From IMG/VR virus record IMGVR_UViG_3300028914_000001, positions 221,489 through 285,488 of that record: a stretch of 64,000 nucleotides of DNA; one strand, written 5' to 3'. Each line of letters starts with the position of its first letter. Positions within the stretch are counted from its first letter, which is position 1. Source of the stretch: a virus. Taxonomy: Duplodnaviria; Heunggongvirae; Uroviricota; Caudoviricetes. Under the pieces are notes generated by a model. It was not told the origin of the DNA. It ran no database searches and saw only the letters and a list, made by a program, of their open reading frames with translations. Shown in pieces: positions 1 to 64,000 of the stretch. A program made the translations under genes and the position numbers.

Positions 1-1
1 C

Positions 2-3000
2 TTATTTATTTTTACGAGTCCTGACCCAAGTGACCTCACTACTCCGTATACTCGCAATCTAGTTGCACGTACAAATGATAGTGAAGGTGACCGAGTCACG
101 TTTGTGTATAACGGCTCGGATAAGGTTCATCTTGAAGTGACCGAAGTTAATGTATATGGCAATAGCAATCTAATCAAAGCCGTACCTGTTGACGGTGAAA
201 CTTTCCCGTCTGGAGTAACGTCGGGTACATTGAAATACACGCCACGCCTACCTTCCGCCGATATTGCCTATAATGTGGCGAACTCTGATATCGCCCCGAA
301 ACGTGAAAAGGCGCATTCAAAGGAAAGTGCTATAATTTATGCGTGCCAAGACACATTCTATGTAGTTAACGGTTATAATGTATCGCATGGAACAGACAAT
401 CCATTGCAGCTTAATCGTGACAGGATTTTCCCTATCCTAAAGTTCCCGATAAAACAGTATACCGGGGATGCCGTGGATGACCCGAATCTTGTCGCTAAAA
501 TGTTTATATACGCACTTGATAACGCAGGTGTAAGTAACAACAGCATCAATTTGATGGGGTTCAGTACGGATACCTGGGATGAAAGTGATACTAACGATGA
601 CCTTGCTGGCAAGCATATTGTCCAATCTGCAATAGGACATATTGCCGACTTCTCTTACGGAAATCCTACCAGAACTTTCTCCAACAGGTACATCAAGTTT
701 AACATAAATAATTCCTACACGATAGCTATGCTTAAAGGTAATGCGTTTAAGACATTGTACCTTAACGCATTGAAATCAACGGGAGACCGTTCGATTACGT
801 TTTCTTCACGTCATGCGGTAGAAAACTGGCCTTATATAGCGATTACATCGTCAAAATTTATAGGAACAACGCCGAGTATTGCCCTTGAAAATACGTACAT
901 GTATCTAGTTTGCGATTCAATCGAAAAGACTAATACCACGTTTGAGGCAAAGACGGTTTTTTCTGCGAAGGTATCTGATAAGGTCTTCGATAGTTCGAGT
1001 CTGATGTACGTCCGTAGTTGGGGTAGTTCTAAACCTTTCTTTAATCCCGGCGATACTATTGAGGTGATGAACACCGACCACTATGACACTATTAGTGGTG
1101 AGGTAGTTGCGGTAGACTTGGCTACCCATGAGGTCAAATTTACTTATACAGGGGATGAGCCTAATGTAAATATTCCTGAGTGCGGAATCATCAGAAACCG
1201 TTCAAGGATGATTTCAACATATACTGCAAGCGATGCGGAGAATATACCTAACAATCTTCATGTCGACGGTCCCGATGTTCATGGCAAGTATGGATATCCA
1301 GGGGATACACTTGAATTTGATGTAATCCATGACGAAGCAACGGATAATCAGTCTTCGATGAGTGTAGTATATGATGACGACGGAAATGCATCAAATGTAT
1401 TGAATCCTGTATTCCTTACTGATGTCGACCTTGTTTCTGGAAACGACCACGACCGAGCTGCAGACCGATTTATGCATGTGGGCCAGAATTACGGCGTTGT
1501 GTTGAAGGGTCTTAACCTAGATAAATTGACTGGCAATGCTTATGCCGTTCTCGGTAATCCAATATGGGAAAACGGCCTGTTTTCGGGAGGCCGTGCAGTT
1601 GAGCTTCTTTCGGTAGATGGCCACCCAGAACAACGAAAGTTCTATTATGACAATTCGTTAAACTTGCAGAGGTCGATGCCTATATACGAAGTTCGCAATG
1701 ACGACGGTGTAACCAAGTTTAAGATTCATGATGATGATTATCCATACTGTGGCCCCGGTGATATTGTTGGAGCGGTTTATACTGGTACATACATTAGCGG
1801 AGGGCAAACTTCCCTTCCAAGTGCGCTTAAATATGGCAAGAACTACTATGTAGTCAGTGCAACTAAAGAGGGCGATGATTTGTGGCTGACCTTGTCATCG
1901 TCATATATTTTCAGATACGAAGAACTCACTCCCACTTATGTTTCGCTTAGTATTGATGAGGTTGATTATATCAATCAGCAAATTGGACGTGCGTCTTCTG
2001 CCGGAAATGAACTCCCGGTGATATTGTATAGCTCTATCACGTCGCTCACCATCAAGGACGTTGATTTTGATACGACCAACTATTCCAATAGGCTCTATTT
2101 GCAGATAGATGAAGAACCTCCTGTATGCTATGTTGATGAAGCCGCCGATGCACATATTGCTGGTCGTCCGTTCGATGTCTATATTTCCGACTTGAACGAT
2201 ATTTTCAGAATTGACGATAAGTTGTTGGAAGAGCTGGATAGCGGAATGGTTACCTATATGTTAGGTAACAGAGACGCTAGGTTTATCAAGCTTACCCTGA
2301 CACTGGATAGCGATACTAGAATTTATATATACGATGCCGCCGGAAACAGCACGTATCTTGATTTCACTGTGATAAATCCGGCAGCGACGCTTACTCTGAA
2401 TCTTGAAAGTATAGTTGACAATACCGTCGATAGTAATAAAACGCATATCCTAAGTTTCCGTGCTGACGGTAGCGATTATAGTGTACTTTCTAATGCATAT
2501 GAGGATGTTAGCAATCCGGGAGATGCTGGTATCTATAAATCAATGGCGCTGGCTAGAATAGAGAATGTTTCCGAGATTACTCAGGATGCTGATGATGCCG
2601 GACACTTCACGTTCGACGTTGTTATTGATGAGTCGACGCTCGACCAAACAAACGGGCATCTTGAAGTATGGGTTGGTGATAGCAACGTTGGTGAGTACCA
2701 CAGTACGGCTAGCTGGAGTGAACCTATTATCTTCAAGGAAGACATACAATGTAAGCTACCTGGTGATGTTATTGAATTTAAAGGGGTTAATCTCTATAAT
2801 AAGTCTGATAGCAATAATTTGACTTTGATGGGCCAAGGCTTTCGCCTAGTGCAATCTTCTGTAAGTTCAGGAACACATGTTTCTGTTGAAGTGGTCGCTT
2901 CTAATCCGGGGACGAGAAACCTTTGGGCAAAGTGGGCGAATACTTTATCTTCGCCAGTGGTCGCTGCGTATCAGAGTAGCGTTACTGTCATAGAGTTGCC

Positions 3001-4009
3001 AAAGATAACGATAAGGGACAAGGTCATACGATGGCCGGAAGGACAGGCATGGGAAGAACCAGGAGATGTTACCGCAAATAACGGATTGTCCTACACGGTT
3101 GATGCTAGTAACCTAAACTGTAATGAACCTGGTATCTATACGATAGAATACACTACCGAGGTGGATAGTTGCGGTTATAGTGCATCGGATACGAGAACTG
3201 TCATCGTGACGAAATGCAATATACCGATATACCTATCTAAAGGATATGATGATATTGTAGCCACTTACGACCAGTACGAAGACATTGAAATTGTAATTTC
3301 ACCTGAAAGCGGTGTGTTGTTCAACCAGAATCTAATGAACAACGTCGTATACTATCAGCTGCCTGATTCTGATGAATGGAATACTGCTATCATTCTGTCT
3401 GGAACGCCAGACCGAAAGAGGCTGACTATCAAGAATCCGGGTGTCATTGCGTCTCTCATTAAGCTTAAAGTTGATGTCGGCACTGACAATATGTCGCTGG
3501 AACCAAATAGCAACTGTGTCGAGACGGACCCGGTTTTATTCACAGTTGTATCAAAGGAAGAACAGGATAAACCGCTCGATGTTGACGGCAAGCATTCTAT
3601 CGTGAGACGTAATTCCAGCCGTTCTCGCTTTGACGACCTTAACTTCGAGCCTATCTACAACAAGGATTTGTCCTACTCGTCATTCTCTATCACGGCTGAC
3701 GAAAACAGCCTGATGCAGAATGTGTACAGTATTCTTTTGACTAACCTAGGCGAACGCCTGTACGATGACGAGTTTGGTTCAACGTTGGAGGAGAGCATAT
3801 TCGAAATTATCGGTGACCTGAATGGAGAATCCAAACTTCTTAACCAGTGTGTTTCCCTCATCAACAAGTATGAACCGAGGGTGGTCGTCGTTGAGGACAA
3901 GAGCTATATCTCAATCAGCGATGATAACACGGTAGTCATAGTTCTTTACATTAAGGTTCCTCGTGGTATTGCAAGAAAGATTGAACTGACATTTAGGAAG
4001 GATTCATGA
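2..4009 (+). CDS. Large virion protein, 5'-truncated: DNRLRE/CBM96-like and Ig-like modules with a C-terminal gp25-like baseplate wedge domain
   Basis: The frame is open from position 2, upstream of the listed start at 104. C-terminal 'SLMQNVYSILLTNLGERLYDDEFGS...INKYEPRV' is the gp25/GPW signature. 'LPKITI...WEEPG...PGIYTIEYT...TRTVIV' resembles a DUF5011-type Ig domain. Confidence 0.8.
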   Translation, partial: LFIFTSPDPSDLTTPYTRNLVARTNDSEGDRVTFVYNGSDKVHLEVTEVNVYGNSNLIKAVPVDGETFPSGVTSGTLKYTPRLPSADIAYNVANSDIAPKREKAHSKESAIIYACQDTFYVVNGYNVSHGTDNPLQLNRDRIFPILKFPIKQYTGDAVDDPNLVAKMFIYALDNAGVSNNSINLMGFSTDTWDESDTNDDLAGKHIVQSAIGHIADFSYGNPTRTFSNRYIKFNINNSYTIAMLKGNAFKTLYLNALKSTGDRSITFSSRHAVENWPYIAITSSKFIGTTPSIALENTYMYLVCDSIEKTNTTFEAKTVFSAKVSDKVFDSSSLMYVRSWGSSKPFFNPGDTIEVMNTDHYDTISGEVVAVDLATHEVKFTYTGDEPNVNIPECGIIRNRSRMISTYTASDAENIPNNLHVDGPDVHGKYGYPGDTLEFDVIHDEATDNQSSMSVVYDDDGNASNVLNPVFLTDVDLVSGNDHDRAADRFMHVGQNYGVVLKGLNLDKLTGNAYAVLGNPIWENGLFSGGRAVELLSVDGHPEQRKFYYDNSLNLQRSMPIYEVRNDDGVTKFKIHDDDYPYCGPGDIVGAVYTGTYISGGQTSLPSALKYGKNYYVVSATKEGDDLWLTLSSSYIFRYEELTPTYVSLSIDEVDYINQQIGRASSAGNELPVILYSSITSLTIKDVDFDTTNYSNRLYLQIDEEPPVCYVDEAADAHIAGRPFDVYISDLNDIFRIDDKLLEELDSGMVTYMLGNRDARFIKLTLTLDSDTRIYIYDAAGNSTYLDFTVINPAATLTLNLESIVDNTVDSNKTHILSFRADGSDYSVLSNAYEDVSNPGDAGIYKSMALARIENVSEITQDADDAGHFTFDVVIDESTLDQTNGHLEVWVGDSNVGEYHSTASWSEPIIFKEDIQCKLPGDVIEFKGVNLYNKSDSNNLTLMGQGFRLVQSSVSSGTHVSVEVVASNPGTRNLWAKWANTLSSPVVAAYQSSVTVIELPKITIRDKVIRWPEGQAWEEPGDVTANNGLSYTVDASNLNCNEPGIYTIEYTTEVDSCGYSASDTRTVIVTKCNIPIYLSKGYDDIVATYDQYEDIEIVISPESGVLFNQNLMNNVVYYQLPDSDEWNTAIILSGTPDRKRLTIKNPGVIASLIKLKVDVGTDNMSLEPNSNCVETDPVLFTVVSKEEQDKPLDVDGKHSIVRRNSSRSRFDDLNFEPIYNKDLSYSSFSITADENSLMQNVYSILLTNLGERLYDDEFGSTLEESIFEIIGDLNGESKLLNQCVSLINKYEPRVVVVEDKSYISISDDNTVVIVLYIKVPRGIARKIELTFRKDS

Positions 4010-4941
4010 TAGTACAGATAAAAAACGACAATACTCAGTACATATACACGCAGGACGCATCGAAGGATTACCTCGACGTGGCCAAGGCGCTTGGCCTTGG
4101 AAGCGGTGCTGGCCTGTCCAGTTACGTCACTACGTCGCCTATCGAGTTTACTAACGCCAACGGTGCTAGGGTCAAGGCTGTACGTATAAACGGGTACAGC
4201 AACCTGTCCTACTACGTCATGAATGATTCGGTCAAGCTTGACATTAAGCACAAGGGCAATCTTGACAAAGAAATGTTCAAGACGATTATAGATGGATTGA
4301 ATTTCTTTGAAAACTCCCGCATAAAGCTAGGCGACAGGGTCTATCTCGGCCCGTTCCGTGCGCTCAACTACGCCACGATGAATTCGATTACCGACGCTGC
4401 CGGAAACCATATCATGCTGTCTAGTTCGCAGGTAAGGGATGTTGCCGCTATAAATGCGTTACTAAGTAGATTGGATTACGATAATGGGAAAATGTACGAA
4501 CCTCTTGTCAGGAGGTACGTAAACATTCTTGCGGGGCTGCTGGATAAGAGTGTGCTTCCGATAGGATATTTCAACATGGAAAATTACTTGCGGATTATAC
4601 AGTCTCAGGCAAAAATCTTGTTTGCATCGTTCGCCAAGCCTAAGTCGAAGCCAACAATTCTCTTGCGTAGTGATGGGACTCCTGGGTATGCAAAGGTCGT
4701 TTCGGCCAACGGGCCCTATGTGAATATCACGCTATCCCCAAACATACAGGTTCTTGACCTTGCTAAGGAGAATGCCTACAACCCGTTTGTCATCGTTTCG
4801 CTGAGGCCGTTCCCTATCGCCCAGTCATCGTTCCCGTGGAAAAAGGTCATGTTTGGCAACACCGCAGTATTCATGTGCCCTATCATATGTAACGAAAATA
4901 AGTTAAGGACTCTTACCAAATCCATCAATTTGCTCGAATAG
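4006..4941 (+). CDS. Hypothetical protein
   Basis: 311-aa ORF overlapping the upstream stop (ATGA coupling); no motif recognised. Confidence 0.75.
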   Translation: MIVQIKNDNTQYIYTQDASKDYLDVAKALGLGSGAGLSSYVTTSPIEFTNANGARVKAVRINGYSNLSYYVMNDSVKLDIKHKGNLDKEMFKTIIDGLNFFENSRIKLGDRVYLGPFRALNYATMNSITDAAGNHIMLSSSQVRDVAAINALLSRLDYDNGKMYEPLVRRYVNILAGLLDKSVLPIGYFNMENYLRIIQSQAKILFASFAKPKSKPTILLRSDGTPGYAKVVSANGPYVNITLSPNIQVLDLAKENAYNPFVIVSLRPFPIAQSSFPWKKVMFGNTAVFMCPIICNENKLRTLTKSINLLE

Positions 4942-4942
4942 C

Positions 4943-4971
4943 TTGACATCCTGTGGTTTTTGTGCTATATT
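4943..4971 (+). promoter_or_regulatory. Sigma70-type (early) promoter
   Basis: TTGACA (4943-4948), 17-bp spacer, TATATT (4966-4971), upstream of ORF 5013. Confidence 0.8.
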
Positions 4972-5012
4972 TATGGTTACGTACATAAAAACCATCAACA
5001 AAGGATGTCAAA

Positions 5013-5597
5013 ATGAAAAAAATCTTAACCCTTCTCCTCGTCTTTATCTTCTCCTCCGTCGCCTTTGCAGGCGGTTGGGACTGGTTCAATCCGTCTTCTG
5101 GCGGTACTGCACAGTTCCGTACAGGTGTTTCCTTCGACCATGAAGCCGAAAGCGCCGCACATTACGAAAACGTCCGTGCAATCATCAAGAGCAATGTCGA
5201 AGTTGCTGCCGCTTTCTATGCGGGCGAAGTTTCCAGCATGTCCGTCAGGACGGATATCTATGACGTTGCCGCAGTCGGTGTAGAGTTCACCGAAAAGAGT
5301 GTCCGTCCGTTCGTTCAGGGTTACAAGGATATCGGTAAGTTTAGCGTCGGTGGCGAATACCTCTTCGATACCGATACGAAGGTCAGCCGTTTTGGTGCCG
5401 AACTCGATTATCTCCTTCTGTCCGATATTATTCTTTATGGCGGTTCCACGGTCGATACCGAAAATTCATGGGAACCGTATGCTGGCGTCGTATATATGCT
5501 TGGCAAGGTTGACCTTTGCCTTGGCTACTACGCCGTTATCCCGAAGGCTGAATATCTCACCTCGGGTTATACCTTCGACATTACTTTTAACTTCTAG
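5013..5597 (+). CDS. Secreted outer-membrane beta-barrel-like protein
   Basis: Sec signal peptide MKKILTLLLVFIFSSVAFA; alternating amphipathic strands; C-terminal YTFDITFNF ending in Phe (BAM-type signal). Confidence 0.7.
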   Translation: MKKILTLLLVFIFSSVAFAGGWDWFNPSSGGTAQFRTGVSFDHEAESAAHYENVRAIIKSNVEVAAAFYAGEVSSMSVRTDIYDVAAVGVEFTEKSVRPFVQGYKDIGKFSVGGEYLFDTDTKVSRFGAELDYLLLSDIILYGGSTVDTENSWEPYAGVVYMLGKVDLCLGYYAVIPKAEYLTSGYTFDITFNF

Positions 5598-5606
5598 TAT
5601 TAGCCT

Positions 5607-7838
5607 ATGCATGATATTACCTTCAAAAAGCTGGTTTTCAGGAACTTCATGTCCTACGGCGACATTGATAACGTCGTGGAGTTCAACCCTGGCTTGAGTT
5701 ATCTTAGCGCCCCGAACGGTTATGGAAAATCCACAATCGTCGAGGCTCTTACCTATGCCCTTTATGGCAAGTCTTACCGTGGTGGAAACCAAGGTGACTT
5801 GAAGAATACCGAAAACAAGAATGCCGACATGGTGGTGACGCTTGATTTCGATGTCGATACGGGTACTGGAAAGCAGGAATACCATATCGAACGTCGCATG
5901 AAGGCTAAGTCTCTCAAGACTAGCTTTACCATCTGGATTGATGGCCAGGAACAGCTGAAAAGAGCTGGAATGACCCAGCAGGACTTTGAAAACCGTGTTC
6001 TCGGTCCTTCTCTCCTGCTGTACCAGTCCACTGTCGCCATGAACAGTCAGGAAACCATCCCGTTGCTCGAAATGCCTGCTGACAAGATGCGTAAGCTCAT
6101 CGAGAATACCATCTCGCTCTCGACGGAGAAATGGAAGAATGCCAATAACAAGGTGTTGAGCGACTCCAACATGCAGTTCGATGTCTCGAAAAACTCGGTC
6201 GATAGAATCACGGCGGATATCAATTACACGAGCAGCATGATTCAGACATTGAAGGCCAAGAAGCACGAACAGATTGACGACTTGAAGCGTCAGCTTGCTG
6301 AGCTTGAAGCGAAGACTCCTGAACTTGTCGCAAACGCCAATGCGGCCAAGGCTGCAGATGACGAATGCGCCCGTCGTGTGACCGAGTACAACAATGCCCA
6401 GTCTGAGTTGAGAATGGTCATGACGAAGGTCAACGATATGTCCGCCTGCCTCAACCTCTTTTCTGAAATCGACAAGGAAAAGAAGAATATCGAGGATTTG
6501 AGCGGACAAGTCGCTGCCGCTCGTGCTCAGGCCGATGGTTTCAAAATCGGCGAAACACAGGCCAAGCTCAATGAAATTACGACAAAGAAGAACGGGCTGA
6601 ACAACCAGATTACCGCACTCAAGTCGACCATTGCTTCCAACGAAAGACAAATCATGTCTTATCAGGCGAAGATGAAGGAAGTCACTGACAAGGCTACCTC
6701 AGTCAAGGCTGGTGTGCCTTGCCCGACATGTGGTAAACCGTCCACTGAGGCTGATGTCGAACATGTCAAGGATGCCTATCGCAACCAATGGCGTAGCCTC
6801 CATGCCGAACAGATTGCTATCATCAACGAGAAAGAATCCAAGAAGAAGGAATTGGATGAGTTGTCTGCACAGGCAGCCGACCCGACTATCGAACAGCAGA
6901 TTTCCGAGCTTAATGCCAATATTCAGGCATATAACAATTTCCAGGCAACTGTCTATGGTCCTATCAACGGTCAGTTGACTGCCGCTACGAGCAGATATGC
7001 CACCCTTACGACAAAGGCTTATGTCTACGGTCAAGATATCCAGAAGATTCATGGCGACATCGACACACTTGTCAAGAGACAGGAAGAATTGACTAACTGG
7101 ATTAACTCGAACAGTTCCGTGATGGAAGCTTCGTCGCAGGCAAAGAACGCCTATTATCAGGCCAATTCTGCCTTGACATCGAACAATAACAGCATCGCAT
7201 CGTTGAAGGCTTCCATCCAGAAGGAAGAATCCAGCAACGACGACAAGGCATTGAAGAATTCTGAAACCCACCTTGCAGAACTACAGAAGGAGCTGGAAAC
7301 CACGATGGCATCAATCAAGGATTTCTCCGACAAGATTGCCATGTGCAAGTACATTTCCTATATGTGTTCGGACGATGGACTCAAATCCTATGTCATCAAG
7401 ATGTTCGTTCCGTTCTTCAACCAGGCAATCGAAAGCAACCTTCGTCGGTTCAACCTTCCGTACACCATTACGTTCGACAAGAGCATGGATTACAAGTTCG
7501 AGTCAATCTTCGGTGCGGCTCCTTGCTACGACATGTTGTCCCAGGGTCAGAAGCGCAAGGTTAACTTCGCTATCGCCATGGCGTTCTGTGACTTTGTGTT
7601 CCGTGTTGCCAACTTCAAGATTAACGTCCTGTTCCTTGACGAAATCCTTGACGTTTCCACGGACGATGTCGCCCTCAGGGAAATGGTGATGCTGGTACGA
7701 ACCAGGGCCAAACAGACCCCGACGATTTTTGCCGTCACACACCGAGAAGCCATTATCAGGGACCTCTTCGACTATAAGATGAACATAGACAACAACGGTT
7801 TATTCTCTACAATCGGAAGTTGCACTAAGTTAAAATAA
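5607..7838 (+). CDS. Rad50/SbcC-like recombination ATPase (T4 gp46-like)
   Basis: N-terminal FRNFMSYG, Walker A APNGYGKS, coiled coils with CPTC zinc hook, signature LSQGQ, Walker B FLDEILD. Confidence 0.95.
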   Translation: MHDITFKKLVFRNFMSYGDIDNVVEFNPGLSYLSAPNGYGKSTIVEALTYALYGKSYRGGNQGDLKNTENKNADMVVTLDFDVDTGTGKQEYHIERRMKAKSLKTSFTIWIDGQEQLKRAGMTQQDFENRVLGPSLLLYQSTVAMNSQETIPLLEMPADKMRKLIENTISLSTEKWKNANNKVLSDSNMQFDVSKNSVDRITADINYTSSMIQTLKAKKHEQIDDLKRQLAELEAKTPELVANANAAKAADDECARRVTEYNNAQSELRMVMTKVNDMSACLNLFSEIDKEKKNIEDLSGQVAAARAQADGFKIGETQAKLNEITTKKNGLNNQITALKSTIASNERQIMSYQAKMKEVTDKATSVKAGVPCPTCGKPSTEADVEHVKDAYRNQWRSLHAEQIAIINEKESKKKELDELSAQAADPTIEQQISELNANIQAYNNFQATVYGPINGQLTAATSRYATLTTKAYVYGQDIQKIHGDIDTLVKRQEELTNWINSNSSVMEASSQAKNAYYQANSALTSNNNSIASLKASIQKEESSNDDKALKNSETHLAELQKELETTMASIKDFSDKIAMCKYISYMCSDDGLKSYVIKMFVPFFNQAIESNLRRFNLPYTITFDKSMDYKFESIFGAAPCYDMLSQGQKRKVNFAIAMAFCDFVFRVANFKINVLFLDEILDVSTDDVALREMVMLVRTRAKQTPTIFAVTHREAIIRDLFDYKMNIDNNGLFSTIGSCTKLK

Positions 7839-7848
7839 ATGTATTTTA
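7837..7848 (+). promoter_or_regulatory. AAATGTATTTTA motif (candidate middle promoter)
   Basis: The same motif lies 26-39 nt upstream of the starts at 7879, 9723, 12968, 49178 and 61235. Confidence 0.6.
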
Positions 7849-7878
7849 AATACGTAGAAACATCAGACAGGTACTCAC

Positions 7879-8433
7879 ATGAAAAGACTAATGAGTCATC
7901 AAGCGATTTTTGACATGAACCAAGCGTTCAAGAGGGCTATTAAAGAAAAACTCTTCACTGGACGTATTAGCAGTACGTTCAGATATGCGATGCACAAGAA
8001 CATGGACGCTACCGACAAGGAAGTATCCAATATGCTTGAGGCATTCAGGCCGGACGATGAATATTCAAAGTATATTGCTGAACTTAGCACTATTGCCAAG
8101 AAGTTCGGGCTTCCTCCGCTCACGAACATGAAGGAATTTGAGGCAGCGGTCGAAGCTTTGCCGCTAGAAAAGAATGCCGAATTTACAAAGTTGGAGACGG
8201 ACCTTTCCGACCGATACAGGGATGCCATTGAACGCCAGAAGGATAACGATGCTGAACTCGGCGTATTCTTGAAGGAAAAGGTTGAGATTGACCTTGCTAT
8301 GGTTCCAGCAGAACAGTGCCCAGACATCGTTGGCGACTCTGCAATCTACATCTATGATTCCCTGTTCCCAATGTTCATCCCGGCTAAGGAAAGCGAAACC
8401 CTTTCCGAACTCGTTCCGTATGAAACAAAGTAG
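7879..8433 (+). CDS. Hypothetical helical phage protein (weak DUF1617-like pattern)
   Basis: 184-aa ORF; 'YAMHKN...FLKEKVEIDL...LFPMF' pattern. Confidence 0.6.
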   Translation: MKRLMSHQAIFDMNQAFKRAIKEKLFTGRISSTFRYAMHKNMDATDKEVSNMLEAFRPDDEYSKYIAELSTIAKKFGLPPLTNMKEFEAAVEALPLEKNAEFTKLETDLSDRYRDAIERQKDNDAELGVFLKEKVEIDLAMVPAEQCPDIVGDSAIYIYDSLFPMFIPAKESETLSELVPYETK

Positions 8434-8441
8434 GTTATGCT

Positions 8442-8954
8442 ATGAAAATCAAGGAATTCCTAGATAACCTAGCCAAGGAGTTGCAGTCGAAATCTGGAAT
8501 CGCAGTAGAGATTGTCGATGACCGCAATTTCCCTGGTGGATTCTATATGAACTTTACCGAGTTCAGTACGGCTGTCCTTAGGGTAAACCAATACGGCAAG
8601 TTTAGCATGCGTGGGGTTGACCCTCAGGAAGAAAAGTTCGCCTACCCGTGGAAATATAAGTTCTTGATTTTGACCGACAAGGCTATCGCCGAGTTGTCAA
8701 AGACGTTCCCGCAGGTTGCGTTCGATTCTTCGAAGGAAACAGAAAAGGCAATGTTCCCTATCTTCTGCTACCTCAACGTACTGCATCAGTTCTACAGAAA
8801 GAAGCTTGGAAACAAGAAAAGTTGGTATCCGAAATTCAAGGATATCGAAAGCAGGAAGTTTGAAAAGATTAGGCACACTTTGGCCAATCTTCCTAGCAGA
8901 GAAGCATTAAAGCTAATCCCGAAGGAAGAACAGGACAAGTTTATCGAAGCCTAG
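8442..8954 (+). CDS. Hypothetical protein
   Basis: 170-aa ORF in the operon, followed by a terminator. Confidence 0.7.
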   Translation: MKIKEFLDNLAKELQSKSGIAVEIVDDRNFPGGFYMNFTEFSTAVLRVNQYGKFSMRGVDPQEEKFAYPWKYKFLILTDKAIAELSKTFPQVAFDSSKETEKAMFPIFCYLNVLHQFYRKKLGNKKSWYPKFKDIESRKFEKIRHTLANLPSREALKLIPKEEQDKFIEA

Positions 8955-8969
8955 TGTCTTTTCCCTGAT

Positions 8970-9002
8970 GGGCCCGCCATAACGATGTGGCGGGCTTTTT
9001 TA
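8970..9002 (+). terminator. Intrinsic terminator between convergent genes
   Basis: Hairpin GCCCGCCATA-ACGA-TGTGGCGGGC followed by a T-run. Confidence 0.85.
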
Positions 9003-9596
9003 TGCAAACCAGAGATTTATGGATGATATGTCCGTCGAGATGTCATTGAACATTTCGTGGATTTCATCGAGGGTGTATTTCTTGGATAGTTCGTACTTGT
9101 CGTCGAGGGTGCTCGGGTCCACATCCCTATATTCGCATAGATATCCATTCATGTTTTGGTCCGTCTTTTCATCCCATATTACGTACGAAAGCAACCCTTT
9201 GAAATTAGCCCTGACATCTATGCAGAAGTCGAAGTCCGATGATGTACAGTAAAGATAGGCTCTCGGGAAATTATCATCGCTGGGATTGTATTCTTTGGAC
9301 TGTCTTATCTCAAACCCACTTCCACACCATTCATCGTCCAGAAACTCTGCGAGTTGTTGAAGAATTTTTGAGTGTCCGCCATTGCTAGCGAACAGGGCTT
9401 CCGCCTTTTTTAGGGCTTCCTCGTCTACCGTGCTCTCTTCGCCATCTTCTAGCCCATCTTGCTCGTAAGCATCGTATTCTTTTTCGAGCTGTTCACCGCC
9501 CTCCGATTCGAGGCATATTTTTCGCAGCTGAATGATGGTTTCCTTTGCCGTCGGAGTGAGGTTTAACTTGCTGATTTCTGATTCGAATAGGTTCAT
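9000..9596 (-). CDS. Late acidic protein with shared N-terminal leader (MNLFESE...ICLE|S)
   Basis: Start moved to the ATG at 9596, 25 nt from TATAAACTA (9621-9629); the leader is paralogous to those at 20285 and 22217. Confidence 0.8.
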   Translation of the reverse strand: MNLFESEISKLNLTPTAKETIIQLRKICLESEGGEQLEKEYDAYEQDGLEDGEESTVDEEALKKAEALFASNGGHSKILQQLAEFLDDEWCGSGFEIRQSKEYNPSDDNFPRAYLYCTSSDFDFCIDVRANFKGLLSYVIWDEKTDQNMNGYLCEYRDVDPSTLDDKYELSKKYTLDEIHEMFNDISTDISSINLWFA

Positions 9597-9620
9597 ATTA
9601 GTGCCCAAGTAGTATATCCA

Positions 9621-9629
9621 TAGTTTATA
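9621..9629 (-). promoter_or_regulatory. Late promoter motif TATAAACTA
   Basis: One of 14 exact copies, each 21-42 nt upstream of a start codon; resembles the T4 late promoter TATAAATA. Confidence 0.85.
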
Positions 9630-9681
9630 AAGTAGATTTGTTTTGCTTAGGGCAGGGTTCTGCATCTATGCCACTTTAATT

Positions 9682-9695
9682 AAAATGTATTTTAA
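9682..9695 (+). promoter_or_regulatory. AAAATGTATTTTAA motif (candidate middle promoter)
   Basis: Upstream of the gp55-like gene; recurrent motif. Confidence 0.6.
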
Positions 9696-9722
9696 TTATG
9701 AGATTCAATCCATGAGTAGAAT

Positions 9723-10388
9723 ATGGAAAACGCAGTACCGACCAATGAGGAAGTAACGCTTGACTTTGAAATCCCAGAAAGCGGTTACTCCTGGACCCCT
9801 AAACAGTTGAAGGCGTTCGACGCTCAGATGAGGAGCGGGAAGATTGACAAGGATATTTTGACTAAGTTGCTTATCGAGTTGAAAGATGTCCGCAAGAAAT
9901 ATGGAAAGGAATATCCCGTTTCGGAGCCGCTTGGATATGTGTTTAATGTTGTTATCGACAAGAACCTTGGCAACCAGAAGTGGCGTGGCTACACCCCCGA
10001 CTGGAAGCAGGAAATGCGTGACCGTGCTGTTGAACTTCTTATCAAGCACAGTCACAACTTCGACCCGGTCAAGATGCAGACTACGAAGAATGTAGACCCG
10101 TATTATTACCTTGCCAAAATCACATTCTGTGCATTCATTCAGGCTCATAACAAGCTTGCTGCCCGAAGCAAGAAAATCAAGTTTGTCGCCCTGAATGAAG
10201 GCGCCATGAATAACTACTCGTCCATCGATGAATTTGCCATTGATGCCAACAAGAAGATTGACGAGGAAGAAAAACTGGAAAAGGAAAATGCAGCCAATGG
10301 TGTAACCACTGACGATATCGACATCTCGACAATGCAGACTGATGACCTGGTGAAGCAACTGAATGACGATGATTATACGAATGGGTAA
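9723..10388 (+). CDS. Late-transcription sigma factor (T4 gp55-like)
   Basis: 'WRGYTPDWKQEM...HNFDP...DPYYYLAKITFCAFIQ' matches the gp55 pattern GYT.xWKxEM...HNFD...NPxAY.T...FNAF.Q; acidic C-terminus. Confidence 0.9.
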   Translation: MENAVPTNEEVTLDFEIPESGYSWTPKQLKAFDAQMRSGKIDKDILTKLLIELKDVRKKYGKEYPVSEPLGYVFNVVIDKNLGNQKWRGYTPDWKQEMRDRAVELLIKHSHNFDPVKMQTTKNVDPYYYLAKITFCAFIQAHNKLAARSKKIKFVALNEGAMNNYSSIDEFAIDANKKIDEEEKLEKENAANGVTTDDIDISTMQTDDLVKQLNDDDYTNG

Positions 10389-10391
10389 AAT

Positions 10392-11480
10392 ATGAGACAT
10401 GAACTTTCAGTTGTCTTGGTCGTCAGGAATGGCGAATCAAAAATTCAGGAATGCTTGCAGCGTCTCGTAGGCCTTGCTGACGAGTTTGTTATCGTCGATA
10501 CTGGTTCTACGGACAAGACGCTTGATTTGGCAAGGAAGTTTCAGACTATGGTTCGCCAGCCTGTCATTATTGATGCAGTAGGCACACTCTTTCTTGATGA
10601 TGAAGGAAACTTCGACTTCGGCAAGGCTAAGAACTACGGGTTTTCGCTGGCGACCAAGGAATATGTGATGTGGGTCGACGTGAACGACATGCTTGATAAT
10701 GCCCGAGAAGTCCGTGCCAAGTTCGACAAGGCTAGTACGATGTACTCTACGTCAGACATTGTTATGTACACTAGGATAACCCGTTCGATGAAATTTCCTA
10801 GGGTCAGGATTGTGCGTAGGGAAACATCGAGGTTCATCAACCCGATTCATGAATACGTTATAGACACGGCGGAACCGAGGAAGGTGATTACCTTTAAGAA
10901 CGAGTTCATTAACTTCAAGAAACAGCGTGATGTCTCTCGAAACTTGAAGGCGTTGATTAAGCTGTGGAAGAAGGGTCATTCCCTCCGTACGGCATATTAC
11001 ATTGCAACCAGTTACAAGGACACGAAGAATCCCGAAATGGCTCGTCTGTGGTATGAAATCTGTCTAAATGAATTTCCTTACTGGGAATTTGACGAAACGA
11101 TTGCTGCTGCCGACTATGTAGTTGCTGATGCGTTGACGAAGGGCGAATTCGCTTTGGCCGATGAACTGACGATGGAAATGATAGAAAATATCCCGGAGCG
11201 TGCCGAAGGGTTCTACTACCGCTATATCTATAATGTCAAACTGAATAAGCTCGAACATGCCTTGAAATGCCTTGTCAAGCTCCGTGAGATTCCTCCTCCG
11301 GCAAGATGCCGCATTGGAATCAATACGAAGGCGTACAATGCAAAGGACAGGGAAACCCGTATCGAGGAAATCTGGCGTCAGGTCAAGTACAATCATCAGA
11401 CGATGAATACCGATGCACGAGTCTACGACAGTGTCCAACAGGCCATTGATGCGACTCAGTTCATGACAACGGTCTATTAG
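10392..11480 (+). CDS. GT2 glycosyltransferase with C-terminal TPR-like helices
   Basis: LSVVLVVRNGE, IVDTGSTDKT, DFGKAKN, WVDVND, IHE motifs. Confidence 0.88.
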   Translation: MRHELSVVLVVRNGESKIQECLQRLVGLADEFVIVDTGSTDKTLDLARKFQTMVRQPVIIDAVGTLFLDDEGNFDFGKAKNYGFSLATKEYVMWVDVNDMLDNAREVRAKFDKASTMYSTSDIVMYTRITRSMKFPRVRIVRRETSRFINPIHEYVIDTAEPRKVITFKNEFINFKKQRDVSRNLKALIKLWKKGHSLRTAYYIATSYKDTKNPEMARLWYEICLNEFPYWEFDETIAAADYVVADALTKGEFALADELTMEMIENIPERAEGFYYRYIYNVKLNKLEHALKCLVKLREIPPPARCRIGINTKAYNAKDRETRIEEIWRQVKYNHQTMNTDARVYDSVQQAIDATQFMTTVY

Positions 11481-11491
11481 TAAGATAGCAT

Positions 11492-11520
11492 TTGACATTT
11501 GCCGTCTTATTATGTATATT
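11492..11520 (+). promoter_or_regulatory. Sigma70-type promoter (probably giving a leaderless mRNA)
   Basis: TTGACA, 17 bp, TATATT; the ATG lies 7 nt after the -10 box. Confidence 0.8.
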
Positions 11521-11527
11521 TATCGGC

Positions 11528-12925
11528 ATGAGTCACACGAATCTAATTACAAAGAAACAGCTTAGCCCTGACCAGCGTAAGGGGTTGGCTGAAATGCTTG
11601 CATTCATGCACGACGATTCCCAGAGGGAAATGGTCCTTGCTGGTGCCGCTGGAACTGGCAAGACCTCCCTTCTTAATGTGTTTTTGAAGGAAGTCGTAAA
11701 AGATTTTAAATCGGACAAGAAGTTTAAGGTATACTGCACTGCTTATACTAATGAAGCCGTGCGTGTCCTTTCGCAGAGAAGTGGCAAGAATTACGACAAG
11801 ACTATCAGTGGGCTTCTCGGACTTAAACTTGAACAGAATGAAGACCGTGGCAAAGTTCTCGTAAGGGAAGGTAAATGTCATGCCTCCAAATATCGCCTCA
11901 TTGTTATCGACGAAGCGTCGATGATTAACGACGAATGTTACGAGATGATTCAGAGTATTCTTCGTGAGTTTCCTTTGATGAAGATACTCTATGTCGGTGA
12001 TGAAGCTCAGTTACCTCCTGTTAATTTGCAATCGTCGGTAGTATTTTTCCGGGTTCAACATATTTTCCGCTTGACTCAGGTTATGCGAGTTTCCGCAGAC
12101 AACCCTATCATCGGGCTTGTGACTCCTATCCGTGACCCGAGGAATATGCTTCGTGCGACAGATTGTTTTGAACATGTGGATAGAGTGAATGAACGTGGGG
12201 AAGGGGTTCGCTTCTACACGATGAAGAAGCCGTTCTTTGAAAACCTGTTTGCCGATTTCATGTCGGAAGAATACAAGGAAAATAAAAATTTCTGCCGCCT
12301 TCTGGCGTACACGAACAATGCAGTCGACAAGTCTAACTGCTTCATCCGGCGCCATATATTTGGTCCCGAGGTTGCAGAGTATACTGCGGGCGACGACTTG
12401 ATTGTAACGGAAGGATACAGCGTTCCCGTGGTCGGTGAGAAAAAAATGCAGGTTTATGCCAACGGTGAACGTTTGATGGTGCTTGAAGCTGACAAGTATG
12501 TTGAAGAGGGCACGAACATTGTCTGTTGGAGCCTGCTTGTGGATAACTATATGGCCCCGCCGAACAAGAGAGAGAAACGCCATATCAAAGTATTGTCATC
12601 GGAAGGTTATCCGACTTACATTGCGATTAAAAGAAATCTCATCGGAAAGGCAAGGACGCTGTGTGCCGAAGTGAACCCAATGACGGGCCTCCCTGTCCAT
12701 AACAGGCATGAGGTCTGGCAGGAGTTCTATGACTTCATCGAATCGTTCTGCTACGTCAATTACAGCTATGCAATGACCATCCACAAGGCTCAGGGTTCCA
12801 CAATCGACAATGTTTATGTTGTCGAAAAGGATATCAATATCTGCGACTGGGATGTTGTCCAGCGTAACAAGCTTAAATACACCGCTTTTACCCGTGCATC
12901 GAAGAATCTCCATATATTCAATTAG
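11528..12925 (+). CDS. dda: Dda/RecD-like SF1B DNA helicase
   Basis: GAAGTGKT, IVIDEASM, VGDEAQLPPV, YAMTIHKAQGST, YTAFTRA. Confidence 0.93.
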   Translation: MSHTNLITKKQLSPDQRKGLAEMLAFMHDDSQREMVLAGAAGTGKTSLLNVFLKEVVKDFKSDKKFKVYCTAYTNEAVRVLSQRSGKNYDKTISGLLGLKLEQNEDRGKVLVREGKCHASKYRLIVIDEASMINDECYEMIQSILREFPLMKILYVGDEAQLPPVNLQSSVVFFRVQHIFRLTQVMRVSADNPIIGLVTPIRDPRNMLRATDCFEHVDRVNERGEGVRFYTMKKPFFENLFADFMSEEYKENKNFCRLLAYTNNAVDKSNCFIRRHIFGPEVAEYTAGDDLIVTEGYSVPVVGEKKMQVYANGERLMVLEADKYVEEGTNIVCWSLLVDNYMAPPNKREKRHIKVLSSEGYPTYIAIKRNLIGKARTLCAEVNPMTGLPVHNRHEVWQEFYDFIESFCYVNYSYAMTIHKAQGSTIDNVYVVEKDINICDWDVVQRNKLKYTAFTRASKNLHIFN

Positions 12926-12929
12926 TCGA

Positions 12930-12943
12930 AAAATGTAGTTTAA
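12930..12943 (+). promoter_or_regulatory. AAAATGTAGTTTAA motif (candidate middle promoter)
   Basis: One-mismatch copy of the recurrent motif, upstream of 12968. Confidence 0.55.
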
Positions 12944-12967
12944 TTACAAGATTACACGACTATTTAT

Positions 12968-13882
12968 ATGGATATTACACTTTTGCTGACGATTGATGCA
13001 AATGGCACGATAGGAAACGGGACATCGATTCCTTGGAATTGTGATGCTATTCACAAGGACATGGAGAAGCTTATAAAGGGAAACACTATTATCATGGGGC
13101 GCAACGCTTACAATGAATTGGCCTGCTTTAGGAAAACCCGAGTGGCTTCCCGTATCCTTTTTTCAAAAAGCTTGACCACTCGGTTGAAGAATACTTCATA
13201 TACGACCAATGTGTTCACCGCATTGACTTTGGCGAAGCGTATTGACAAGCCTGTTTACATCCTTGGCGGAAATCAGACGGCAATGTCTTTCCTGAGCGAA
13301 GGCGTTGTTACTCACATGATACTGTATGTTGTGCCTGAAAAGCATGATGGAATCAAGTTCATTTCCGTAGGTCCCAAGAGTTTTTCTATGACAAAGATTG
13401 AGGAGAAGGATGGCTATGTCGTGAAGCATTTTACGGCTATCCCGAACAGCCAGCTTCCTATCAATACGATTTCTGACATGAAGATTCCTCCTGTAAAGAA
13501 ACCTGAAAAAGTATTGACCCCGAAAGAAGAATCCGCAGTTGACGATATGCTCGCCTCCGTGTTTTCTGGTGGTGGTTACAGCATGGATGAGTTCAACGAC
13601 ATGGATGACGATGTCAACAAGGCGGTGTACAAACTGGCCGACAATGTCGAGGGCCTGTATGATATCATAGGGACTTATGCCAACAATCAGAAGGATATAC
13701 TTGATAAGGTGAATGCTCTGATAAGGCAGGACCAGCAGATAATCGGCTCACAAATCTCTATGCAGGAAAGGGTTCGTTCGATTGAAACTCTTACCACGGA
13801 GAAAAAGTTCCCTATTGAATATGTGGCGATTGCTCTGTCTGTTATTGGAATTGTTCTTGGAATCATTGGGATAGTAGTATGA
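12968..13882 (+). CDS. DHFR-like domain (probably degenerate), coiled coil and C-terminal TM anchor
   Basis: NGTIGNGTSIPW, IIMGRN, VYILGG motifs; C-terminal YVAIALSVIGIVLGIIGIVV. Confidence 0.8.
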   Translation: MDITLLLTIDANGTIGNGTSIPWNCDAIHKDMEKLIKGNTIIMGRNAYNELACFRKTRVASRILFSKSLTTRLKNTSYTTNVFTALTLAKRIDKPVYILGGNQTAMSFLSEGVVTHMILYVVPEKHDGIKFISVGPKSFSMTKIEEKDGYVVKHFTAIPNSQLPINTISDMKIPPVKKPEKVLTPKEESAVDDMLASVFSGGGYSMDEFNDMDDDVNKAVYKLADNVEGLYDIIGTYANNQKDILDKVNALIRQDQQIIGSQISMQERVRSIETLTTEKKFPIEYVAIALSVIGIVLGIIGIVV

Positions 13883-14721
13883 TAGGCTTAATCATTATAA
13901 GTAAAAATCAGGTCCCCTATATGGACCAGATATTGACTAAGGTGGATGAAATGAGCGTGAAGCCTGACCGTCTCTACTATATGCTCGACCGTGAATCCGA
14001 TACAGTAACTAAGCAGGCAATCGGGATAATGTCCAAGCATGATTGCAAGTCATTTTCCAAGTTGCTGTTCAACGTCAATGTTCCCGAAAATGTCTACCGC
14101 CCGATGATGACCCCAGGTGTGGATTACTTCCTCGCAGGCTACTGCCGCAACATCTGTATCAGGGAGGCACTCGCCGACGGTTGCGACAAGCTGGTGTTCA
14201 TCGACGGTGACTGTCTCCCGGAAGGGGATATCATCAAGGGATATGACGAATACTTGACCAATGATAAGCCAGTGGTTCTTTGTGGGAGGCGTGATGACTT
14301 TAGCTTTGGCTACACTGACCAGCGGGAGCACAACAAGTATAGGAACATCTTCCGTGACCCGTTTACTGTAATCGACGAGGAAGCTCCTGTCCTTGACTCC
14401 GCTGTACTCTGGTCATGCAACATCGGGATGAACAAGGCGGCAATCGAGCGTCTAATTAAAATCAATTCGACACTGTATGGGTATGACTGCGTGTTCTCCC
14501 CCATATTTAGTGGACGATGGGGTGGAGAAGACAGTTTCCTTGGTATCGAATGTTTCTATGACAAGGAAATTATCCTTGCTGGCCTCGGGGTTCCTCGAAC
14601 TGGAATTACCCATATCCATCACGGAAGGCCGAAAGAAAAGTATGGCCATGCGACGTTCATCGAACCTTTGCGGAATGCTGTTATCGCTCACAGGTATCTA
14701 TTGGAAAACTACGAGGTGTAA
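13879..14721 (+). CDS. GT-A glycosyltransferase (GT2/GT7C-like)
   Basis: AGYCRN, VFIDGDCLP (DxD), WSCNIG, GRWGGED, HIHH motifs. Confidence 0.88.
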   Translation: MIGLIIISKNQVPYMDQILTKVDEMSVKPDRLYYMLDRESDTVTKQAIGIMSKHDCKSFSKLLFNVNVPENVYRPMMTPGVDYFLAGYCRNICIREALADGCDKLVFIDGDCLPEGDIIKGYDEYLTNDKPVVLCGRRDDFSFGYTDQREHNKYRNIFRDPFTVIDEEAPVLDSAVLWSCNIGMNKAAIERLIKINSTLYGYDCVFSPIFSGRWGGEDSFLGIECFYDKEIILAGLGVPRTGITHIHHGRPKEKYGHATFIEPLRNAVIAHRYLLENYEV

Positions 14722-14722
14722 A

Positions 14723-15025
14723 ATGGCTGGAATCAAACCTGAACTTAGAGAAAAGATTATTGCGTCCTTCACGGACGAACAGAAGAAAGTGTATGAAAAT
14801 CTTGTCGGCGACAAGGCTCGCCTGTGCAACGAGTTTAAACTTTGCCGCCAGTTTTACGGTGACGTGATAGATGTTATCAGCAAGAAGGAATGCGGCCAGC
14901 AGGTAAGGATATTTCTTCGTAACGTAAGCGACTACTGGCAGCGCCGCATGACCATCATGGAAAGAAGTCTTGAAGTATTGTGCGGCCCCGATTTCGTTAA
15001 AGAGGTGAAGAATGCCAAGGATTAA
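14723..15025 (+). CDS. Hypothetical protein
   Basis: GAGG ribosome-binding site before the ATG at 14723 (MAGIKPEL); fills the gap in the operon. Confidence 0.7.
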   Translation: MAGIKPELREKIIASFTDEQKKVYENLVGDKARLCNEFKLCRQFYGDVIDVISKKECGQQVRIFLRNVSDYWQRRMTIMERSLEVLCGPDFVKEVKNAKD

Positions 15026-15455
15026 AGTTGACTACCAGTTTCCTGCAGAAGTCATCGACTGTAACAATCCGACCAGGGATTCTACCACTAACGAGCTGCA
15101 CTGGTATTCCCCGGAGACGATTGACAATGTGGTCAAGAAGTTCAAAGAAGGAGAAAGGTTCATCATTCAGGAGTTAAACCCGATTGAGAGGGGAATCAAG
15201 AAAATTCCACTTTCTTCTGTATGGGAAGACCAGATAATGGGTCATTGCATTGCTGCCGAAAATGTCAACGGCAGACTCATCATGACATTTAAGTGCGAAT
15301 CAAACAAGCACGGCAAGAAGCTGATGAACATTTGTGAAAGCTACGGGGTAAAGAACTTGAAAATCTTTCCTGTCGGCTGGGGAGACCTGGAAGAACGGGA
15401 TGGAAAGAAATTTGTCACGAAATTCAAACTAATATACGTTGCATTCGAGGGATAA
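15012..15455 (+). CDS. Possible catalytically dead paralog of the gp21-type prohead protease
   Basis: Motif order resembles gp21 (YSPETI, QELNP, IFPVGWG, FKL) but the His, Ser and Asp triad residues are absent. Confidence 0.5.
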   Translation: MPRIKVDYQFPAEVIDCNNPTRDSTTNELHWYSPETIDNVVKKFKEGERFIIQELNPIERGIKKIPLSSVWEDQIMGHCIAAENVNGRLIMTFKCESNKHGKKLMNICESYGVKNLKIFPVGWGDLEERDGKKFVTKFKLIYVAFEG

Positions 15456-15457
15456 CC

Positions 15458-15694
15458 ATGATTATCGCTAAATACAAGAGAAACAACATTTCCGAATATC
15501 AGAACATCTTCGAAAAAATCGGAATCTTCATTGCCAACCAGATTCTTCGCCTCATGGCTGACTTCAAGCTATACAGCATCGAGGCGAACACGTTCAATGT
15601 ACGTGTTATCGTATGGGTAATCATCTTCATGGTTCCCATAATGCTGATGCTTGGAATCGCCATGATAGCCTGTCTCAAATTTATCTTTTTCTAA
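15458..15694 (+). CDS. Small membrane protein
   Basis: Long C-terminal hydrophobic segment; GAGG RBS. Confidence 0.65.
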   Translation: MIIAKYKRNNISEYQNIFEKIGIFIANQILRLMADFKLYSIEANTFNVRVIVWVIIFMVPIMLMLGIAMIACLKFIFF

Positions 15695-15724
15695 ATCGAG
15701 TATACCAATTTCAAAGGAGAAAAC

Positions 15725-16033
15725 ATGAACGTCAATCTGAGTAAACGTGAAATCATCGACATGATTAAGTCCGTTCCCGTATCTTATGGAAGATACACGA
15801 AGGAATTGAATGAAGCAGGTGCGTGGGAGTTTAACATGGACGGCCCAACTCATTTCGTCTGGAATGTCACCGTGCTTCTTACAAAGACAGAAGAATACCT
15901 CTACGAGTTCTACCAAAAACTATATCGTGGCGACTACTATTTGCCTGACGAAGAAATAGATTATACTCCGAAACCAGTGGAATTGCCTCTCCTGAGGCGA
16001 ATGTTTCCCGTGCTTAAACCGATATCGGTATAA
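15725..16033 (+). CDS. Hypothetical protein with C-terminal LPLLRRMFPVL motif
   Basis: Strong AAGGAG RBS; 102 aa. Confidence 0.75.
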   Translation: MNVNLSKREIIDMIKSVPVSYGRYTKELNEAGAWEFNMDGPTHFVWNVTVLLTKTEEYLYEFYQKLYRGDYYLPDEEIDYTPKPVELPLLRRMFPVLKPISV

Positions 16034-16050
16034 GCATTGTCGCTTCCAGT

Positions 16051-16449
16051 ATGGAAACTTTGTATAACGCATACGACATGTACACATTGCAGGCCTGGAT
16101 GATGTTTCTTCCAGGACTGCTTTTAATAGTATTCCTGCTAGCGGTGTATATCGCACTGAAATACTATGCCAAGCGCACTACTACGAAAATCGACATTGAC
16201 GAGGCAATAAGCGACCATTGCTTTGTACTCGTCGATTTTAAACACGGGAAGTTTCTCGGTGAATACAATGACGAGCGGTATGGAGATTTTGTCGATGACC
16301 CGAGATACGCCTTCAAGTGGCTGTCCAAGAGGAGTGCAAAGGATGTGTGCGATGAATTGAACAGGAACCGAGGTTGGGAGCTGGAACCAATCACTATTTT
16401 AGAAGCCATGGTTATATGGCGGGACAAGAGACAAAAGGAAGGTACATAA
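16051..16449 (+). CDS. Membrane-anchored hypothetical protein
   Basis: N-terminal TM helix followed by KYYAKR. Confidence 0.7.
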   Translation: METLYNAYDMYTLQAWMMFLPGLLLIVFLLAVYIALKYYAKRTTTKIDIDEAISDHCFVLVDFKHGKFLGEYNDERYGDFVDDPRYAFKWLSKRSAKDVCDELNRNRGWELEPITILEAMVIWRDKRQKEGT

Positions 16450-16739
16450 TGGATAACAAAGACTCTGCACTAAACCTTATTCATGCCCGAATGATGCTTC
16501 AACATATTAACAACAAGCTTGAAGAGTATATCGGAACCCCCATTGGCCAGGATGCGGAGATGGCATCTATCGAACGGTATTTGCAGTCGGTAACAATGTC
16601 TATGGTTCAGAAAATCGACCCGGAGGCCACTACTGATGTGAGGATGCCTCGTATTAGCGAAGGCGGACGAACCATAGACTGCAACATAACTACCAGACAC
16701 CCAGAAAAATTTGGTATAAGTCTTGACATCGCTCGTTAA
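16449..16739 (+). CDS. Hypothetical protein (weak tail-sheath C-terminal-domain-like pattern)
   Basis: TAATG coupling with the upstream gene; begins MDNKDS. Confidence 0.65.
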   Translation: MDNKDSALNLIHARMMLQHINNKLEEYIGTPIGQDAEMASIERYLQSVTMSMVQKIDPEATTDVRMPRISEGGRTIDCNITTRHPEKFGISLDIAR

Positions 16740-16751
16740 ATTTTCTATAAT
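16723..16751 (+). promoter_or_regulatory. Perfect consensus sigma70 promoter
   Basis: TTGACA (16723-16728), 17 bp, TATAAT (16746-16751). Confidence 0.9.
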
Positions 16752-16756
16752 ATGTG

Positions 16757-17015
16757 ATGGAAGGTTTTTCAGGCTGGTACCTGGAAGGCCGCCGAGCAAA
16801 GGAATCTGATGCTTTTCCTTATAACGGTAAGGGATTCTCAGAAAAAAGGCTGAGTTCGGAACAGCTCGTTAAACATTGCCGGACGGGGACCGTGACCCGT
16901 AGCACGGAGGCAAGCCATTTCGCCACAGGACTTGGCCGCCATCCCGTTACCCAACACCATGGGATGTATGGCATGGGGGTTCTCAGAGTCGACGCTGGGG
17001 ACCCCTTTCGTTTTT
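16757..17015 (+). ncRNA. Putative structured non-coding RNA (~260 nt), family unrecognised
   Basis: Has its own promoter, is locally GC-rich, forms back-to-back stems with a possible pseudoknot, and ends in a hairpin plus T-tract. Confidence 0.65.
16976..17015 (+). terminator. Intrinsic terminator
   Basis: GGGGTTCTCAG-AGTCGACG-CTGGGGACCCC followed by TTTCGTTTTT. Confidence 0.8.
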
Positions 17016-17475
17016 AAAGTTTTTTGAAAAGAAGTTTCAGCTGCTCGGTTGAGTGAGGAGACAGGGTGAATCCCTGATGTTCCCAGTAACTACGGGCATC
17101 ATCGTCGAACGCCATCAGGGTTATGTACTGACACTCGTGCTGTCGTGCGTACTTGAATACATAGTCCAACATCGTGTTTGAAAATCCGTTACCTTGTGCA
17201 TCAGTCGCCACTTCGAACTCATAGAGGTGAAGATTTCTGGTTGTCTTTTCTTCGACATCGGCACAGGCAAGTCCGATAATCACATTCATGCTTGTGAATA
17301 CCATCCACTCGCCGTTATACCCCATCGTCTTTGCGTTGTCCATGATTTCTTCAGGGGTCTTGCCTTCGATGTTGCTTTCGTCCTTTTCGTAACAAATCAT
17401 CGGAAATCTCTTGATGGTATCCATGTTGGACAAGAGTTCCTTTACTTCTGCTGGGCTGTATAACTTTACTTCCAT
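17014..17475 (-). CDS. GNAT acetyltransferase
   Basis: 'LHLYEFEV...QGNGFS', 'ARSYWEHQGF'; likely start MEVKLY at 17475. Confidence 0.85.
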   Translation of the reverse strand: MEVKLYSPAEVKELLSNMDTIKRFPMICYEKDESNIEGKTPEEIMDNAKTMGYNGEWMVFTSMNVIIGLACADVEEKTTRNLHLYEFEVATDAQGNGFSNTMLDYVFKYARQHECQYITLMAFDDDARSYWEHQGFTLSPHSTEQLKLLFKKL

Positions 17476-17482
17476 TGTTAAC

Positions 17483-17953
17483 CTAGGTGAACTTGTATTC
17501 CATGACAGTGTAGTGCCCATAGCTTGTCAGGTTTTCGATAAGGAATTCCTTTATCCGTTCGATATCCCTGATGAAGTCACTTGTGTTATAGAATGCAAAT
17601 GCTTCTTTGGTGTTCATCAGTAGTTTATCCTTTACATGGTAGACTAAGTCCGTGAACGGGCGTTCGTGTAGCATGATATCATGGATAAAGGTGTCATGCC
17701 TGTTTTTTGTATTGGCTACGGCATTTATGGTTAGCTTGAAGTAATCGACAAACGGGAAAATCAGTCCTCCCTGACCATCGCATGAGGTTATGGTTCCTGA
17801 CGGTATCTGCTGGATTCCCTTCTGCATCACGTTATACTGATGTTGGCGTTCAAGGATATTGTCAGTTTCACCGAGTATGAAACTCTTCCTGTACAGAGGG
17901 TGTTCGAGCATGTTGTTCGCAGCAAAGTAGATGTATTTAGATACCATAGGCAA
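17483..17953 (-). CDS. T5orf172/GIY-YIG-like protein
   Basis: 'KYIYF...ILGET.NILER...YN' and a late 'KEAF' motif. Confidence 0.5.
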   Translation of the reverse strand: MPMVSKYIYFAANNMLEHPLYRKSFILGETDNILERQHQYNVMQKGIQQIPSGTITSCDGQGGLIFPFVDYFKLTINAVANTKNRHDTFIHDIMLHERPFTDLVYHVKDKLLMNTKEAFAFYNTSDFIRDIERIKEFLIENLTSYGHYTVMEYKFT

Positions 17954-17969
17954 TTCACGTAAGTCTGGC

Positions 17970-17978
17970 TATAAACTA
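17970..17978 (+). promoter_or_regulatory. Late promoter motif TATAAACTA
   Basis: 24 nt upstream of 18002. Confidence 0.8.
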
Positions 17979-18001
17979 TATTTTGAAAATGGAATTCTGA
18001 C

Positions 18002-18505
18002 ATGCTCGACCTAAAATTATCTGTACAGCAGCCGATGGAAAATGTCTATCGAATCTTCGCTTACCCTGCCTATGCAAATGAGGGCGAATCTGGTGTCGCT
18101 CGGGCGATGGTAGTTAAATCTGGCGATGCGAACTTTCTATGCGACTTCGTCGTCAAGGATGAAGAGCGTGGCCATGGTGTCGGGACAATCCTTCTCGACA
18201 TGCTGATGGACCAGTTTGATATCAACTGCCTTACCGTCGAGAAGGGAAACGACATCGCCAAGCACATGTATGAAAAGGTCGGTCTGACCGATGATGAACC
18301 CGTCGATATCACACTGTTCAATAAAAATGGCGGACATGACCAGCATTGCATGTTGATGTCATCGTACAAGTTGAGCGATGATGAAAAGAAGGCGTTGGCA
18401 CGCCTACTGAACGAAGTGACAATGAAATTGTTCAAGAGTGTCTATGTAAATAAATATAACGCATCTGACCTGGATGTCGATGCGTTGTTAGATAGGTTAG
18501 GCTAA
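18002..18505 (+). CDS. GNAT acetyltransferase (late-expressed)
   Basis: 'FVV..EERGHGVGTILL', 'NDIAKHMYEKVG'. Confidence 0.9.
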   Translation: MLDLKLSVQQPMENVYRIFAYPAYANEGESGVARAMVVKSGDANFLCDFVVKDEERGHGVGTILLDMLMDQFDINCLTVEKGNDIAKHMYEKVGLTDDEPVDITLFNKNGGHDQHCMLMSSYKLSDDEKKALARLLNEVTMKLFKSVYVNKYNASDLDVDALLDRLG

Positions 18506-18506
18506 T

Positions 18507-20285
18507 TTATTCAACCTCTGGCCAGTTAGTCGAATTGGCTACACGACTCATTCCATCGAAGTGTTCTTCGTAGGTGCCACGAGTGTCATCGTCCTGTTCC
18601 AGCTGGTCGAGAACGGTATCGAGCGGAGTCTTTCCAGTCTCTTCATTCGGCGTGGTCGCCCATTGCTTGAATGGTAGCGGGTTTTCATGCCGAGGTTTCT
18701 TTACGGTTCGTTCACGAGGCAACGGGGTGTCGTCACCCATCATCTCACGCCTGAAACTCTCAAATCTGTATTCTCTGTCTGACATCGTTTCGACGACTTC
18801 TACATACATATATTCATCGTACATTTTCTGCAGACGGGATAGCACCTTGTCTCGATTGAAAATAAGCCCGTTACGCCAGATACGGCCATCCACGAGCTGA
18901 ACACTGTTGCTTCCCAGATATCTACCAGTTTCATATTTCTTTGTTATGAAGGTAATCGCTTGGAGTACCTTCATATTCTTCTTGATGGCTTCATTTATCG
19001 CTGCTTCGGCTTTTTCTGGTTGGAGTTCGCATCCATAATAGTTCAGCAACTCAATGAAAGTATCAATATCTAAATTTTCTGTTTCAATGAATTTGCCCAA
19101 TGTCATATTTGCGTAATTCGGGTTGCAATTTTCAAGGAACTCTTTCACTTTCATCATAGTATGTCGGTACGATTGATGTTCGCAGGTTTCCTCGTCCAGA
19201 AGCGGCATAACGTCCACCTGATGCGAGCGTTCTATAATTTTAGCCATGCCGTCCTTGATATAACGAACGACTTCGTCGTTGTTCGTAAGCAACTCGGTCA
19301 ATTCCTTGGATACCAGTTCTTTCATATCATCGGGATTTGTGCCAGTTACGGTAGCTGTTAAGAAATCCATTAGTACCTTAGATTTTCCTTGTAGAAGAAC
19401 CTCAATGGCATCAGGTTCGTTTTTATGCTGCGGAGTATTATATACAGGAGATATATATACCGTAATGAGAGGCGGATGGAATGTAAGCTTAAACTCAAAG
19501 GTGCGTTTGAAGTTGCCGGTGAACCTATACCAATCTTCATTAAGGTAAAAGTTAAGCAAATGCAGTAGATGGCCGTAATCTTCCTCGACTTCATTTTTCA
19601 CGTCGAGTGCTTCCAAACACGGCTTGCTGCAGGATTCGTTAAGAGGTTCCTTTGATTTCGGGACTGGCTGGGCCTCCTTGATTTTCAAACCAAAATACTT
19701 TTGGAAATTCTGGCGGAACTTGTTAATTGTGGCTTTGTCAACTGGTTTACCACTTGTCGATTTGAAAAACGGGAGTATTTCTTCATCGAAGTTGATAGGT
19801 GAGTTTGACTTCGACCACTCTTCAACTCGCTTCAATATAGCCTTTCCATTTTCACCAAAATCCTTTATTAGGGCATTTTTTACTGTCTCTTTGCAGCCGT
19901 TCAGATATCCAGTAAACTCTTTCATCAGTTTCTTTGCGTCGATTTGATTCTCGTTAATGTTTTGCTGAGTGTTTTGTTGTGCGGGCTCTTGTTGCTGATT
20001 CGTATTTGGCTGAGGTGGTTGCTGTGCAGGCTGTTGTTGTGCATTTGCCTGAGCTGGTTGCTGAACAGGCTGCTGTTGTGCATTTGGCTGAGCTGGTTGC
20101 TGAACGGGTTGTTGTGGCTGCGTCTGAACAGGCTGTCGTTGTGCCTGTTTTTGACCCGGTTGCTGAACTGGTTGTTGAGCGGGTTGTGCCCCGGCTTCCA
20201 TACAAATATTCCTTAGGGATACGATTTCATCCACGATATATCCGGGAAGATTCAATTTTCGTATTTCTGATTCAAACAACGTCAT
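18507..20285 (-). CDS. Late protein with shared leader (MTLFESE...ICME|A), Q/P-rich linker and unknown domains
   Basis: Leader paralogy; QQPVQQP repeats; TATAAACTA at 20314-20322. Confidence 0.85.
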   Translation of the reverse strand: MTLFESEIRKLNLPGYIVDEIVSLRNICMEAGAQPAQQPVQQPGQKQAQRQPVQTQPQQPVQQPAQPNAQQQPVQQPAQANAQQQPAQQPPQPNTNQQQEPAQQNTQQNINENQIDAKKLMKEFTGYLNGCKETVKNALIKDFGENGKAILKRVEEWSKSNSPINFDEEILPFFKSTSGKPVDKATINKFRQNFQKYFGLKIKEAQPVPKSKEPLNESCSKPCLEALDVKNEVEEDYGHLLHLLNFYLNEDWYRFTGNFKRTFEFKLTFHPPLITVYISPVYNTPQHKNEPDAIEVLLQGKSKVLMDFLTATVTGTNPDDMKELVSKELTELLTNNDEVVRYIKDGMAKIIERSHQVDVMPLLDEETCEHQSYRHTMMKVKEFLENCNPNYANMTLGKFIETENLDIDTFIELLNYYGCELQPEKAEAAINEAIKKNMKVLQAITFITKKYETGRYLGSNSVQLVDGRIWRNGLIFNRDKVLSRLQKMYDEYMYVEVVETMSDREYRFESFRREMMGDDTPLPRERTVKKPRHENPLPFKQWATTPNEETGKTPLDTVLDQLEQDDDTRGTYEEHFDGMSRVANSTNWPEVE

Positions 20286-20313
20286 ATATGCCAGCAAAAT
20301 CTTAATCTGATTA

Positions 20314-20322
20314 TAGTTTATA
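20314..20322 (-). promoter_or_regulatory. Late promoter motif TATAAACTA
   Basis: Exact copy upstream of 20285. Confidence 0.85.
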
Positions 20323-20339
20323 GCCTCGGGTGGATTATA

Positions 20340-20371
20340 AATGAAACACCCACGAGATAGCCCGTGGGTGT
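20340..20371 (-). terminator. Intrinsic terminator
   Basis: ACACCCACG/CGTGGGTGT stem downstream of ORF 20394-22217. Confidence 0.7.
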
Positions 20372-20393
20372 ATGTTAATGTGTTGATGGTAGA

Positions 20394-22217
20394 TTAGCTT
20401 TTGTTGCCTTTCTTCTGTCTGAATCGGAGAACAGCAACTTGTGCATTCATCTGAGCCTTTTCGTATGCGGTTTGCTCATTGTTTCCTTTCTTTATATATT
20501 CTGCCATAGCTTTCTTTTCGGCATCGTCATAAACCTTCTTCTCGTCTGGGGGAAGATTCATGTAAGATATTTTTCCTGACATGTACTGGGTCGAGCCTTG
20601 GGGTTGCTTCGGGTTCTGCTGTTGCTGTTGAACTTGCGGTTGTGCCTGCGGCTTCTGAGGTGTTGTTTGGTTTACAGGTTGTTCCGTACCTTTCTGCTGT
20701 GTTGGATTTGCTTTGTTTTGCTGGGCCACTTGTTGTGGCTGTGCGGCATTTTGAGTTTGATTATTGTTTCCCATGTTGTCAATCACCTTGTTGAGTGCGG
20801 CCTGACCTTCTTTGGCCCATTCGCCTTTTTGCATCTTGGCGAGAGCCTCCCTTGCTGCTTGGTCAGCCTTTTCAACTATCATGCTTTTGGGTGTCTTTTT
20901 ATCGACAGAGTATATTGTGATGTAATTCTGTTTGGTCTGGTCGAAGAACTTCTTTTCAGCGGCGTTTCGTGGTCCGTTGGTTGTATATGCAGTCTGTTGT
21001 CCACCCTTCTGTACATTAGTTCCTGTATTTACTTCCTTCTGTTTCTGTTGCATTGCGGCAATCTGATTTTGAGTTCCTTGCGGGTTCTGCCTCTGGAAAA
21101 CTGGGGCGATACCGTACTGCTTCCAGTTATTGTATTCTTGCTGGGAGATTATGTTGTTTTTAAGGAATTTCTGAGCCTGTGCTTCGTTAAACTTCTTGGA
21201 AGTTACATTTTGTGCCTGTTGCTGCGGCTGTGCTTGCTGTGGCTGTGCTCCTTGCTGTTGAGCTGGCTGTGCATTTGCGGGAACCTGAAGGTTACCGCTG
21301 AATACAGATGCTACCTGCATATTAGCCTTCTGCAATGCGGCGAGCGTCTGCTTTCCGATGAGGCCATCCTGAGATACACCTAGCTGAGCCTGTGCTGCTT
21401 GCACTTTTTTCTTTGCTTCGTTAAGGAGTAGGTTGAATGCTTCCTTGGTGTCATTGTCCATCTTGCCTGTTGCATTGATGTTTTCTGTTGCCTGAATTGC
21501 CTTGATTGTGTTAGGACCGAGTACGCCATCAGTAGCAAGTTTCAGGTTTGGATTCCTTGAATTTAGGAAATACTGCACGGTTGCGACATCTGCACCTTTC
21601 CTGAGCTGAGGTTGCTGTTGCTGCTGAGGTTGCTGTTGCTGAGGAGCCTGCGGTTGAGCTTGCTGTTGTGGTTGCTGTTGCGGTTGAGCTTGCTGTTGTC
21701 CGTTTGCCGCAGGTCCTGATGTGCGGACTTGGCTCGGTTCCCTTGTCATGCCCTTCGGAACTTGCGTCTGAGCTTGCTGTGCTGCTGGTTGTGCGGCAGG
21801 AGCACCTTGCTGCGGAAAGATATTATAGGACGACGGGTTGTTGAAATCCATTGCCTGCGGTTGATTACGCTGACGTGCCGGGTCTACAGATACTTGTTGC
21901 TGAACTTGCTGTTGTCCGTTTGCCGCAGGTCCTGATGTGCGGACTTGGCTTGGTGCCCTTGTTGTGCCCTTTGAAACTTGCGGCTGTCGGGTCTGCTGTT
22001 TTGCAGGTTGTGCAGCAGGTGCAGCGTTTTGTGGAAAGACATTATAAGACGACGGGTTGTTAAAATCCATCGCCTGCGGTTGATTCCGCTGACGAGCTGG
22101 GTCTTTTTCATCGCCTTCCGCTTCTAGGCATATATTGTTAATGTTCTTGATAGCGGTTTTCATCTCCGCTGGAATGTGCAGCGTATCAATAGACGCTTCA
22201 AAAAGAGATTTTAACAT
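20394..22217 (-). CDS. Gln-rich late protein with shared leader and peptidoglycan-binding (PG_binding_1-like) repeats
   Basis: 'LRKGADVATVQYFL...DGVLGPNTIKAIQ' and 'DGLIGKQTLAAL'; leader ends ICLE|A. Confidence 0.85.
   Translation of the reverse strand: MLKSLFEASIDTLHIPAEMKTAIKNINNICLEAEGDEKDPARQRNQPQAMDFNNPSSYNVFPQNAAPAAQPAKQQTRQPQVSKGTTRAPSQVRTSGPAANGQQQVQQQVSVDPARQRNQPQAMDFNNPSSYNIFPQQGAPAAQPAAQQAQTQVPKGMTREPSQVRTSGPAANGQQQAQPQQQPQQQAQPQAPQQQQPQQQQQPQLRKGADVATVQYFLNSRNPNLKLATDGVLGPNTIKAIQATENINATGKMDNDTKEAFNLLLNEAKKKVQAAQAQLGVSQDGLIGKQTLAALQKANMQVASVFSGNLQVPANAQPAQQQGAQPQQAQPQQQAQNVTSKKFNEAQAQKFLKNNIISQQEYNNWKQYGIAPVFQRQNPQGTQNQIAAMQQKQKEVNTGTNVQKGGQQTAYTTNGPRNAAEKKFFDQTKQNYITIYSVDKKTPKSMIVEKADQAAREALAKMQKGEWAKEGQAALNKVIDNMGNNNQTQNAAQPQQVAQQNKANPTQQKGTEQPVNQTTPQKPQAQPQVQQQQQNPKQPQGSTQYMSGKISYMNLPPDEKKVYDDAEKKAMAEYIKKGNNEQTAYEKAQMNAQVAVLRFRQKKGNKS
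21691..22100 (-). repeat. Intragenic tandem duplication (~220-bp unit)
   Basis: DPARQRNQPQAMDFNNPSSYN and PSQVRTSGPAANGQQQ each occur twice with near-identical DNA. Confidence 0.9.
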
Positions 22218-22245
22218 ACAGATACCCTATATTGTATTCTGACTC

Positions 22246-22254
22246 TAGTTTATA
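22246..22254 (-). promoter_or_regulatory. Late promoter motif TATAAACTA
   Basis: Exact copy upstream of 22217. Confidence 0.85.
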
Positions 22255-22260
22255 GCGTCA

Positions 22261-23889
22261 CTAACCTGCTTCAACAGTGTTGATGGCTATCATGGTGTCG
22301 CTGAAATTAGTCTTTACTCCGAACATTCCTTTGTCACCTTTGTCGTACAGGGCGAAGTAGAAGGAATATATAGTTTCCTTGTTCGGGTGAATAAGGTCGG
22401 ATACAAAGGTTTTGTACTTGCTTGATGTATGGTAAGTAAAGTATAGGCGGCCATTCATCATTCCCCAGTCAAACCATACTTCACCCTCGGGTATTACCGT
22501 ACCGTCAGGCAGCGTAGTTTCGTCATTGCTGAGGTACTGGAATATGGTATCACCTGGGGTATCCTCGACAAACTGTATCGTCGCCTTGAACGTATATGAC
22601 GACTCGATGTCGCCGTTTGCGTTGTCGCCAAACCAGTTGAGAATCTTGCTCCAATCGACGTCATCCTCCACCGCATACCCGCCTTCGACTTCCTGACCAT
22701 TTCCGGGAGCGATGTTCGGAATGAACTTTCGTGTATCGTCGTTGACGGCAACGAAGTCACGCCCGAATCCGCTAAGGTCGCTCTCGTGAGAATTATCGTA
22801 GTCGAAGTTGAAGCGGAGAAGGTCGAACGACGGGACTTCCGAAGGTTTCGTGATGTCCTCCGTCACCGATTCGCAATAGGTGTAAACGGGAATGCCGTTG
22901 GCATCAAAATCTTTTGGAAGAATCTTGTAGTCGGTATTGGGGTCATCATACGGAAGACCTTCCGTATCCTTGTTGTATTCGCCGATATCACAGCGTTTCA
23001 AACCTTCGTGGTAAGTCGTTGTTGTGAAACGGTCGAACAGGAGCAACTGTTTTAGCGATACATCCTCGTAATACTTGCTGCCGTCCGCATCCTGTTTCTG
23101 CATAAGAGTCGTCGACAGCGTGTGTAGAATAGAGTATCCTTCCCTGATGGTCGGGCACACTGTTTCCCACAGCTTTTTCTTCTGCTGTATGATTTCGCTC
23201 GGGTAGACGAGTAGCTGTTCCTTGTGGATTAGGTCCTCGTCGATATTGAAGTTCATCTCGGCGTACTTAATCATCTCTGGGGTCTCGTACGGCCTGTGGT
23301 AAACACCGTAGCAGTCAATAGGATAACTCACCTTGAAAATCTGTTGCTGTGCGTCTGAGTCAGTAACATCTTCGTTCAACTCTGTCGTGTTGCTGCTGAT
23401 GACTACTTGAACAGGCCTAGGAATTTCCGGGGCGAAGTCCCACTCCTTAATGACTATTGTCCTGTATTCATTGAAGTACGGCTCGATGTTCTCCTTTATC
23501 TGGAAGATATCGGAGATGTTGTCAGCCTGAAATTGCAATTCAAAGTGGAATACATACGGGGTCGGCTGGATGTCACGAATCCATCGGTCGGCTGACCTAC
23601 AGAAAATCTCCCTCGCATAGGTAGGCTGCGGTCTGTTGGTCGAGTCTGGGCTGTTGCTCACGAACCTGATTGACCCTATTGGATAGGGAACGGTTAGCTG
23701 CTTATACTGCGTGCTGGACCAGAAGTTGGTAAAATTGGCATTGTTGTGGGTGATGATGGGAATTTTTGCACTTCTTGAGTATGTAGTACGATACATGTCG
23801 TCGTATTTGTTGACATACATGTTATTGAACATGTCTATCAGTCCAATAAGGATTTTCTCAATAGTTCGTACGTAGTAAAATGGTCTCAT
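22261..23889 (-). CDS. Tail terminator/sheath stabiliser (T4 gp15-like) with C-terminal extension
   Basis: N-terminal 'FYYVRTIEKILIGLIDMFNNMYV...KIPI', 'PTPYVFHFEL', 'QIKENIEPYF'. Confidence 0.8.
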   Translation of the reverse strand: MRPFYYVRTIEKILIGLIDMFNNMYVNKYDDMYRTTYSRSAKIPIITHNNANFTNFWSSTQYKQLTVPYPIGSIRFVSNSPDSTNRPQPTYAREIFCRSADRWIRDIQPTPYVFHFELQFQADNISDIFQIKENIEPYFNEYRTIVIKEWDFAPEIPRPVQVVISSNTTELNEDVTDSDAQQQIFKVSYPIDCYGVYHRPYETPEMIKYAEMNFNIDEDLIHKEQLLVYPSEIIQQKKKLWETVCPTIREGYSILHTLSTTLMQKQDADGSKYYEDVSLKQLLLFDRFTTTTYHEGLKRCDIGEYNKDTEGLPYDDPNTDYKILPKDFDANGIPVYTYCESVTEDITKPSEVPSFDLLRFNFDYDNSHESDLSGFGRDFVAVNDDTRKFIPNIAPGNGQEVEGGYAVEDDVDWSKILNWFGDNANGDIESSYTFKATIQFVEDTPGDTIFQYLSNDETTLPDGTVIPEGEVWFDWGMMNGRLYFTYHTSSKYKTFVSDLIHPNKETIYSFYFALYDKGDKGMFGVKTNFSDTMIAINTVEAG

Positions 23890-23911
23890 AAGGCATCACC
23901 TAATCAATGAA

Positions 23912-23954
23912 TAGTTTATAATGTCTGGATGCCGAAGCCTGAAATTATAAACTA
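23912..23954. promoter_or_regulatory. Divergent pair of late promoter motifs
   Basis: TAGTTTATA (23912-23920) and TATAAACTA (23946-23954). Confidence 0.85.
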
Positions 23955-23978
23955 TGATTGATTACTTATGGATGAGTC

Positions 23979-25205
23979 ATGACCCCAGAAGAACAGTTCA
24001 GACAGGTAGTATCCACACTCAATATACCGAAAGTGCAACTAGAAGCGATTTGCGACCTACACTCCGCAGTCTACGAGGCTATGGATTTGAAAGGAATCTA
24101 TGACAAGTTGTCCCATCTGGACAATTACCCGAAGATTAGCAAGGCGATTAAGCTTGGTGGGGCTGCATTGATTGGAGGATGCCCGGTAGGTGGCGTGTGT
24201 AACACTGACTGGAACAAGGTGGCTGAGGGATTTGGCGGTGCCGACAAGCCCGTAGAGCAGTGTATAGACCAGCCGGAGAGTGCATACGACGAACAGGATA
24301 CGGTTTTCGACTATAAGGGCAACCCAGGTGTTGTCGATACCAATTTCACCGTAAAGACGGAGCCTAAGGCGGAAGAAACGCCTAAGGCGGAAGAAACGCC
24401 TGAGCCGAAAGAAACGCCTGAGCCTAACGAGGAAGTGAAGGAGGATGAGGATGATGACCTTGTCAGGGATACATTCTTGGTGAAGTTCCCGACACCATCT
24501 TCATCCGAATCGAGCGACGATGCTCTAAGGAAGTTCATGATGACGAATCTCTCCAGTGTATTCAAGGAAACCCATACACCTCAACAACAGGCTGCCCATA
24601 TCGAGCGCATCCTTCGTGCGGTCAAGAATGTGGCCAAGATTACGTCAAGTCGTGGAATCGGCGAAGCCGAGTTGCTCGCCATCATGTGTGTCGAGAGCAT
24701 GTACAACGACAAGCCGAAGACAACGAAATACAGGGGACTCGCCCAGCTGGGTGACGATGCAATGGACGATGCAAGGAAATATGCAAGAAGGTTCGGTCTG
24801 GATGCGTCAAAGATGCGTGACCCCGAGATTGTAGAGGATGCAGTGAACCTTGCCGCTGGCTACCTGTTGTACCTCATGTACCGTACCGACCGCAGCAACA
24901 AGGTGAAGCCTGACGGGAATGACGACAAGGAGATTGGTAACATGACCTACGCCATTGCCTGTTATAACGGAGGCATAGGCACGACCAAGTCAAAGTACCA
25001 TAACAATAAGGAACTTAGTGTTCCTATGCTTTACCGAATGGTTGAACGTAAAGAACTGACCCCCAACCAGGCAGTGAAAGTGAGGGGTTCGATGAAGGAG
25101 GCGTTAAGCTATCCGAAAAAGGTATTCAAGGTGCTTGATTACTTTAAGAGTATCGGATTGCCAACGCACTTTGGTTCGGGAAATGTATATTATCGAAAGA
25201 GGTAA
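23979..25205 (+). CDS. Lytic transglycosylase (SLT-like) with shared N-terminal leader
   Basis: 'LLAIMCVES', 'GLAQL', 'AAGYL', 'ACYNGG'; PKAEET linker repeats. Confidence 0.85.
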   Translation: MTPEEQFRQVVSTLNIPKVQLEAICDLHSAVYEAMDLKGIYDKLSHLDNYPKISKAIKLGGAALIGGCPVGGVCNTDWNKVAEGFGGADKPVEQCIDQPESAYDEQDTVFDYKGNPGVVDTNFTVKTEPKAEETPKAEETPEPKETPEPNEEVKEDEDDDLVRDTFLVKFPTPSSSESSDDALRKFMMTNLSSVFKETHTPQQQAAHIERILRAVKNVAKITSSRGIGEAELLAIMCVESMYNDKPKTTKYRGLAQLGDDAMDDARKYARRFGLDASKMRDPEIVEDAVNLAAGYLLYLMYRTDRSNKVKPDGNDDKEIGNMTYAIACYNGGIGTTKSKYHNNKELSVPMLYRMVERKELTPNQAVKVRGSMKEALSYPKKVFKVLDYFKSIGLPTHFGSGNVYYRKR

Positions 25206-25208
25206 TAC

Positions 25209-25541
25209 TTGAATTATTCTGCTATCTATTACAGTATAATCAGACAGGCGAATAAACGGGAATGCGTTATCGGTGAACTATGCGAGAATCACCATATAAT
25301 ACCGCTCTCCTGTGATGGTAGCAACAAGAAAAGCAATCAAGTAGAATTAAAACTCAAAGAGCATCATATTTGCCATCTTCTCCTTTTACGCATGGGGTTG
25401 TGTAAAACATATTATTTTTCCAGACTTAGCTCAAAACAATATATTTTTATGAAGACTCTGGAAAAACAAAAGTATGAGCGAAGTAAACACAAACAGAAAA
25501 CCCGAAGACGTTACAAGGCTCGCCAAGTATCTCTTGTTTAA
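25209..25541 (+). CDS. Short HNH endonuclease-like ORF, possibly a vestigial homing endonuclease
   Basis: 'ENHHIIPLSCDGSN..SN.V.L..KEHHICHLLL'; AT-rich; TTG start. Confidence 0.7.
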   Translation: MNYSAIYYSIIRQANKRECVIGELCENHHIIPLSCDGSNKKSNQVELKLKEHHICHLLLLRMGLCKTYYFSRLSSKQYIFMKTLEKQKYERSKHKQKTRRRYKARQVSLV

Positions 25542-26733
25542 GTATGCCCCAATCACGCATGCAGTTCTCGGATTCGCCGAGTTCGTATTTGACGACGTGA
25601 ATACGGTGGCCAGTTGCATAGAAACGGGAAAGCTCTATGTCAAGATGAACAAGGAATTCGTGGCTACGCTGGAACCCCAGGAACTTGCCCTTATTTTCTA
25701 TATCGAGTCGGTCCGAATCGGCCTCGGCCATGTTAGTACTCGTCTGTACAGTAACAAGAAGATATCCCTGATGGCTTCCGACCTGATTGCACTCAGAATG
25801 GGGTTGTGCTCGGACATTGGCGTGAACAATACGGCTTACGGCAAGGTCTTATCTAAGGTTTCTTTACTGGAAACCAATGTAAATAATCTGTATTACAGCA
25901 AGTATTACAAGGAATACGATTACCGAAAGGTAAGCATCGAAATCCTCTACAAGTTACTTACCGAGGGTAAAAACGGCGGTAAGAACAATGATGGCGACCA
26001 GAAGGATGATTCCAGCGAAAAGGATAATTCCGGGGGAATGTCTACCTATTTGAATGATGAAACTAGGGCTGACGAATGGAATGCCGAGGCCAACATTACG
26101 GAGGCTGTCGAGAGTGCTGCGGTCAACGGTGGCGGCAGTTGGGGAACGGCAGATGCCAATGGGGTAATCAGCATGCTCTCGAAGGCTACGAAAGTAGTCG
26201 ATGGCCGTACCATAATCAGGAAATTTGTGTCAGACGCTGTTGAATGTGGATGGCGTGAATGTCGATTCAAAAGAAACAGGCGGTTTGACCTGATGTATCC
26301 GGGACATATTCCTGAATACAAGGCGAAACTTCTGGTGGCAGGGGATGTTAGCCGTTCGATGCCGACAAGTGCCGTTTCTAGGATAATTTCACTTATTCTG
26401 GCCGTAGGCAAGGATGTCGATATCGACTATTGCTGGTGGAATACAAAATGTACCACTCCGGCCCACTTGACCCCGATGATGAGAAAAAAGAAGGAATTTG
26501 CCATATCGACTGGTGGTGGAACGGACTGCAACTGTGTTTTCCGCATGTTGGATACTTGCCGTACACGGTATGACGGAATAGTCATCGTGAGCGACATGGA
26601 TTTCTATCCCGAGCTCAAACTGGCTAAAAGGTACAGGGTTAGGAAGATACTGTGGGTGAAGACCAATCCCGACAAGGACCCTCCCGAAAAATACGCCAAA
26701 AAAGTGGTTGACTTGAACGAGTTGGAACATTAA
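25474..26733 (+). CDS. DUF2201-like metallopeptidase-VWA protein (MoxR partner)
   Basis: NRRF motif, MIDAS DVSRSM, GGGTD, IVSD; the HExxH position reads IESVR. Confidence 0.82.
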   Translation: MSEVNTNRKPEDVTRLAKYLLFKYAPITHAVLGFAEFVFDDVNTVASCIETGKLYVKMNKEFVATLEPQELALIFYIESVRIGLGHVSTRLYSNKKISLMASDLIALRMGLCSDIGVNNTAYGKVLSKVSLLETNVNNLYYSKYYKEYDYRKVSIEILYKLLTEGKNGGKNNDGDQKDDSSEKDNSGGMSTYLNDETRADEWNAEANITEAVESAAVNGGGSWGTADANGVISMLSKATKVVDGRTIIRKFVSDAVECGWRECRFKRNRRFDLMYPGHIPEYKAKLLVAGDVSRSMPTSAVSRIISLILAVGKDVDIDYCWWNTKCTTPAHLTPMMRKKKEFAISTGGGTDCNCVFRMLDTCRTRYDGIVIVSDMDFYPELKLAKRYRVRKILWVKTNPDKDPPEKYAKKVVDLNELEH

Positions 26734-26763
26734 CCGTCGAATCTGCTTTTTTGGCATGATTAT

Positions 26764-26897
26764 GAACTACCCATCCACATAAGATGGGTGGGTTTCCCCG
26801 AGTCCATCAGTGGCATTACAGAAATGGTTGATTTTTTGTCAAGGTGGCTTTCATCTCGGCCACTAAATATGACTGAGGGTTTTCGTCGCCACATTAT
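26764..26897. mobile_element. Non-autonomous IS200/IS605-like mini-element (two end hairpins, no ORF)
   Basis: Left hairpin GAACTACCCATC-CACATAA-GATGGGTGGGTTTC; right end TTCATCTCGGCCA-CTAAATA-TGACTGAGGGTTTTC; TTAT at both junctions. Confidence 0.6.
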
Positions 26898-26903
26898 AAA
26901 CTA
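26895..26903 (+). promoter_or_regulatory. Late promoter motif TATAAACTA
   Basis: 29 nt upstream of 26932. Confidence 0.85.
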
Positions 26904-26931
26904 TTTTTGATTGAATTTAATCGGCTAGACT

Positions 26932-29900
26932 ATGTCATTTGAAAGAATTGTAAAAGAAGTTGACGTATTGACCTATAATGCGAGGAGTGTTCTTAACGCC
27001 TTGATTAGGTCGGTACTCCGATATGGGACATCAAACGGATATACCGTCGTAAAAAGCGGGGTCGAACTCAAACTTACCAGGAATGACATCTACCTCCTTT
27101 ACAGACTGTACAATGAATGGGCTGGCCTTGGCTTTGAAAAGGATACATTCGAGGCTGCTTGTGACAATGTTCGTGAAAAGTTCATGCCTGTGGCAAACGT
27201 GAACCCGCTTCTGGTAGCCGATGCGGACGATGACGAACTTCTCCATGCGGTTGTTACTCATTCTAAAATTCTGTATCTGAATTCCAGTAACAAGAAAAAC
27301 GATAACCAATACTGGATTGAACAGATTATAAATGCGGCTGACAAGACGGTCATATTAAATTCATCCCCTATTCCAGTCAACCTGAGAACCCCTGTATTCG
27401 ACGAGAACATGGAAGTGGACAAGTATTCCCAGTATGAGACCTACTTGCTCCCGATGGGCTACTACATGTCTCTTATCCTTGGTTCTGCTGGTGATGAAAC
27501 TGACCATGTAGGTGGCGGAAGAAACTGGTGGTTCGATGTCGATAACGAGTTCAAGGTCAGCTCCCCGGCAGTAGTGCTTGGCGGAGATAATGGAACTGAC
27601 CGATTCACTCACCGTGTCGCAAAAGACGAAAGCGGTAATCTGTCTAGTTACAGCCTTGCATACGGGTATAACACGAAACTCATTGGTGATTACGATACCG
27701 TTGGCGGTGTTTCAACTTTCGTATTCGGCTCCAGTTCACATGGTATATCCAGTGCTTCTATGCTGCAAGCGAATTATGCTGGCATCTATGCAGGATTCAG
27801 CAACCAAGTGCATGCAGATAACGGAATGACCGCAGGCGGTGAGGACCTTACTGTCCTAGGAACTCACGGATTTGCCGCAAACCGTTCCAACACGGTTGGC
27901 TATCCTGGACATCTGTTCAAGGTTCCTGACCTTAAAAAGATTGACGAAAACTGCGAAGTCGTGGTAAATGTATGTGAAGGGGAGACTTCAAAGACTCTTA
28001 CCAAGTATAATCCGACCAACGTTCTTGATATTTATGTTAACCAGAATGAGTTAACACCAGTATCATGGTCGAAATTCAAGGTTGGCGACAAAGTCATTAT
28101 CTATGACCAAACAATCAATGACAAGAACTATATGTATTGGTTCGGTGTTGAATTGCGCCATCAGATAACGACAATTACGGGTATTGACACGGCGAATATT
28201 GCTTTTACTAGGCTTATTCTTAAAGATAATATCAAGTATAGTGAAATCGGTGTCGATGGTGGCCGTGTGGCAAAGTATAGTTCTGCCCAACACGCTAGCT
28301 TTGGTACACACTCCACTGCATTGAACTACTTGACGATAGCGGCTGGGGTCGACCAGACTGTCGTCGGCACAGCAAACTATCCTGTGGTAAACCCGAATTT
28401 CATTGTTGGAACAGGTTACATTCCCGAAGGCGACGAGATACAGAGCCAGTATATAGGTATTGGTGCATTCGGTACTGATGCCGATGGATACATTCATAGC
28501 AAGGTCTATCGTAGAAACGCTTTCATGGTTGCCCGTGACTATATCCATGGAGCGACCAGCGACTATATCATGATTGGCATGGTCAATGACCAGAATCAAA
28601 CGGATATTCGCCACTGGGTAGCTACTACGGATGACCAGGACCATAGGGAATTGTACCTTGAAGTTGCAGACGGGTCCGAGGAAGTCGCATGGAACGACCC
28701 TAACGATGACGACATTGACCCGGATGACTATCAGCAGTATCACACCAGCCATATAGGCCTATCCAATACTAGGATGGTGCTCGGTAGGTTCACTGACCGT
28801 TCAAATGATGGAGACAAGAGCTGTCTCGCTGCAATCAATTTCTATGACAAGCGTTGGTTTGCTGAACATGACGACGTGAACCAACACAACATGCCTAGAA
28901 ATACGGCGCTCGAACTAATTGGCGAAAATGCAATTCGTGAACTGAAGACGAATTTCAATATTACAAACGGATTCGTCAAGCCAGACGGTTATATCTGCCA
29001 GTCCAGATATGCACCAGACAAGAGTTATGCCGTATGGAGGGATAACCCTATTGCCAACATGTTGTATGCGGAAAACGAATACATCGCAATAAGCAGTGCG
29101 AATACGCTGTCCATGTATTCATCAAATCTAGTCCTTCTTGCGTCCAAGAGCAGAATCGCTATAGAAGGGCCTAGGTTTGAAATCAGTCCGGCTACGAGTA
29201 CAATAGGAACCCTTGCATTGACGGGTGATGGTAAAAGCCATTGCCACGACTGGATTTGTGGTTGTGGAAAGGTGAATGACGTTCAGCAGCCGGACTTTGC
29301 CCGTGTTATGTACGCTGGCTTCCTGATTGCTACGTTTGGAGATGTTTTGTATGGATATTCGAAGAATATCTTGCCGACCCGAGACCTCGTATGCTGGGGG
29401 CTCGAAGAATTTGCGTTGGGTTCAGCGTCTGCACATATATTCTCGTCGGTAGGCGGAAACAATGGCGATATTGAGAATTACAAGACGGAGTGTCAGAATG
29501 AATCCGTAAAACTCATCTTGCCTGGTCCGAGTAATACTGAGCATATTCATCCTGTATTGATGCGATACAAGGAAGAGACGACAAACCCGGCGGGTATCGT
29601 AAGCCCAGAAATAATGAAAGTGGACAAGCTTGCCCTCATGGACGATGTCGTTACCAGGCGTACAATTCAAGGGGCATTGCATATCACAGGTGACAACACT
29701 CCATCTGCTTATAGGTGGGTGAAGGTGGCTAATGTGACAGTCCCTGCGCCAGTTGGCGGTGTGCAGAACTTTGCCGCTGGTTCGTTCATTATCATGGCAT
29801 CTGGCAGCAAGGGATGCGCTAAGCGTGAAATCCATTTCAATATTGCCGGAGTTGGCGGAGGTAGCAGTACGGCGACGGTAAGGGGGTACTCGATAGACAG

Positions 29901-30174
29901 CCCGAACAGTGGTCGTGCATATAACCAGAAGGCTTGCGGTGCAGTTAAGGCAGTGCCTGTCAACACGCCATCGGACACTGAGCCAGCACACTACGGTATA
30001 TGGGTCCAGATTTACAACCTCGACTTCTTCAGTATCTACCAGTCAAGCTTCAACGAAGGACAGGGTATTCTCTTATGGGAAAAAGGCGTATTTGCATTGA
30101 ATAACATTACAGATACCAATCTCGTACGGACCGAAGTACAAGACGCAAACGCCACAACCATTGCAGATGCATAA
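26932..30174 (+). CDS. Tail fibre / receptor-binding-like virion protein
   Basis: Gly-rich beta-roll repeats ('SFGTHSTALNYLTIAAGVDQTVVGTANY...FIVGTG'); C-terminal 'WVKVA' fibre-like domain; late promoter. Confidence 0.65.
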   Translation: MSFERIVKEVDVLTYNARSVLNALIRSVLRYGTSNGYTVVKSGVELKLTRNDIYLLYRLYNEWAGLGFEKDTFEAACDNVREKFMPVANVNPLLVADADDDELLHAVVTHSKILYLNSSNKKNDNQYWIEQIINAADKTVILNSSPIPVNLRTPVFDENMEVDKYSQYETYLLPMGYYMSLILGSAGDETDHVGGGRNWWFDVDNEFKVSSPAVVLGGDNGTDRFTHRVAKDESGNLSSYSLAYGYNTKLIGDYDTVGGVSTFVFGSSSHGISSASMLQANYAGIYAGFSNQVHADNGMTAGGEDLTVLGTHGFAANRSNTVGYPGHLFKVPDLKKIDENCEVVVNVCEGETSKTLTKYNPTNVLDIYVNQNELTPVSWSKFKVGDKVIIYDQTINDKNYMYWFGVELRHQITTITGIDTANIAFTRLILKDNIKYSEIGVDGGRVAKYSSAQHASFGTHSTALNYLTIAAGVDQTVVGTANYPVVNPNFIVGTGYIPEGDEIQSQYIGIGAFGTDADGYIHSKVYRRNAFMVARDYIHGATSDYIMIGMVNDQNQTDIRHWVATTDDQDHRELYLEVADGSEEVAWNDPNDDDIDPDDYQQYHTSHIGLSNTRMVLGRFTDRSNDGDKSCLAAINFYDKRWFAEHDDVNQHNMPRNTALELIGENAIRELKTNFNITNGFVKPDGYICQSRYAPDKSYAVWRDNPIANMLYAENEYIAISSANTLSMYSSNLVLLASKSRIAIEGPRFEISPATSTIGTLALTGDGKSHCHDWICGCGKVNDVQQPDFARVMYAGFLIATFGDVLYGYSKNILPTRDLVCWGLEEFALGSASAHIFSSVGGNNGDIENYKTECQNESVKLILPGPSNTEHIHPVLMRYKEETTNPAGIVSPEIMKVDKLALMDDVVTRRTIQGALHITGDNTPSAYRWVKVANVTVPAPVGGVQNFAAGSFIIMASGSKGCAKREIHFNIAGVGGGSSTATVRGYSIDSPNSGRAYNQKACGAVKAVPVNTPSDTEPAHYGIWVQIYNLDFFSIYQSSFNEGQGILLWEKGVFALNNITDTNLVRTEVQDANATTIADA

Positions 30175-30185
30175 CGGAGATTTTT

Positions 30186-31949
30186 ATGGCACAGAGTTTT
30201 TCTAATGCTTTTCCTCTTGAATCTATCGGGCGTGACATTGCCAGAAACAACTATAACTACGAGTCGATTTTCAACGCACTGATGGAGTGGAATAATTCTG
30301 AAAAGGATTATGTCACGGTTCGCCTGATGAAGAATAGCGCACCTTATTTCCATACATGGACTTTCCCTACGAAGAAGGCTCAGTCGAAAACGGCTAGCAT
30401 CTCGTTGGTAACCCCTGTCGCAGCAAATGCCTTTGACCTTGATGGCGAATACGGGATGGTTGCATCAACCGATGCGACTGATGAGGGTAAGGATGATGTC
30501 GTGATTCGAATAAATGTAGTTAATCCAGGTAACACCCGTTGGCGAGCCTTTGCTGATGTTTTAATCCTAGATTCTACGGACGAAGCGGAAACTCTCAAGT
30601 ATGCTGTTTACCGCAAGCCCGAAACGGGTGGAGTATACAGCCTTTACATGGTAGATAGTCCGAAGGAAGGCTCGACCGATGCTGTTGTTAGCCCATTGAT
30701 TGTTGATTTTAGCTCAGTAAATGGGCGTCAGAACATGAAGCACCATTTTGTTGTCAACGAGGGTTCTGTTTATGCAGTTACCACAGACAATCCGCTGTAT
30801 ATTAACGATTTGGGCACATCGAAGGCGATTCGTGTTGGAACTGTGTGGAAAACAGGGACTTCGTACAACAAGGGTGAGCTTGTCGTGAAAAATGATGGCG
30901 ATGGCTACCACATGTTTGTTAACCTGGCTGAAGACGGTGCTAACCTGAGTGACCCTAGCGATTATTTAGGAACTTTGGTTGACGGTAGCTATGTAGATTA
31001 TGCAGGGGAGGACCAGCTATGGAAGGAAATGGTGCTTCTTCCGATAAGCAACATTTTCAACAGTTCGTCCGTAATCAGGATGAAGCCAGACAATGACTTT
31101 ATGGGTATTGTTTTGCAAAACGCAGGCAATTCCTATGCCGAACCTGCCGTCAATATTGGAATAGAGGGTAATAGCAAGTACAAGACGAAGGATAGTACCT
31201 ATGCCCGTCGTGTAGGCGTGTACAATACGGCTAACTACACCATGTTCCCATACACGAACAACGATGTGTGGGTTGAAGGAAGGGATTGTGTCTACGACCC
31301 TAATATTCCTATCACACAGCGTCAAGGATACAGTGCAAGCATGATTTTTGACCATTCCAGGGATGATGTAACTACTCTGAATTACATCAATTACGATGGC
31401 CCGGACCTTGACCAAGGCCTGTGCATCTATCTTCCTGTTCATGGCCAGTCCGATGATAGTAATGCGGAGAACACGCCGGAAGATGGATACACATTTGACT
31501 TCTTCTTTAGGATATGGCCGACTCCTGCATACAATGGTCATTCGACAAACGACCTTATCATAAACAAGGCTCAGATATACGTTTACTCCGTTGATGATGC
31601 TGACGAGGCTAAGAGCGGTTCATGTACGCTCAACCCTCTGGCAAAGTTTAGCATGGCCCGTCTCACGAACTTCTATGTCTATGACGAGAATATCGGCGTG
31701 CCTAACCGTCCCGTGATGTATCGTGCATCATTCGTCTATTCTGCCGAAGATAAAAAGTGGAAAGTGGCGGACTATTACCAGTTGCCGGACCATGTGTTTA
31801 TCGGTCCTGTCGGCTTCGTTGACCCTACAAATAAGGGCATTACGGACGATTCCAGACCCGGAAATGACTACCAGGGTTATGAAACAGCAGGATTCCCGAT
31901 GTTTGCTGACCCGTTTGAAAAAACTTCGTTAGAACCTGTGCAAGAATAG
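30186..31949 (+). CDS. Putative virion structural protein with a CBM5/12-like motif
   Basis: 'WKTGTSYNKGELV' motif; acidic and beta-rich; co-transcribed with the fibre gene. Confidence 0.6.
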   Translation: MAQSFSNAFPLESIGRDIARNNYNYESIFNALMEWNNSEKDYVTVRLMKNSAPYFHTWTFPTKKAQSKTASISLVTPVAANAFDLDGEYGMVASTDATDEGKDDVVIRINVVNPGNTRWRAFADVLILDSTDEAETLKYAVYRKPETGGVYSLYMVDSPKEGSTDAVVSPLIVDFSSVNGRQNMKHHFVVNEGSVYAVTTDNPLYINDLGTSKAIRVGTVWKTGTSYNKGELVVKNDGDGYHMFVNLAEDGANLSDPSDYLGTLVDGSYVDYAGEDQLWKEMVLLPISNIFNSSSVIRMKPDNDFMGIVLQNAGNSYAEPAVNIGIEGNSKYKTKDSTYARRVGVYNTANYTMFPYTNNDVWVEGRDCVYDPNIPITQRQGYSASMIFDHSRDDVTTLNYINYDGPDLDQGLCIYLPVHGQSDDSNAENTPEDGYTFDFFFRIWPTPAYNGHSTNDLIINKAQIYVYSVDDADEAKSGSCTLNPLAKFSMARLTNFYVYDENIGVPNRPVMYRASFVYSAEDKKWKVADYYQLPDHVFIGPVGFVDPTNKGITDDSRPGNDYQGYETAGFPMFADPFEKTSLEPVQE

Positions 31950-32032
31950 CGTTTGAAAAATATAATTTAGTGGTAGAAGCGCTGACTGCTTCATGTTACA
32001 TTATTTTTGCCTTTTGAGGCGGATGGAGAAAG

Positions 32033-32554
32033 ATGTATACACGTTCAGAAATAAATAAGTTTTTACGATGCTATAAATGCACGGGCAGCCAGAAGAAGAC
32101 TGCACAGGATTTTGCCGACTTTGCCTATGTTGGACAGAAGGACAAGGCTGGCGGAACGTTGATGTCTCATGCGGAAAGAGTCGTTGAGTACCTTGAAAAG
32201 AACGGTTATAGTGATAATGTCGTTATCGTAGGCTATCTACACGACATCTTGGATAACGGTGGCTTTTGCCAGAGTGACCTAAGCATGTTCTTCCCGGAAG
32301 AGGTATGCGAAGCTGTATCCCATCTTTCGCACAACAAGACATCTTGCCGTGAGGAGTATCTTACCAAAATCATGGAAAACAAGATTGCCACAATCGTTAA
32401 GATTGGCGACTTGACTGACAACATGGTTATCACCAAGAAGGAATACCCGACAGACCGTGAATACTGGAAGACTTGCAAGTACAATCGTGAGATTGAGCGT
32501 CTTACCGACAAGCTTCACGAGTTTGGTGACGAGCCCGAGCAGGCGGAAGACTAG
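32033..32554 (+). CDS. HD-domain protein (RelA/SpoT-hydrolase-like)
   Basis: 'GQKDKAG....SH..RV', 'YLHDILD', 'VKIGDLTDN'. Confidence 0.8.
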   Translation: MYTRSEINKFLRCYKCTGSQKKTAQDFADFAYVGQKDKAGGTLMSHAERVVEYLEKNGYSDNVVIVGYLHDILDNGGFCQSDLSMFFPEEVCEAVSHLSHNKTSCREEYLTKIMENKIATIVKIGDLTDNMVITKKEYPTDREYWKTCKYNREIERLTDKLHEFGDEPEQAED

Positions 32555-32566
32555 AACGCTCTAATT

Positions 32567-33163
32567 TTAAAACATATGGTCTAGGTCAAAATCCTCTTCA
32601 CCCTCTGGCACGGGTTCCTCTGCAGGAGGTTCTTCGCTCGGTGGAGTAGGGTTTTCCGCAGGCTGTTCTGTCTGCTGGTCAGTAGTTTGGTCAGTCGGTG
32701 TGTCCGTTTGAGGTTCATCAGCAAACAGGTTATCCAGGTTAAAGTCTTCTTGCTCTTCCACCATAGGTTCAGCAGGAGTTTCTTCGGTTGGTTGTGGCGG
32801 CACTGAATTGTCTGCCGGGGGAGGGACCTGACCGAACAGGTCGGCTTGTTGAGCCGGGTCTGGTTCGACGGTTTCGACATTGTCGTCCTTATGGTCGAAT
32901 ATCTCGTCGCCTTCCTTCTTGTTGTTGTTTACACCAACCATGGAATGTACCTTGTCCATGAGGTCGTTCACACCCTTTGTGTTGGTCTGCGTGATTTCAG
33001 TCTTTTCGACCGGGGTTTCAGCGGCTTCGTTGTCCGTCTGGCCCATTTGCGGAGCCAAGTTTGATTCCATTAGACATTTGCGGTATATCTTTGATACGGA
33101 CTCGTACAATGCGGGTTCATGGGTTCTTAGATATCGAAGTTGTTGACTGAATGTTGCTGGCAT
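32567..33163 (-). CDS. Acidic, Pro-rich late protein with leader-like N-terminus (...RKCLME|S)
   Basis: Second gene of a late operon; low-complexity body with two EDF.LD..F motifs. Confidence 0.75.
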   Translation of the reverse strand: MPATFSQQLRYLRTHEPALYESVSKIYRKCLMESNLAPQMGQTDNEAAETPVEKTEITQTNTKGVNDLMDKVHSMVGVNNNKKEGDEIFDHKDDNVETVEPDPAQQADLFGQVPPPADNSVPPQPTEETPAEPMVEEQEDFNLDNLFADEPQTDTPTDQTTDQQTEQPAENPTPPSEEPPAEEPVPEGEEDFDLDHMF

Positions 33164-33167
33164 GATA

Positions 33168-33608
33168 TTATCCTACGATGTTGTCCATCTTGCCGTTAAG
33201 TGCGGCATTGACGGTATTCTGAACTTCGTCCAGTTCGCTGTCCAGCTTTTTCTGAGCATCGGCAGCGGCCTTCTGGTTTGCTTCCTTCTGTTTTTCAATT
33301 TCTTGGAAACGTGCGGCGAGAGACATCATTTTCTGTGAGTCGAGGTTATTCAGGTCACCTTGAACAGTCCTTGGTTCGACTTTATTCTGCTGCTGTTGCG
33401 GCTGTTGCTGTTGCTGATTAGCATTTGCAATTACCTGATTCTGCTGTTGTGTATTAGCCGTCGAAATAGTCTGCGGCTGCTGGATGGTAACGGCAGATTC
33501 GAACTGGGATTTGCCTTCGTTCCTTAACCATACGTCGTGCAGGGCGTTGATTGCAGTCTTGAACTTTTCGTCGTCGACGTATTCGTTGATGAACTTGATG
33601 AATGTCAT
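33168..33608 (-). CDS. Gln-rich coiled-coil late protein with leader-like N-terminus (MTFIKFINE...QFE|S)
   Basis: TATAAACTA at 33640-33648; the start resembles a T4 capsid-targeting sequence. Confidence 0.75.
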   Translation of the reverse strand: MTFIKFINEYVDDEKFKTAINALHDVWLRNEGKSQFESAVTIQQPQTISTANTQQQNQVIANANQQQQQPQQQQNKVEPRTVQGDLNNLDSQKMMSLAARFQEIEKQKEANQKAAADAQKKLDSELDEVQNTVNAALNGKMDNIVG

Positions 33609-33639
33609 TGTACTTTCCTCATGTAATTGCCTCTGTGTA

Positions 33640-33683
33640 TAGTTTATACCCTTGATGCTGATTGTGTACCAGATTATAAACTA
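33640..33683. promoter_or_regulatory. Divergent pair of late promoter motifs
   Basis: TAGTTTATA (33640-33648) and TATAAACTA (33675-33683). Confidence 0.85.
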
Positions 33684-33705
33684 TAATTGAAAAATTGGAG
33701 ACCAG

Positions 33706-36700
33706 ATGGAAAGCAGAAATTTAAAAATAAAGGATTATGTAACTCATGAACGTGTTCCTGTGAGGGGTGATTCTCATGGAAATTTCACGCTGAGTCCTTT
33801 AGGCTTTCCGTTCGTGAACCGAAGTGGATACCAGCGTGGCACAACGCCGCCAACGACGTTCAGTGCGTCCATGGTGTATAAGCCGGAAACGTTTGAAACT
33901 ACGATTACCCCTATTCTTGAATACAAGGATGAGTTCAAGTTTCCTCGTACTGACAGCGACCATGATACATTCCAAGTTAATGCTATCTTGAAAGTCCGTG
34001 ACCTTGGATATTCTATATCCAGTGACTCAGCGAATTTCTATCAGCAGGCAGTGGTGTCAGTCAAGGTAGATGATGCCACTTACGAACAGGTAAATGGTAT
34101 TTATCACGTTGATGATACCAACCATATACCCGTAGCGCAATCGGTTGATATTCCAGATGATTTCCCTGAAGACGGTATCTCTTGTAAGGTGACGTTCAGC
34201 CCTGAGGAGACAAAGGATATTGTCAGTCCGATGTTCATACAGTTTACGGGTAGCGGCGATAACAACGGTGTTTACAAGCTGGTCGTTCAGGAGAAACCGG
34301 GCAGCGACATTACTCGTTACACATGGATGTACAAGACTTCCAATGAAGAAATTGCATGCGGTGGCGAAGATAATGTCACGTTCGACGGAAGCGAGAATGA
34401 TAACGTCCATGACCATTATCGAAATAGGGTAAGTGACCAGGAAGTTGCTGATTACCTTAACCACATGCTCGGTGTCGCAATCGAATGTGGAAAGTTCCAC
34501 GGGGCGGAATATCCAGTAGATTCACATGGTCTTCTAGTGAAATGGTTCCTTAGCCGTGGAGCAATCGTTCACTCGGTCGCCGGAAAGACTGTTGTCCTTG
34601 ACGGGTTCGGCCATGTCTTGGCCAAGAGTGATTTGAGCGATTGTTCGGGTACACCAGAAGACAGCGATAGGGGGCCATACGGCATAGGGATTATGCACGA
34701 GTGGCGAATGTCAACTGCCGGAGGCTATTACCCATCATATGAGTTGGACTCCGATTATAACAACATATCGCTTGAAGTCGAGAAGTCTGGTGAACGGCAC
34801 ACGTTTATCATCAACCAAGACCTGAGTGATATGGTGGATGCTCCTCCGAGAAAGACGTTTATACATCTTCCCGCAGGCTTGGACTTGGCTGACGGAACAG
34901 AAGTCGAAATGAATATCGCTCTGCCTGTTGTTAGCCAGCCAGACAAAGTTGACTCGACAGAGGAACAACTAGAAGCGGCCATTAAGAGCTATACGGACTA
35001 TGTGTCCCAGCCTCGTGTTTACATTGTGTCAGGTAAGCAGGTTCCGCTTCCGAATAACTCCGTTCAGGATTCAGGCATATCTACGACATCGAGTTCTTTC
35101 ACGTTCAGGCCGAAGAATTCAATCGACGTTGAGAATGGGGCCCATATTGCATTCGGGTTGCTTAATAGATATGAATGCTCAAAGACTTTCCACTTCGTTG
35201 GTGTTGTCCGTAAGAATGGTAATACAACTACCATAGAGGTGAACGGCCAGTTCCCATACAACCGTTCAAGCAGAAGATGGAAAATGTATTCCAAGGATGC
35301 TACCTGCATTGTTGACGTAAGGACTGTCGATGACGATGGTGGTTTGACGGAATATACGACTGATAGCGGAGCGTTCAATAAAGACGAGACGCTTAAACCG
35401 AAATTCCCGACTGACCCCAAACTGATTGATGAAGATTCTATCATTGCCACTGTGTATCCGACATCGACGAATACTTTCCCGTGGAGACTTAACGGAAGAA
35501 GCCGTGTCCGCCATCTAGGGCTGACCGCTAGTTCAAGTGTAGATTATAACGAGAATGCTAAACCGTTGACTAGGTTCGTGTTCGAGATGAACAAAAAAAT
35601 ATATGGTCACCTCAGCGACATGTTCCATGGTTACAAACCAATGTCGTATCTTCGTTATGACGAGGAAAACACTGACGAAACCGTTGGACACTCTATTCTA
35701 GCATCGCTCCTTAGGGTAGCGTTGCCGACAAGCCTTGATGCTGACATTGACGAGACGAAGAAGGATGATATGTATGTGGTGGCTAATGCCACAAAGGCAT
35801 TCCGGGAACTTATTGGAGATTTTAAGGTAGCCAGAGTCGGGTATGAATCATCTCGTGGATGGAGCAATAAGCAAGAAACCAGCTGGGGATATACAGCGGA
35901 TAGACAGGGAGATATATGCCCGCTGCCTGATGTCAGTGAGCCGCTTGAAGATGGAACCGAGCAACGACTAAACGATTGGGAAACTAAGATTATCCATCTT
36001 CCGAACTACTGTCTCGGCGTTGATGAAAAACTGAAAAGGAATCTAGCCTATGCGGGTTGGAACGAGTACACCCGCACAGATAATTTTAGAATTTTCTATG
36101 CTGATGAGGTAGATAAGTTTGTCGACTGGGACGGATATGAAGGCGTAGGTAATACGCATTACAAAGAATTTAAAGACGATTCTGGAACGACACAGAGGAC
36201 TGTTGACAATTACACAGATGATGCGGAAGGTGACATCCCGTTTAACTATACTGCAGAAAACAGTGTATTCAAGCTCTTTGTTGTGAGTAAGAATAAGCAG
36301 ACTGTTAATCAGTACGGAGCATACGTTCATGGATTCCTTGACCTTCCGATAATCAAGAGGGGTCTTAGAGCAATATCGTGGCTTTTCGTTGATGAGAGTC
36401 ATCCTGGACAAGAAAGCGAATTTCTGAATCGTGAAATGGAGCCGTTCTATCCGAGTTCACATGTTATATCTACGGACGGAGTTGCGTTTCCTGATGTTAG
36501 CAGAAATCTACTGCGTGACTTTATACAGCACGCTGATGTTGAAGACCGGGATGTAAAACGAGCTCTTCTCGCTTTCCCGGATAAGGTAGTTACGTTTAAG
36601 GACGAGAGCATATCTGATTTGTCAGCTGAATTGATTTCGGCCAATATTCCGAACGATGACGAGAACCCGGCAGTTGACTACATGAAGTCTTTGCTTACAA

Positions 36701-37920
36701 TGTATTCCAACGGAATGCCGTTGCATATGTATGACGCACATCGTGCCATCAATGTGGAGTCGTCTAGTGATGATTATGAAGAGTTGCTTCATACGCACGA
36801 AGTTACGCTATATAACAGAAATGCAGATTCCGATATGCAAAAGCAGCATAGGTACTGTGACCTTGCAACTAATACCACAGATGGACAAGGCAGTGAAGAT
36901 GTCAACATGACTTACAACTTCATTTCAGAAAATGCTCTTGAAACATCTAGTGCGGTATCTCTTACATCGGCCTTGGAAAGTGTTTCCGCTTCGTTTATCG
37001 AAAATGTGTTTGGAGCCAAAACGGATGAGGACGAGACCACGCATAACGGAATGTATACTAGAATTCACATTTCGGCAGTATTCTCGTCTAGTCTCGGCAG
37101 ATGGATAGTGAAGGATTACAGACAGTATCCTACCTGCTATTTGACTCCGCTATATGGTGCGAACACCATAGACTACACGGAGAAGTCATACGCCTACGGC
37201 AATCCTAAGAGCTATGCAAACCGTGTCTCGATGAATGCGGGAATGGCCAACAAGGTATTCAACGTAAGCAAGTACATTGATGCATGTGAAAAACAGCCTT
37301 TATGGCAACTTCCTTGTGGCGTAGGAAGTGACTATAGAGATGGCCTGTATACCCGTTATTCCGAGCAGGCTCCTCTTGAAATGAACCCAGGTTGTATCCC
37401 GTTCCTGATGGAATCGTTCCCGTATGACAATGACGGAAAGTTGGATAGTTCTGTCAAGTTCAGGAACCTGTACGAAAGCATATCTACTCCAATGGATGCC
37501 AACGGGGAATCAAAGGAAGGGGCGGTCCCGGAGGTCAACTTCTGGAACATCAAACTGCATGTAAGGCCAGCCCGCAGTGCATACCCAGGCGCCGACGTTC
37601 CTAGCAATACGGCAAGAACTGGCGGAACCATAGCTGAACCTACACTAGGTATGTTCCACGACCTTGATGAGGGTATCGAAGGCGAATTCATCATTACTGA
37701 CGATGAAACGAACCAGACAGAATACCTGATTGACGACCTCACTCATATTGGTCCTGATATTGAGGTAGAACCGGGTGACGAGCGTGTTCCGTATGTCATA
37801 TTGACCGATTCCGATGAATACGGTTCGCTGGTATACGATGAGCCTGACCCGGAAGGATGCTCTACTAAGTATGTGGCGATAGCGACAGACAATCCGTTAA
37901 GTCCAAAATACGCAGATTAA
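33706..37920 (+). CDS. Large acidic putative virion protein (1404 aa)
   Basis: Late promoter; shares motifs with ORF 30186-31949. Confidence 0.65.
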   Translation: MESRNLKIKDYVTHERVPVRGDSHGNFTLSPLGFPFVNRSGYQRGTTPPTTFSASMVYKPETFETTITPILEYKDEFKFPRTDSDHDTFQVNAILKVRDLGYSISSDSANFYQQAVVSVKVDDATYEQVNGIYHVDDTNHIPVAQSVDIPDDFPEDGISCKVTFSPEETKDIVSPMFIQFTGSGDNNGVYKLVVQEKPGSDITRYTWMYKTSNEEIACGGEDNVTFDGSENDNVHDHYRNRVSDQEVADYLNHMLGVAIECGKFHGAEYPVDSHGLLVKWFLSRGAIVHSVAGKTVVLDGFGHVLAKSDLSDCSGTPEDSDRGPYGIGIMHEWRMSTAGGYYPSYELDSDYNNISLEVEKSGERHTFIINQDLSDMVDAPPRKTFIHLPAGLDLADGTEVEMNIALPVVSQPDKVDSTEEQLEAAIKSYTDYVSQPRVYIVSGKQVPLPNNSVQDSGISTTSSSFTFRPKNSIDVENGAHIAFGLLNRYECSKTFHFVGVVRKNGNTTTIEVNGQFPYNRSSRRWKMYSKDATCIVDVRTVDDDGGLTEYTTDSGAFNKDETLKPKFPTDPKLIDEDSIIATVYPTSTNTFPWRLNGRSRVRHLGLTASSSVDYNENAKPLTRFVFEMNKKIYGHLSDMFHGYKPMSYLRYDEENTDETVGHSILASLLRVALPTSLDADIDETKKDDMYVVANATKAFRELIGDFKVARVGYESSRGWSNKQETSWGYTADRQGDICPLPDVSEPLEDGTEQRLNDWETKIIHLPNYCLGVDEKLKRNLAYAGWNEYTRTDNFRIFYADEVDKFVDWDGYEGVGNTHYKEFKDDSGTTQRTVDNYTDDAEGDIPFNYTAENSVFKLFVVSKNKQTVNQYGAYVHGFLDLPIIKRGLRAISWLFVDESHPGQESEFLNREMEPFYPSSHVISTDGVAFPDVSRNLLRDFIQHADVEDRDVKRALLAFPDKVVTFKDESISDLSAELISANIPNDDENPAVDYMKSLLTMYSNGMPLHMYDAHRAINVESSSDDYEELLHTHEVTLYNRNADSDMQKQHRYCDLATNTTDGQGSEDVNMTYNFISENALETSSAVSLTSALESVSASFIENVFGAKTDEDETTHNGMYTRIHISAVFSSSLGRWIVKDYRQYPTCYLTPLYGANTIDYTEKSYAYGNPKSYANRVSMNAGMANKVFNVSKYIDACEKQPLWQLPCGVGSDYRDGLYTRYSEQAPLEMNPGCIPFLMESFPYDNDGKLDSSVKFRNLYESISTPMDANGESKEGAVPEVNFWNIKLHVRPARSAYPGADVPSNTARTGGTIAEPTLGMFHDLDEGIEGEFIITDDETNQTEYLIDDLTHIGPDIEVEPGDERVPYVILTDSDEYGSLVYDEPDPEGCSTKYVAIATDNPLSPKYAD

Positions 37921-37998
37921 AAATTTTTTACTAGAATAGCTTGTAAAAAACATATATTTCAACTTAGAAGTTAAACCCTCTAAGTTGGGATTTTAAAT

Positions 37999-39279
37999 AT
38001 GAAGACAAGTACCCCCGAAAGCGGTTTCATTGTCACGCTCAATGCTGAACAGAAGGAACTCTTCAAGATAGCACAGAGATATGGATGGAACCGTCAGAAA
38101 CTACTTGATAATGCACAGAAAGAAATCGACAAGGCTGGCCTCGGCATCTCCAAGGATACGTTGCGCAAGCGCTTTGACAGACTTTCCGAAAGATTCAACA
38201 CTTACAACGCTGCTCTGAACAAGGATGAGGAAGTCCCCCAATATCCGCAGGATAAGGAAGACCCAGTCGAAGACCGTAGGGAAAGCGAAAATACCTACTT
38301 AAAGAAGCAGCTGAACAGCCTCCGTGCCGAAAACAATAAGCTCAGGGTTCGTTCATATGTTGCAACAGAGTTGGCTGATGCATTGAAGACAGAAATTGCC
38401 GAAGTTGAATACGACAAGTTCTACATCAATGTCAAGAAGGCTAACGACGGTGAAAACCACCTTGTTCTTCCAATTTCGGATGCCCACTATGGAGAAGTTG
38501 TTCCAAGTGCCAGCACCCACGGAATTAACGAGTACAATCCAGACATTTCCAAGGCACGTCATATCAAACTCTTTGAAAAGGCTCTTGAAATGGCCCGTGA
38601 CAACAAGTGCGGAACCCTTGACATTCTCATGCTTGGTGACCTTTTCTCTGGCAACATCCATGACGAACTTAAAGAGACTAACGCTGGCCCGCTCACTAAG
38701 CTCCTTATTGACTACTTCAAATTCATTGTAGGTGCTTTCAAGAGCCTGAAGAATCAGTTCAAGAAGATGAATGTTTACTGCGTAGTTGGTAACCATTCCC
38801 GTACAAATCAGAAATGGCAGGCAAAGAATAAGGCGTACGATAACTACGAGTACATCCTGTACAAGTTCATCGAGGAAGCATTTGCCGAAGACAAGACCGT
38901 TTCCATCCATGTTTCCGAAGCCCCGTCTGACATTGCCGTAATCGGTGAACAGAAGTGGAAGATTGAACATGGCGACGCATATCGTGGCGGCGGTGCATTC
39001 TGCTCCCCGATTAGCACGGTCACCAGAGACAACTTCAAGGACTACGGAATGTTCATGAAGATGGGCATTGATTTCGATGTCGCCATCATGGGTCACTGGC
39101 ATCGTGGCGGTGAATGGTTCCTCAGCGGCAAGTGCATCCCTGTGTTCCTCAACCCGTCAATCGTCGGCCCTAACGAATACAGTATTGAAAAACTCCACGA
39201 GACTTTCCCTGCTTCCAGCTACATCTTCGTGACCAACGGCAAGGAAATCACATCTCAAACCCTCTACATGTTGCAATAG
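37999..39279 (+). CDS. Calcineurin-like metallophosphoesterase with N-terminal helical/coiled-coil region
   Basis: SDAHYG, LGD, VGNH, EHGD, GHWH motifs. Confidence 0.9.
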   Translation: MKTSTPESGFIVTLNAEQKELFKIAQRYGWNRQKLLDNAQKEIDKAGLGISKDTLRKRFDRLSERFNTYNAALNKDEEVPQYPQDKEDPVEDRRESENTYLKKQLNSLRAENNKLRVRSYVATELADALKTEIAEVEYDKFYINVKKANDGENHLVLPISDAHYGEVVPSASTHGINEYNPDISKARHIKLFEKALEMARDNKCGTLDILMLGDLFSGNIHDELKETNAGPLTKLLIDYFKFIVGAFKSLKNQFKKMNVYCVVGNHSRTNQKWQAKNKAYDNYEYILYKFIEEAFAEDKTVSIHVSEAPSDIAVIGEQKWKIEHGDAYRGGGAFCSPISTVTRDNFKDYGMFMKMGIDFDVAIMGHWHRGGEWFLSGKCIPVFLNPSIVGPNEYSIEKLHETFPASSYIFVTNGKEITSQTLYMLQ

Positions 39280-39282
39280 ATT

Positions 39283-40437
39283 ATGGCTACATTTTCAATG
39301 GCAAAGGCTCACATATTGAGGCTCGCTCCTGAAACGGCGTGCCTCCTTATCGGTCAGCCAGGTATTGGTAAAACTGAGTTTGTTTTCGACCTTGCTCAAA
39401 CGCTGGGTCTTGAACTCGTCAAGCTCCGTTGTGCCGAAGCTGGTGAAACGGGAGACCTTACTGGCCTTCTGAGGGAAGTCAACGGAGTTCATTCCCATAC
39501 GATTCCCGACTGGCTTTCCCACAACAGGCCCGTATTGCTGTTCCTTGACGAAATCAACCGTGCCAAGAAAGACACCATCAACGCTATCATGCAGCTTTGT
39601 ACGAAGGAACAGGAATTCCTTGGCCACAGGCTCGCACCGGGGTCAAGGGTTATATGTGCGATGAACCCGTCCGATATCGCCAGTAACGATGTTGACGAGC
39701 TGAACCGTGCCTTGTATTCCCGTATGTCCAGAATTCACATCGACGTTAGCAAGACTGACTGGCTTGCGTGGGCCACGACGCACGGCATCCACCCTGATAT
39801 CATCAACTACATCGACCAAGCTACTGACGAGCACTTGTTCAAGATGGAAGATGTGGATAATTTCGAGGATGAAAACACGGTCAACCCGAGAGCGTGGGAA
39901 AACTTCTCGAAGATGTACATTAACGGAATTAAGTTGGGTGATTACAAGCAGAATCCGAGCCTGATACAGAAGGATGCTGCTAGCCATCTCGGCCCCGTCG
40001 AAGCGTTGGCATTCTTCTCTTGGCTCTGCACGAAGCGGATGTTCAACCCGCAGAATTTCCTCTTGGAAACTAACCCGACAAAAGCTATCACGGCAGCCAC
40101 TCGTGTTTCTAAAATGCTTGATGTCTACCAGACTGAGCTGTGCCGTAATGTTACCAAGACGATGATATCACTTCTGTCCAATCCTTCGATGGAAACGCAC
40201 AAGAGTACAATTATTGCTAACTTGTATTACTTGTATGACCGCTTGTCGGTCGAGCATGTTGCTGACGCATACGAGACTTACATCAGGGAGGCTGCTCTTC
40301 AGAACGACAAGCCGGACTGGTTCACTAAGTTGGCTCATACCAACGAGGAGACATGGAGTAAGATAAAAACCATTATACAAGGAAAGGGAAAACCCGTCGT
40401 TGGTGTAAAAAATTCTAAACAATCAAAGAAAAAATAA
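39283..40437 (+). CDS. MoxR-like AAA+ ATPase
   Basis: GQPGIGKT, DLTG, LFLDEINRA, AMNP, ALYSR, NPRAW. Confidence 0.92.
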   Translation: MATFSMAKAHILRLAPETACLLIGQPGIGKTEFVFDLAQTLGLELVKLRCAEAGETGDLTGLLREVNGVHSHTIPDWLSHNRPVLLFLDEINRAKKDTINAIMQLCTKEQEFLGHRLAPGSRVICAMNPSDIASNDVDELNRALYSRMSRIHIDVSKTDWLAWATTHGIHPDIINYIDQATDEHLFKMEDVDNFEDENTVNPRAWENFSKMYINGIKLGDYKQNPSLIQKDAASHLGPVEALAFFSWLCTKRMFNPQNFLLETNPTKAITAATRVSKMLDVYQTELCRNVTKTMISLLSNPSMETHKSTIIANLYYLYDRLSVEHVADAYETYIREAALQNDKPDWFTKLAHTNEETWSKIKTIIQGKGKPVVGVKNSKQSKKK

Positions 40438-40448
40438 CTTTTTTATCG

Positions 40449-40484
40449 AAACCCCTTGCCAGAGGGGTTTTAATATACTATATT
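40449..40484 (+). promoter_or_regulatory. Sigma70-type promoter with its -35 inside a terminator-like hairpin
   Basis: TTGCCA (40456-40461), 17 bp, TATATT (40479-40484); AACCCCT/AGGGGTT stem. Confidence 0.72.
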
Positions 40485-40529
40485 CCTTGTCAGTGGACTA
40501 GAAAATTCACTCAACACAAAAGGTAAAAT

Positions 40530-41069
40530 ATGATTATCAAACTCAACATTGCAGGCATGATGCCGATTCGTCTGGCTCTCGCTAGCGAACTTACACAGCA
40601 ACTCCACGTTTCCCGAAAGAAGGATAAGTATGACCGTCGTGTCACCACTTCCTGGATTACGGGTACTACAACTGTGAAACTTGAACGCAACCATTCCAAC
40701 AAGAACAGCAAGGATGTCAATGGCTTGATTTACATCGGTCGTTCCTTCCAGCAGTACATGGATAAGTTCGACGCTGGTGTTGGCTTCCGTCTGGCTGGTG
40801 TCCGTGCATTCGCTAAGTTCTTCGCTGTAAACGGCAAGAGCGAAATCGAAGCTACCAAGTTGGCCGAACAGGTTATGGACATCGTTGTCGCCAACAAGGA
40901 TAAGGAACATGTAACTTTTGGTACTGAACCTGCAAAGGCTCCGGCCAAGGCTGTCGCCGCCAAGAAGCGTGGTCGTAAGGCCAAGACCGAAAAGGTCGAA
41001 AAGGCTGAAACCAAGACTGTTGCTTCCCCGGCACGTAAACGTGGTCGTCCCCGCAAGCAGCCTGTTTAA
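40530..41069 (+). CDS. Basic protein with Lys/Ala-rich tail and AT-hook (putative DNA-binding)
   Basis: C-terminal KKRGRK and RKRGRPRK. Confidence 0.75.
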   Translation: MIIKLNIAGMMPIRLALASELTQQLHVSRKKDKYDRRVTTSWITGTTTVKLERNHSNKNSKDVNGLIYIGRSFQQYMDKFDAGVGFRLAGVRAFAKFFAVNGKSEIEATKLAEQVMDIVVANKDKEHVTFGTEPAKAPAKAVAAKKRGRKAKTEKVEKAETKTVASPARKRGRPRKQPV

Positions 41070-41081
41070 GGAGAATGCAAC

Positions 41082-41678
41082 ATGAAGAAGGAATTCAGTG
41101 GATGCCTCAGTGCATTTAGTCCTGCGGTAAAGGATAATGTTCCGTACGTCAAGGTTTCTATCAAGACTACGGAAACTGGTGCTGATAAGCACCTCCTGTA
41201 CGGTACGGAAGACATTGATGATGCGTTTGCTAGTCTGAAAAACTTCGTTGCGAATAAGGGCTATGGAAACACTAAGTGCGACCTTGATGACCCTCTTCGT
41301 GTGAAGCTGACGTTTGCGTCGTTTACGTTCGATGCATACCTTGTCTCTATCGCTGTAAAGAAGAAAGTGGACAAGGAAGTCGGTGATATGGCTGAGTACA
41401 CGTTCAACTTCGAAAAGGACCCGAACGACGCCGACACTAAGTTTTGGGCATCTCATCTCAAAGTCAAGGACGATGACGATAAGGATGACCAGGACGATGG
41501 TGAAGACGAAGTATCCCCTGTTGATGAAGAAATTATGAAACAGACGGATAGTTTGCTTGGCGAAGATGGTCCTAAGAAGAAAAAGAAACATAAGGCAGGA
41601 TTTATCCTGTATGCAGTTTCTTTTGAAACTGTGTCTGAAGCTGATTCATCTGACGAAGTATCTTCTGAGGAAGAATAA
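41082..41678 (+). CDS. Acidic hypothetical protein
   Basis: AAGGAG RBS; Asp/Glu-rich C-terminal half. Confidence 0.75.
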   Translation: MKKEFSGCLSAFSPAVKDNVPYVKVSIKTTETGADKHLLYGTEDIDDAFASLKNFVANKGYGNTKCDLDDPLRVKLTFASFTFDAYLVSIAVKKKVDKEVGDMAEYTFNFEKDPNDADTKFWASHLKVKDDDDKDDQDDGEDEVSPVDEEIMKQTDSLLGEDGPKKKKKHKAGFILYAVSFETVSEADSSDEVSSEEE

Positions 41679-41767
41679 TGATGAAGTATACACCAGAAAC
41701 AGATAAGATTTTAGCTTGGGTTCTAATCCTGGTTATTCTTGCTGGACTTCTGGTATATCTCTTCTGA
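41678..41767 (+). CDS. 29-aa single-TM miniprotein (not in the ORF track)
   Basis: MMKYTPETDKILAWVLILVILAGLLVYLF; TAATG overlap with the upstream stop; precedes a terminator. Confidence 0.6.
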   Translation: MMKYTPETDKILAWVLILVILAGLLVYLF

Positions 41768-41786
41768 TGGTTTTGATATCTTGGGT

Positions 41787-41822
41787 AGAAAGAAGGCTGT
41801 CCTGATGGGCAGCCTTTCTTTT
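41787..41822. terminator. Bidirectional intrinsic terminator
   Basis: AGAAAGAAGGCTGTCC-TGAT-GGGCAGCCTTTCTTTT between convergent genes. Confidence 0.85.
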
Positions 41823-42345
41823 ATGTATGCGCTCCTTTGTCAAACAGGCCACATACGTTTTCTTCGGTCAATACAATCCAGTTGACACCTCTGTTGGCAC
41901 ACCAGTTTCTTGCTGCTGCCCATTTCGCCTGGTTTACCATCACTTCTTCGCACTGCATGTAGTAACGGGCCATCTTCTTTTGGTATGCTCGTACTTTTTT
42001 CGGGTTTGCACTTTCGGCCAATGCCTTTGGCGGCTTCGGCATTACGGAAAATTTCTCCGGCTTGATTTCGATTAGGAACTTGTTTATCTTGGTGTCCGTG
42101 CCGGACTTGCATTCACAGTAGATGTCAGGGAAATACTTGCTCATTTTATGGAGCTTCGGCGACATATAATAGATTTGGAAATCGGGTTCATATCCCCATT
42201 TTAGAACATAGTTGTTCTGGTCCATTGCCTGAAAAATCCTTTCTTCCCATGACGACTTGCAAATTGGTGCCGCCAGATTTTCCATGTACTTCTCTGGATG
42301 TATCAATTTGTACCTAGCGTGCTTTGTTTTTACACCGTAAATCAT
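41821..42345 (-). CDS. Head completion nuclease (T4 gp4-like, TnsA-N fold)
   Basis: 'PEKY', 'SSWE', 'WGYE', 'YFPD', 'LIEIKP', 'VNQAKWAAA..WC', 'LTE'. Confidence 0.92.
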   Translation of the reverse strand: MIYGVKTKHARYKLIHPEKYMENLAAPICKSSWEERIFQAMDQNNYVLKWGYEPDFQIYYMSPKLHKMSKYFPDIYCECKSGTDTKINKFLIEIKPEKFSVMPKPPKALAESANPKKVRAYQKKMARYYMQCEEVMVNQAKWAAARNWCANRGVNWIVLTEENVCGLFDKGAHT

Positions 42346-42353
42346 TTCTCCCC

Positions 42354-44075
42354 CTATTCGGCATACTTGCCTAGAATTGATTTTATTTCATCTTCGTTAT
42401 AGTCGTCAACAAGTTCGTAAGTAACCTCGACTTCTGCCGGATATACTTCAATTTCCGCTCGCCCTGATTGGTTCGACGGGAAAGGAGTAAATGGCTGGTT
42501 CATGTTTACAGGGTATGCCTTCTTGCTACAATTATCTAATATTTCTGTAAGTTCTTCGACAGTGTCCGAGTCCATTTTGTAATCGGCGAGCATCCTGAGA
42601 AGCTGATAGTATTTTTCGGTGAAATACGGGCTTACCGTCTTGTCAACAAGATTGTGCGAAATTGATATGCACTTTTTCTGCTCTGATTTCGTGATAGGCT
42701 TATCGCCGACGTTTACTTCATTCTCCCGGTCAGGGGCTGTCCTAAACTGTATAGCTTCCTCGACTGCCGTTGTCGGTGTATTTGCCGCAGTCGTTTTCCT
42801 GTGTTTTTCGCATACTTCCTTGATGCCGGATGCTTCAAGCTGCGATAGCAAAGAGTCGAACTGTGTCTTCGGGTTGTCCCGGTAAATTGCACGGAACTCC
42901 TCGTCAGAAAAAGACTCATAGCCGAGTTTTGCCGCAATGCACATGTCGTACAGGTCGGCTTCGAATGCACCCTGCCAGAACACGTCGTTTAGCCGGAGAT
43001 TCTCGTTGATATCCTTAATCTTCCCCTCTATATCCTTCATGAGGCCTGGGCACAGGTGGCTGAAACAGACAGTCCAACTTTTGAACGTGTTAATCATGTC
43101 GATAATCGACATGCCGTAAAATTCCTTGTTGTTCTTATATTCCAAGCTGTATATGAAGAAACACTCGAAGTTGCCGACCGTCTTGATGAAACCACTGACA
43201 TCGAACTTTTGTGTAAGCAGGTCGGCATAAGCTTTGATTAGGGCCCTGAGAGGCTTCATGAGCATATCGAATGTCATCTCGATTGCTGCCTTGATGCTGT
43301 TGTATAGCTTCAAGAGAAAATCATAGAGAAGGTCATTGAGGGAGCCGGATATACCACCACCGATGCCTATACCTATTCCAAGTGACAGAGGAAACTTGTT
43401 TTTAAGGCATTCTATCACGGCGTCCGGGTCTCGTGACATGTCGTTTCCATCGCTGTCCCTGTTACATCCTGTCACGCATGCGATTGCCCTGCAGAAACAT
43501 GGACAGTCAACCATGATTTCATACAGTTCGTTCCAGTCGAAGTCTAGGCTTACACTTGCTCCTACGCCAACATCCAGAGATGCGGACATCTTGATATCCG
43601 AAAGCAGGTCTGTTATGCATTTGAAAACGGCATCGTTGAAGTTCAATATAGCTTCTTCGAGGCGTAGGCGTGCGGCATCAATCTTTGCAAACAGGACGAA
43701 TGCTGCTTTTGTAGCAATCTCGATGGTTTCCTGAATCCATGCAATCCATGTTCCTATCGTCTGGCAGATGCTCTTGCTCAATGTAAGGGCTCCGTTAAGG
43801 CTGACCGGGAAGTTGAAATTGTTGTATTGATGAAAGCCGAAATTTAAGTTGGACATCATTCCAACAGCGGCATAGGCGTTTATGCCCATCGTATCCCTAC
43901 ACCAGTCAAACACCACCTTTGTACAGTTGGTGGCTTCCAGCTTGTTCGTGACATTGTTAATCGAATTTGCAGTCTTCTCGACAGCTTCCGTGAAGCTACT
44001 AAGAATGCTTGAATCCGATTCTGTCGCCGGAGTGTCCTGTCTCGGAGAAATTACGTCTGTGATGCACTTTGCCAT
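42354..44075 (-). CDS. Cys-rich helical late protein of unknown function
   Basis: Start MAKC at 44075, 25 nt from TATAAACTA; contains CPCFCRAIACVTGC and GIGIGIGGG. Confidence 0.75.
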   Translation of the reverse strand: MAKCITDVISPRQDTPATESDSSILSSFTEAVEKTANSINNVTNKLEATNCTKVVFDWCRDTMGINAYAAVGMMSNLNFGFHQYNNFNFPVSLNGALTLSKSICQTIGTWIAWIQETIEIATKAAFVLFAKIDAARLRLEEAILNFNDAVFKCITDLLSDIKMSASLDVGVGASVSLDFDWNELYEIMVDCPCFCRAIACVTGCNRDSDGNDMSRDPDAVIECLKNKFPLSLGIGIGIGGGISGSLNDLLYDFLLKLYNSIKAAIEMTFDMLMKPLRALIKAYADLLTQKFDVSGFIKTVGNFECFFIYSLEYKNNKEFYGMSIIDMINTFKSWTVCFSHLCPGLMKDIEGKIKDINENLRLNDVFWQGAFEADLYDMCIAAKLGYESFSDEEFRAIYRDNPKTQFDSLLSQLEASGIKEVCEKHRKTTAANTPTTAVEEAIQFRTAPDRENEVNVGDKPITKSEQKKCISISHNLVDKTVSPYFTEKYYQLLRMLADYKMDSDTVEELTEILDNCSKKAYPVNMNQPFTPFPSNQSGRAEIEVYPAEVEVTYELVDDYNEDEIKSILGKYAE

Positions 44076-44099
44076 TTTATATGCCGCTTGTTTCGTTAA

Positions 44100-44141
44100 T
44101 AGTTTATACCCGGTCAAAAATAGCGGTGCCATTATAAACTA
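44100..44141. promoter_or_regulatory. Divergent pair of late promoter motifs
   Basis: TAGTTTATA (44100-44108) and TATAAACTA (44133-44141). Confidence 0.85.
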
Positions 44142-44163
44142 TCATTGAATCGACAGGTATATC

Positions 44164-45909
44164 ATGGCATCTACAACACAAAATACAACTACACCAGCGT
44201 CTACCAAAACGTCCAAGGCGTCTTCGGCTAACGACAGCGTTAAGTCGATTGCTGACGCACTCGCCGCATTGCCGAAAGAGACTGAGCAGACGATGAAGGA
44301 ATTTCTCGACCAGCAGATGGCCAACGCCAAGAATATGAACGACGAGCTGGTAGAACAGTTCGGCAGCGCTATCGACAATAGTGATGTTGCCGCCTCGATG
44401 AACGAGGTCAAGGAAGTATTTAGAAAAAAAGCAGAAAATGATAAGAACAATGTCGAAAACGAGAAACAGCAGGAAACCTTCACCAAAATTCAGAACGACC
44501 TTGACCGTATCCTTGAGATTCAGGGAGAAGCTCTTCGTGCTGAGGTGAAGCGTGATGAAACCATATACAACGATAGGGCTGTAAACGAGGTTGAGGAAAA
44601 ATCTGACGAAAAGGTGGACGATGAAACCGACGTTGTAAAGGAAGATGTAAAACCTGTCGAAGTTAAAGTTGATGTACAGCTGCCCGAAGCGGAGAAGGAA
44701 CCCGAGAAGGAAGACGTTGCATCAAATGTTCCGAGCAATGAAGAGAACTTGCTTAAAGACATCGTTTCTGGCCAGACTGAGCAGAACACCTTGCTTAACG
44801 ATATTGGTCAGAAACTGTCCGATGTAAATCCCGAAGATAAAGTTGATGAAACATCTCAGAAGGAACCCAGCAAGGAGGAGAACTTGCTTAATGACCTGGT
44901 TTCTGCCCAGGCTGAGCAGAACTCCTTGTTGAACGATATCGGCAAAAAGTTGCCCGATATCAAGGATGAGGCTACCGACGATAACACTCCGAAGGAACCG
45001 AGTAAGGAAGAAGGTTTGTTGGGGGACATTGCATCGGCCCAGGCTGAACAGAATGCGTTGCTGAACGACATTGGCCAGAAATTGAGCGATGTTGATAATG
45101 CTGATGCCCCTCAACAGGAAGCTGTCGCAAACGATGTTCCTACTTTGACTGAAACGGCTTTTGCCGAAGTGAACGAGAACCTCGGTAAAATCAACACGAG
45201 CATCGACGATATGCTGGAAGAGCTTGGAGACTCCGTAGCGAATACTGATGTCAATGAGCCTCAGCCAATCACTGTCAATGTCGATGTTGAACAACCAGAG
45301 AAAGATACTGAAAAGGAACAGGAGGAGACTACTCCTAAAACCCAGTCGGTTGAACTTGCTGAGGATAGCCTGAATAGCATTCGTGAACTTGTCGATACGT
45401 CTAAACAGAATGAAGAAAAACTGCTTGAGACGATGAACAAGCGAAATGCTGAATCGAAGGATAACGTCGAGCAGTTCAAGCAGGATTCCATGACGGAGCT
45501 TGCAAACGACATATCGGGTGCGACCGATGCCATGAACACCCAGCATGAAACCAAGTTGGATAGGCATGAGGATGAACCGTCTACTCCTGACGATGACAAA
45601 CGGATAGAGCAGGCTGAAACGAAGCAGGATAATCGGTTTGACGAAGATACCAAACAGGCTGATGAAAATGATGAACAACCCATGGTCTTGGACCGTCGGA
45701 TGGACATTGCTGAACGGGCGGAACGTGATATCACTCCTGCATTGAACGAAGTACAGCTGTTCAACAGGATGTCATTGACAAAGGAAGAAATTCTGGTGCT
45801 TGCATCGGAAATAGGAAAGGCAGTTAGAGAAAACCTTGTTGACAGGGATGCCGAAAAGAAACGAGAAGCGGCTCGCCTGGATGAAGTCGAAAGAATATTG
45901 AGGGGTTAA
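44164..45909 (+). CDS. Acidic helical repeat protein at the head of the baseplate operon (gp29-like position)
   Basis: Three ~45-aa repeats EE.LL.D..S.Q.EQN.LLNDIG.KL; directly precedes the gp48-like gene. Confidence 0.55.
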   Translation: MASTTQNTTTPASTKTSKASSANDSVKSIADALAALPKETEQTMKEFLDQQMANAKNMNDELVEQFGSAIDNSDVAASMNEVKEVFRKKAENDKNNVENEKQQETFTKIQNDLDRILEIQGEALRAEVKRDETIYNDRAVNEVEEKSDEKVDDETDVVKEDVKPVEVKVDVQLPEAEKEPEKEDVASNVPSNEENLLKDIVSGQTEQNTLLNDIGQKLSDVNPEDKVDETSQKEPSKEENLLNDLVSAQAEQNSLLNDIGKKLPDIKDEATDDNTPKEPSKEEGLLGDIASAQAEQNALLNDIGQKLSDVDNADAPQQEAVANDVPTLTETAFAEVNENLGKINTSIDDMLEELGDSVANTDVNEPQPITVNVDVEQPEKDTEKEQEETTPKTQSVELAEDSLNSIRELVDTSKQNEEKLLETMNKRNAESKDNVEQFKQDSMTELANDISGATDAMNTQHETKLDRHEDEPSTPDDDKRIEQAETKQDNRFDEDTKQADENDEQPMVLDRRMDIAERAERDITPALNEVQLFNRMSLTKEEILVLASEIGKAVRENLVDRDAEKKREAARLDEVERILRG

Positions 45910-45912
45910 TGT

Positions 45913-47373
45913 ATGGCAGAAGAAAATGGAAGATTCGGTAAGAGGACCCGTTACAGTGTGAAGGAATCCTACGCACAGGATGCGAAGGGGGTTATCCACA
46001 ATTCCATCAACGAGTTGAACCCGAATGTAGTTAGGATAGAACCTCTCGGCCCTGCCGCACGTCAGGCATTCCTTGGTCCTGTCCATGCCGCAGCCGATGC
46101 GTTGAAACTACGCATGGCATATGCGATGAACCCGGAGGCGTTCAAACCGTTCTATGGAATATTGACTCCGGGTGACCTGAGGGGATTGCGCCTATCTTTC
46201 CAGAGTTCTTGGTTGCAGGAAAATGGAAAAAGCTCATTCGAGCGTGCAACAGAAATATTGAAATCTCCTGCGGTCGCAATGCCGTTGGGGGCATCTGCTG
46301 GCGAAGCTATTGGAAACTCTTTTGGTGGATATGATGCGTCTGGCTTTGGTTTGGGTGCTGCTGCCGGAGCAATCACCTCTTTCATTATGAGTGGAAGCTC
46401 TGATGATAAGGATAAGGGCAACTCTCTTACGCATAAGCTATCATCGTTCATTGGTGACGTTGGCACGAGACTAGGCTCGTCAATGGAACTGTATGGAATG
46501 GACTCTTCCTCTACTGGTGCAGCTACCTTGAAGACATTTTCAAAGTCTTCCATGGAAATACCGACTACGTTGAATTTCACTTGGTACATGCCGGAACAGG
46601 AGGACTTGTTCCGTCTTTCTATCCACAGGTTACTACAGCTTGCTTATGTAAGAAAAGCCTATACGGACAGAAAAGAATTTTTCGAAAACCTGAGTGCCGC
46701 AACAAATTCAGGCATGCAGCAATCGTTTGTGAATGCAAAGAACCTGAAAGATTCGCTAGGCGTTGTCGCTAAGTCATGGATAAATGCGGGCGACACCATT
46801 GTTGAATCAGGCGAGGCTCTGGTGGGTCAAAGTCCTGTAATGAAGCAGTTTGCTGAGTCCAGGAACGCACAGCTTGGCGATGCTGTTGTCGATGCCGCTG
46901 GAACTGGGGTTTCCGTTGGAAATGCAATAGCTAACGGCATCACGAACTTCACCGAGGGATGGGGAGATAAAATTGATGCGAATGCCCAGGATATAAGCGA
47001 TGACGGTCAGTTTGCCGATACAGGCAAGCAGAATATCGTCAATGGAATGAATGACGTTATTGATAGTGTACTCAAAGCGTATATCGAGGGAAGTACGTTC
47101 ATGGGTGCTAACTTCGTCCTTGTCCCTAACCCGGTCCGTCTTACGATAGGCAATATCCTTGATGTTGAACCAATGGTCATAACGAATGTTGTTATCACTC
47201 CTTCGGAGGAATTATTTATCAATAGCATAGGTGCAAGCATTCCCGTTACGATGAAAGTAACCGTTACATTGTCACAATGGATGACACCGGGCCCGGACCA
47301 TGACTTTATACGCTTGATTGGAGACAAATTGTTCTACCCTATTCCTATGAAGAATTCTGAGAAGAAGAGCTAA
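45913..47373 (+). CDS. Baseplate tail-tube cap-like protein (gp48-like)
   Basis: C-terminal 'PNPVRLTIG....PMVITNVVI....P.TMKVTVTL'; Gly/Ala-rich middle; gene context. Confidence 0.6.
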   Translation: MAEENGRFGKRTRYSVKESYAQDAKGVIHNSINELNPNVVRIEPLGPAARQAFLGPVHAAADALKLRMAYAMNPEAFKPFYGILTPGDLRGLRLSFQSSWLQENGKSSFERATEILKSPAVAMPLGASAGEAIGNSFGGYDASGFGLGAAAGAITSFIMSGSSDDKDKGNSLTHKLSSFIGDVGTRLGSSMELYGMDSSSTGAATLKTFSKSSMEIPTTLNFTWYMPEQEDLFRLSIHRLLQLAYVRKAYTDRKEFFENLSAATNSGMQQSFVNAKNLKDSLGVVAKSWINAGDTIVESGEALVGQSPVMKQFAESRNAQLGDAVVDAAGTGVSVGNAIANGITNFTEGWGDKIDANAQDISDDGQFADTGKQNIVNGMNDVIDSVLKAYIEGSTFMGANFVLVPNPVRLTIGNILDVEPMVITNVVITPSEELFINSIGASIPVTMKVTVTLSQWMTPGPDHDFIRLIGDKLFYPIPMKNSEKKS

Positions 47374-47816
47374 TGGAGGTGAATATGGCTGACGAAGTAA
47401 ATTACCCTAGATTCAGAAATGACAATCTGTCCATGTTGACCTTGGACACAGTTCAGGGCTACGAGCAGGGTCGCCCGGACGTAATCGCTCGTCGCACTAT
47501 GGGAAGCAGCCGTATGTGTAAGGTGCTGTGTGCAGCAAACCATATACGCAACCCCTTGCCGTGTCGTGATTCGGTTCGTATTTTTGAGGAAAGCGTGTAC
47601 AACGAGCTTTATATGAAGGGATATCGTGGTGAGCAGTTGCAGACGGAATATAAGAAGATGCTTGACGAACTCGAAGTAACGCCGGAGTATTGGCTACATT
47701 ACAACAACCTGTTCAACGGAGTTGTCAGCGAAGTTACTGTTGGGGGCACGCTTATTATTCCTCAGCTCAATGACTCCTTGACATGGCTGACAAAATATGA
47801 TTCAAACATTCGATAA
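47373..47816 (+). CDS. Baseplate wedge LysM-like protein (gp53-like)
   Basis: 'EQGRPDVIARRTMG...VLCAANHIRNP' and 'GGTLIIP'. Confidence 0.78.
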   Translation: MEVNMADEVNYPRFRNDNLSMLTLDTVQGYEQGRPDVIARRTMGSSRMCKVLCAANHIRNPLPCRDSVRIFEESVYNELYMKGYRGEQLQTEYKKMLDELEVTPEYWLHYNNLFNGVVSEVTVGGTLIIPQLNDSLTWLTKYDSNIR

Positions 47817-47827
47817 GGTAAACCGTT

Positions 47828-49138
47828 ATGCTTGGTATTGAAAACATAGACAACGCATCGATTGAAATTTACCTCATGGGTAGGGTGTATCCAAACGCAC
47901 TCGTTACAAAATTTCTGCTTAACATACCAATCAACGGCGTACCGTACGGATTCGCTACAATACAGAACGTAGATGATGCCAACGTAATCATTCATACGGG
48001 TGAATACGGCGTTATGAAATTCAGTAACACCGGGAACCCGACGATGGACGGCACTGCGTTGACCTTTGTTGTTGTCGATTCAGCTCCTATTGAGGTAGTC
48101 CCAGGTACAAATAACAGTTTTCAAACTGTTTCTTTCAGACTGGGTGCGTTCGATACTATGGATGTCAGGACCTTCCAGAAATACGGGACATCTACCGAAA
48201 CGATGCAATCCGTGTTTAAACACCGTCAGATTGACGAACCTATTATCGTCATTCCTCCGAAGACTACGGGAGACATGATGAACTGGATAGTTGTCAAGTC
48301 GGACATGGAACATACGCTGAATGATATTGTGGAGCATTCCTTCTTGGAAGGAGACTATGTCTACTACACATTCTCGACGGAGAAGTGCAACTACATTGTA
48401 TCAAGCATAGAGCGTTCAAAGAAATACTACCAACATCAACTCTTCGCTTTCCATGTGAACGCTAAGCGAGGAGGAAACGCTTCGATGTACAAGGATTCTG
48501 ACTCGGGATATGTCACATGGTTTTACACCACTGACAACAGGTGGAGTGATGCGGGCAAGAACAAGCATGAGCTGTTTCCGCATATCACCTATATGACCCT
48601 TACTGATAATAAGCCCGATGTTGGCCTATGTGATAACCAATGTTTTTCCAAACTCTTGAAGGGAGCCGGGTATAGTAACCAGGATGAAATAGACAAGTCA
48701 TTCGGCCCTGCGGGTTATACTTTCGGAAAGCCACACATTATTAGGGACTGTTCTGTGAATACCCACAACATGTATCAGGTCTCTCCATTCATCCGTCGCC
48801 GCTACATGGCAAGTCTTGGCAAGAAGATGAACATTACGCTTACCAACGTCATGGGCCCGGATGTCGGTTCATCGGTATATGTGTTTGCTAAGTCAAAAGA
48901 ACTCAGGGATGACTTCTTTGCTCCTGACCCGATATATTGTGATGAGTACGTTGTCCTTTCCAAACAGATAATTAAAAATGACGGCTCGGGCAAGGGTCCA
49001 ACAAGTTCTGAAGATAGGATATACAGCGTCGTTACGCTGGGCTCCCCGAATCTTCTTTATGGACATCCAGATGAAGTCTCTGCTGAAATGGCGAAAATAA
49101 AGTTCCCTGAATACAATGATGCAGCTAAGAAAATGTAA
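47828..49138 (+). CDS. Baseplate hub protein (gp27-like)
   Basis: Size, beta-rich termini and position after the gp53-like gene. Confidence 0.5.
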   Translation: MLGIENIDNASIEIYLMGRVYPNALVTKFLLNIPINGVPYGFATIQNVDDANVIIHTGEYGVMKFSNTGNPTMDGTALTFVVVDSAPIEVVPGTNNSFQTVSFRLGAFDTMDVRTFQKYGTSTETMQSVFKHRQIDEPIIVIPPKTTGDMMNWIVVKSDMEHTLNDIVEHSFLEGDYVYYTFSTEKCNYIVSSIERSKKYYQHQLFAFHVNAKRGGNASMYKDSDSGYVTWFYTTDNRWSDAGKNKHELFPHITYMTLTDNKPDVGLCDNQCFSKLLKGAGYSNQDEIDKSFGPAGYTFGKPHIIRDCSVNTHNMYQVSPFIRRRYMASLGKKMNITLTNVMGPDVGSSVYVFAKSKELRDDFFAPDPIYCDEYVVLSKQIIKNDGSGKGPTSSEDRIYSVVTLGSPNLLYGHPDEVSAEMAKIKFPEYNDAAKKM

Positions 49139-49151
49139 AAATGTATTTTAA
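49138..49151 (+). promoter_or_regulatory. AAAATGTATTTTAA motif (candidate middle promoter)
   Basis: Exact copy upstream of 49178. Confidence 0.6.
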
Positions 49152-49177
49152 TCATTGTAAAGTAGCTGTATGTACCT

Positions 49178-49630
49178 ATGGGTAAGCTCTGTTGTGATGG
49201 AAAATTCAATGTTGGCCTTTATAAGCCGTTGTCCCAGCAGTTGGTAGACTTCGGTAACGAGTGTTTTGCCAAGTTTGTTGACCATGCCACGCTCATGTGG
49301 ATGTTCATATTCTATGATGGGGCGAACGACTGTCCGAAGTGCAGGTCTTCATTGTCTGAAATTCACGACTGGTTCTACAAGAAAGGATTGCTTGATAGTT
49401 CCAACTACATGGTCAAGATAGTGGTTGAGCCGGAACCTGAAAAATGCAAGATTTACACAAACTTGGGATTTACCCTGAAACCAATGCACATATTCTGCGA
49501 ACCAAACGGAAACATCTTCGACATATACACAGGTCTGCCGGATAGCAAGTGGCTGGACAAGCATATCTACCCGTACATACAGAAAAACATCGGCATGAAG
49601 AAGGTACTCTCGGCGATTAAGGAGCAATGA
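49178..49630 (+). CDS. Thioredoxin-fold protein
   Basis: 'FIFY....CPKC' and a cis-Pro-like 'KPMHIF...G'. Confidence 0.7.
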   Translation: MGKLCCDGKFNVGLYKPLSQQLVDFGNECFAKFVDHATLMWMFIFYDGANDCPKCRSSLSEIHDWFYKKGLLDSSNYMVKIVVEPEPEKCKIYTNLGFTLKPMHIFCEPNGNIFDIYTGLPDSKWLDKHIYPYIQKNIGMKKVLSAIKEQ

Positions 49631-50685
49631 TGACGGACATTAACGAACATAGCATAAAAAGGATAGTGGTCGGCTATACTCTCGACTCAGTTATCGAGGC
49701 TCATAACCAGGCACAGAACGTAGAAAACAGTGTCGTGTTTTATAGCACTGGCGTACTGGGCGAACCACTCGACAAGTACAACGATTTCATCTCGTATGAC
49801 GACGCCAAGCGCCTCAGCGTGATTCTCCCCGACCTTGAATTTGATGAGTTCGCTGGATGCGACTACCTCTATATACCGTATGAAAAGTTGAAGTTCAAGA
49901 ATAGCCGTAACGGCCTTATGTCGCTTCCGTTTAACAAGCTCAGTTTCGACGATAACGATGAATGGAAGGCTGTCTGTGACGGATACTTTAACGAACATGT
50001 GCAGGAAATCTTAAAGGATATGTCCAACTCTCCTACCCGCCTCATAACCATGTTCAAGCAGTATCTTCCTAAATGGTTTGTAGACTGTATTGTCCGTAAT
50101 GTCAGTGCAACTAGATGGGCCGGAATTCCGACAAGTAATATAACCCTGAACGGCTACCTTTATGAGTTCAACCTGAATCAGATTGACTCAGATGGCATTC
50201 AGTTGTGGTACAAGCCGAGAATCAGTTACAACGAGGTTTGCAAGCGAATACTGAAAAAGGATAAGATTCCAGTATACACTGCTACAAAGGAAGATTGTAC
50301 CCGGTTCCTTACCGACCGTTCTATCGAGTATGTGACTTTCATGGATAACCGAGTTGACCATTATCTTGGTTATCGTAGCGGTATCTTTGACCGATGTGTT
50401 ATGTCCGCAGTGCCATGCGAGTTGCCGTCGATATTCCACAACGATTTCGACACGGGTATTATCCGTACCCCGACCATGGCTCACTGGGGTATATGCAAAT
50501 ACGGAAACGATGTACGTAAACTTTATTCAAAAAAGTGGAATTCCATCTTGGAAGTTCCTACTTCCGATATTCCGATGACAAAGAATAACCTGCGCATGTA
50601 TGATGCGTATTCTAAACTTCTTCCTCTGTTTGGAAACTTTAAGACATTGAATTTGCAGCAGAAGATAACTACCCTGATTAAGTAA
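49627..50685 (+). CDS. UDP-galactopyranose mutase (Glf)-like protein, probably degenerate
   Basis: 'SLPFN', 'RWAG', 'RVDHYLGYRSG', 'NNLRMYDAYSKL' occur in Glf order; the FAD motif GxGxxG is replaced by VVGYTLDS. Confidence 0.65.
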   Translation: MMTDINEHSIKRIVVGYTLDSVIEAHNQAQNVENSVVFYSTGVLGEPLDKYNDFISYDDAKRLSVILPDLEFDEFAGCDYLYIPYEKLKFKNSRNGLMSLPFNKLSFDDNDEWKAVCDGYFNEHVQEILKDMSNSPTRLITMFKQYLPKWFVDCIVRNVSATRWAGIPTSNITLNGYLYEFNLNQIDSDGIQLWYKPRISYNEVCKRILKKDKIPVYTATKEDCTRFLTDRSIEYVTFMDNRVDHYLGYRSGIFDRCVMSAVPCELPSIFHNDFDTGIIRTPTMAHWGICKYGNDVRKLYSKKWNSILEVPTSDIPMTKNNLRMYDAYSKLLPLFGNFKTLNLQQKITTLIK

Positions 50686-50686
50686 A

Positions 50687-51724
50687 TTATTTCTTTTCCA
50701 TCGAAGGAGCCGGGACGAATCCTCTGCGTTTTTCAAACCTTTCGTTGAACTCCTTTTCGTCCCTAGCATTGAGCGACTCGTAACTGTAACGAGTTCCGTT
50801 CATGTTGCTCTTAGTCCTTTCCCAGAACCTCAGGTTGTAGTCCAGTGTAGTTTCACTTGACCCGACAACCGCCTGAGTCACTGTGGTATTGTCGTGCAAT
50901 CCACGCTCGCTCTTCTTAAATGTTCCGTTGAGTGGGTTGGGAATATTGAAATCCACGGTGAACGTGGCGAAGTCCATATTGCCGTTATTCGGGTCTATGG
51001 TAGGGGCGGCGGTCAACACGGCGGAGTTGTACTCGCTCATCTGGATTACATCCAAGTTTGTCCTCGTGCCGGGGGCGTATGTCAACCACGGGGCTACCAT
51101 ATTCAATGCATCTTTGTTCTTGTCAGCGGCCCAGTCATCGGCAGTTGCCCCGTTCAGGAGTTCCACAGAGATGTCGATTTTATGGAACCCAGACTTGGGG
51201 CGTAGGACAAGCGGGGAAATTTGCGAGTTGAACATTGCATTGAAGAAATTGAACCACATCAGGTAGTGGTTGTCAACAACAGTCAGGCTCAGTCGTCCCG
51301 GCTGAACCTTCTTAGGCATCTGAAAAGTAAGCGCCTTCATTGAATCCAAAGAGTCGATTTCCTCTGTGCTCAACGTAGGTTTTGGCAACGTAACCGACTT
51401 GCAGTTCCATAGCATATTGAGAATGCGCTTTTCGTTATCCCAGTGGTCTTCGATGAAGTTGCTGAACTTTTGGAGCATATACGCCGAACCATTGAACCTC
51501 TTCGGCGCATGAGTATACTTGTCCCCAGCACAGTTCACCTGCATGATGGTCAGAGCCTTTTCCACATACTCGCCACTAAACCCGACATGAAACTTGTTCG
51601 GGACAAAGCCTTCCGCATGATTGAAATACTTCTGAAGGTAGCTGTCCGATGGACGCTCCGTATCGTGCATCACGGGGATTACTTCGGTTATTCTATTGTA
51701 TGGTGTAGACGGTGTGCTGGCCAT
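50687..51724 (-). CDS. Tail-tube-fold baseplate protein (gp54-like)
   Basis: 'GFVPNKFHV', 'CKSVTLP', 'LSLTVVD', 'FTVDF'. Confidence 0.6.
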   Translation of the reverse strand: MASTPSTPYNRITEVIPVMHDTERPSDSYLQKYFNHAEGFVPNKFHVGFSGEYVEKALTIMQVNCAGDKYTHAPKRFNGSAYMLQKFSNFIEDHWDNEKRILNMLWNCKSVTLPKPTLSTEEIDSLDSMKALTFQMPKKVQPGRLSLTVVDNHYLMWFNFFNAMFNSQISPLVLRPKSGFHKIDISVELLNGATADDWAADKNKDALNMVAPWLTYAPGTRTNLDVIQMSEYNSAVLTAAPTIDPNNGNMDFATFTVDFNIPNPLNGTFKKSERGLHDNTTVTQAVVGSSETTLDYNLRFWERTKSNMNGTRYSYESLNARDEKEFNERFEKRRGFVPAPSMEKK

Positions 51725-51732
51725 AGGTACTC

Positions 51733-52458
51733 CTAGTATGAGTTACTGGTTTCTCCACCAGTAATTACACATATCGCAGACATAAACGAGTTTGGGTCTG
51801 GAAGGCGGATTATCCTCTTTATTTGGTAATTGAACGACATTGTGAACTTCACAGCAGCTATGCTGCCCGGAGTTACCTGCAACGCACTGATGCTTGTCGG
51901 GAAACAGCGGTAGTAACGGACAATCATGTGATGTTGGGCCCTGTCGTCACCGAAATGGAAATCGATGTGCGGGATGTACATCAGCCTGTTCCTGTACCTG
52001 TGGTCGTACCCGTAGACCCTGTGATTGTGGTCTAGTATAGGGAACGCATCCGTCTGTCCGCTCTGGATTGTTTCCATATAGCGGTGAAGTGCCCAGTAGT
52101 TCTCGTAGTAGTCATCACAATACATACTTATCGAAATCGACTCGTCGTATTCGTTGTCCTCCGTGGTTGGAATGTAAACGCTGAACTTGTAATGGTTTTC
52201 CTTGGCATATTTCAGAGAAAGGCCAGGAGCCGTAAAATTGTCGATGTTTGCGTTTACAGTCTCTGGCGGAGGCGCAGTATGCGCCTTTGTAACGTCATCT
52301 ACGTGATGTTTTCCGTCATAGTCTGGGTCGTAAGATACGGGAAGGTCGCCTATCCGACACCTGATAAAACCCTGGTGAACGGGCACCGGGTTTCGTACAA
52401 GGTTACGATGCAACTCCCTGACAGTTCGGGGAGTTAGTATAGGCTTCTTTTCCGTCAT
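51733..52458 (-). CDS. Tail tube terminator (gp3-like)
   Basis: 'FTAPGLSL', 'DDYYENY', 'CFPTSISAL', 'FTMSFNY'. Confidence 0.68.
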   Translation of the reverse strand: MTEKKPILTPRTVRELHRNLVRNPVPVHQGFIRCRIGDLPVSYDPDYDGKHHVDDVTKAHTAPPPETVNANIDNFTAPGLSLKYAKENHYKFSVYIPTTEDNEYDESISISMYCDDYYENYWALHRYMETIQSGQTDAFPILDHNHRVYGYDHRYRNRLMYIPHIDFHFGDDRAQHHMIVRYYRCFPTSISALQVTPGSIAAVKFTMSFNYQIKRIIRLPDPNSFMSAICVITGGETSNSY

Positions 52459-52461
52459 ATC

Positions 52462-53220
52462 TTACTTCTTCACCTGGACAGAGCCGACGAGGTTGGTCTT
52501 GGAGGTCTTCGGCGGTTCCTTCTTGTATTCAGGCTTGCCGAGTTCCACGAGCTTTTCCGTCTTCTTGCCGTCCATGTCCTTCTGGGCATACTTTGCGAAA
52601 GCCTTCGGGTTCGGATTCTTCATCGGCTTGTCACTCGTTACAACACCGAAGTCGTCACGTCCGCCGACCTTGAGAGTCGGGTTCTTCTGAGGCTTCACGA
52701 TGCCGACATTGTTCGGTAGATTGTGAGACCTGATTGCAGAGATGAGCGTCTTCATGTCGCTGATGGAGATTGCCTCACCAGCCTTGATTGGCTTGATGGT
52801 GCCGACGAGAGACTTGCCCTTGACAGTCGGAGCTCCCTTTACGGTGTAGGTCGTGTCAACTGTCGCATTGACTGGCTTGAACTTCGGAGTACCAGAAGAT
52901 GCTTCGAGCTGTGCCGTCTTCTTGACTTCGGGTTCCTTCTGTGCTTCGCTCGTAGTTTCCTTATGACCCTTGATGCGTTCAGCCTTCCATTCCTTGATGG
53001 TCTTGAGAGGCTTTACACAGCCAACCTTGTCATTCTGCATTACAAGGCCTTTCTTGGACGGCTTACGCATGGAATCGGTATCTGCCGTGGAAACGGAGGC
53101 AGCGTTCCAGAACGGGAACACCTCGTTCGCATCGAGCGTTTTAACTGGCTTCTTGGTCTCCAAGTGAGCCTTCACTTGGCCAAGAAGTTGTTTCTCAGTA
53201 GGGAGGTCAAACATATCCAT
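52462..53220 (-). CDS. Lys-rich basic late protein
   Basis: Late promoter upstream; recurring VGx(V/I)KP motifs. Confidence 0.75.
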   Translation of the reverse strand: MDMFDLPTEKQLLGQVKAHLETKKPVKTLDANEVFPFWNAASVSTADTDSMRKPSKKGLVMQNDKVGCVKPLKTIKEWKAERIKGHKETTSEAQKEPEVKKTAQLEASSGTPKFKPVNATVDTTYTVKGAPTVKGKSLVGTIKPIKAGEAISISDMKTLISAIRSHNLPNNVGIVKPQKNPTLKVGGRDDFGVVTSDKPMKNPNPKAFAKYAQKDMDGKKTEKLVELGKPEYKKEPPKTSKTNLVGSVQVKK

Positions 53221-53261
53221 AATTCATTCCTATATGGCAAAAGCCAACATTGTTATGCAAA

Positions 53262-53330
53262 TAGTTTATAAGATTGGCGGAATGAATTATCTGTGAATAT
53301 TGCATTTAAACCCCAAGACATTATAAACTA
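53262..53330. promoter_or_regulatory. Divergent pair of late promoter motifs
   Basis: TAGTTTATA (53262-53270) and TATAAACTA (53322-53330). Confidence 0.85.
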
Positions 53331-53352
53331 TTTCTGAAATAGCTGGTGCAAC

Positions 53353-54471
53353 GTGATGAAAAATATCTTCATAGAGTCTGTAAACAGCGTCATCGGATTG
53401 AGTGATGGCCAAAAGGGTGCAGTCGTGTCCTTGTATCGTACCTTGTTTGAGGATGGCGCTGGGTACAAGCCTGCGAATAAAGAAGAGGATAAGAAAGAAG
53501 ATAAGAAGGACGACAAGAAAGACGATAAGAAAGACGATAAGAAAGGCGGTGATAAAACGGATGATGCTCCAGCCGAATGGAAACGAAATCGCACACCGAC
53601 TAATATGACCCCGGTCAAGAAGCGTGATGTTAAATACATAGCGTTGCACTACACGGCTGGCAATTCGTCTTCGTCTGGCTCTGCGTGTAGAACGAAATTC
53701 CCTGCCAACTGTTCAGCCGACTTCATCATTGATGATAGCGAAGTATACCAGTACAATCCTGACTTGGACCACTACTTTACATGGGCTATCGGTGTAAGCG
53801 ACCCTCAGATTAAAGACAACTATGTAGCTGAGGCGAAAGCAAGGGGAATGAATGATGCGGCAAGTCTGTATGGAACTGCCAAGAATGCAAATACCATCTC
53901 AATCGAAATGTGCAGTAACTATAATGGCGAACGTCCTAAAAATGCATCACCGCTAGACCCTAACTTTTACTTGACCGAAGCTACCTTGGGGAATACGGCA
54001 AAGGTCGTTGCGTATTTGTTGAGTAAATATCCTGGCGCAAAGGTAATACGCCATTATGATGTCACTGGAAAACCTTGCCCCGGCCCGTGGTGCAGAGACG
54101 AGAAAGGAACGCAGCAATATCTTTCGTTTGTGCAACGCTGCAATGCTACGCCTGCTCCGAAAAGTGTTGAATATCAAGATGTCGAAGATTCATCGTTTGA
54201 CAAGTCGCAGCCCTCTTGGCCAGATTTCGGTCGTCTGTTTGCTCCAGATAAAACGAAAACGACGGCAGGCGATGCGGCCAACGCTACTACGGAAAATACA
54301 CTGAACGCCGTTATTAACTCAGTTAAAACCCCTGCCGCCAAGGTGCTTGCCGGGGTTATCTCGAAGATTAACCCTAATGCTTCCCCTAATGTTGTCGCCG
54401 AATTTGCCAACATGGTTGCTAGTAAGCCGGAGTTGTTGAAAAATGTACTCAAACTTGTATCAAATAAATAA
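53353..54471 (+). CDS. N-acetylmuramoyl-L-alanine amidase (Amidase_2) with shared leader and KKDD linker
   Basis: 'YIALHYTAG', 'SADFIID', 'ISIEMC', 'IRHYDVTGKPCPG'. Confidence 0.92.
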   Translation: MMKNIFIESVNSVIGLSDGQKGAVVSLYRTLFEDGAGYKPANKEEDKKEDKKDDKKDDKKDDKKGGDKTDDAPAEWKRNRTPTNMTPVKKRDVKYIALHYTAGNSSSSGSACRTKFPANCSADFIIDDSEVYQYNPDLDHYFTWAIGVSDPQIKDNYVAEAKARGMNDAASLYGTAKNANTISIEMCSNYNGERPKNASPLDPNFYLTEATLGNTAKVVAYLLSKYPGAKVIRHYDVTGKPCPGPWCRDEKGTQQYLSFVQRCNATPAPKSVEYQDVEDSSFDKSQPSWPDFGRLFAPDKTKTTAGDAANATTENTLNAVINSVKTPAAKVLAGVISKINPNASPNVVAEFANMVASKPELLKNVLKLVSNK

Positions 54472-56170
54472 TAAGTATGCTTTGATGGAAGCTTCGTTGA
54501 AGAGTATTTATGGAATTGATGCCGATACGGTCAATGCTATCATCACATTGCATCAGACGGTATATAAGCCTCAGTTTGAAAGTGTAGGCTCGGTAGCTCG
54601 AATATCCCTTGCCGCTGTACTTACTGGAACCGCCCTTTATTCGGGTGCTGCCGGAGTGATTGCCTCTGCCATCGCCGTCGTTAGCGCTATATCTGGCGGT
54701 ACTGCAATACCGTTCATTGGTGCTGCCGCTGCTGTTCTGTTTGCTGGATGGGCGGTGTACGATGCGGTCACTGATGTGTCCAAGGCAAATAAAGAAGCAA
54801 AGGAAATTATTCACGAAGGCAAAGCGATGGATGTGGCGGAAGCGGCTGTGAAAGAGCAGATGACGAGTAACCCATATGCAAAGTATGCGGTCGATGCGGC
54901 CAAGCGTACAGGACAAATTTTGAAGGAAACTGGCGGCAATCTGATGGATAAGCTTGATGCCGTTTCGAAGACGACAACTACCAAGAAAGCGGATTCAACC
55001 GATACGATAGATGATGACGAGTTTGCCAAAAAGTTTGGTTTCACGAAGGACCTCCAGATTGTCGATGAGGACAATGCACTTAACCATTCGATGCAATTCT
55101 TCTATTACATGAATGGTTTTAACGAGTATGGCAACAAGGTTATAGACAAAGAAGCTCATGATGAGTTCATGAAGCAGTTTGAGGAATATTGGGAAGAACA
55201 TAGTGATTTCCTTCCGTACTTGAACGAGAAGGAAGCAAGGTCCAAGATGTTTGTCGAGTTCGGTCGCAAGTATTACAAGGAAACCTTCATGCCGATGTTC
55301 AGGAAAAAACTTGCCGAAGCCAAGAAACTCAAAGACAAGGGAAAGAGCGTTGAGGAATTGGAAGCGGAAGGACGTAACGAGTTCGGGGATGTCGTTGATA
55401 ATGTAAAATACTACGCCACGATGGGATTCACCCCGGATGCAAAAATTACTGACATCAATAAATTCTCGAAGGCATTTACTGCAAAGACGGGTCTTGACCT
55501 GAGTTACAACCCGGTGTCACCTGAAGGTGAAGAACTGTTGGAACGAATGATGAAGGACAAGTCGGAAGAATATCTGAAATATCTTCCAGCACCAGTGTTC
55601 CTCATGGAAGAGAAAGACCAGAAACCGTTTATCGAGAAAGCCCGTGACCCGAAACGCCGTGGAGAATCGCAGGTTGGCCGTTACGGAAAGGATATGATAG
55701 CATCTAATGCCGCCGCAAACAAAGTTGCGACCGAGCAGAAGGCTGGTAATGGTGCAGTCGCTCGAAATGGTGCGGCGCAACCGCAACCGCAACAACAAAC
55801 GGATTCAAGTAACCAACAGCAGGATGATATCACTAATGCGCCTGATGTAGACAAGCAATCGGGCCCGTACCGTACTGTCGGAAAGGCTCAGTTGCTCAAA
55901 ATATACAACCTCTTGCCAGAGCGTTCAAAGCACCTGATGCGTCTTGGATACATAATGAATATCAATAACGGTAAGTTTTACCGAATGAGTGATGCTGATA
56001 GGCTGGTCATGCCGCAGATTGTTCATGAGGCTCGAAAGGAAGCTGAACGCCAATGGATTGAACAACGCAGACAGGTCAAGCTTAACCAGGGTCGGTTGAC
56101 CAGGGACGATATGACTAAGGAAGAAATTGAGGAATCGAACAGGAGGGCGGGATTCCCCTCGAATAGCTAA
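54443..56170 (+). CDS. Leader-bearing protein with a Gly/Ala-rich hydrophobic hairpin (candidate ejection/membrane protein)
   Basis: 'LMEASLKSIYGI...AIITLH...QFE|S' followed by a ~50-aa hydrophobic stretch; exact start uncertain. Confidence 0.72.
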   Translation: MYSNLYQINNKYALMEASLKSIYGIDADTVNAIITLHQTVYKPQFESVGSVARISLAAVLTGTALYSGAAGVIASAIAVVSAISGGTAIPFIGAAAAVLFAGWAVYDAVTDVSKANKEAKEIIHEGKAMDVAEAAVKEQMTSNPYAKYAVDAAKRTGQILKETGGNLMDKLDAVSKTTTTKKADSTDTIDDDEFAKKFGFTKDLQIVDEDNALNHSMQFFYYMNGFNEYGNKVIDKEAHDEFMKQFEEYWEEHSDFLPYLNEKEARSKMFVEFGRKYYKETFMPMFRKKLAEAKKLKDKGKSVEELEAEGRNEFGDVVDNVKYYATMGFTPDAKITDINKFSKAFTAKTGLDLSYNPVSPEGEELLERMMKDKSEEYLKYLPAPVFLMEEKDQKPFIEKARDPKRRGESQVGRYGKDMIASNAAANKVATEQKAGNGAVARNGAAQPQPQQQTDSSNQQQDDITNAPDVDKQSGPYRTVGKAQLLKIYNLLPERSKHLMRLGYIMNINNGKFYRMSDADRLVMPQIVHEARKEAERQWIEQRRQVKLNQGRLTRDDMTKEEIEESNRRAGFPSNS

Positions 56171-56194
56171 TCATATACACCTAAGGAGAGACAT

Positions 56195-57859
56195 ATGCCA
56201 TTTAACGGGATTCCTAATTTGCGAGATGCAAATGAGCCAGTCAAGCTCGACCTTTACAAGTTAAAGGAAATAAAGAAGTGCGCACTTGACCCGATTTACT
56301 TCATCCGTAACTACGTGTACATCAACACCAAGGACAACGGCATGCAGTTGTTCGACCTGTACGACTTTCAGGAGAGTGCAATAGCCAGGTTCCTGAAATA
56401 CAGGTTTAACATAAACAAATGGTCGAGACAGGTTGGAAAATCGACGGTCGTCCGTGGGTTTATCCTTTGGTGGGGTATCTTCCATAAGGACCAGCTCATA
56501 GCCATGATTGGTAACAAACTGTCCTTGGCAAAGGAACAGATGCAGCAGCTCCGTGATTCGTACAGCCGACTTCCAGTATGGTTGCAACCCGGTGTCAAGC
56601 TGTGGAACAAGACTTCCATCCAGTTCTCGAACAACTCACGCATCATCGTTTCTTCGTCCTCTCCTGACAATATCCGTGGTTTCTCGATTAACCTTTTGTA
56701 TCTGGACGAATTTGCGTTCCTTAGGCCTAACCTTGCGACGGAATTCATCGCTTCCGTTATGCCGTCTATTTCTTCGGGTAAGACAACCCGTTGTATCATC
56801 ACCTCCACTCCTAACGGCATGAACCACTTTTACGAAATGTGGCAGACATCCTTGGAGGAAAAGGAAGCTGCTGTCGAGTTCGAGAAGGGGAACAACAACC
56901 TCTATGTGCGCTCCGTTGTTCAATGGAACGAGGTTCCCGGTCGAACAGAGGCTTGGGCAAATGCTGAAAAACTTAAAATTGGCGACCAGCGTTTCCGTCA
57001 GGAATACGAATGTGAGTTCGTCGGTTCTGGTATAACCCTTATCGACTACCGTTGCTTGGAAAAGTTGAAGGCATCGGACCCGCTTCCGTTCGATGACAGT
57101 ATATGGCCTCCGGCTCTTGCTGACATCGTAAGGGATATTTCTATGAGGGCGTTCAAGTATCCTGAACCCGTGGGAGCTATCGAGGCCAAGGGATACTCGT
57201 ATGTCGCATCCATCGATACGGCTTATGGTATGAGACAGGACGCCCATGTCTTGCAGATTGTGAAGGTGTATTCAAACATCAGGTGTGAACAGGTGTTCAC
57301 GATGTCGTCCAACTGTACGGAAGTGAATGATTTCTGTAAGATAGCGAACATCATTCTTAAATTCTATCGCAACCCGTACCTAATCATCGAATACAACGGA
57401 CCTGGAAAATCCACCTATGACTACTTCTTCAATGTGGCCATGTATCCTAATATTCTCAACTTTGACTTGAAGTGCCGTGGTCTGTGGGCAACGCCGACGT
57501 TGAAGAGCAACGTGGTCATCCTCCTTAAAATGTACATCCAGCGTGAATACTTGAAGGTGTATGATTACAACACAATCATGGAACTCATGACGTTTACTCA
57601 GAAAACCCAGAATACATGGGGCGGCGGAGGAAATACGCACGATGACCATGTGACCTCGTTGTACTGGATTGTCTACTATCTCACCACGACATACTACTAC
57701 GGCAACTACGAAGCAATAGAAGACCTAACCGAAACGGAAATGCTGAGGTTGAGTACGGAGATGAGGAACCGTTATATGGATGTACTTGACTTCGTCAGGT
57801 CTCCCGAAGCTCAACAGGAACAGCACAGGCTTGGGGCTCTTGCGGAAGCGAGTGTATAA
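56195..57859 (+). CDS. terL: Terminase large subunit (T4 gp17-like)
   Basis: 'DPIYFIRNYVYI', SRQVGKS, LYLDEFAF, TSTPNG, FRQEYEC, nuclease motifs IDTA and HDD. Confidence 0.97.
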   Translation: MPFNGIPNLRDANEPVKLDLYKLKEIKKCALDPIYFIRNYVYINTKDNGMQLFDLYDFQESAIARFLKYRFNINKWSRQVGKSTVVRGFILWWGIFHKDQLIAMIGNKLSLAKEQMQQLRDSYSRLPVWLQPGVKLWNKTSIQFSNNSRIIVSSSSPDNIRGFSINLLYLDEFAFLRPNLATEFIASVMPSISSGKTTRCIITSTPNGMNHFYEMWQTSLEEKEAAVEFEKGNNNLYVRSVVQWNEVPGRTEAWANAEKLKIGDQRFRQEYECEFVGSGITLIDYRCLEKLKASDPLPFDDSIWPPALADIVRDISMRAFKYPEPVGAIEAKGYSYVASIDTAYGMRQDAHVLQIVKVYSNIRCEQVFTMSSNCTEVNDFCKIANIILKFYRNPYLIIEYNGPGKSTYDYFFNVAMYPNILNFDLKCRGLWATPTLKSNVVILLKMYIQREYLKVYDYNTIMELMTFTQKTQNTWGGGGNTHDDHVTSLYWIVYYLTTTYYYGNYEAIEDLTETEMLRLSTEMRNRYMDVLDFVRSPEAQQEQHRLGALAEASV

Positions 57860-57863
57860 ACTA
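57855..57863 (+). promoter_or_regulatory. Late promoter motif overlapping the terL stop codon
   Basis: TATAAACTA, 21 nt upstream of 57884. Confidence 0.75.
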
Positions 57864-57883
57864 CAAGAAAATACGGTAGCGAT

Positions 57884-58315
57884 ATGACGAACGATATTGA
57901 TGAATTGATGGACGGAGTGTATAAGAGTGGCGAGATTTCAATAGACAAGGAAAAGGTTAGCCTTCTTAACATTTTCATGCAGAGAGCATTTCCTGCCGTC
58001 AGCAAAAAAACAATAGCCGATGCATCAGCACTGCTTGCCGTATATTGTTGCCTTCTTACCGAGGGCAAACGTATTTTAGTTAACGACCATGAAATGGATG
58101 CCGAAGCGTTCAACAAGTTCTTCGATACATATGCCAAGAAGTCTGAAGGTGACTTTGAAAGGATGGAAGACATGTATAGCTTCTATGGTTCCGCTCTTGT
58201 CGTCGCTCTTTTTGTCTACCAATATACCTCCGGGCTTACATCCAAGGATGCCATGTTCCATGAGACAAGGGGTGGCGATACAGCTGACCGTATAGCTGAT
58301 GCTATCGACGAGTAG
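57884..58315 (+). CDS. Hypothetical late protein
   Basis: 143-aa ORF. Confidence 0.7.
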   Translation: MTNDIDELMDGVYKSGEISIDKEKVSLLNIFMQRAFPAVSKKTIADASALLAVYCCLLTEGKRILVNDHEMDAEAFNKFFDTYAKKSEGDFERMEDMYSFYGSALVVALFVYQYTSGLTSKDAMFHETRGGDTADRIADAIDE

Positions 58316-58332
58316 AAAATATAGTAACCCAC

Positions 58333-58393
58333 TTGCCAACATTTTCGTAAAATTATATATTTTTGGGGAATGCAGGGAGTATTCCCCTTTTTT
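58333..58393 (+). promoter_or_regulatory. Sigma70-type promoter overlapping a terminator-like hairpin
   Basis: TTGCCA, 17 bp, TATATT (58333-58361), then GGGGAATGC-AGGGA-GTATTCCCC-TTTTTT. Confidence 0.72.
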
Positions 58394-58403
58394 GAGGATT
58401 TTT

Positions 58404-58937
58404 ATGCCAGATGAAGTGAAAGTGATTACAGCGCCTACTGACGAGAATGGGCAAATAAACGTCGATGACAACATCGAAAAGCTTGCGGATTGGATGAAGG
58501 ACAAGGTCAGGACCAAGAATAAAAAGGGTAAGTTCGATGTTGACATTATGCTTCAGAACATGGTTGAGAACATTGGCGACGGCCAGATTAACGCCAATGG
58601 ACTCCTCATGCAGGCCCAGATTCAACTTGCTGACATGGAAGATGACCTTGCGAAAAAGTGGGCTAAACAATTCGAAATACTTATGAACAGCAGACAGCCT
58701 TTCGAGAAGACGAAGGAAAATGTCACTATGTATCTTTCAGGAAAGCAGGATATCGCTGACCTGAACCTTAGAATCAAGAAGAAAAAAGCTTATATCGAGA
58801 ATTTGAAAGGTTTTGCTGATGCGGTCAGATATTATCCAAAGAATGTCCAGACCATCCTCGACTTGAATGCTCTTGCGGTAGAATCTGGAAAGAAGGGTCT
58901 TATTGACCTGGATAGCGTGGCGGAGGATGAACAATAA
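58404..58937 (+). CDS. uvsY: UvsY-like recombination mediator
   Basis: Helical; 'PFEKTKENVTMYLSG..DI..L..RI....AYIE.L......V.....NVQT' pattern; GAGG RBS. Confidence 0.6.
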   Translation: MPDEVKVITAPTDENGQINVDDNIEKLADWMKDKVRTKNKKGKFDVDIMLQNMVENIGDGQINANGLLMQAQIQLADMEDDLAKKWAKQFEILMNSRQPFEKTKENVTMYLSGKQDIADLNLRIKKKKAYIENLKGFADAVRYYPKNVQTILDLNALAVESGKKGLIDLDSVAEDEQ

Positions 58938-59641
58938 TGGCTGACGAAACCTTCAATCCGTTTAACATGAATATGCCGTGGGATGTTGACCCGAGCAAGA
59001 CTTCCGCAACTGCGGAACCAGCCGTCGAGGACAAATCCAAAGCCGAACCAGCACAAGAGGATGCTTCTGCCGAGCCGAAACAGGACATTTTCACTGCCTT
59101 GGAAGAAAAGTTGAGACTTCCCATCGGTTCTACCAAGGAAGGAATCGAAGAAACCAAGCAGATGGTCAGGAAGATTCAGGCGAAGACGGCAATCTTCGAG
59201 ACTAAGGGCACAGCACTTCTTGCACAGGAAAAGCTAGGAAAGCTTACGCCTGCACAGCATTTTGCCGAATGTGCTAGAATCAGGGCGCAGGCCAACCGTC
59301 TATACGACATTTCGTCCAACCTCATGGACAAGTTGAATGACCAGGTTGAAGCGTCGCTTGACATGACAGACAAGATGTGGTCTGCGGTCAGTTCGATGAT
59401 TTCGAGTGTCGGTCAGAGTCTTGAACGTCTCCTGAAGGTGACTCAGGAACTCCGAAAGGAAGAGGACTTGCTTGCCATGGAAGTCAAGGAAGCCGAAGAC
59501 GCAAAGAAGCTGGCGAATGATGATGGCACTATTGATGCAACGCCTAATGACATGAATAAGCTTGTGACATTCTTCCAGGAAGAAGAAAGAAAAGCTACTG
59601 AGCAAAAACAAATTGAACATAAGGACGAAGAACATGAATAA
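58937..59641 (+). CDS. Terminase small subunit-like (T4 gp16-like)
   Basis: Helical core 'IRAQANRL...LMDKL...KMWSAVSSMI...LERLLKV' and 'ATPNDMNKL' resemble the gp16 layout. Confidence 0.5.
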   Translation: MADETFNPFNMNMPWDVDPSKTSATAEPAVEDKSKAEPAQEDASAEPKQDIFTALEEKLRLPIGSTKEGIEETKQMVRKIQAKTAIFETKGTALLAQEKLGKLTPAQHFAECARIRAQANRLYDISSNLMDKLNDQVEASLDMTDKMWSAVSSMISSVGQSLERLLKVTQELRKEEDLLAMEVKEAEDAKKLANDDGTIDATPNDMNKLVTFFQEEERKATEQKQIEHKDEEHE

Positions 59642-60767
59642 AATTGGTATCATTGGCGATATCCATGTCGGTCAGACATTTTATCACAATCAGGTCATAA
59701 CTGATTATCACAACAAGAAGCGTGACGAACTCTTCGACGAAATCATCGCCCGGTTCAAGAAGGAAGGGGTGGATACCATCCTGTTCAGCGGAGACATCTT
59801 CGATAACCGAAATATCGTTACGGTCGAATCTCTCCACTATGTCATCGACCTTTTTGCGAACCGCATGAAGGATTTCAAAATCATCACGATTACTGGAAAC
59901 CACGACATGCAGTACGAAAACTCCGACTGTCTTACGTCGTTGGAGTTCCTTCACTTCATCCCTAACGTGACCCTGATTGACAAGGGGCCTGTGGCAATGC
60001 AGTTCGGCCAGTACACATGGCATCTTTTCCCGTGGTTGGGTACTCCGGCCAACAAGGAGAAGGCTCTTGAATACATGATGTCGGTTGGATGCACTCCCGA
60101 AAAGCGAGCTGCTAATGTATTCTTCGGACACTTCGACATTATCGGCATGTTAATGGAAGCAGGAAACCTTTCAGTTGCAGGATTCGACCCGAACGAGATG
60201 TCGAAGTATTGCACCTATGTCATCAGCGGCCATTACCACTGCAAGTCCGCCAAGAAGATTGGAAACACCCGTTTCCTCTATCTCGGTACGCCATACCATC
60301 TCTCGTTTGCCCACCTCGGGGTAGACCCAGGTTATTACATCTGTAATACCGACACGATGAAGATTGACTTCATCGAGAACAAAATCGGTGAACGCTACAT
60401 CGAAGTGAGCGACTACGATGATATCGACGCCCTGCCTGACCTTAGCGGTACGCTTGTCAAGTACAACAACGACGTGTCGAAGACTTCCGAGGAGGCGATG
60501 GTTCCTCTCGACAAGTTGAAGGCGAAGAATCCGCTCCATGTATTCCCGTCTCCCTATGGCAAGCATGCCGAGGAGAGGAATGCAGCCGATGCCGTCGCCA
60601 TAATAGAGGAGGACGACGAGGAAGCAAAGAAGGTCGTGACGATGAGCCAGATGGAAGTCGCCAGACTGTTCATGGACAATGCGGACCAGCCTCCTCCGAC
60701 TTTGAGTGACGGAACGAGTTCTAAGGACAAAATTATTTCCATGATTGCAAGTTTTGATGCAACATAA
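59634..60767 (+). CDS. Mre11/SbcD-like nuclease (T4 gp47-like)
   Basis: GDIHVG, GDIFDNR, GNHD, PW, FGHF, SGHYH, YLGTPY. Confidence 0.95.
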   Translation: MNKIGIIGDIHVGQTFYHNQVITDYHNKKRDELFDEIIARFKKEGVDTILFSGDIFDNRNIVTVESLHYVIDLFANRMKDFKIITITGNHDMQYENSDCLTSLEFLHFIPNVTLIDKGPVAMQFGQYTWHLFPWLGTPANKEKALEYMMSVGCTPEKRAANVFFGHFDIIGMLMEAGNLSVAGFDPNEMSKYCTYVISGHYHCKSAKKIGNTRFLYLGTPYHLSFAHLGVDPGYYICNTDTMKIDFIENKIGERYIEVSDYDDIDALPDLSGTLVKYNNDVSKTSEEAMVPLDKLKAKNPLHVFPSPYGKHAEERNAADAVAIIEEDDEEAKKVVTMSQMEVARLFMDNADQPPPTLSDGTSSKDKIISMIASFDAT

Positions 60768-60778
60768 AAGGAGCTGAT

Positions 60779-61141
60779 ATGAACGAATACAAGGTATTCC
60801 CTCGAAATCAGGTTCGTGCCGTTTACAGTGGTCACACCTTGACCTTGTCTGATGGCACTGTCATTGACGGTTTCCCTATGGGCATCCGTGGGACCATCGA
60901 GGTCATCGTAGACGATTGCGATGCGGGACAATTTGAGTACACCCCGATTTCGTTTGGATTACCCGGTGACCCTAAACCTAAACCGTCATATTACCGTTAC
61001 AGGATTAAGACGCATGTCCCGGAGGACAGTCCTAACCAGAAATCCTCGTTCGTGCATTACACAAACGACCCGAATTCCGATACGCTTATACGGTGGGTAT
61101 CCTTCGCAAAAGGTATGCCTATGATGGATAGATTGTCTTAA
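60779..61141 (+). CDS. Hypothetical protein
   Basis: AAGGAG RBS; 120 aa. Confidence 0.7.
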   Translation: MNEYKVFPRNQVRAVYSGHTLTLSDGTVIDGFPMGIRGTIEVIVDDCDAGQFEYTPISFGLPGDPKPKPSYYRYRIKTHVPEDSPNQKSSFVHYTNDPNSDTLIRWVSFAKGMPMMDRLS

Positions 61142-61183
61142 TTATTCTAAATATGGCGATTTTTATAGAATGTGTAAGTTTTA

Positions 61184-61196
61184 AAAATGTATTTTA
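61184..61196 (+). promoter_or_regulatory. AAAATGTATTTTA motif (candidate middle promoter)
   Basis: Upstream of 61235. Confidence 0.6.
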
Positions 61197-61234
61197 CTAA
61201 CGTAAATAACAACCTTTTACGTTAGAAGGATACT

Positions 61235-62569
61235 ATGAAAGCTACTGAGCTGTATGAAAAACTCATTGAAGATAAGGTCAAGGTTAAGGCTGATGTTGAC
61301 ATCATCCATGTGAACGATGGTGATTCACGACTGTTTGGCGGTCGTTTCAACGAAGATTTCGCTCATCTTTGCCCGTTCTACGACACGCTATGCACATTCA
61401 ATCACATCTCGATGACATCCCCGATGTTCATCAACCTGTACTCCAAGCTTGCCATTACTAAGGAAACCGTGGTGATTCTTGACAACATTAAGAATCCTGC
61501 GGTTTTTGATGTTTTACAGAAGATGAAGTTCAGCAGTTTCCAGAACACGGTTGGTGACACTGTGCTGGACACGGCATACAACAAGGATGACAGTGAACAG
61601 GTCAGTGCTGAGAAGGAAGCTAAGAACGACGCTATCCGTAAGATTAACTTCCGTATCATCTACCTCCTTGACGAATTGGTCTGGGACGGCGTAGGTGGCC
61701 GTGGAAAGAGCATCTACGAAGCCCGTGTTATCGAGGACTTCCTCCAGGTTGCGGACACCATCATCGTTCCGACTTCCGAACTGAGACATGCTCTCATTGA
61801 CATCGGCTTCGTCGCCGAAGAAAGGAAGAACGACATCACCATCCTTCCGTTCACTATTCCCCCGCAGATTTATCAGGTCTATGCCGTCAATACAGCCAGG
61901 ACATACAGCAGCGTGATTTCCAAGCCGAAAATCCTTGTCAAGGGTGCGGTCATCCCGACGAATGTCTGCGAATTTATTGTAGCCAAGCACAAGAAGTACA
62001 ACTTCACGATTTGCTCTGGCGCCGACCTGCCTAATGACCTGATGCTTCTCCTTGCAAACGGCGATGTACGACACATCGTACATTACAGCTCGCCGAGCGT
62101 GAACTACAAGAACATTACCCATACCTATCTCGACGAAAGGGATGGCAGGTATGATTTCGTAATCCATTGTAACAACTCGTTGAACTACGACCTTGCAAGC
62201 GGCGACATCGACCCGATGCTCTCCGTGGCTTGTGGTTCAATCGCTTTCGCCTGCGTTCGCAAGGACTGGTTTACCCCTGAAACTCACCTTTGTGAGAAGA
62301 CGGGCACCACATTCACTCCGCAGGCTACCTACAACCAGATTGACAACATGATTAGCCATGCCTGTGTCGCTGTTGAATGGAACAAGCTGTACGATGAACA
62401 GCGTGGCTCTATCGAAGTAAAGATTTCTGACAAGGCTGTATCCATGGCACGTATCTTCGCCGTTCTCATCGGTAAGGACATGGTGAAGAAACGTTTCTCG
62501 GTAGGGGATGAAAATGGAACCGACAACGGAACCGACAACACAACAGACAACGGAAACGCCGAAGCCTAG
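61235..62569 (+). CDS. GT-B (GT4-like) glycosyltransferase-fold protein, divergent
   Basis: 'IIYLLDELVW', 'ADTIIVPTSELR', 'ITILPFTIP', and a degenerate donor-binding segment 'MLSVACGSIAF'. Confidence 0.55.
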   Translation: MKATELYEKLIEDKVKVKADVDIIHVNDGDSRLFGGRFNEDFAHLCPFYDTLCTFNHISMTSPMFINLYSKLAITKETVVILDNIKNPAVFDVLQKMKFSSFQNTVGDTVLDTAYNKDDSEQVSAEKEAKNDAIRKINFRIIYLLDELVWDGVGGRGKSIYEARVIEDFLQVADTIIVPTSELRHALIDIGFVAEERKNDITILPFTIPPQIYQVYAVNTARTYSSVISKPKILVKGAVIPTNVCEFIVAKHKKYNFTICSGADLPNDLMLLLANGDVRHIVHYSSPSVNYKNITHTYLDERDGRYDFVIHCNNSLNYDLASGDIDPMLSVACGSIAFACVRKDWFTPETHLCEKTGTTFTPQATYNQIDNMISHACVAVEWNKLYDEQRGSIEVKISDKAVSMARIFAVLIGKDMVKKRFSVGDENGTDNGTDNTTDNGNAEA

Positions 62570-62867
62570 CGTTATTGCAGACTCGCCCATCTACAATGTC
62601 ATCAGGTATGACATGAAGTGGTACGAGAAAGGACATGACCCGCATGACTACAACAGCATGCGGGACATGTCTGTTTCTGAACCTATTATCGTTGACAAGT
62701 ACGAGGACCAAGTTTTGCCCGACCCGATGAGCGAAAAATTGGCAAAAATGGTCTCCGATAAACTTAACGAGAAAGCTAAGGAACAGGAAAAGGTGTCAAT
62801 CGACCTGAAAAATGGACAACATTACGACGGTCCTCGATACGTCTATTCCTATTACGCTGGGAGATAA
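62508..62867 (+). CDS. Hypothetical protein
   Basis: 119-aa ORF overlapping the upstream gene end within a short 12-nt repeat. Confidence 0.6.
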   Translation: MKMEPTTEPTTQQTTETPKPSVIADSPIYNVIRYDMKWYEKGHDPHDYNSMRDMSVSEPIIVDKYEDQVLPDPMSEKLAKMVSDKLNEKAKEQEKVSIDLKNGQHYDGPRYVYSYYAGR

Positions 62868-62868
62868 T

Positions 62869-64000
62869 ATGGCGGAAACAGAAAACTTGCTTAAACAGGC
62901 GGTCGCATTGAGAAAAAAGATGGGGGATAATCCCACAGCGTCTATGATTTTTCAGGAACCCCCGAAAAGGCGTATTGTCAACGAACACAAGTCAGTGAAA
63001 ATCGTCCGACCGAACAGTATCAAGAAGTCGTTCAAGGTAGAGGATGCGGGTAATGCCGATGCTTCCCAGCAAGATGGCGAACCTAGATGGTTTGACCCGA
63101 ACAGGACATTCAATGAATCGAATGACACGAAACCTCATGTGACTGACGACCAGTATGATTCAATGTTCTATCACGAGAAGGGACAGACTCCTCCTAACGA
63201 CGTGCATCATATTTCTGGCGAAGAACTCGCCAGGAAGTTTTCCCAGGTTGCCGCTAACAGGGTTCCTCCCCAAGCCATGCAACAGGAACCGCCGCAGGGG
63301 TTCAATCCCCATGCCGCCATTCATCAACAGCCGCAGGCAACGGTTCCCGTTCAGCCTCCAATGGTTGCCGTACACGAGCCACCAAAGCAAACAGAGGAAG
63401 ATTTTCTTCCGCTCGACGAACTCCCGTCAAAGGGGGTGTTCTACAATGGGCCCATGCTAGCACAGCCGTTGCGACTTATCGACATGCTCATGGTCGAAAA
63501 TATGGACAACGACAATAAACTGGATTCAATTACCGAAATCCTTGACAGGCGTACACGCTGTCCGGGTGGCCCAAAACAGATTGTCACTGGAGATGAAATC
63601 TACACCTTGCAGTACCTCCGTGCATCGACTTTCCCGAAAGACCCTTACGCATGGACGAAATTCACTTGCAAGCATTGTGGAACCATCGTTGACGACCCTG
63701 GCTATAAGATAGACTTTACCAACATGAGGTTCCAAACCAATGTTGACCCGATGGAGTTGGCAGAGAAGTTCAGGGCATACGGATGTCACCCGGTAGAACA
63801 CATCGGAGGTGTTCCTGCGGTCGAAATTTATGTCAGAAGGCGTTTGCACGACTACTATTACAAGACCCAGATTGAAGAATGGAAAAAGAAGGGATTTACC
63901 CCGACGAAGCCGTATCTAGCCCTCCTTAACATGGCTCTCTTGGTGGATATTCCTGGATGCAACTCTTTGCAGGAGAACATCGAGTTCCTCGGAAACCTTA
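62869..64000 (+). CDS. Baseplate hub assembly protein (T4 gp26-like), 3'-truncated; not in the ORF track
   Basis: ATG at 62869 (MAETENLL) is open to the window end; 'ELPSKGVFY', 'GDEIYTLQYLRAST', 'CKHCG'. Confidence 0.78.
   Translation, partial: MAETENLLKQAVALRKKMGDNPTASMIFQEPPKRRIVNEHKSVKIVRPNSIKKSFKVEDAGNADASQQDGEPRWFDPNRTFNESNDTKPHVTDDQYDSMFYHEKGQTPPNDVHHISGEELARKFSQVAANRVPPQAMQQEPPQGFNPHAAIHQQPQATVPVQPPMVAVHEPPKQTEEDFLPLDELPSKGVFYNGPMLAQPLRLIDMLMVENMDNDNKLDSITEILDRRTRCPGGPKQIVTGDEIYTLQYLRASTFPKDPYAWTKFTCKHCGTIVDDPGYKIDFTNMRFQTNVDPMELAEKFRAYGCHPVEHIGGVPAVEIYVRRRLHDYYYKTQIEEWKKKGFTPTKPYLALLNMALLVDIPGCNSLQENIEFLGNL

Follow-up and report, generated by a model that had tools for sequence, protein, structure and literature searches.

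A predicted N-terminal hairpin leader on unrelated, putatively late proteins of an uncultured T4-like phage: a candidate capsid-loading propeptide

The capsid-targeting sequence (CTS) of phage T4, MKTYQEFIAE, is cut once and carries foreign proteins into the head (PMC8442874; PMC3012670), and the head proteases of T4-type and giant phages all cleave after Glu (PMC5694885). In phiKZ, 201phi2-1 and SPN3US, head and ejection proteins bear long N-terminal propeptides that are removed by gp175/gp245 (PMC5694885, PMC7411985, PMC10052503). Removal of a CTS by a gp21-type protease is a well-known idea, and what is proposed below advances on it in degree and detail rather than in principle. The P22 scaffolding protein has a helix-turn-helix coat-binding domain, and encapsulins use cargo-loading peptides; both are C-terminal, and neither is known to be cleaved off. 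T7 gp16 is an ejection protein with a transglycosylase domain. In P22 the ejection proteins are gp7, gp16 and gp20 (PMC8402733).

The leader considered here comes from an uncultured T4-like phage with a 422-kb genome, of which the window (the whole stretch of 64,000 nucleotides that was analyzed) is a part; coordinates refer to the window unless marked as genome. A first-pass annotation of the window had proposed that eight ORFs share an N-terminal leader that ends in Glu. Six of them, starting at 9596, 20285 and 22217 on the minus strand and at 23979, 53356 and 54443 on the plus strand, were confirmed, with the start of gene E moved by one codon from the GTG at 53353 to the ATG at 53356. The two ORFs that had been proposed as weak members, at 33163 and 33608 on the minus strand, fall outside the leader family and were ruled out by their HMM E-values and by N-peptides of their own. 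These genes, the prohead protease gene and the copies of TATAAACTA, a putative late promoter word, are as follows.

9000 to 9596, minus strand: leader gene A, 198 aa; leader at 9507-9596, 30 aa, ending ICLE before S; acidic cargo with no family match.
9621 to 9629, minus strand: TATAAACTA before gene A, 24 nt upstream of the ATG.
18507 to 20285, minus strand: leader gene B, 592 aa; leader at 20196-20285, ending ICME before A; Gln/Pro-rich linker, then cargo without assigned function.
20314 to 20322, minus strand: TATAAACTA before gene B.
20394 to 22217, minus strand: leader gene C, 607 aa; leader at 22122-22217, ending ICLE before A; cargo with PG_binding_1 and PG_binding_3 domains.
22246 to 22254, minus strand: TATAAACTA before gene C.
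23946 to 23954, plus strand: TATAAACTA before gene D, back to back with an opposite-strand copy at 23912-23920.
23979 to 25205, plus strand: leader gene D, 408 aa; leader at 23979-24077, ending AVYE before A; conserved Gly-rich hydrophobic stretch, Pro/Glu/Lys linker, then SLT transglycosylase domain.
32567 to 33163, minus strand: gene G, 198 aa, proposed weak member; outside the leader family (E=110).
33168 to 33608, minus strand: gene H, 146 aa, proposed weak member; outside the leader family (E=67).
33640 to 33648: TATAAACTA before gene H.
53322 to 53330, plus strand: TATAAACTA before gene E and the E-F operon, back to back with an opposite-strand copy at 53262-53270.
53356 to 54471, plus strand: leader gene E, 371 aa; leader at 53356-53451, ending TLFE before D; Lys/Asp/Glu linker, then Amidase_2 (N-acetylmuramoyl-L-alanine amidase) domain.
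54443 to 56170, plus strand: leader gene F, 575 aa, second in the E-F operon; leader at 54443-54580, the weakest member, with a KPQ insertion ahead of FE before S; then a hydrophobic Gly/Ala stretch of about 55 residues, probably a membrane hairpin.
Genome 154046 to 154771: gene for the gp21-type S77 prohead protease.

The cargo assignments made in the first-pass annotation were borne out, because the SLT, Amidase_2 and PG_binding domains and the hydrophobic stretch in the 54443 protein were all found. PHROGs gave nothing beyond lysis-type names for the cargos of genes D and E.

An HMM seeded with the six strong window leaders only was scanned against the 422-kb genome, where it gave nine further matches at E<0.01, nearly all of them beginning with Met; iteration led to 20 strong and 3-4 weak members, a family of about 23 in this genome. 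In leave-one-out analysis, 21 of the 23 members were regained at E<0.01, and the best reversed-sequence decoy ranked below every one of the 23. A complete sister genome has 23 leader matches, and a scan of 1.84 billion proteins yielded 101 true leader representatives, mostly with the leader at residue 1. The leaders are 30-36 residues long (46 in one member), with pairwise identities of 15-52%. Their N-terminal position, as first claimed, holds for the 23 members of the genome, which carry the leader at or near Met1, although it does not hold for one gene family in which the leader is internal, after a 56-residue module and variable domains; the leader may therefore act otherwise than as an N-terminal tag. 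The other N-terminal clusters detected de novo in the 422-kb genome are ordinary protein families and not leaders.

The expectation that similarity ends at the Glu was also confirmed, because the mature parts of the 23 members fall into 22 unrelated families, the sole alike pair being the tandem paralogues L010 and L011. The leader is thus a module attached to unrelated cargos, among which SLT, amidase, PG-binding and NUDIX domains are found; many are small and acidic and have no assigned function, and one metagenome cargo has a Fib_succ_major domain. The NUDIX domain occurs in a pair of paralogues, 45% identical over the domain, of which only one has the leader; the gene for the leaderless copy lies on the opposite strand at a distance of about 2 kb, and this suggests a separate destination for the copy with the leader.

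Structure prediction for the leader alone, as the first-pass annotation had advised, gave a confident helix-turn-helix hairpin (pLDDT 94). Foldseek comparison of this hairpin with the PDB found no usable match (best E=2.4), and a fold search with the full-length model of L013, one of the leader proteins (pLDDT 71), was likewise unusable (best E=0.21). At the end of the leader stands [A/V/I]-C-[L/F/M]-E, with A/S/G as the next residue, and this end, a hydrophobic-x-Glu before a small residue, is a candidate site for the prohead protease. Glu occupies model position 33 in 90 of the 101 metagenome representatives; among these 90, P3 is Cys in 71 and otherwise mainly Leu or Ile, never Ala, Ser or Gly, P2 is L/F/M/Y, and P1' is A/S/G in 81. 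About 10% of the representatives lack Glu at the exact position, and in all but one a Glu occurs within 7 residues of it.

The MCP, portal and protease of the 422-kb genome are T4-type according to family and PHROG matches, and a gp23-family capsid protein is encoded by the same phage as a gp21-family protease. The protease matches PF03420 (Peptidase_S77, gp21 family) at 49.4 bits against a cut-off of 27, phrog_207 'head maturation protease' at 1.9e-30 and PDB 5JBL at 3e-7, with its candidate catalytic His and Ser aligned to two Ala of the 5JBL chain. The MCP propeptide contains TL[L/M]E and L-x-E followed by S/A, both kept in all relatives, and its TLLE is placed at about the position of the T4 gp23 cut. 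L013 lies between a putative late promoter and the genes for a small core protein, the protease and the scaffold, and another leader gene directly follows the MCP gene. In 46 orthologues of L013, Glu33 is invariant and the N-peptide ranges from 14 to 33 residues; in other clades the orthologues possess only a 14-20-residue peptide with the same invariant terminal Glu.

In G002, a more distant relative of 260 kb whose MCP is 66% identical, the leader HMM found no match, an all-against-all comparison found no N-terminal paralogue family, and the short N-peptide of the L013 orthologue has no second copy anywhere in the genome. The distribution of a single leader across many genes is therefore specific to the clade with genomes of about 420 kb.

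The word TATAAACTA occurs 53 times in place of about 5 expected and lies within 70 nt of 15 of the 23 leader genes, compared with 33 of 544 other genes (p=2.6e-12). Copies also stand ahead of tail genes and of the portal-MCP and protease operons, and by analogy with TATAAATA, the corresponding T4 word, TATAAACTA is read as a putative late promoter. The earlier observation that it stands ahead of the genes starting at 9596, 20285, 22217, 23979, 53356 and 33608, and that 54443 and 33163 are second genes of their operons, was correct.

Judged from sequence, the leader is probably an enlarged and structured form of the T4-type capsid-targeting propeptide. The gp21-type protease, the end motif of the leader, the comparable sites of the MCP propeptide, the place of L013 in the protease/scaffold operon with its invariant Glu, the enrichment of leader genes behind TATAAACTA, the modular attachment to unrelated cargos, the selection on the protein and the predicted fold all agree with this reading. 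The corresponding model is that about 23 proteins would be made late in infection with an N-terminal helix-turn-helix hairpin of 30-36 residues, and that inside the assembling prohead the hairpin would bind a common partner, which could be the scaffold core or the shell's inner face, and thereby build the attached cargo into the head. The gp21-type protease would then cut after the near-invariant Glu that closes helix 2, with a second cut possible after the Glu of helix 1 (l-F-x-E, then S/A). The hairpin fragments would exit the head, and the mature cargos would remain with the DNA and be delivered at the next infection. The delivered set would comprise a transglycosylase, an amidase, peptidoglycan-binding proteins, a NUDIX hydrolase, a protein with a membrane hairpin, and many others that are acidic or unassigned. 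Against this model count the members without Glu at the exact position and the consideration that the invariant Glu could be a structural helix cap instead. Further points against it are a length three times that of the T4 CTS with no significant similarity to it, a P3 that is mostly Cys and so agrees with neither T4 nor phiKZ-type sites, the internal leader of one gene family, and the unusual location that the head of a contractile-tailed phage would be for peptidoglycan hydrolases. The closest cultured relatives of this uncultured phage reach at most 31% MCP identity in tblastn; megablast and tblastn with large window genes as queries found no cultured relative, and tblastn with L013 gave two marginal matches only.

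The leader resembles the T4 CTS in being an N-terminal peptide common to otherwise unrelated proteins and in its hydrophobic-x-Glu end followed by a small residue, and in both phages the context is a gp21-family protease and a gp23-family capsid protein; the leader genes here are putatively late. Its start, M-x-x-K-x-I-F-x-E-A, recalls MKTYQEFIAE followed by A, a resemblance only, confined to the first 10 or so residues. However, where T4 has a short linear peptide of about 10 residues, the leader has 30-36 (46 once) and is predicted to fold as a two-helix hairpin. It shows no significant similarity to the CTS, has mostly Cys at P3 where T4 sites have Leu or Ile, and is internal in one gene family. 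About 23 cargos are found here in contrast to 4 in T4, and they include cell-wall enzymes and a membrane-hairpin protein, whereas those of T4 are small, basic and DNA-bound.

With the propeptides of phiKZ-type phages the leader shares a length greater than that of the T4 peptide, a proposed role in prohead targeting, cleavage after Glu (putative here), the possibility of several sites per propeptide, and conserved N-termini on diverged paralogue bodies. Those propeptides, however, mostly span 80-160 residues, and each is confined to a single protein or group of paralogues; they have the motif A/S/G-x-E where the leader has Cys, Leu or Ile at P3, and the phages are not T4-type in scaffold, whereas a single short module is attached here to 22 unrelated cargo families. 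Identity with the phiKZ/SPN3US type was rejected on P3, on the length of 30-46 residues and on the T4-type MCP, portal and protease. The P22 scaffold domain and encapsulin peptides are alike in that one small element, helical module or short peptide, suffices to direct a protein to the interior of an HK97-fold shell, as is proposed for the leader; no sequence match connects the leader with them. The identity of the leader with a P22-type coat-binding domain was also rejected: the leader, though likewise a predicted helix-turn-helix, is located at the N-terminus of cargos that are not scaffold proteins, and the fold search in the PDB gave no significant match. The T7 and P22 ejection proteins are packaged in the head, include a lytic transglycosylase or parts that are active on membranes, and work at the cell envelope while the DNA enters. 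In this they resemble the cargos of genes D, E, C and F, but these podovirus systems are not known to have a common cleavable leader family. Because the T4-like virion considered here has a contractile tail, the need for head-borne wall enzymes is unexplained.

Peptidoglycan hydrolases of myoviruses are usually located in the tail or baseplate, and their packaging in the head would be unusual. Since several cargos are peptidoglycan hydrolases or binders, the hairpin might be a docking adaptor for the baseplate, tail lumen or fibres, with a structural Glu that is not cut; the Fib_succ_major domain of the metagenome cargo could be a binding domain, and putative late expression suits any virion part. 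This is nevertheless unlikely, because no match to a tail, baseplate or fibre family was obtained for any cargo, one leader gene belongs to the protease/scaffold operon and another immediately follows the gene for the MCP, and the leader end is similar to the Glu sites of the MCP propeptide. Moreover, the very different N-peptides of the orthologues all keep the Glu, which suits a cleavage site better than a docking surface.

It is quite improbable that the proteins are packaged in the head with the hairpin retained as a permanent anchor or oligomerization module of an inner body or core. Such a module would fit the stable predicted fold, the internal leader and the many paralogous proteins held by giant-phage inner bodies (PMC5694885), but Glu and a small residue are near-invariant exactly at the boundary with unrelated cargo, the Glu column is invariant even in orthologues with a 14-20-residue peptide that is unable to form the hairpin, and N-peptides of this kind are removed in known T4-type heads. 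Very unlikely, too, is a tag that acts in the infected cell as a common site for a chaperone, regulator or localization factor: it would accommodate the many small, acidic cargos without assigned function, but the link to head operons, the protease-type end motif and the late promoters point to morphogenesis, and the leaderless NUDIX paralogue also speaks against it. Identity between leaders at the first, second and third codon positions is 0.41, 0.56 and 0.31, so that third positions are near random and second positions the most conserved, and selection has therefore acted on the protein. Consequently, a nucleic-acid element (translation enhancer or recombination site) or recent copying from gene to gene, compatible as it is with the common promoter word and similar spacing to the ATG, is rejected as extremely improbable, because for identical residues the codon is the same in only 38% of cases and the leaders are just 15-52% identical.

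If the capsid-loading reading is correct, one short HMM would predict which proteins an uncultured megaphage clade packages and probably injects; these would number about 23 in each genome and, in metagenomes, more than 100 protein clusters. Most leader proteins have no known function and would thus be candidates for roles in counter-defence, in early host take-over or in penetration of the envelope. This reading also suggests that a T4-type targeting peptide could be enlarged to a folded module and, through fusion to duplicated genes, reach further proteins, as exemplified by the NUDIX pair with and without the leader, and that a structured leader with a defined, putative cut site could serve as a packaging tag. 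A more comprehensive proposal is doubtful when all of its parts are taken together: that the hairpin is a self-folding, transferable head-loading module, that it arose in one T4-like clade of about 420 kb when about 19 residues were inserted in a short T4-type propeptide, and later spread to more than 20 cargos, that it works N-terminally or inside polyproteins cut at several Glu sites, and that the loaded set, with its wall hydrolases, membrane hairpin, NUDIX enzyme and other proteins, is ejected to act both at the envelope and in the cytoplasm. The myovirus head would then be the carrier of a large injected proteome that can be predicted from sequence.

Genes G and H, which form an operon led by H, have N-peptides that are kept in orthologues: that of H is helical and ends in QFE before S, and that of G ends in KCLME before S. 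These orthologues, from four relatives, have N-peptides with ends CLME or FE before S. G and H may be protease substrates of another type.

By its sequence, the virus is T4-like; its 422,150-bp record, of which the window is bases 221489-285488, carries direct terminal repeats. No close cultured phage emerged from the search with its gp23-family capsid protein (MCP), the best identity being 31%. The head genes to which the argument refers are as follows.

Genome 154046-154771, minus strand: gp21/Peptidase_S77 prohead protease (family match)
Genome 155068-155805: L013, the leader-bearing member of the head operon
Genome 215589-217103, minus strand: gp23-family capsid protein, MCP (family match)
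Genome 217234-218937, minus strand: gp20-type portal (family match)

The prohead protease also matches the T4 gp21 structure 5JBL, in whose chain two Ala, 55 residues apart, align with the His (in ELNHP) and Ser (in PGYSLRG) of the protease. The catalytic pair of T4 gp21, His85 and Ser140, has the same spacing, and the crystallised protein is therefore presumed to be an inactive mutant.

The first-pass annotation had listed eight genes in the window as sharing an N-terminal leader of about 33 residues that ends at a Glu; the six strong ones are as described there, and 33163(-) and 33608(-) lie outside the family. An HMM seeded with the six strong leaders alone and run against the 3,615 stop-to-stop frames of the whole genome returned, at E<0.01, the six seeds and nine additional frames, and Met was the start of nearly every match. 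Iteration converged on 20 strong members and three or four weak ones, and an alignment of 23 members has the consensus M-x(2-5)-l-F-x-E-s-v-x-k-L-G-L-s-x-x-Q-x-E-A-v-x-x-L-h-k-a-C-F-E, followed by A, S or G. When members were left out one at a time, 21 of the 23 were recovered at E<0.01 and the remaining two at E = 0.03 and 0.9, and no reversed-sequence decoy scored as well as any of the 23 (best decoy E>=2.2). The proposed HMM check thus recovers members above decoy background, and the leader is confirmed for six of the eight predicted genes and extends genome-wide to about 23 predicted genes per genome; no further members overlooked in the window were found by the genome-wide HMM. The genes 33163(-) and 33608(-), with E values of 110 and 67 against the family HMM, were rejected as members; they have their own distinct N-peptides, which are kept in orthologues in four related genomes and end there in CLME/S, LTE/S, FE/S or LE/S (a slash marks the boundary after the Glu). 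In the window (32567-33608, minus strand) these two late genes encode conserved helical N-peptides ending CLME/S and QFE/S, and their products may be protease substrates with another type of propeptide.

Outside this genome, the complete 419-kb sister genome has 23 leader matches and three partial relatives have 14-16 each. The family was not found in more distant relatives (MCP 58-66% identical), one of which was checked as a whole genome. Judged from these genomes, one leader spread over many genes is a trait of the ~420-kb clade. Searching 1.84 billion representative proteins with the leader profile gave 103 matches at E<=1e-3, of which 101 are true members, and in most of these metagenome representatives the leader is residues 1-34. 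In their whole-length alignment, conservation reaches 90% or more only at M1, F7 and E33. For 90 of the 101, model position 33 is itself the Glu, about 10% of members being without Glu at the exact column, and among these 90 the leader ends with A, V or I at P4, Cys at P3 (71 of 90) and L, F, M or Y at P2, followed by A, S or G at P1' (81 of 90).

Similarity ends at this Glu, as first claimed: no similarity could be detected among the 23 mature parts, save between those of the tandem pair L010/L011. The transglycosylase, amidase, PG-binding and hydrophobic cargos previously listed were all found, the last being that of the 54443 protein, in which the Glu is immediately followed by ~55 residues of hydrophobic Gly/Ala sequence, and the other recognisable cargo domains are WG_beta_rep and NUDIX.

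Window gene at 22217: PG_binding_1 and PG_binding_3 cargo
Window gene at 23979: SLT transglycosylase cargo
Window gene at 53356: Amidase_2 cargo
Genome 214895-215479, minus strand: NUDIX hydrolase of a paralogue pair
Genome 212229-212681, plus strand: NUDIX hydrolase of the same pair

PG-binding domains are present in 10 of the metagenome representatives, and SLT in 3. To our knowledge, wall hydrolases carried in the head are unusual for a contractile-tailed phage. The pI of the mature cargos spans 4.1 to 9.9, unlike that of the T4 IPs, which are uniformly basic proteins. The two NUDIX paralogues, ~2 kb apart on opposite strands, are 45% identical across the entire domain, and because one copy has the leader and the other does not, the leader is shown to be an add-on module. 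In the related genome G001, the orthologue of the leader-bearing copy has a far more canonical leader, and its enzyme part is still well conserved. In one of the metagenome representatives the cargo has the Pfam domain Fib_succ_major, whose name comes from Fibrobacter succinogenes and is a weak hint to the host lineage.

The leader alone, described as helical in the first-pass annotation, is predicted by AlphaFold2 from its alignment to form a two-helix hairpin (helix 3-12, turn, helix 18-32; mean pLDDT 94), which the full-length model of L013 reproduces; a PDB fold search with the leader gave no significant match. Pairwise identity between leaders is 0.41, 0.56 and 0.31 at codon positions 1, 2 and 3, and the same codon is used at just 38% of identical residues, so that it is the protein which is under selection. 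These codon-position statistics exclude, as the source of the leader, both a conserved element of RNA or DNA and gene conversion in recent times.

Several observations connect the leader with the head genes. L013 lies just upstream of a 59-residue small core protein with two M-E/S sites, followed by the protease and, at genome 153083-154036, a scaffold candidate of 317 residues that carries LVE/A, LFE/A and AFE/A, and the leader-bearing NUDIX gene immediately follows the MCP gene. The MCP propeptide keeps T-L-[L/M]-E and L-x-E then S/A in all relatives examined, and extending the alignment with mature T4 gp23 without gaps places its TLLE within about two residues of the E65/A66 cut of gp23. 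The L013 family (73 homologues) has a SWIM-like C-x-C...C-x-H motif, of which C124, C126, C176 and H178 are invariant in the family alignment, and gave no Pfam, PHROG or PDB fold match. In T4-like megaphages, the genes for the small core protein, protease and scaffold candidate come immediately after the L013-family gene. Glu33 is invariant in the alignment of 46 homologues; in other clades the N-peptide has just 14-20 residues, but its final Glu, in a hydrophobic-x-Glu motif, occupies the same column and is immediately followed by the conserved body. In this orthologue the hairpin of 33 residues therefore amounts to a short T4-like propeptide with ~19 residues inserted mid-way, and the boundary Glu, being retained through this change, is better understood as a processing site than as a residue with a purely structural role. 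The short N-peptide of the sister clade is on no other protein there, being unique to the L013 orthologue.

The word TATAAACTA, which occurs 53 times in the genome against ~5 expected, is found 70 nt or less upstream of 15 of the 23 leader genes compared with 33 of the 544 other predicted genes (Fisher p=2.6e-12), usually with a gap of 24-30 nt to the ATG. It is also upstream of the portal-MCP operon, the protease operon and tail-like genes, and we infer, by analogy with the T4 word TATAAATA, that it is the late promoter. Opposite-strand, back-to-back pairs of TATAAACTA, 25-60 bp apart, are seen at window positions 23912-23954, 33640-33683, 44100-44141 and 53262-53330; this divergent arrangement of the putative promoter thus recurs, and would serve divergent operons.

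One leader is internal to a longer frame.

Genome 359681-361462, minus strand: polyprotein-like gene with an internal leader; its last 1002 bases are locus L019; outside the window

This frame begins MQPLYEYVCH and continues with a conserved 56-residue module (ending HIFKE/S), a variable domain of ~190 residues, the linker GYKLLGESTNGNT, the full leader and ~300 residues of cargo. The DNA for Y-K-L in the linker is the TATAAACTA word itself, and a TATAAACTG word is also upstream of the long frame. In ~20 metagenome representatives the module, linker and leader are in common and the inserted domains differ (a zinc ribbon, an HExxH-like domain or a P-loop domain). The gene could encode a polyprotein that is cleaved after more than one Glu, or else a late gene is nested within the long frame.

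In T4, the capsid targeting sequence (CTS) is MKTYQEFIAE; gp21 cleaves it a single time, and it can bring foreign proteins into the head (PMC8442874; PMC3012670). The propeptides of T4 are 10-20 residues long, the proteases of T4, phiKZ, 201phi2-1 and SPN3US all cleave after Glu, and a CTS-like role has been proposed for giant-phage propeptides of >100 residues (PMC5694885). Compared with the T4 CTS, the leader is longer, is predicted to fold and is on many more cargos, and its identity with the CTS itself was rejected on length and similarity. On paper, the leader would resemble the CTS in role, and its reading as a capsid-loading, protease-cleaved segment is plausible and supported indirectly. 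No description of expanded leader families in uncultured T4-like phages was found in the literature, of which coverage was incomplete.

The window also contains SbcC-like and SbcD-like exonuclease genes of the T4 gp46/gp47 type (5607-7838 and 37999-39279, both plus strand), which are non-adjacent, ~30 kb apart. In the 260-kb relative G002, three copies of a ~390-residue protein starting MFQRAYxIRLYPSRQQ are present at loci L093-L105, and this protein looks like an OrfB/TnpB of the IS200/IS605 family.

Follow-up and report, generated by a model that had tools for sequence, protein, structure and literature searches.

A stand-alone structured RNA encoded by a rumen jumbo phage

We describe a phage RNA of about 255 nt that has its own promoter and terminator. 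Comparison of 19 homologs shows the predicted gene to be non-coding, independently bounded and, judging from its covariation, selected for a compact multi-pseudoknot fold. It lies in a stretch of 64,000 nt (hereafter, the window) that is part of a complete 422,150-bp jumbo phage genome with terminal repeats. A stand-alone, structured non-coding RNA of no catalogued class had been proposed here from the letters alone (the original prediction), and this proposal is now backed by a broken reading frame, covariation, blank Rfam searches and the presence of the sequence in rumen RNA libraries. The features of the locus are:

15725..16721, + strand: three ORFs without known function, forming a swappable cassette with the RNA (lineage 1 only)
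16723..16751, + strand: sigma70-type promoter (-35 at 16723-28, -10 at 16746-51)
16754..17017, + strand: 87-aa ORF, rejected as a gene (broken in 17 of 19 homologs)
16756..17015, + strand: gene for a non-coding RNA of about 255 nt, terminal hairpin included (107 invariant positions and 26 compensatory pairs over 19 homologs; RNA contigs)

The phage has a T4 gp17-like terminase, with at most 35% identity to that of any GenBank phage, and 38 tRNA genes; no tmRNA was called in its 422,150 bp. Sequencing runs containing the RNA sequence come from gut and bovine gut samples. Homologs of the MFS, RtcB and nicotinate phosphoribosyltransferase (NAPRT) proteins, together with a Fib_succ_major domain, gave no signal as to the host.

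Transcription signals and coding potential

The perfect TTGACA-17-TATAAT promoter of the original prediction is present at 16723-16751, and transcription is predicted to start at 16756-16759. It is the sole 12/12 site between 10 and 24 kb of the window and one of two in the 422-kb genome, the other heading the tRNA cluster. Calling it the strongest promoter goes further than this match allows, given that about 70 other promoters of the same phage, as well as some homologs of the RNA, use TATATT as their -10. A promoter is found at the equivalent position in all homologs examined, with either TATAAT or TATATT. The roughly 70 TTGACA-17-TATATT promoters crowd around the genome ends, and this -10 consensus may be useful toward naming the host. 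As anticipated, the RNA stretch is GC-enriched (54% vs about 44% in the flanks) and ends in a terminator hairpin (16975-17006) followed by a U-tract.

The 87-aa ORF begins at or before the predicted transcription start, which leaves no room for a ribosome site. Its frame is intact in only 2 of 19 homologs; the other 17 have stops in it or indels of 1-2 nt. Both observations rule out a protein-coding reading: homologs do not conserve this frame, which had already been judged non-protein-like.

Presence in RNA libraries

The RNA sequence is present in rumen RNA libraries. Part of the stretch was found in 17 runs recorded as RNA, from 9 studies, four of them with a small share and one being probably DNA; the runs were preselected for containing the RNA, and their contigs carry no strand, ends or level and may include DNA. 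Aligned to 12.5 kb around the locus, contigs from each of two studies run from 16782 to 16965/6, carry three substitutions and reach hardly any other phage sequence. Another RNA contig, the third, spans 16736-17014, and a fourth covers much of the 12.5-kb region. The ends shared by the first two (16782 and 16965/6) are only a weak hint. Sparse contig cover on the flanking genes is no evidence of their silence. Early and abundant expression, as originally proposed, is what the promoter by itself would predict.

A covarying fold with several pseudoknots

Folded alone, the sequence exceeds chance by a modest margin (z = -1.94; 8 of 200 shuffles as good), so the case for structure rests on the homologs. 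Our model, of which an 8-sequence version preceded the 19-homolog one, comprises 13 helices and is 97.5% paired over the 19 homologs, against 33-47% in slid controls, with 89 cells showing two-sided change. The comparison of homologs that had been proposed as a check gave 26 compensatory (two-sided) pairs, compared to 13 ± 2.4 in shuffles (0/500 reach 26), in a test that is inflated by the relatedness of the homologs. Many swaps trace to the split between two lineages; P4, the 3-bp stem, P7, P8 and P9 vary inside lineage 1 too, and many changes keep pairing through G-U. The elements are:

16763..16790, + strand: P1 hairpin; paired at 88%, with 2 compensatory pairs and a register that differs from one lineage to the other
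16793-97/16864-68 (span 16793..16868), + strand: P2; identical and paired in 19/19, encloses P3
16806-08/16839-41, + strand: P3a; 2/3 pairs compensatory
16815-21/16828-34, + strand: P3b; 6/7 pairs compensatory
16822-27 with 16944-49, + strand: pseudoknot 3, between the P3b loop (5' side) and a strand about 120 nt apart
16854-59/16879-84, + strand: P4, pseudoknot 1, crossing P2 (RNAalifold); 3/6 pairs compensatory, 98% paired
16885..16907, + strand: H-type pseudoknot 2, made of a 3-bp stem (16885-87/16896-98) and an invariant stem (16890-94/16903-07)
16914-17/16933-36, + strand: P6 hairpin with a variable loop; 17/19 paired as aligned, no covariation
16938-42/16968-72, + strand: P7; one position with three pair types
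16950-53/16960-63, + strand: P8; 3/4 pairs compensatory, loop ACCA
16975..17015, + strand: P9 terminator hairpin and U-tract; 6/12 pairs compensatory, upper stem invariant

Four crossings are predicted, three of them backed by covariation. P2 is identical in all 19 homologs and therefore offers no room for covariation; P4, which crosses it, was absent from the original fold. In pseudoknot 3, A-U is exchanged for G-C once, and there are two G-U changes. A fourth crossing is tentative: the invariant UGG of the P1 loop (16775-77) may kiss the ACCA loop of P8 through 3 bp, which show no two-sided change and are invariant bar one U-G. A conserved A-rich strand follows P2, and invariant single-stranded bases lie in 16798-16801, 16869-16878 and 16908-16910.

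All stems originally listed can be written in the window sequence, yet the homologs favor only some of them. For instance, 16837-41/16850-54 and 16876-80/16909-13 pair fully in just 5 and 4 of the 19 homologs, and 16941-45/16961-65 is better replaced by the covarying P7 and P8. The interleaved pairs had been read as either an H-type pseudoknot or a two-state switch. We prefer the pseudoknot, and the switch is not needed. The 5-bp version of its first stem (16883-87/16896-900) is found in 7/19 homologs; only the inner three pairs hold, as P4 takes up the two outer bases. This 3-bp stem is fully paired in 18/19 with two compensatory pairs, and its first pair is purine-purine in one homolog and in the rumen RNA contigs. 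An alternative helix between 16788-97 and 16902-11 fits all sequences with zero two-sided change and two mismatches, and is possibly a minor state. Pairing of the P9 loop with 16877-82 was discarded, as it fails in the window-type sequence.

P2/P4 and the adjacent H-type element would stack as a double pseudoknot in which invariant purines are left unpaired. This architecture is commonly seen in HDV-like, glmS and twister ribozymes and in riboswitch aptamers. The RNA could hence be a new ribozyme, or a free aptamer sponging a small ligand, for example a nucleotide signal used in immunity, a role in keeping with two adjoining pseudoknots, with invariant single-stranded bases, and with NAD-salvage genes in the genome, a known counter-defence theme. 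We consider this unlikely: no homolog contains a known ribozyme, intron or RNase P consensus, Rfam gives no match, a self-cleaver would have no evident substrate in a stand-alone unit, and there is no downstream gene for a riboswitch aptamer to control.

Homologs and a mobile transcription unit

The 19 distinct homologs (56-99% identical) were collected through pattern scans, related phage records and neighboring-protein look-ups. They represent two phage lineages, with 55% identity between the terminases, and the known range is narrow: one group of uncultured rumen jumbo phages. Further pattern-scan candidates were chance matches inside genes, and L003 was dismissed as a chance match in a giant-virus-like contig. 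Blastn against GenBank phages and plasmids gave zero matches to the RNA, and the rest of its own genome holds no match of 14 nt or more. Between near relatives the RNA is 96% identical vs 81% for its flanks, a sign of strong purifying selection.

In lineage 1 the RNA closes the three-ORF cassette, ahead of a convergent GNAT gene, and 15 of 15 intact-cassette loci beyond the first set carry it. Close relatives without the RNA, including a complete 419-kb genome, have unrelated genes in place of the whole cassette. The RNA is missing anywhere in that 419-kb genome, whose terminase is 90% identical, and in a 348-kb relative. The swap zone (15458-17014, compared with L005, L009, L010 and L011) lies between a 78-aa ORF and the GNAT gene, and the alternative allele holds 6-8 unrelated ORFs, one of them encoding a 319-aa protein. 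Immediately past the RNA, at 17014-18505, a 156-aa ORF lies between two GNAT acetyltransferase genes.

The genes around the RNA in lineage 2 are unrelated to these, and the one upstream is divergent. The cassette ORFs are not beside it there, it is missing from lineage-2 relatives that share the adjacent gene, and no protein neighbor is common to both lineages. In the promoter region of one lineage-2 locus (L068, about 1770-1825) we noticed repeated palindromic boxes and a non-canonical -35, common with the divergent gene. Homologs of the ORF just upstream of the RNA in the window (16449-16721) also occur without it, and the neighboring ORFs have no Pfam or PHROG match, one of them lacking an Atlas match as well. 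As judged from these neighborhoods, the RNA is accessory and mobile between them. Cassette swaps, the differing lineage-2 neighbors and upstream-ORF homologs without the RNA indicate that the mobile unit is promoter-RNA-terminator, with no obligate protein.

The absence of a shared protein neighbor and the divergent upstream gene in lineage 2 also argue against a cis leader. No consistent same-strand gene lies downstream: a convergent GNAT gene follows in lineage 1 and varied genes follow past the terminator in lineage 2, which led us to reject a riboswitch.

Four homologs (L082, L133, L135 and L153) are mosaic, with lineage-1 ends and a lineage-2-like middle segment. They imply that recombination inside the RNA is probably frequent and preserves whole helices. 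From the patchy presence and this frequent recombination, one can suspect a structured element that is selfish or vestigial, or else a feature that works as DNA, with no benefit for the phage. We find this highly improbable. Strong purifying selection speaks against it, no nuclease, RT or transposase accompanies the RNA in the gene neighborhoods of either lineage, and the G-U-preserving changes together with the dedicated promoter and terminator point to RNA rather than DNA.

Another explanation is that the RNA was captured from a host and acts as a decoy of a host defence RNA (a ToxI, CptI or AbiF antitoxin, or a DRT or retron RNA), in the manner of the phage TE pseudo-ToxI; expression of antitoxin mimics is known from phages (PMC5086642). 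Its 23-nt H-type pseudoknot and its accessory, mobile nature would suit such a decoy. What it has in common with pseudo-ToxI and type III antitoxins is a small H-type pseudoknot and, as an RNA expressed by a phage, a possible counter-defence role. Type III antitoxins, however, have repeats and a toxin gene, and the phage RNA has neither: we found no tandem repeats (about 35 nt) nor a following toxin gene, and no RT gene adjoins it. It is also far more complex than a ToxI repeat. No bacterial copy turned up by the core pattern in GTDB genomes or by covariance model in 66 bacterial genomes, among which the true host is probably not sampled. Taken together, we regard a captured decoy as quite unlikely.

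Comparison with known RNA families

Rfam 15 covariance models, applied to the window and two divergent homologs, gave only chance-level partial matches (at gathering thresholds, or at E<=10 at the locus), so the check first proposed is blank for three divergent members. The original prediction saw no tRNA, tmRNA, RNase P, SRP, hammerhead or group I core, and our motif searches agree. RNase P (CR-I, CR-V/P4) and SRP (helix-8) motifs occur in 0/19 homologs; tRNA, tmRNA and Y RNA features (acceptor stem, T-loop, CCA end, tag frame, Ro-binding site) are absent; and no homolog has a hammerhead, twister, pistol, glmS or group I/II consensus by pattern search. The family is apparently undescribed, though a 10,000-candidate viral RNA survey (PMC10690425) may already list it.

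With a multi-junction, multi-pseudoknot fold backed by covariation, the RNA resembles the ornate RNAs in kind. Few bacterial and phage RNAs of its size combine several pseudoknots with many invariant unpaired bases, and those that do often prove to be catalysts, ligand binders or RNA-only assemblies (PMC5737381). One near counterpart is ARRPOF (RF02933), with which it shares a length of about 255 nt, four pseudoknots and carriage by mobile elements, and which forms homodimers through kissing loops (PMC12990946). ARRPOF comes from Fusobacterium plasmids, whereas our RNA belongs to rumen jumbo phages. By its published description, ARRPOF has a P9 running from the 5' end to L6 and a 12-bp intermolecular P10; no 12-bp self-complementary segment was seen in the phage RNA. 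Even with the cutoff relaxed to E<=10 per genome, the ARRPOF model does not match the locus.

The manA (RF01745) and raiA (RF03072) models also gave no match there. The manA RNA is phage-borne, pseudoknotted and about 200 nt long, and forms RNA-only oligomers and cages in vitro (10.64898/2026.07.01.735769), but differs in habitat and gene context. The raiA motif is likewise stand-alone, multi-stem and pseudoknotted (200-260 nt), although it is chromosomal in two phyla and monomeric (10.1101/2024.12.08.627333). ROOL and GOLLD occur in phages, and ROOL came from rumen data (PMC5737381). ROOL, GOLLD and OLE measure 580-830 nt, the first two often lying in tRNA arrays, in contrast to the 255 nt of the phage RNA and its location 128 kb away from the tRNA cluster.

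This distance bears on a further possibility, that of a translation helper binding tRNA 3' ends, in which the P1 loop would resemble a T-box bulge (UGGN) and the P8 ACCA would be an internal mimic of a tRNA end. In its favor, UGG and ACC are invariant in 19/19 homologs, the genome's one other perfect promoter drives more than 35 clustered tRNAs, and RtcB and a TROVE/Ro60 protein are among the products that the phage encodes. Yet a full T-box motif is found in only 5/19, with one mismatch, there is no T-loop or CCA end, and the RNA, far from the tRNA cluster, is missing in a complete relative. We deem such a helper very unlikely.

A palindromic terminal loop and a proposed mode of action

P9 is more conserved than termination requires, in its invariant upper stem and its palindromic loop (16988-93), which reads GUCGAC in 16 homologs and GUAUAC in three of one sub-lineage. 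This swap of one palindrome for another weakly suggests a homodimer formed through the P9 loop, it being a single event of a kind in which about one third of double changes stay self-complementary by chance; a tight intramolecular tetraloop also fits. Palindromic kissing loops are known in OLE and GOLLD, where palindrome-preserving changes support symmetric intermolecular contacts (10.1101/2024.12.08.627333). A two-piece tmRNA, with P9 resembling the tmRNA 5' end, was rejected: the covariation of P9 is with its own 3' arm, and an acceptor partner is lacking.

Our best reading, which we hold to be about evenly balanced between right and wrong, is an ornate RNA that founds a new family, works in trans, is probably dimeric and acts by shape in host takeover. 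The host sigma70 polymerase would make it early and at a high level. It would then fold into a rigid, nuclease-resistant particle, and two such particles would pair by their self-complementary terminal loops, as OLE, GOLLD and ARRPOF do. Acting by shape rather than by antisense pairing or coding, the RNA would most likely bind and titrate a host protein or complex, either a defence effector or an RNA-binding or translation factor. A target carried by some host strains only would account for the patchy distribution of the RNA. We consider a bolder version rather doubtful, in which the stacked double-pseudoknot core is catalytic or binds an immune effector or signal, making this a protein-free, dimeric counter-defence RNA of unseen fold.

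Structure, oligomeric state and activity are directly testable, because the RNA is short enough to synthesize, compensatory variants and an exchange of the predicted dimer loop are available from nature, and the cassette is present or absent among close phages. This last property offers a handle on the role of an ornate RNA, a question that is open for ROOL, GOLLD and manA.

Other features of the genome

Two ORF-free gaps, at G000:C1 328963-329242 and 217440-219218 (one with 54% GC), could house more non-coding RNAs. A TROVE/Ro60 gene lies within the tRNA cluster (G000:C1 101958-103301, minus strand; L066), and directly before it, at about 103340-103780, are tRNA-like elements with abnormal anticodon arms that are probably YrlA-type Y RNAs. 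An RtcB RNA ligase gene is found at G000:C1 62982-64175 (minus strand; L099); RtcB, Ro60 and the 38 tRNAs suggest a tRNA-repair kit. A nicotinate phosphoribosyltransferase gene (G000:C1 323523-325861; L101) stands beside an ORF that looks nucleotidyltransferase-like by eye, a possible NAD-salvage counter-defence pair. Related terminase genes (L047, L048, L056-L061) look interrupted, as they either span more or match only in part; introns or inteins are a possible cause.

Follow-up and report, generated by a model that had tools for sequence, protein, structure and literature searches.

Leader-tagged peptidoglycan-directed proteins and a predicted membrane-hairpin protein as putative head cargo of an uncultured T4-like rumen phage

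Four leader-tagged genes of the locus

The 422-kb genome of an uncultured T4-like rumen phage (589 ORFs) contains, within the window analysed here (a stretch of 64,000 nucleotides), genes for a Gln-rich PG-binding protein (P0001), a lytic transglycosylase (P0002), an amidase (P0003) and a protein with a predicted membrane hairpin (P0004). A preliminary description of this DNA had claimed these four ORFs, their domains and an N-terminal leader on each. All four frames are open at the positions given below, and the claimed features were recovered: PG_binding_1, SLT, Amidase_2 and, in P0004, some 55 aa rich in Gly/Ala and free of charged residues. Each protein opens with a leader of about 33 aa, the last two residues of which are a hydrophobic one and Glu. 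The view of the four as a kit holds in that all of them carry the leader, but they form part of a cargo set of 24 members. In Pfam scans of the whole genome, SLT was found once, PG_binding_1 in one ORF and Amidase_2 in two. Of the four ORFs in which Pfam detects a peptidoglycan domain, three bear the leader, compared to 24 of 589 ORFs overall (4%; Fisher p = 2.3e-4), an association that exceeds chance.

P0001 (20394-22217, minus strand; 607 aa, predicted cut ICLE32/A, the slash marking the cleaved bond) carries its leader in residues 1-32 (22122-22217, minus strand; leader HMM, E 1e-12) and two tandem PG_binding_1 units (21333-21596, minus strand), the sole matches to this family in the genome. 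The first unit (PF01471, residues 208-260, 21438-21596) scores 30.9 bits against a cut-off of 23 (E 3e-7), while the second, adjacent copy (21333-21413) is partial. The mature protein would be basic (pI 9.9), with 20.7% Gln and a tandem repeat of about 73 aa. Orthologues in six related loci have kept both the leader and PG_binding_1/3, five of them above the cut-off for PG_binding_1 or PG_binding_3 and the sixth sub-threshold for both. P0001 adjoins P0432 (18507-20297, minus strand), a further leader-tagged cargo gene detected by the leader HMM, whose product has a Gln/Pro-rich N-terminal part and lacks known domains. On the other side, a gene for a T4 gp15-like tail sheath stabiliser (22261-23889, minus strand; PF16724, E 3.5e-15) separates P0001 from the SLT gene and identifies this part of the genome as a structural module. 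In related IMG/VR loci, the genes for the PG-binding protein and the transglycosylase remain neighbours, both being present in 12 of 15.

P0002 (23979-25205, plus strand; 408 aa, predicted cut VYE33/A) contains the only SLT domain of the genome (PF01464, residues 219-345, 24633-25013, plus strand; E 2e-8, 34.1 bits against a cut-off of 21.3, and 36.8 bits in the genome scan). Residues 56-74 form a conserved, semi-hydrophobic segment rich in Gly and Ala, and a Pro/Glu linker of acidic character is also present. In 19 relatives, the motifs E239-S240, GLAQLG (253-258) and ACYNGG (327-332) show little or no variation, the strictly invariant positions being E239, S240, G253, A255-Q256-L257-G258, A327, C328, Y329, N330 and G332. 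We take E-S to be the motif of the catalytic Glu, and the others to be the GLxQ and AYNxG-type SLT motifs. Judged by these residues, P0002 is an SLT lytic transglycosylase with an intact catalytic set, and its muralytic activity is predicted.

P0003 (53353-54471, plus strand; 372 aa, predicted cut LFE33/D) lies downstream of a tail tube gene (51733-52458, minus strand; phrog_45, E 2e-13). Its Amidase_2 domain (PF01510, residues 90-245, 53620-54087, plus strand) scores 56.8 bits against a cut-off of 26 (E 4e-15). Residues H99, E185, H234, K240 and C242 are invariant in 22 of 22 aligned sequences, cellular amidases included, and are presumably the His-His-Cys zinc ligands and the catalytic Glu and Lys, as in T7 lysozyme and AmpD. 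The closest cellular relatives of the domain are clostridial. The protein also has a linker rich in Lys, Asp and Glu and a C-terminal tail of about 110 aa that is conserved and particular to the family; Pfam detected no known wall-binding domain, whose place the tail takes, and hydropathy no hydrophobic signal. By its conserved residues P0003 is thus assigned as an Amidase_2 zinc amidase with intact zinc and catalytic positions.

P0004 (54443-56170, plus strand; 575 aa, predicted cut QFE46/S) overlaps P0003 by 29 nt and is directly followed by the large terminase gene (T4 gp17-like; 56195-57859, plus strand; phrog_5989, E 2e-60), the product of which is 33-35% identical to cyanophage gp17. A conserved MYS start places 14 residues before the leader (residues 15-46, 54485-54580, plus strand; leader HMM), in which 24 relatives show no variation at Y41, P43 and E46. 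The hairpin that had been proposed just past the cleavage site corresponds to a hydrophobic, uncharged stretch beginning seven residues after the predicted cut (residues 54-106, 54602-54760, plus strand). Charged residues are absent from the interval between R53 and D107, the Kyte-Doolittle 19-residue maximum is 1.9, and the stretch fits a two-helix hairpin; across relatives its sequence varies, while the hydrophobic character is kept. AlphaFold2 confidence in this region is below 50, and the membrane hairpin is a prediction from hydropathy only. The conserved C-terminal region of about 400 aa has no known fold, and neither Pfam nor PHROG profiles match P0004. Sequence and fold comparisons with gp14/15/16 of the T7 ejectosome gave nothing significant for this protein, the best ejectosome row being 8vb2_E (E 3.4).

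Relatives of 46-65% identity, on contigs of up to 420 kb, retain the leader, its cut site, the catalytic residues and the hydrophobic hairpin, and the clade recurs in cattle gut and rumen metagenomes.

Leader family, prohead protease and late-type motif

A leader HMM, built from the copies in the window, iterated and run genome-wide, identified 24 copies in the 422-kb genome, with E from 1e-9 to 1e-18 except for one (4e-3). The leader is always N-terminal and occurs on otherwise unrelated ORFs, which include those of a WG-repeat and a NUDIX protein. It closes with C/x-[FLMY]-E, after which comes S, A, G or D. Hydropathy analysis revealed no hydrophobic character, hence the leader is neither a secretion signal nor a signal anchor. 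Two additional cargo genes were detected by the HMM in the window (9000-9665 and 32567-33163, both on the minus strand). Genome positions 154046-154771 encode a prohead protease of the gp21/S77 type (PF03420, E 8e-14; phrog_207, E 2e-30), and the gene beside it, in the T4 gp67/68/IP position within the head module, bears the leader.

The late-promoter-like motif TATAAACTA occurs in 53 copies over both strands of the whole genome (about 5 expected), and 48 of these lie just upstream of an ORF in the correct orientation. It precedes head-module genes by the prohead protease, the gp15-like tail gene and 12 leader genes. A motif search placed it 28 nt upstream of P0001 (22246-22254, minus strand), 24 nt upstream of P0002 (23946-23954, plus strand) and 22 nt upstream of P0003 (53322-53330, plus strand), and did not find it before P0004; P0003 and P0004 therefore probably form one operon. 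On the evidence of this motif, which is common to head and tail genes, the four are assigned to the late type.

Lysis enzymes, tail spike and possible roles of the cargo

The preliminary description had suggested looking for a separate leaderless endolysin and holin. The former was found: L022 (genome positions 118568-119353), an Amidase_2 protein that lacks the leader and ends in an SH3-like tail, matches endolysin PHROGs at 9e-30, so that it is the likelier lysis enzyme, as its domain architecture suggests. P0003 was considered as a canonical endolysin and rejected, as it has neither a binding domain nor a secretion signal and bears the cargo leader, while L022 fits that role. L022 itself sits inside an operon of leader-tagged genes; gene context therefore cannot separate lysis from cargo. 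No holin was identified elsewhere in the genome, the only candidates being small membrane ORFs. Profile searches of the genome gave no match to Phage_lysozyme (PF00959), GH25, M23, Amidase_3 or NlpC/P60.

As the preliminary description had noted, T4-like myoviruses normally use the tail spike lysozyme; here no T4-lysozyme domain was detected in the genome, and the amidase fold on the spike is degenerate. The N-terminus of the spike protein P0391 is of the VgrG/gpV/P1 type with an OB-fold (Foldseek 5e-8; VIA Z 10.4), and the C-terminus has an Amidase_2/PGRP fold (VIA Z 13.0, rmsd 2.9 A over 136 residues against 3hmb_A; Foldseek E 2e-4 against AmpD 2y2b), with 4 of 20 relatives matching PF01510. 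At the positions of P0003 H99, E185, H234 and C242 it has G, V, A and S, and the set is intact in none of 20 relatives; as the profile alignment is of low probability, this mapping rests on local motifs and the fold. By this comparison, the spike appears to bear only a disabled Amidase_2. Two M15-like proteins were also noted: P0433 (775 aa), with motifs seen by eye and in weak Atlas matches only, is a possible tail-borne peptidase, and P0434 is small and signal-anchored.

We propose that P0001-P0004 are leader-tagged, protease-trimmed head cargo ejected for wall digestion and membrane insertion, and assign this reading a probability of about 0.58. The two-helix leader would dock the four late-made virion proteins onto the assembling prohead core, and the gp21-type protease would trim it after the terminal hydrophobic-Glu pair (E32, E33, E33 and E46, respectively), which would give mature P0002 and P0003 of about 42 and 37 kDa. 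The mature proteins would remain in the filled head and, as infection begins, exit via the tail with the DNA or ahead of it. Beyond the tube tip, P0002 and P0003 would cut peptidoglycan locally, P0001 would hold on to the wall, and P0004 would insert its Gly/Ala-rich hairpin into the cytoplasmic membrane, helping to open or anchor a DNA conduit. The final lysis of the cell would be left to L022. The head-packaged ejection reading of the preliminary description is thus upheld in part, by the leaderless endolysin-type amidase, the gp21 protease, the late motif, the lack of a T4-lysozyme domain and the degenerate spike. Its central points we infer from sequence: that the four proteins are located in the head, cut at the hydrophobic-Glu site and ejected, where they act, and that P0004 inserts into the membrane. 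The leader on the sole SLT protein and the intact amidase, together with the disabled spike amidase, suggests that wall digestion at entry probably comes from head cargo, as in T7.

Several points speak against head cargo. First, a wall enzyme would need to emerge from the tube within the periplasm or wall zone and regain its fold there, something unproven for contractile tails. Second, the leader is three times as long as the T4 capsid-targeting sequence (CTS), and its cut motif has a hydrophobic residue at P2, the T4 prohead cleavage rule being L or I at P3. Third, T4 internal proteins go to the cytoplasm. The term "inner membrane" presupposes a diderm host; the nearest cellular relatives of the amidase domain, as mentioned, are clostridial.

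Among the alternatives, the one that survives best, though we regard it as unlikely, is that the leader is a tail or baseplate assembly tag, or a chaperone-docking or zymogen propeptide, and the four proteins are conventional tail-associated lysins like tape-measure or tail-tip hydrolases. Virion-associated lysins are most often tail components (PMC6116005), P0001 and P0002 flank the gp15-like tail gene, and P0003 and P0004 adjoin the tail tube gene. However, the latter pair also lies directly upstream of the large terminase gene, the tag ends in a Glu site of the type used by head-maturation proteases, such a protease is encoded and a gene within the head module is tagged. Moreover, 24 unrelated proteins, NUDIX and WG-repeat ones included, are hard to fit into a tail.

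Slightly less probable is a head-packaged set without a role in wall penetration, acting as an inner-body or DNA-condensing filler or as cytoplasm-delivered cargo with another function, e.g., binding to an enzyme of the host or the phage, as T7 lysozyme amidase binds T7 RNA polymerase. The strongly basic, Gln-rich P0001 resembles DNA-associated internal proteins, and the cytoplasmic destination of the T4 internal proteins fits as well. Giant-phage heads also contain many cargo proteins of unknown role (PMC5694885). Against this, the catalytic and zinc residues of P0002 and P0003 are invariant across the clade, which points to selection on peptidoglycan hydrolysis, an activity without a substrate in the cytoplasm, and the disabled spike amidase leaves such an activity needed.

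Least probable of all is that P0002 and P0003 make up the lysis enzymes or part of them, kept inactive or cytoplasmic by the leader until late, with P0004 as a large holin-like or membrane-disrupting partner: P0003 matches endolysin PHROGs, its overlap with P0004 is of a kind frequent in endolysin-holin pairs, P0004 has two predicted membrane helices and the genome offers just small membrane ORFs as other holin candidates, but the same leader type is found on 20 proteins unconnected with lysis and is not hydrophobic, P0003 lacks a wall-binding domain, the classic endolysin architecture belongs to L022, and P0004, with 575 aa, about 400 of them in a conserved soluble region, is unlike any holin.

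If the head-cargo reading is extended, a more speculative scenario, which we put forward tentatively, is that in this T4-like clade of about 340-420 kb wall cutting has moved from the tail tip to the head, the dead PGRP-like spike amidase serving to sense peptidoglycan or as an anchor on it. Three leader-tagged proteins (the transglycosylase, the amidase and the PG-binding protein) would then make up a T7-style ejectosome, together with P0004 as the membrane-conduit subunit, that is fired through a contractile tail, a podovirus-type entry that would have arisen convergently in a myovirus. Contractile-tailed phages are thought to breach the wall by tail-tip enzymes, capsid-stored wall enzymes being a hallmark of short-tailed ones; a T4-like megaphage with head-tagged active hydrolases and a disabled spike enzyme would, if real, blur this division. 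The leader would also be a sequence-readable marker from which all ejected proteins of an uncultured phage clade could be listed, and P0004 would be nominated as a new type of membrane-inserting ejection protein. In practical terms, the leader could be used as a long, well-defined packaging tag, and P0002 and P0003 as virion-derived lysins.

Comparison with known systems

As in the CTS-tagged cargo of T4 (IPI, IPII, IPIII and Alt, processed by gp21), a portable N-terminal tag is found on unrelated late proteins: it occurs on 24 unrelated ORFs, 12 of them with the late-type motif upstream, and its predicted Glu-terminated site fits the gp21-family protease present in the T4-like head module, ejection being expected. 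The tag differs in having about 33 aa in two helices (10 aa in T4) and the hydrophobic residue at P2 instead of P3, and the cargo in comprising 24 genes, including peptidoglycan hydrolases and a membrane-hairpin protein. To our knowledge, T4 cargo has neither of the latter. The T4 CTS cargo and the P1 DarB signal are precedents for a head-targeting tag (PMC9024508).

The spike resembles T4 gp5, a central spike with an OB-fold N-terminus and a peptidoglycan-directed domain, but in P0391 this domain has the Amidase_2/PGRP fold without intact zinc and catalytic residues in place of a lysozyme, PF00959 being absent from the genome.

Giant phiKZ-like phages (phiKZ, 201phi2-1 and SPN3US) pack many cargo proteins, ejection proteins among them, into their heads and strip off the N-terminal propeptides with a prohead protease related to that of T4 (PMC5694885, PMC10052503). 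The phage described here is likewise a very large myovirus with N-terminal propeptides, here predicted, on proposed head cargo; however, it belongs to a different clade, the phiKZ-like cleavage motif is S/A/G-X-E, and a single recognisable leader family marks the cargo here. Wall hydrolases are unmentioned among head proteins in PMC5694885 and PMC10052503, the words "transglycosylase" and "murein" being absent from the former.

In T7, gp14/15/16 are stored in the capsid and ejected first; one of them is an SLT-type enzyme that cuts peptidoglycan on entry, while membrane-inserting partners form the DNA conduit (PMC6116005, PMC8954989). The enzyme, gp16, has a lytic transglycosylase domain and is an ejected capsid-core protein with peptidoglycan-degrading activity (PMC6116005). 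The set described here similarly pairs an SLT-type enzyme with a predicted membrane partner as proposed head cargo. Apart from the SLT domain class of P0002, nothing significantly similar to gp14/15/16 was detected in sequence or fold. Each enzyme here is a protein of its own with a leader predicted to be cleaved, and the set is enlarged by an amidase and a PG_binding_1 protein. Finally, the podovirus tail is too short to span the envelope, whereas the phage described here has a contractile T4-like tail.

Leader-tagged putative cargo of a T4-like genome

The virus record, of which the window covers bases 221489-285488, comprises 422,150 bp with direct terminal repeats and a GC content of 46.5%, and is rated complete; at least 12 studies of bovine gut metagenomes contain DNA of the phage. 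Judged by the sequences of the large terminase (33-35% identity to cyanophage gp17), the gp19-type tail tube, the gp15 tail sheath stabiliser (PF16724, E 3.5e-15) and the gp21/S77 prohead protease, the phage is T4-like. PHROG scans of the structural neighbours matched the terminase, tail tube and protease, and almost nothing else. A Megablast comparison of the window with GenBank phages gave no match, and GenBank phage records contained no relative of the SLT lytic transglycosylase P0002 or of P0004, the protein with a predicted hydrophobic hairpin. The Jug phages (PMC12880540) were set aside as a candidate clade of this phage, as other lysin families are given in that paper and the rumen is absent from it.

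The leader is an N-terminal tag of about 33 aa, presumed to be a head-loading signal cut by the prohead protease (genome 154046-154771). A profile seeded with the copies from the window and iterated over all genome ORFs until convergence identified it in 24 ORFs genome-wide, N-terminal every time and, with one exception, at E-values of 1e-9 to 1e-18. The consensus is approximately LFE-x-hydrophobic-x-x-L-g-L-x-x-x-Q-x-E-A-V-x-x-L-h-x-a-C-F-E, followed by S, A, G or D; this cut motif differs from the T4 rule. A 59-aa ORF with two M-E-S sites (genome 154785-154964, minus strand) is located between the prohead protease gene and a head-module gene that carries the leader; this placement is like that of gp67/gp68, the small core proteins that are cleaved in T4.

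Genome-wide Pfam scans revealed four peptidoglycan-directed ORFs (one SLT, one PG_binding_1 and two Amidase_2), while Phage_lysozyme, GH25, M23, Amidase_3, NlpC/P60 and VanY were all without match. Three of these four carry the leader, compared to 24 of all 589 ORFs (Fisher p = 2.3e-4), and with the tail spike added as a fifth peptidoglycan-directed ORF the association is retained (p = 5.7e-4). The rest of the leader-tagged cargo mostly lacks known domains; a NUDIX protein, a WG-repeat protein and a weak match to PG_binding_3 are the exceptions.

Four leader-bearing, putatively envelope-directed proteins

Translation confirmed that the four ORFs assigned to this group in the preliminary description are all open. 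First, P0001 (window 20394-22217, minus strand) matches PG_binding_1 (E 3e-7) and contains a second, adjacent partial unit; no further PG_binding_1 matches occur genome-wide, and no PHROG match was found for the protein. Its mature form contains 20.7% Gln and has a pI of 9.9. Residues 37-185, preceding the PG_binding_1 units, form a near-perfect tandem duplicate of a 73-aa Gln/Pro-rich unit starting with DPARQRNQPQAMDFNNPSSYN.

Second, P0002 (window 23979-25205, plus strand) contains the sole SLT domain of the genome. Across 19 relatives, the E239-S240 pair and the motifs GLAQLG and ACYNGG vary little or not at all; relatives also retain Y32-E33 of the leader and, at residues 56-74, a segment rich in Gly and Ala. 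A scan of IMG/VR with the single protein found nothing, while an alignment-based scan identified 15 loci with an SLT relative, 12 of which possess a divergently transcribed, leader-tagged neighbour of 498-726 aa. At the six loci examined (SLT gene identity 46-60%), all six neighbour proteins match both PG_binding_1 and PG_binding_3, five of them above a curated cut-off.

Third, P0003 (window 53353-54471, plus strand) is one of the two Amidase_2 proteins, and its H99, E185, H234, K240 and C242 are invariant in 22 aligned amidases. Every one of its full-length relatives, which fall into about 30 clusters at 48-58% identity and one at 94%, has the leader, a linker rich in Lys, Asp and Glu, and a C-terminal tail of about 110 aa that is private to the family; none contains a recognised wall-binding domain. 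The next-best matches have only the catalytic domain in common with P0003 and are ordinary amidases with SH3, SPOR, CW_7 or PG_binding_1 modules; those with a named cellular source are clostridial. The low-complexity linker (window 53470-53560) differs in length between relatives through 3- and 12-nt indels, and in read mapping it draws metagenomic contigs that are unrelated.

Finally, P0004 (window 54443-56170, plus strand) matches no family or PHROG. The Gly/Ala hydrophobic stretch noticed earlier directly behind the predicted cleavage site is indeed present, as a Gly/Ala/Ser-rich segment that bears no charge between R53 and D107 and reaches at most 1.9 on the Kyte-Doolittle scale. The protein has 137 relatives, at 52-62% identity except for one at 95%, on contigs of up to 420 kb. 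The cut-site residues Y41, P43 and E46 do not vary among 24 relatives, the predicted hairpin remains hydrophobic despite its variable sequence, and conservation is strong over about 400 aa of the C-terminal region. Residues 190-575 (window 55010-56170) contain a unit of about 20 aa, G-F/Y-x-x-D-x-x-I/V-x-D, that recurs and is modelled as a beta-hairpin plus helix at pLDDT of about 80; neither PDB nor BFVD has a match to this repeat region. The AlphaFold2 model of the entire protein (pLDDT 60), which shows the leader as two helices with low confidence, gave no significant match in PDB (Foldseek; VIA-wide fold comparison with Z below 5) or BFVD, a PDB profile search returned nothing, and scores in the ESM Atlas were 0.82 or less.

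The canonical T4 late promoter TATAAATA was rejected as the promoter of the leader genes, being absent upstream of all 24. The motif TATAAACTA occurs in 53 copies on both strands of the whole genome, compared to about 5 expected, and 48 of them lie 5-40 nt upstream of a correctly oriented ORF. The ORFs behind it include head-module genes beside the prohead protease, the gp15-like tail gene and 12 leader genes. The motif looks like the phage's own counterpart of the T4 late promoter; TATAAACT may likewise be read as a promoter of the late type. Within the window TATAAACTA is found at 9621, 17970, 20314, 22246, 23912, 23946, 26895, 33640, 33675, 44100, 44133, 53262, 53322 and 57855, and copies often form back-to-back divergent pairs. 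It precedes P0001, P0002 and P0003. P0004 has no copy of its own and overlaps P0003 by 29 nt; therefore the two genes are probably co-transcribed. One metatranscriptome contained two perfect contigs on this operon, for which DNA carry-over is possible; they are a weak hint that it is expressed.

Tail spike and candidate lysis genes

The tail spike P0391 (genome 172245-173465, minus strand; 406 aa), with a gp5/VgrG-like N-terminus, was first spotted by eye and then confirmed by fold. The Gp5_OB Pfam model was silent on the phage genome, which is uninformative, as it was equally silent on control genomes. Forty relatives were found; among the 20 aligned, three match Phage_base_V and four match Amidase_2 (best E 3.8e-7). 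In the AlphaFold2 model (pLDDT 73.7), residues 1-147 resemble central spikes of contractile systems (Foldseek 5e-8 to 1e-6; VIA Z 10.4 with the P1 baseplate spike). Residues 240-406 resemble Amidase_2/PGRP domains, with a B. subtilis prophage endolysin matched at VIA Z 13.0 (rmsd 2.9 A over 136 residues) and further fold matches to T7 lysozyme, LytA, PGRPs and AmpD. At the positions of H99, E185, H234 and C242 of P0003 the spike has G, V, A and S, and the canonical zinc/catalytic set is absent in all 20 aligned relatives. As these positions are replaced, the wall-recognising fold almost certainly cannot hydrolyse, and the modelled C-terminal domain is probably a peptidoglycan-binding pseudo-enzyme.

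Another tail candidate is P0433 (genome 187842-190169, plus strand), a late protein of 775 aa with C-terminal SLYRSPEKQ, NHTKD..CVDI and CIHLE. These motifs, examined by eye, recall M15 peptidases, and neighbours with VanY/M15_4 rank low in the ESM Atlas; Pfam, PHROG and PDB gave no match. The protein may be a tail-borne peptidase, in which case the tail would not be enzyme-free.

A separate leaderless endolysin and a holin had been proposed as genes to look for elsewhere in the genome. A candidate for the former is present: the leaderless amidase L022 (genome 118568-119353, minus strand; Amidase_2 E 1e-16, endolysin PHROGs 9e-30) has an SH3-like C-terminal tail and is, by sequence, likely a true endolysin. 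Its likely start, MYNVTV, abuts the stop of the upstream gene, which encodes a 193-aa leader protein ending in a Gly run. The gene before L022 and the two after it are all leader-tagged; as L022 thus lies inside a cargo operon, gene context alone cannot distinguish a lysis role from a cargo role. For the latter, no gene could be named; the small membrane ORFs 3.5 kb from L022 (minus strand; genome 122883-123239 with three predicted membrane helices and 123345-123530 with one) are holin candidates that match no family. P0434 (genome 30779-31318, plus strand; 179 aa) has an N-terminal membrane anchor and the signature HRTGRAVDI...LHFE typical of M15/LAS peptidases; its PF13539 match (E 0.013) does not reach the cut-off. 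As a possible signal-anchored lysis enzyme it is a weaker candidate than L022.

Proposed route and comparison with known systems

The most economical reading, offered as a proposal, has four steps: dock, cleave, hold and exit. The leader would dock each cargo protein on the prohead core, and the gp21-type protease would then cut the leader off behind its terminal Glu. In mature form, the proteins (about 63, 42, 37 and 59 kDa for P0001, P0002, P0003 and P0004, respectively) would stay in the head and, at infection, exit via the tail. The transglycosylase P0002 and the amidase P0003 could then open the wall locally, with the PG_binding_1 protein P0001 keeping the complex on the wall and the hairpin of P0004 entering the cytoplasmic membrane. 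Against this route, T4 cargo ends in the cytoplasm, and a wall enzyme would need to emerge from the tube before the membrane is crossed and to regain its fold at that point. The "inner membrane" may be the host's only membrane.

The preliminary description had interpreted the four proteins as head-packaged ejection proteins for wall digestion and inner-membrane insertion rather than endolysins, and this proposal is supported by every sequence-level test. Packaging tags have precedents in the T4 CTS cargo and the P1 DarB signal (PMC9024508), ejection proteins of giant phages are processed by a protease (PMC5694885, PMC10052503), and T7 gp16 is a capsid-core protein that is ejected and degrades peptidoglycan (PMC6116005). 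The phage would possess cargo of the CTS type and an ejected lysin of the T7 type, both of known kinds, combined in a contractile-tailed megaphage whose spike enzyme is almost certainly disabled.
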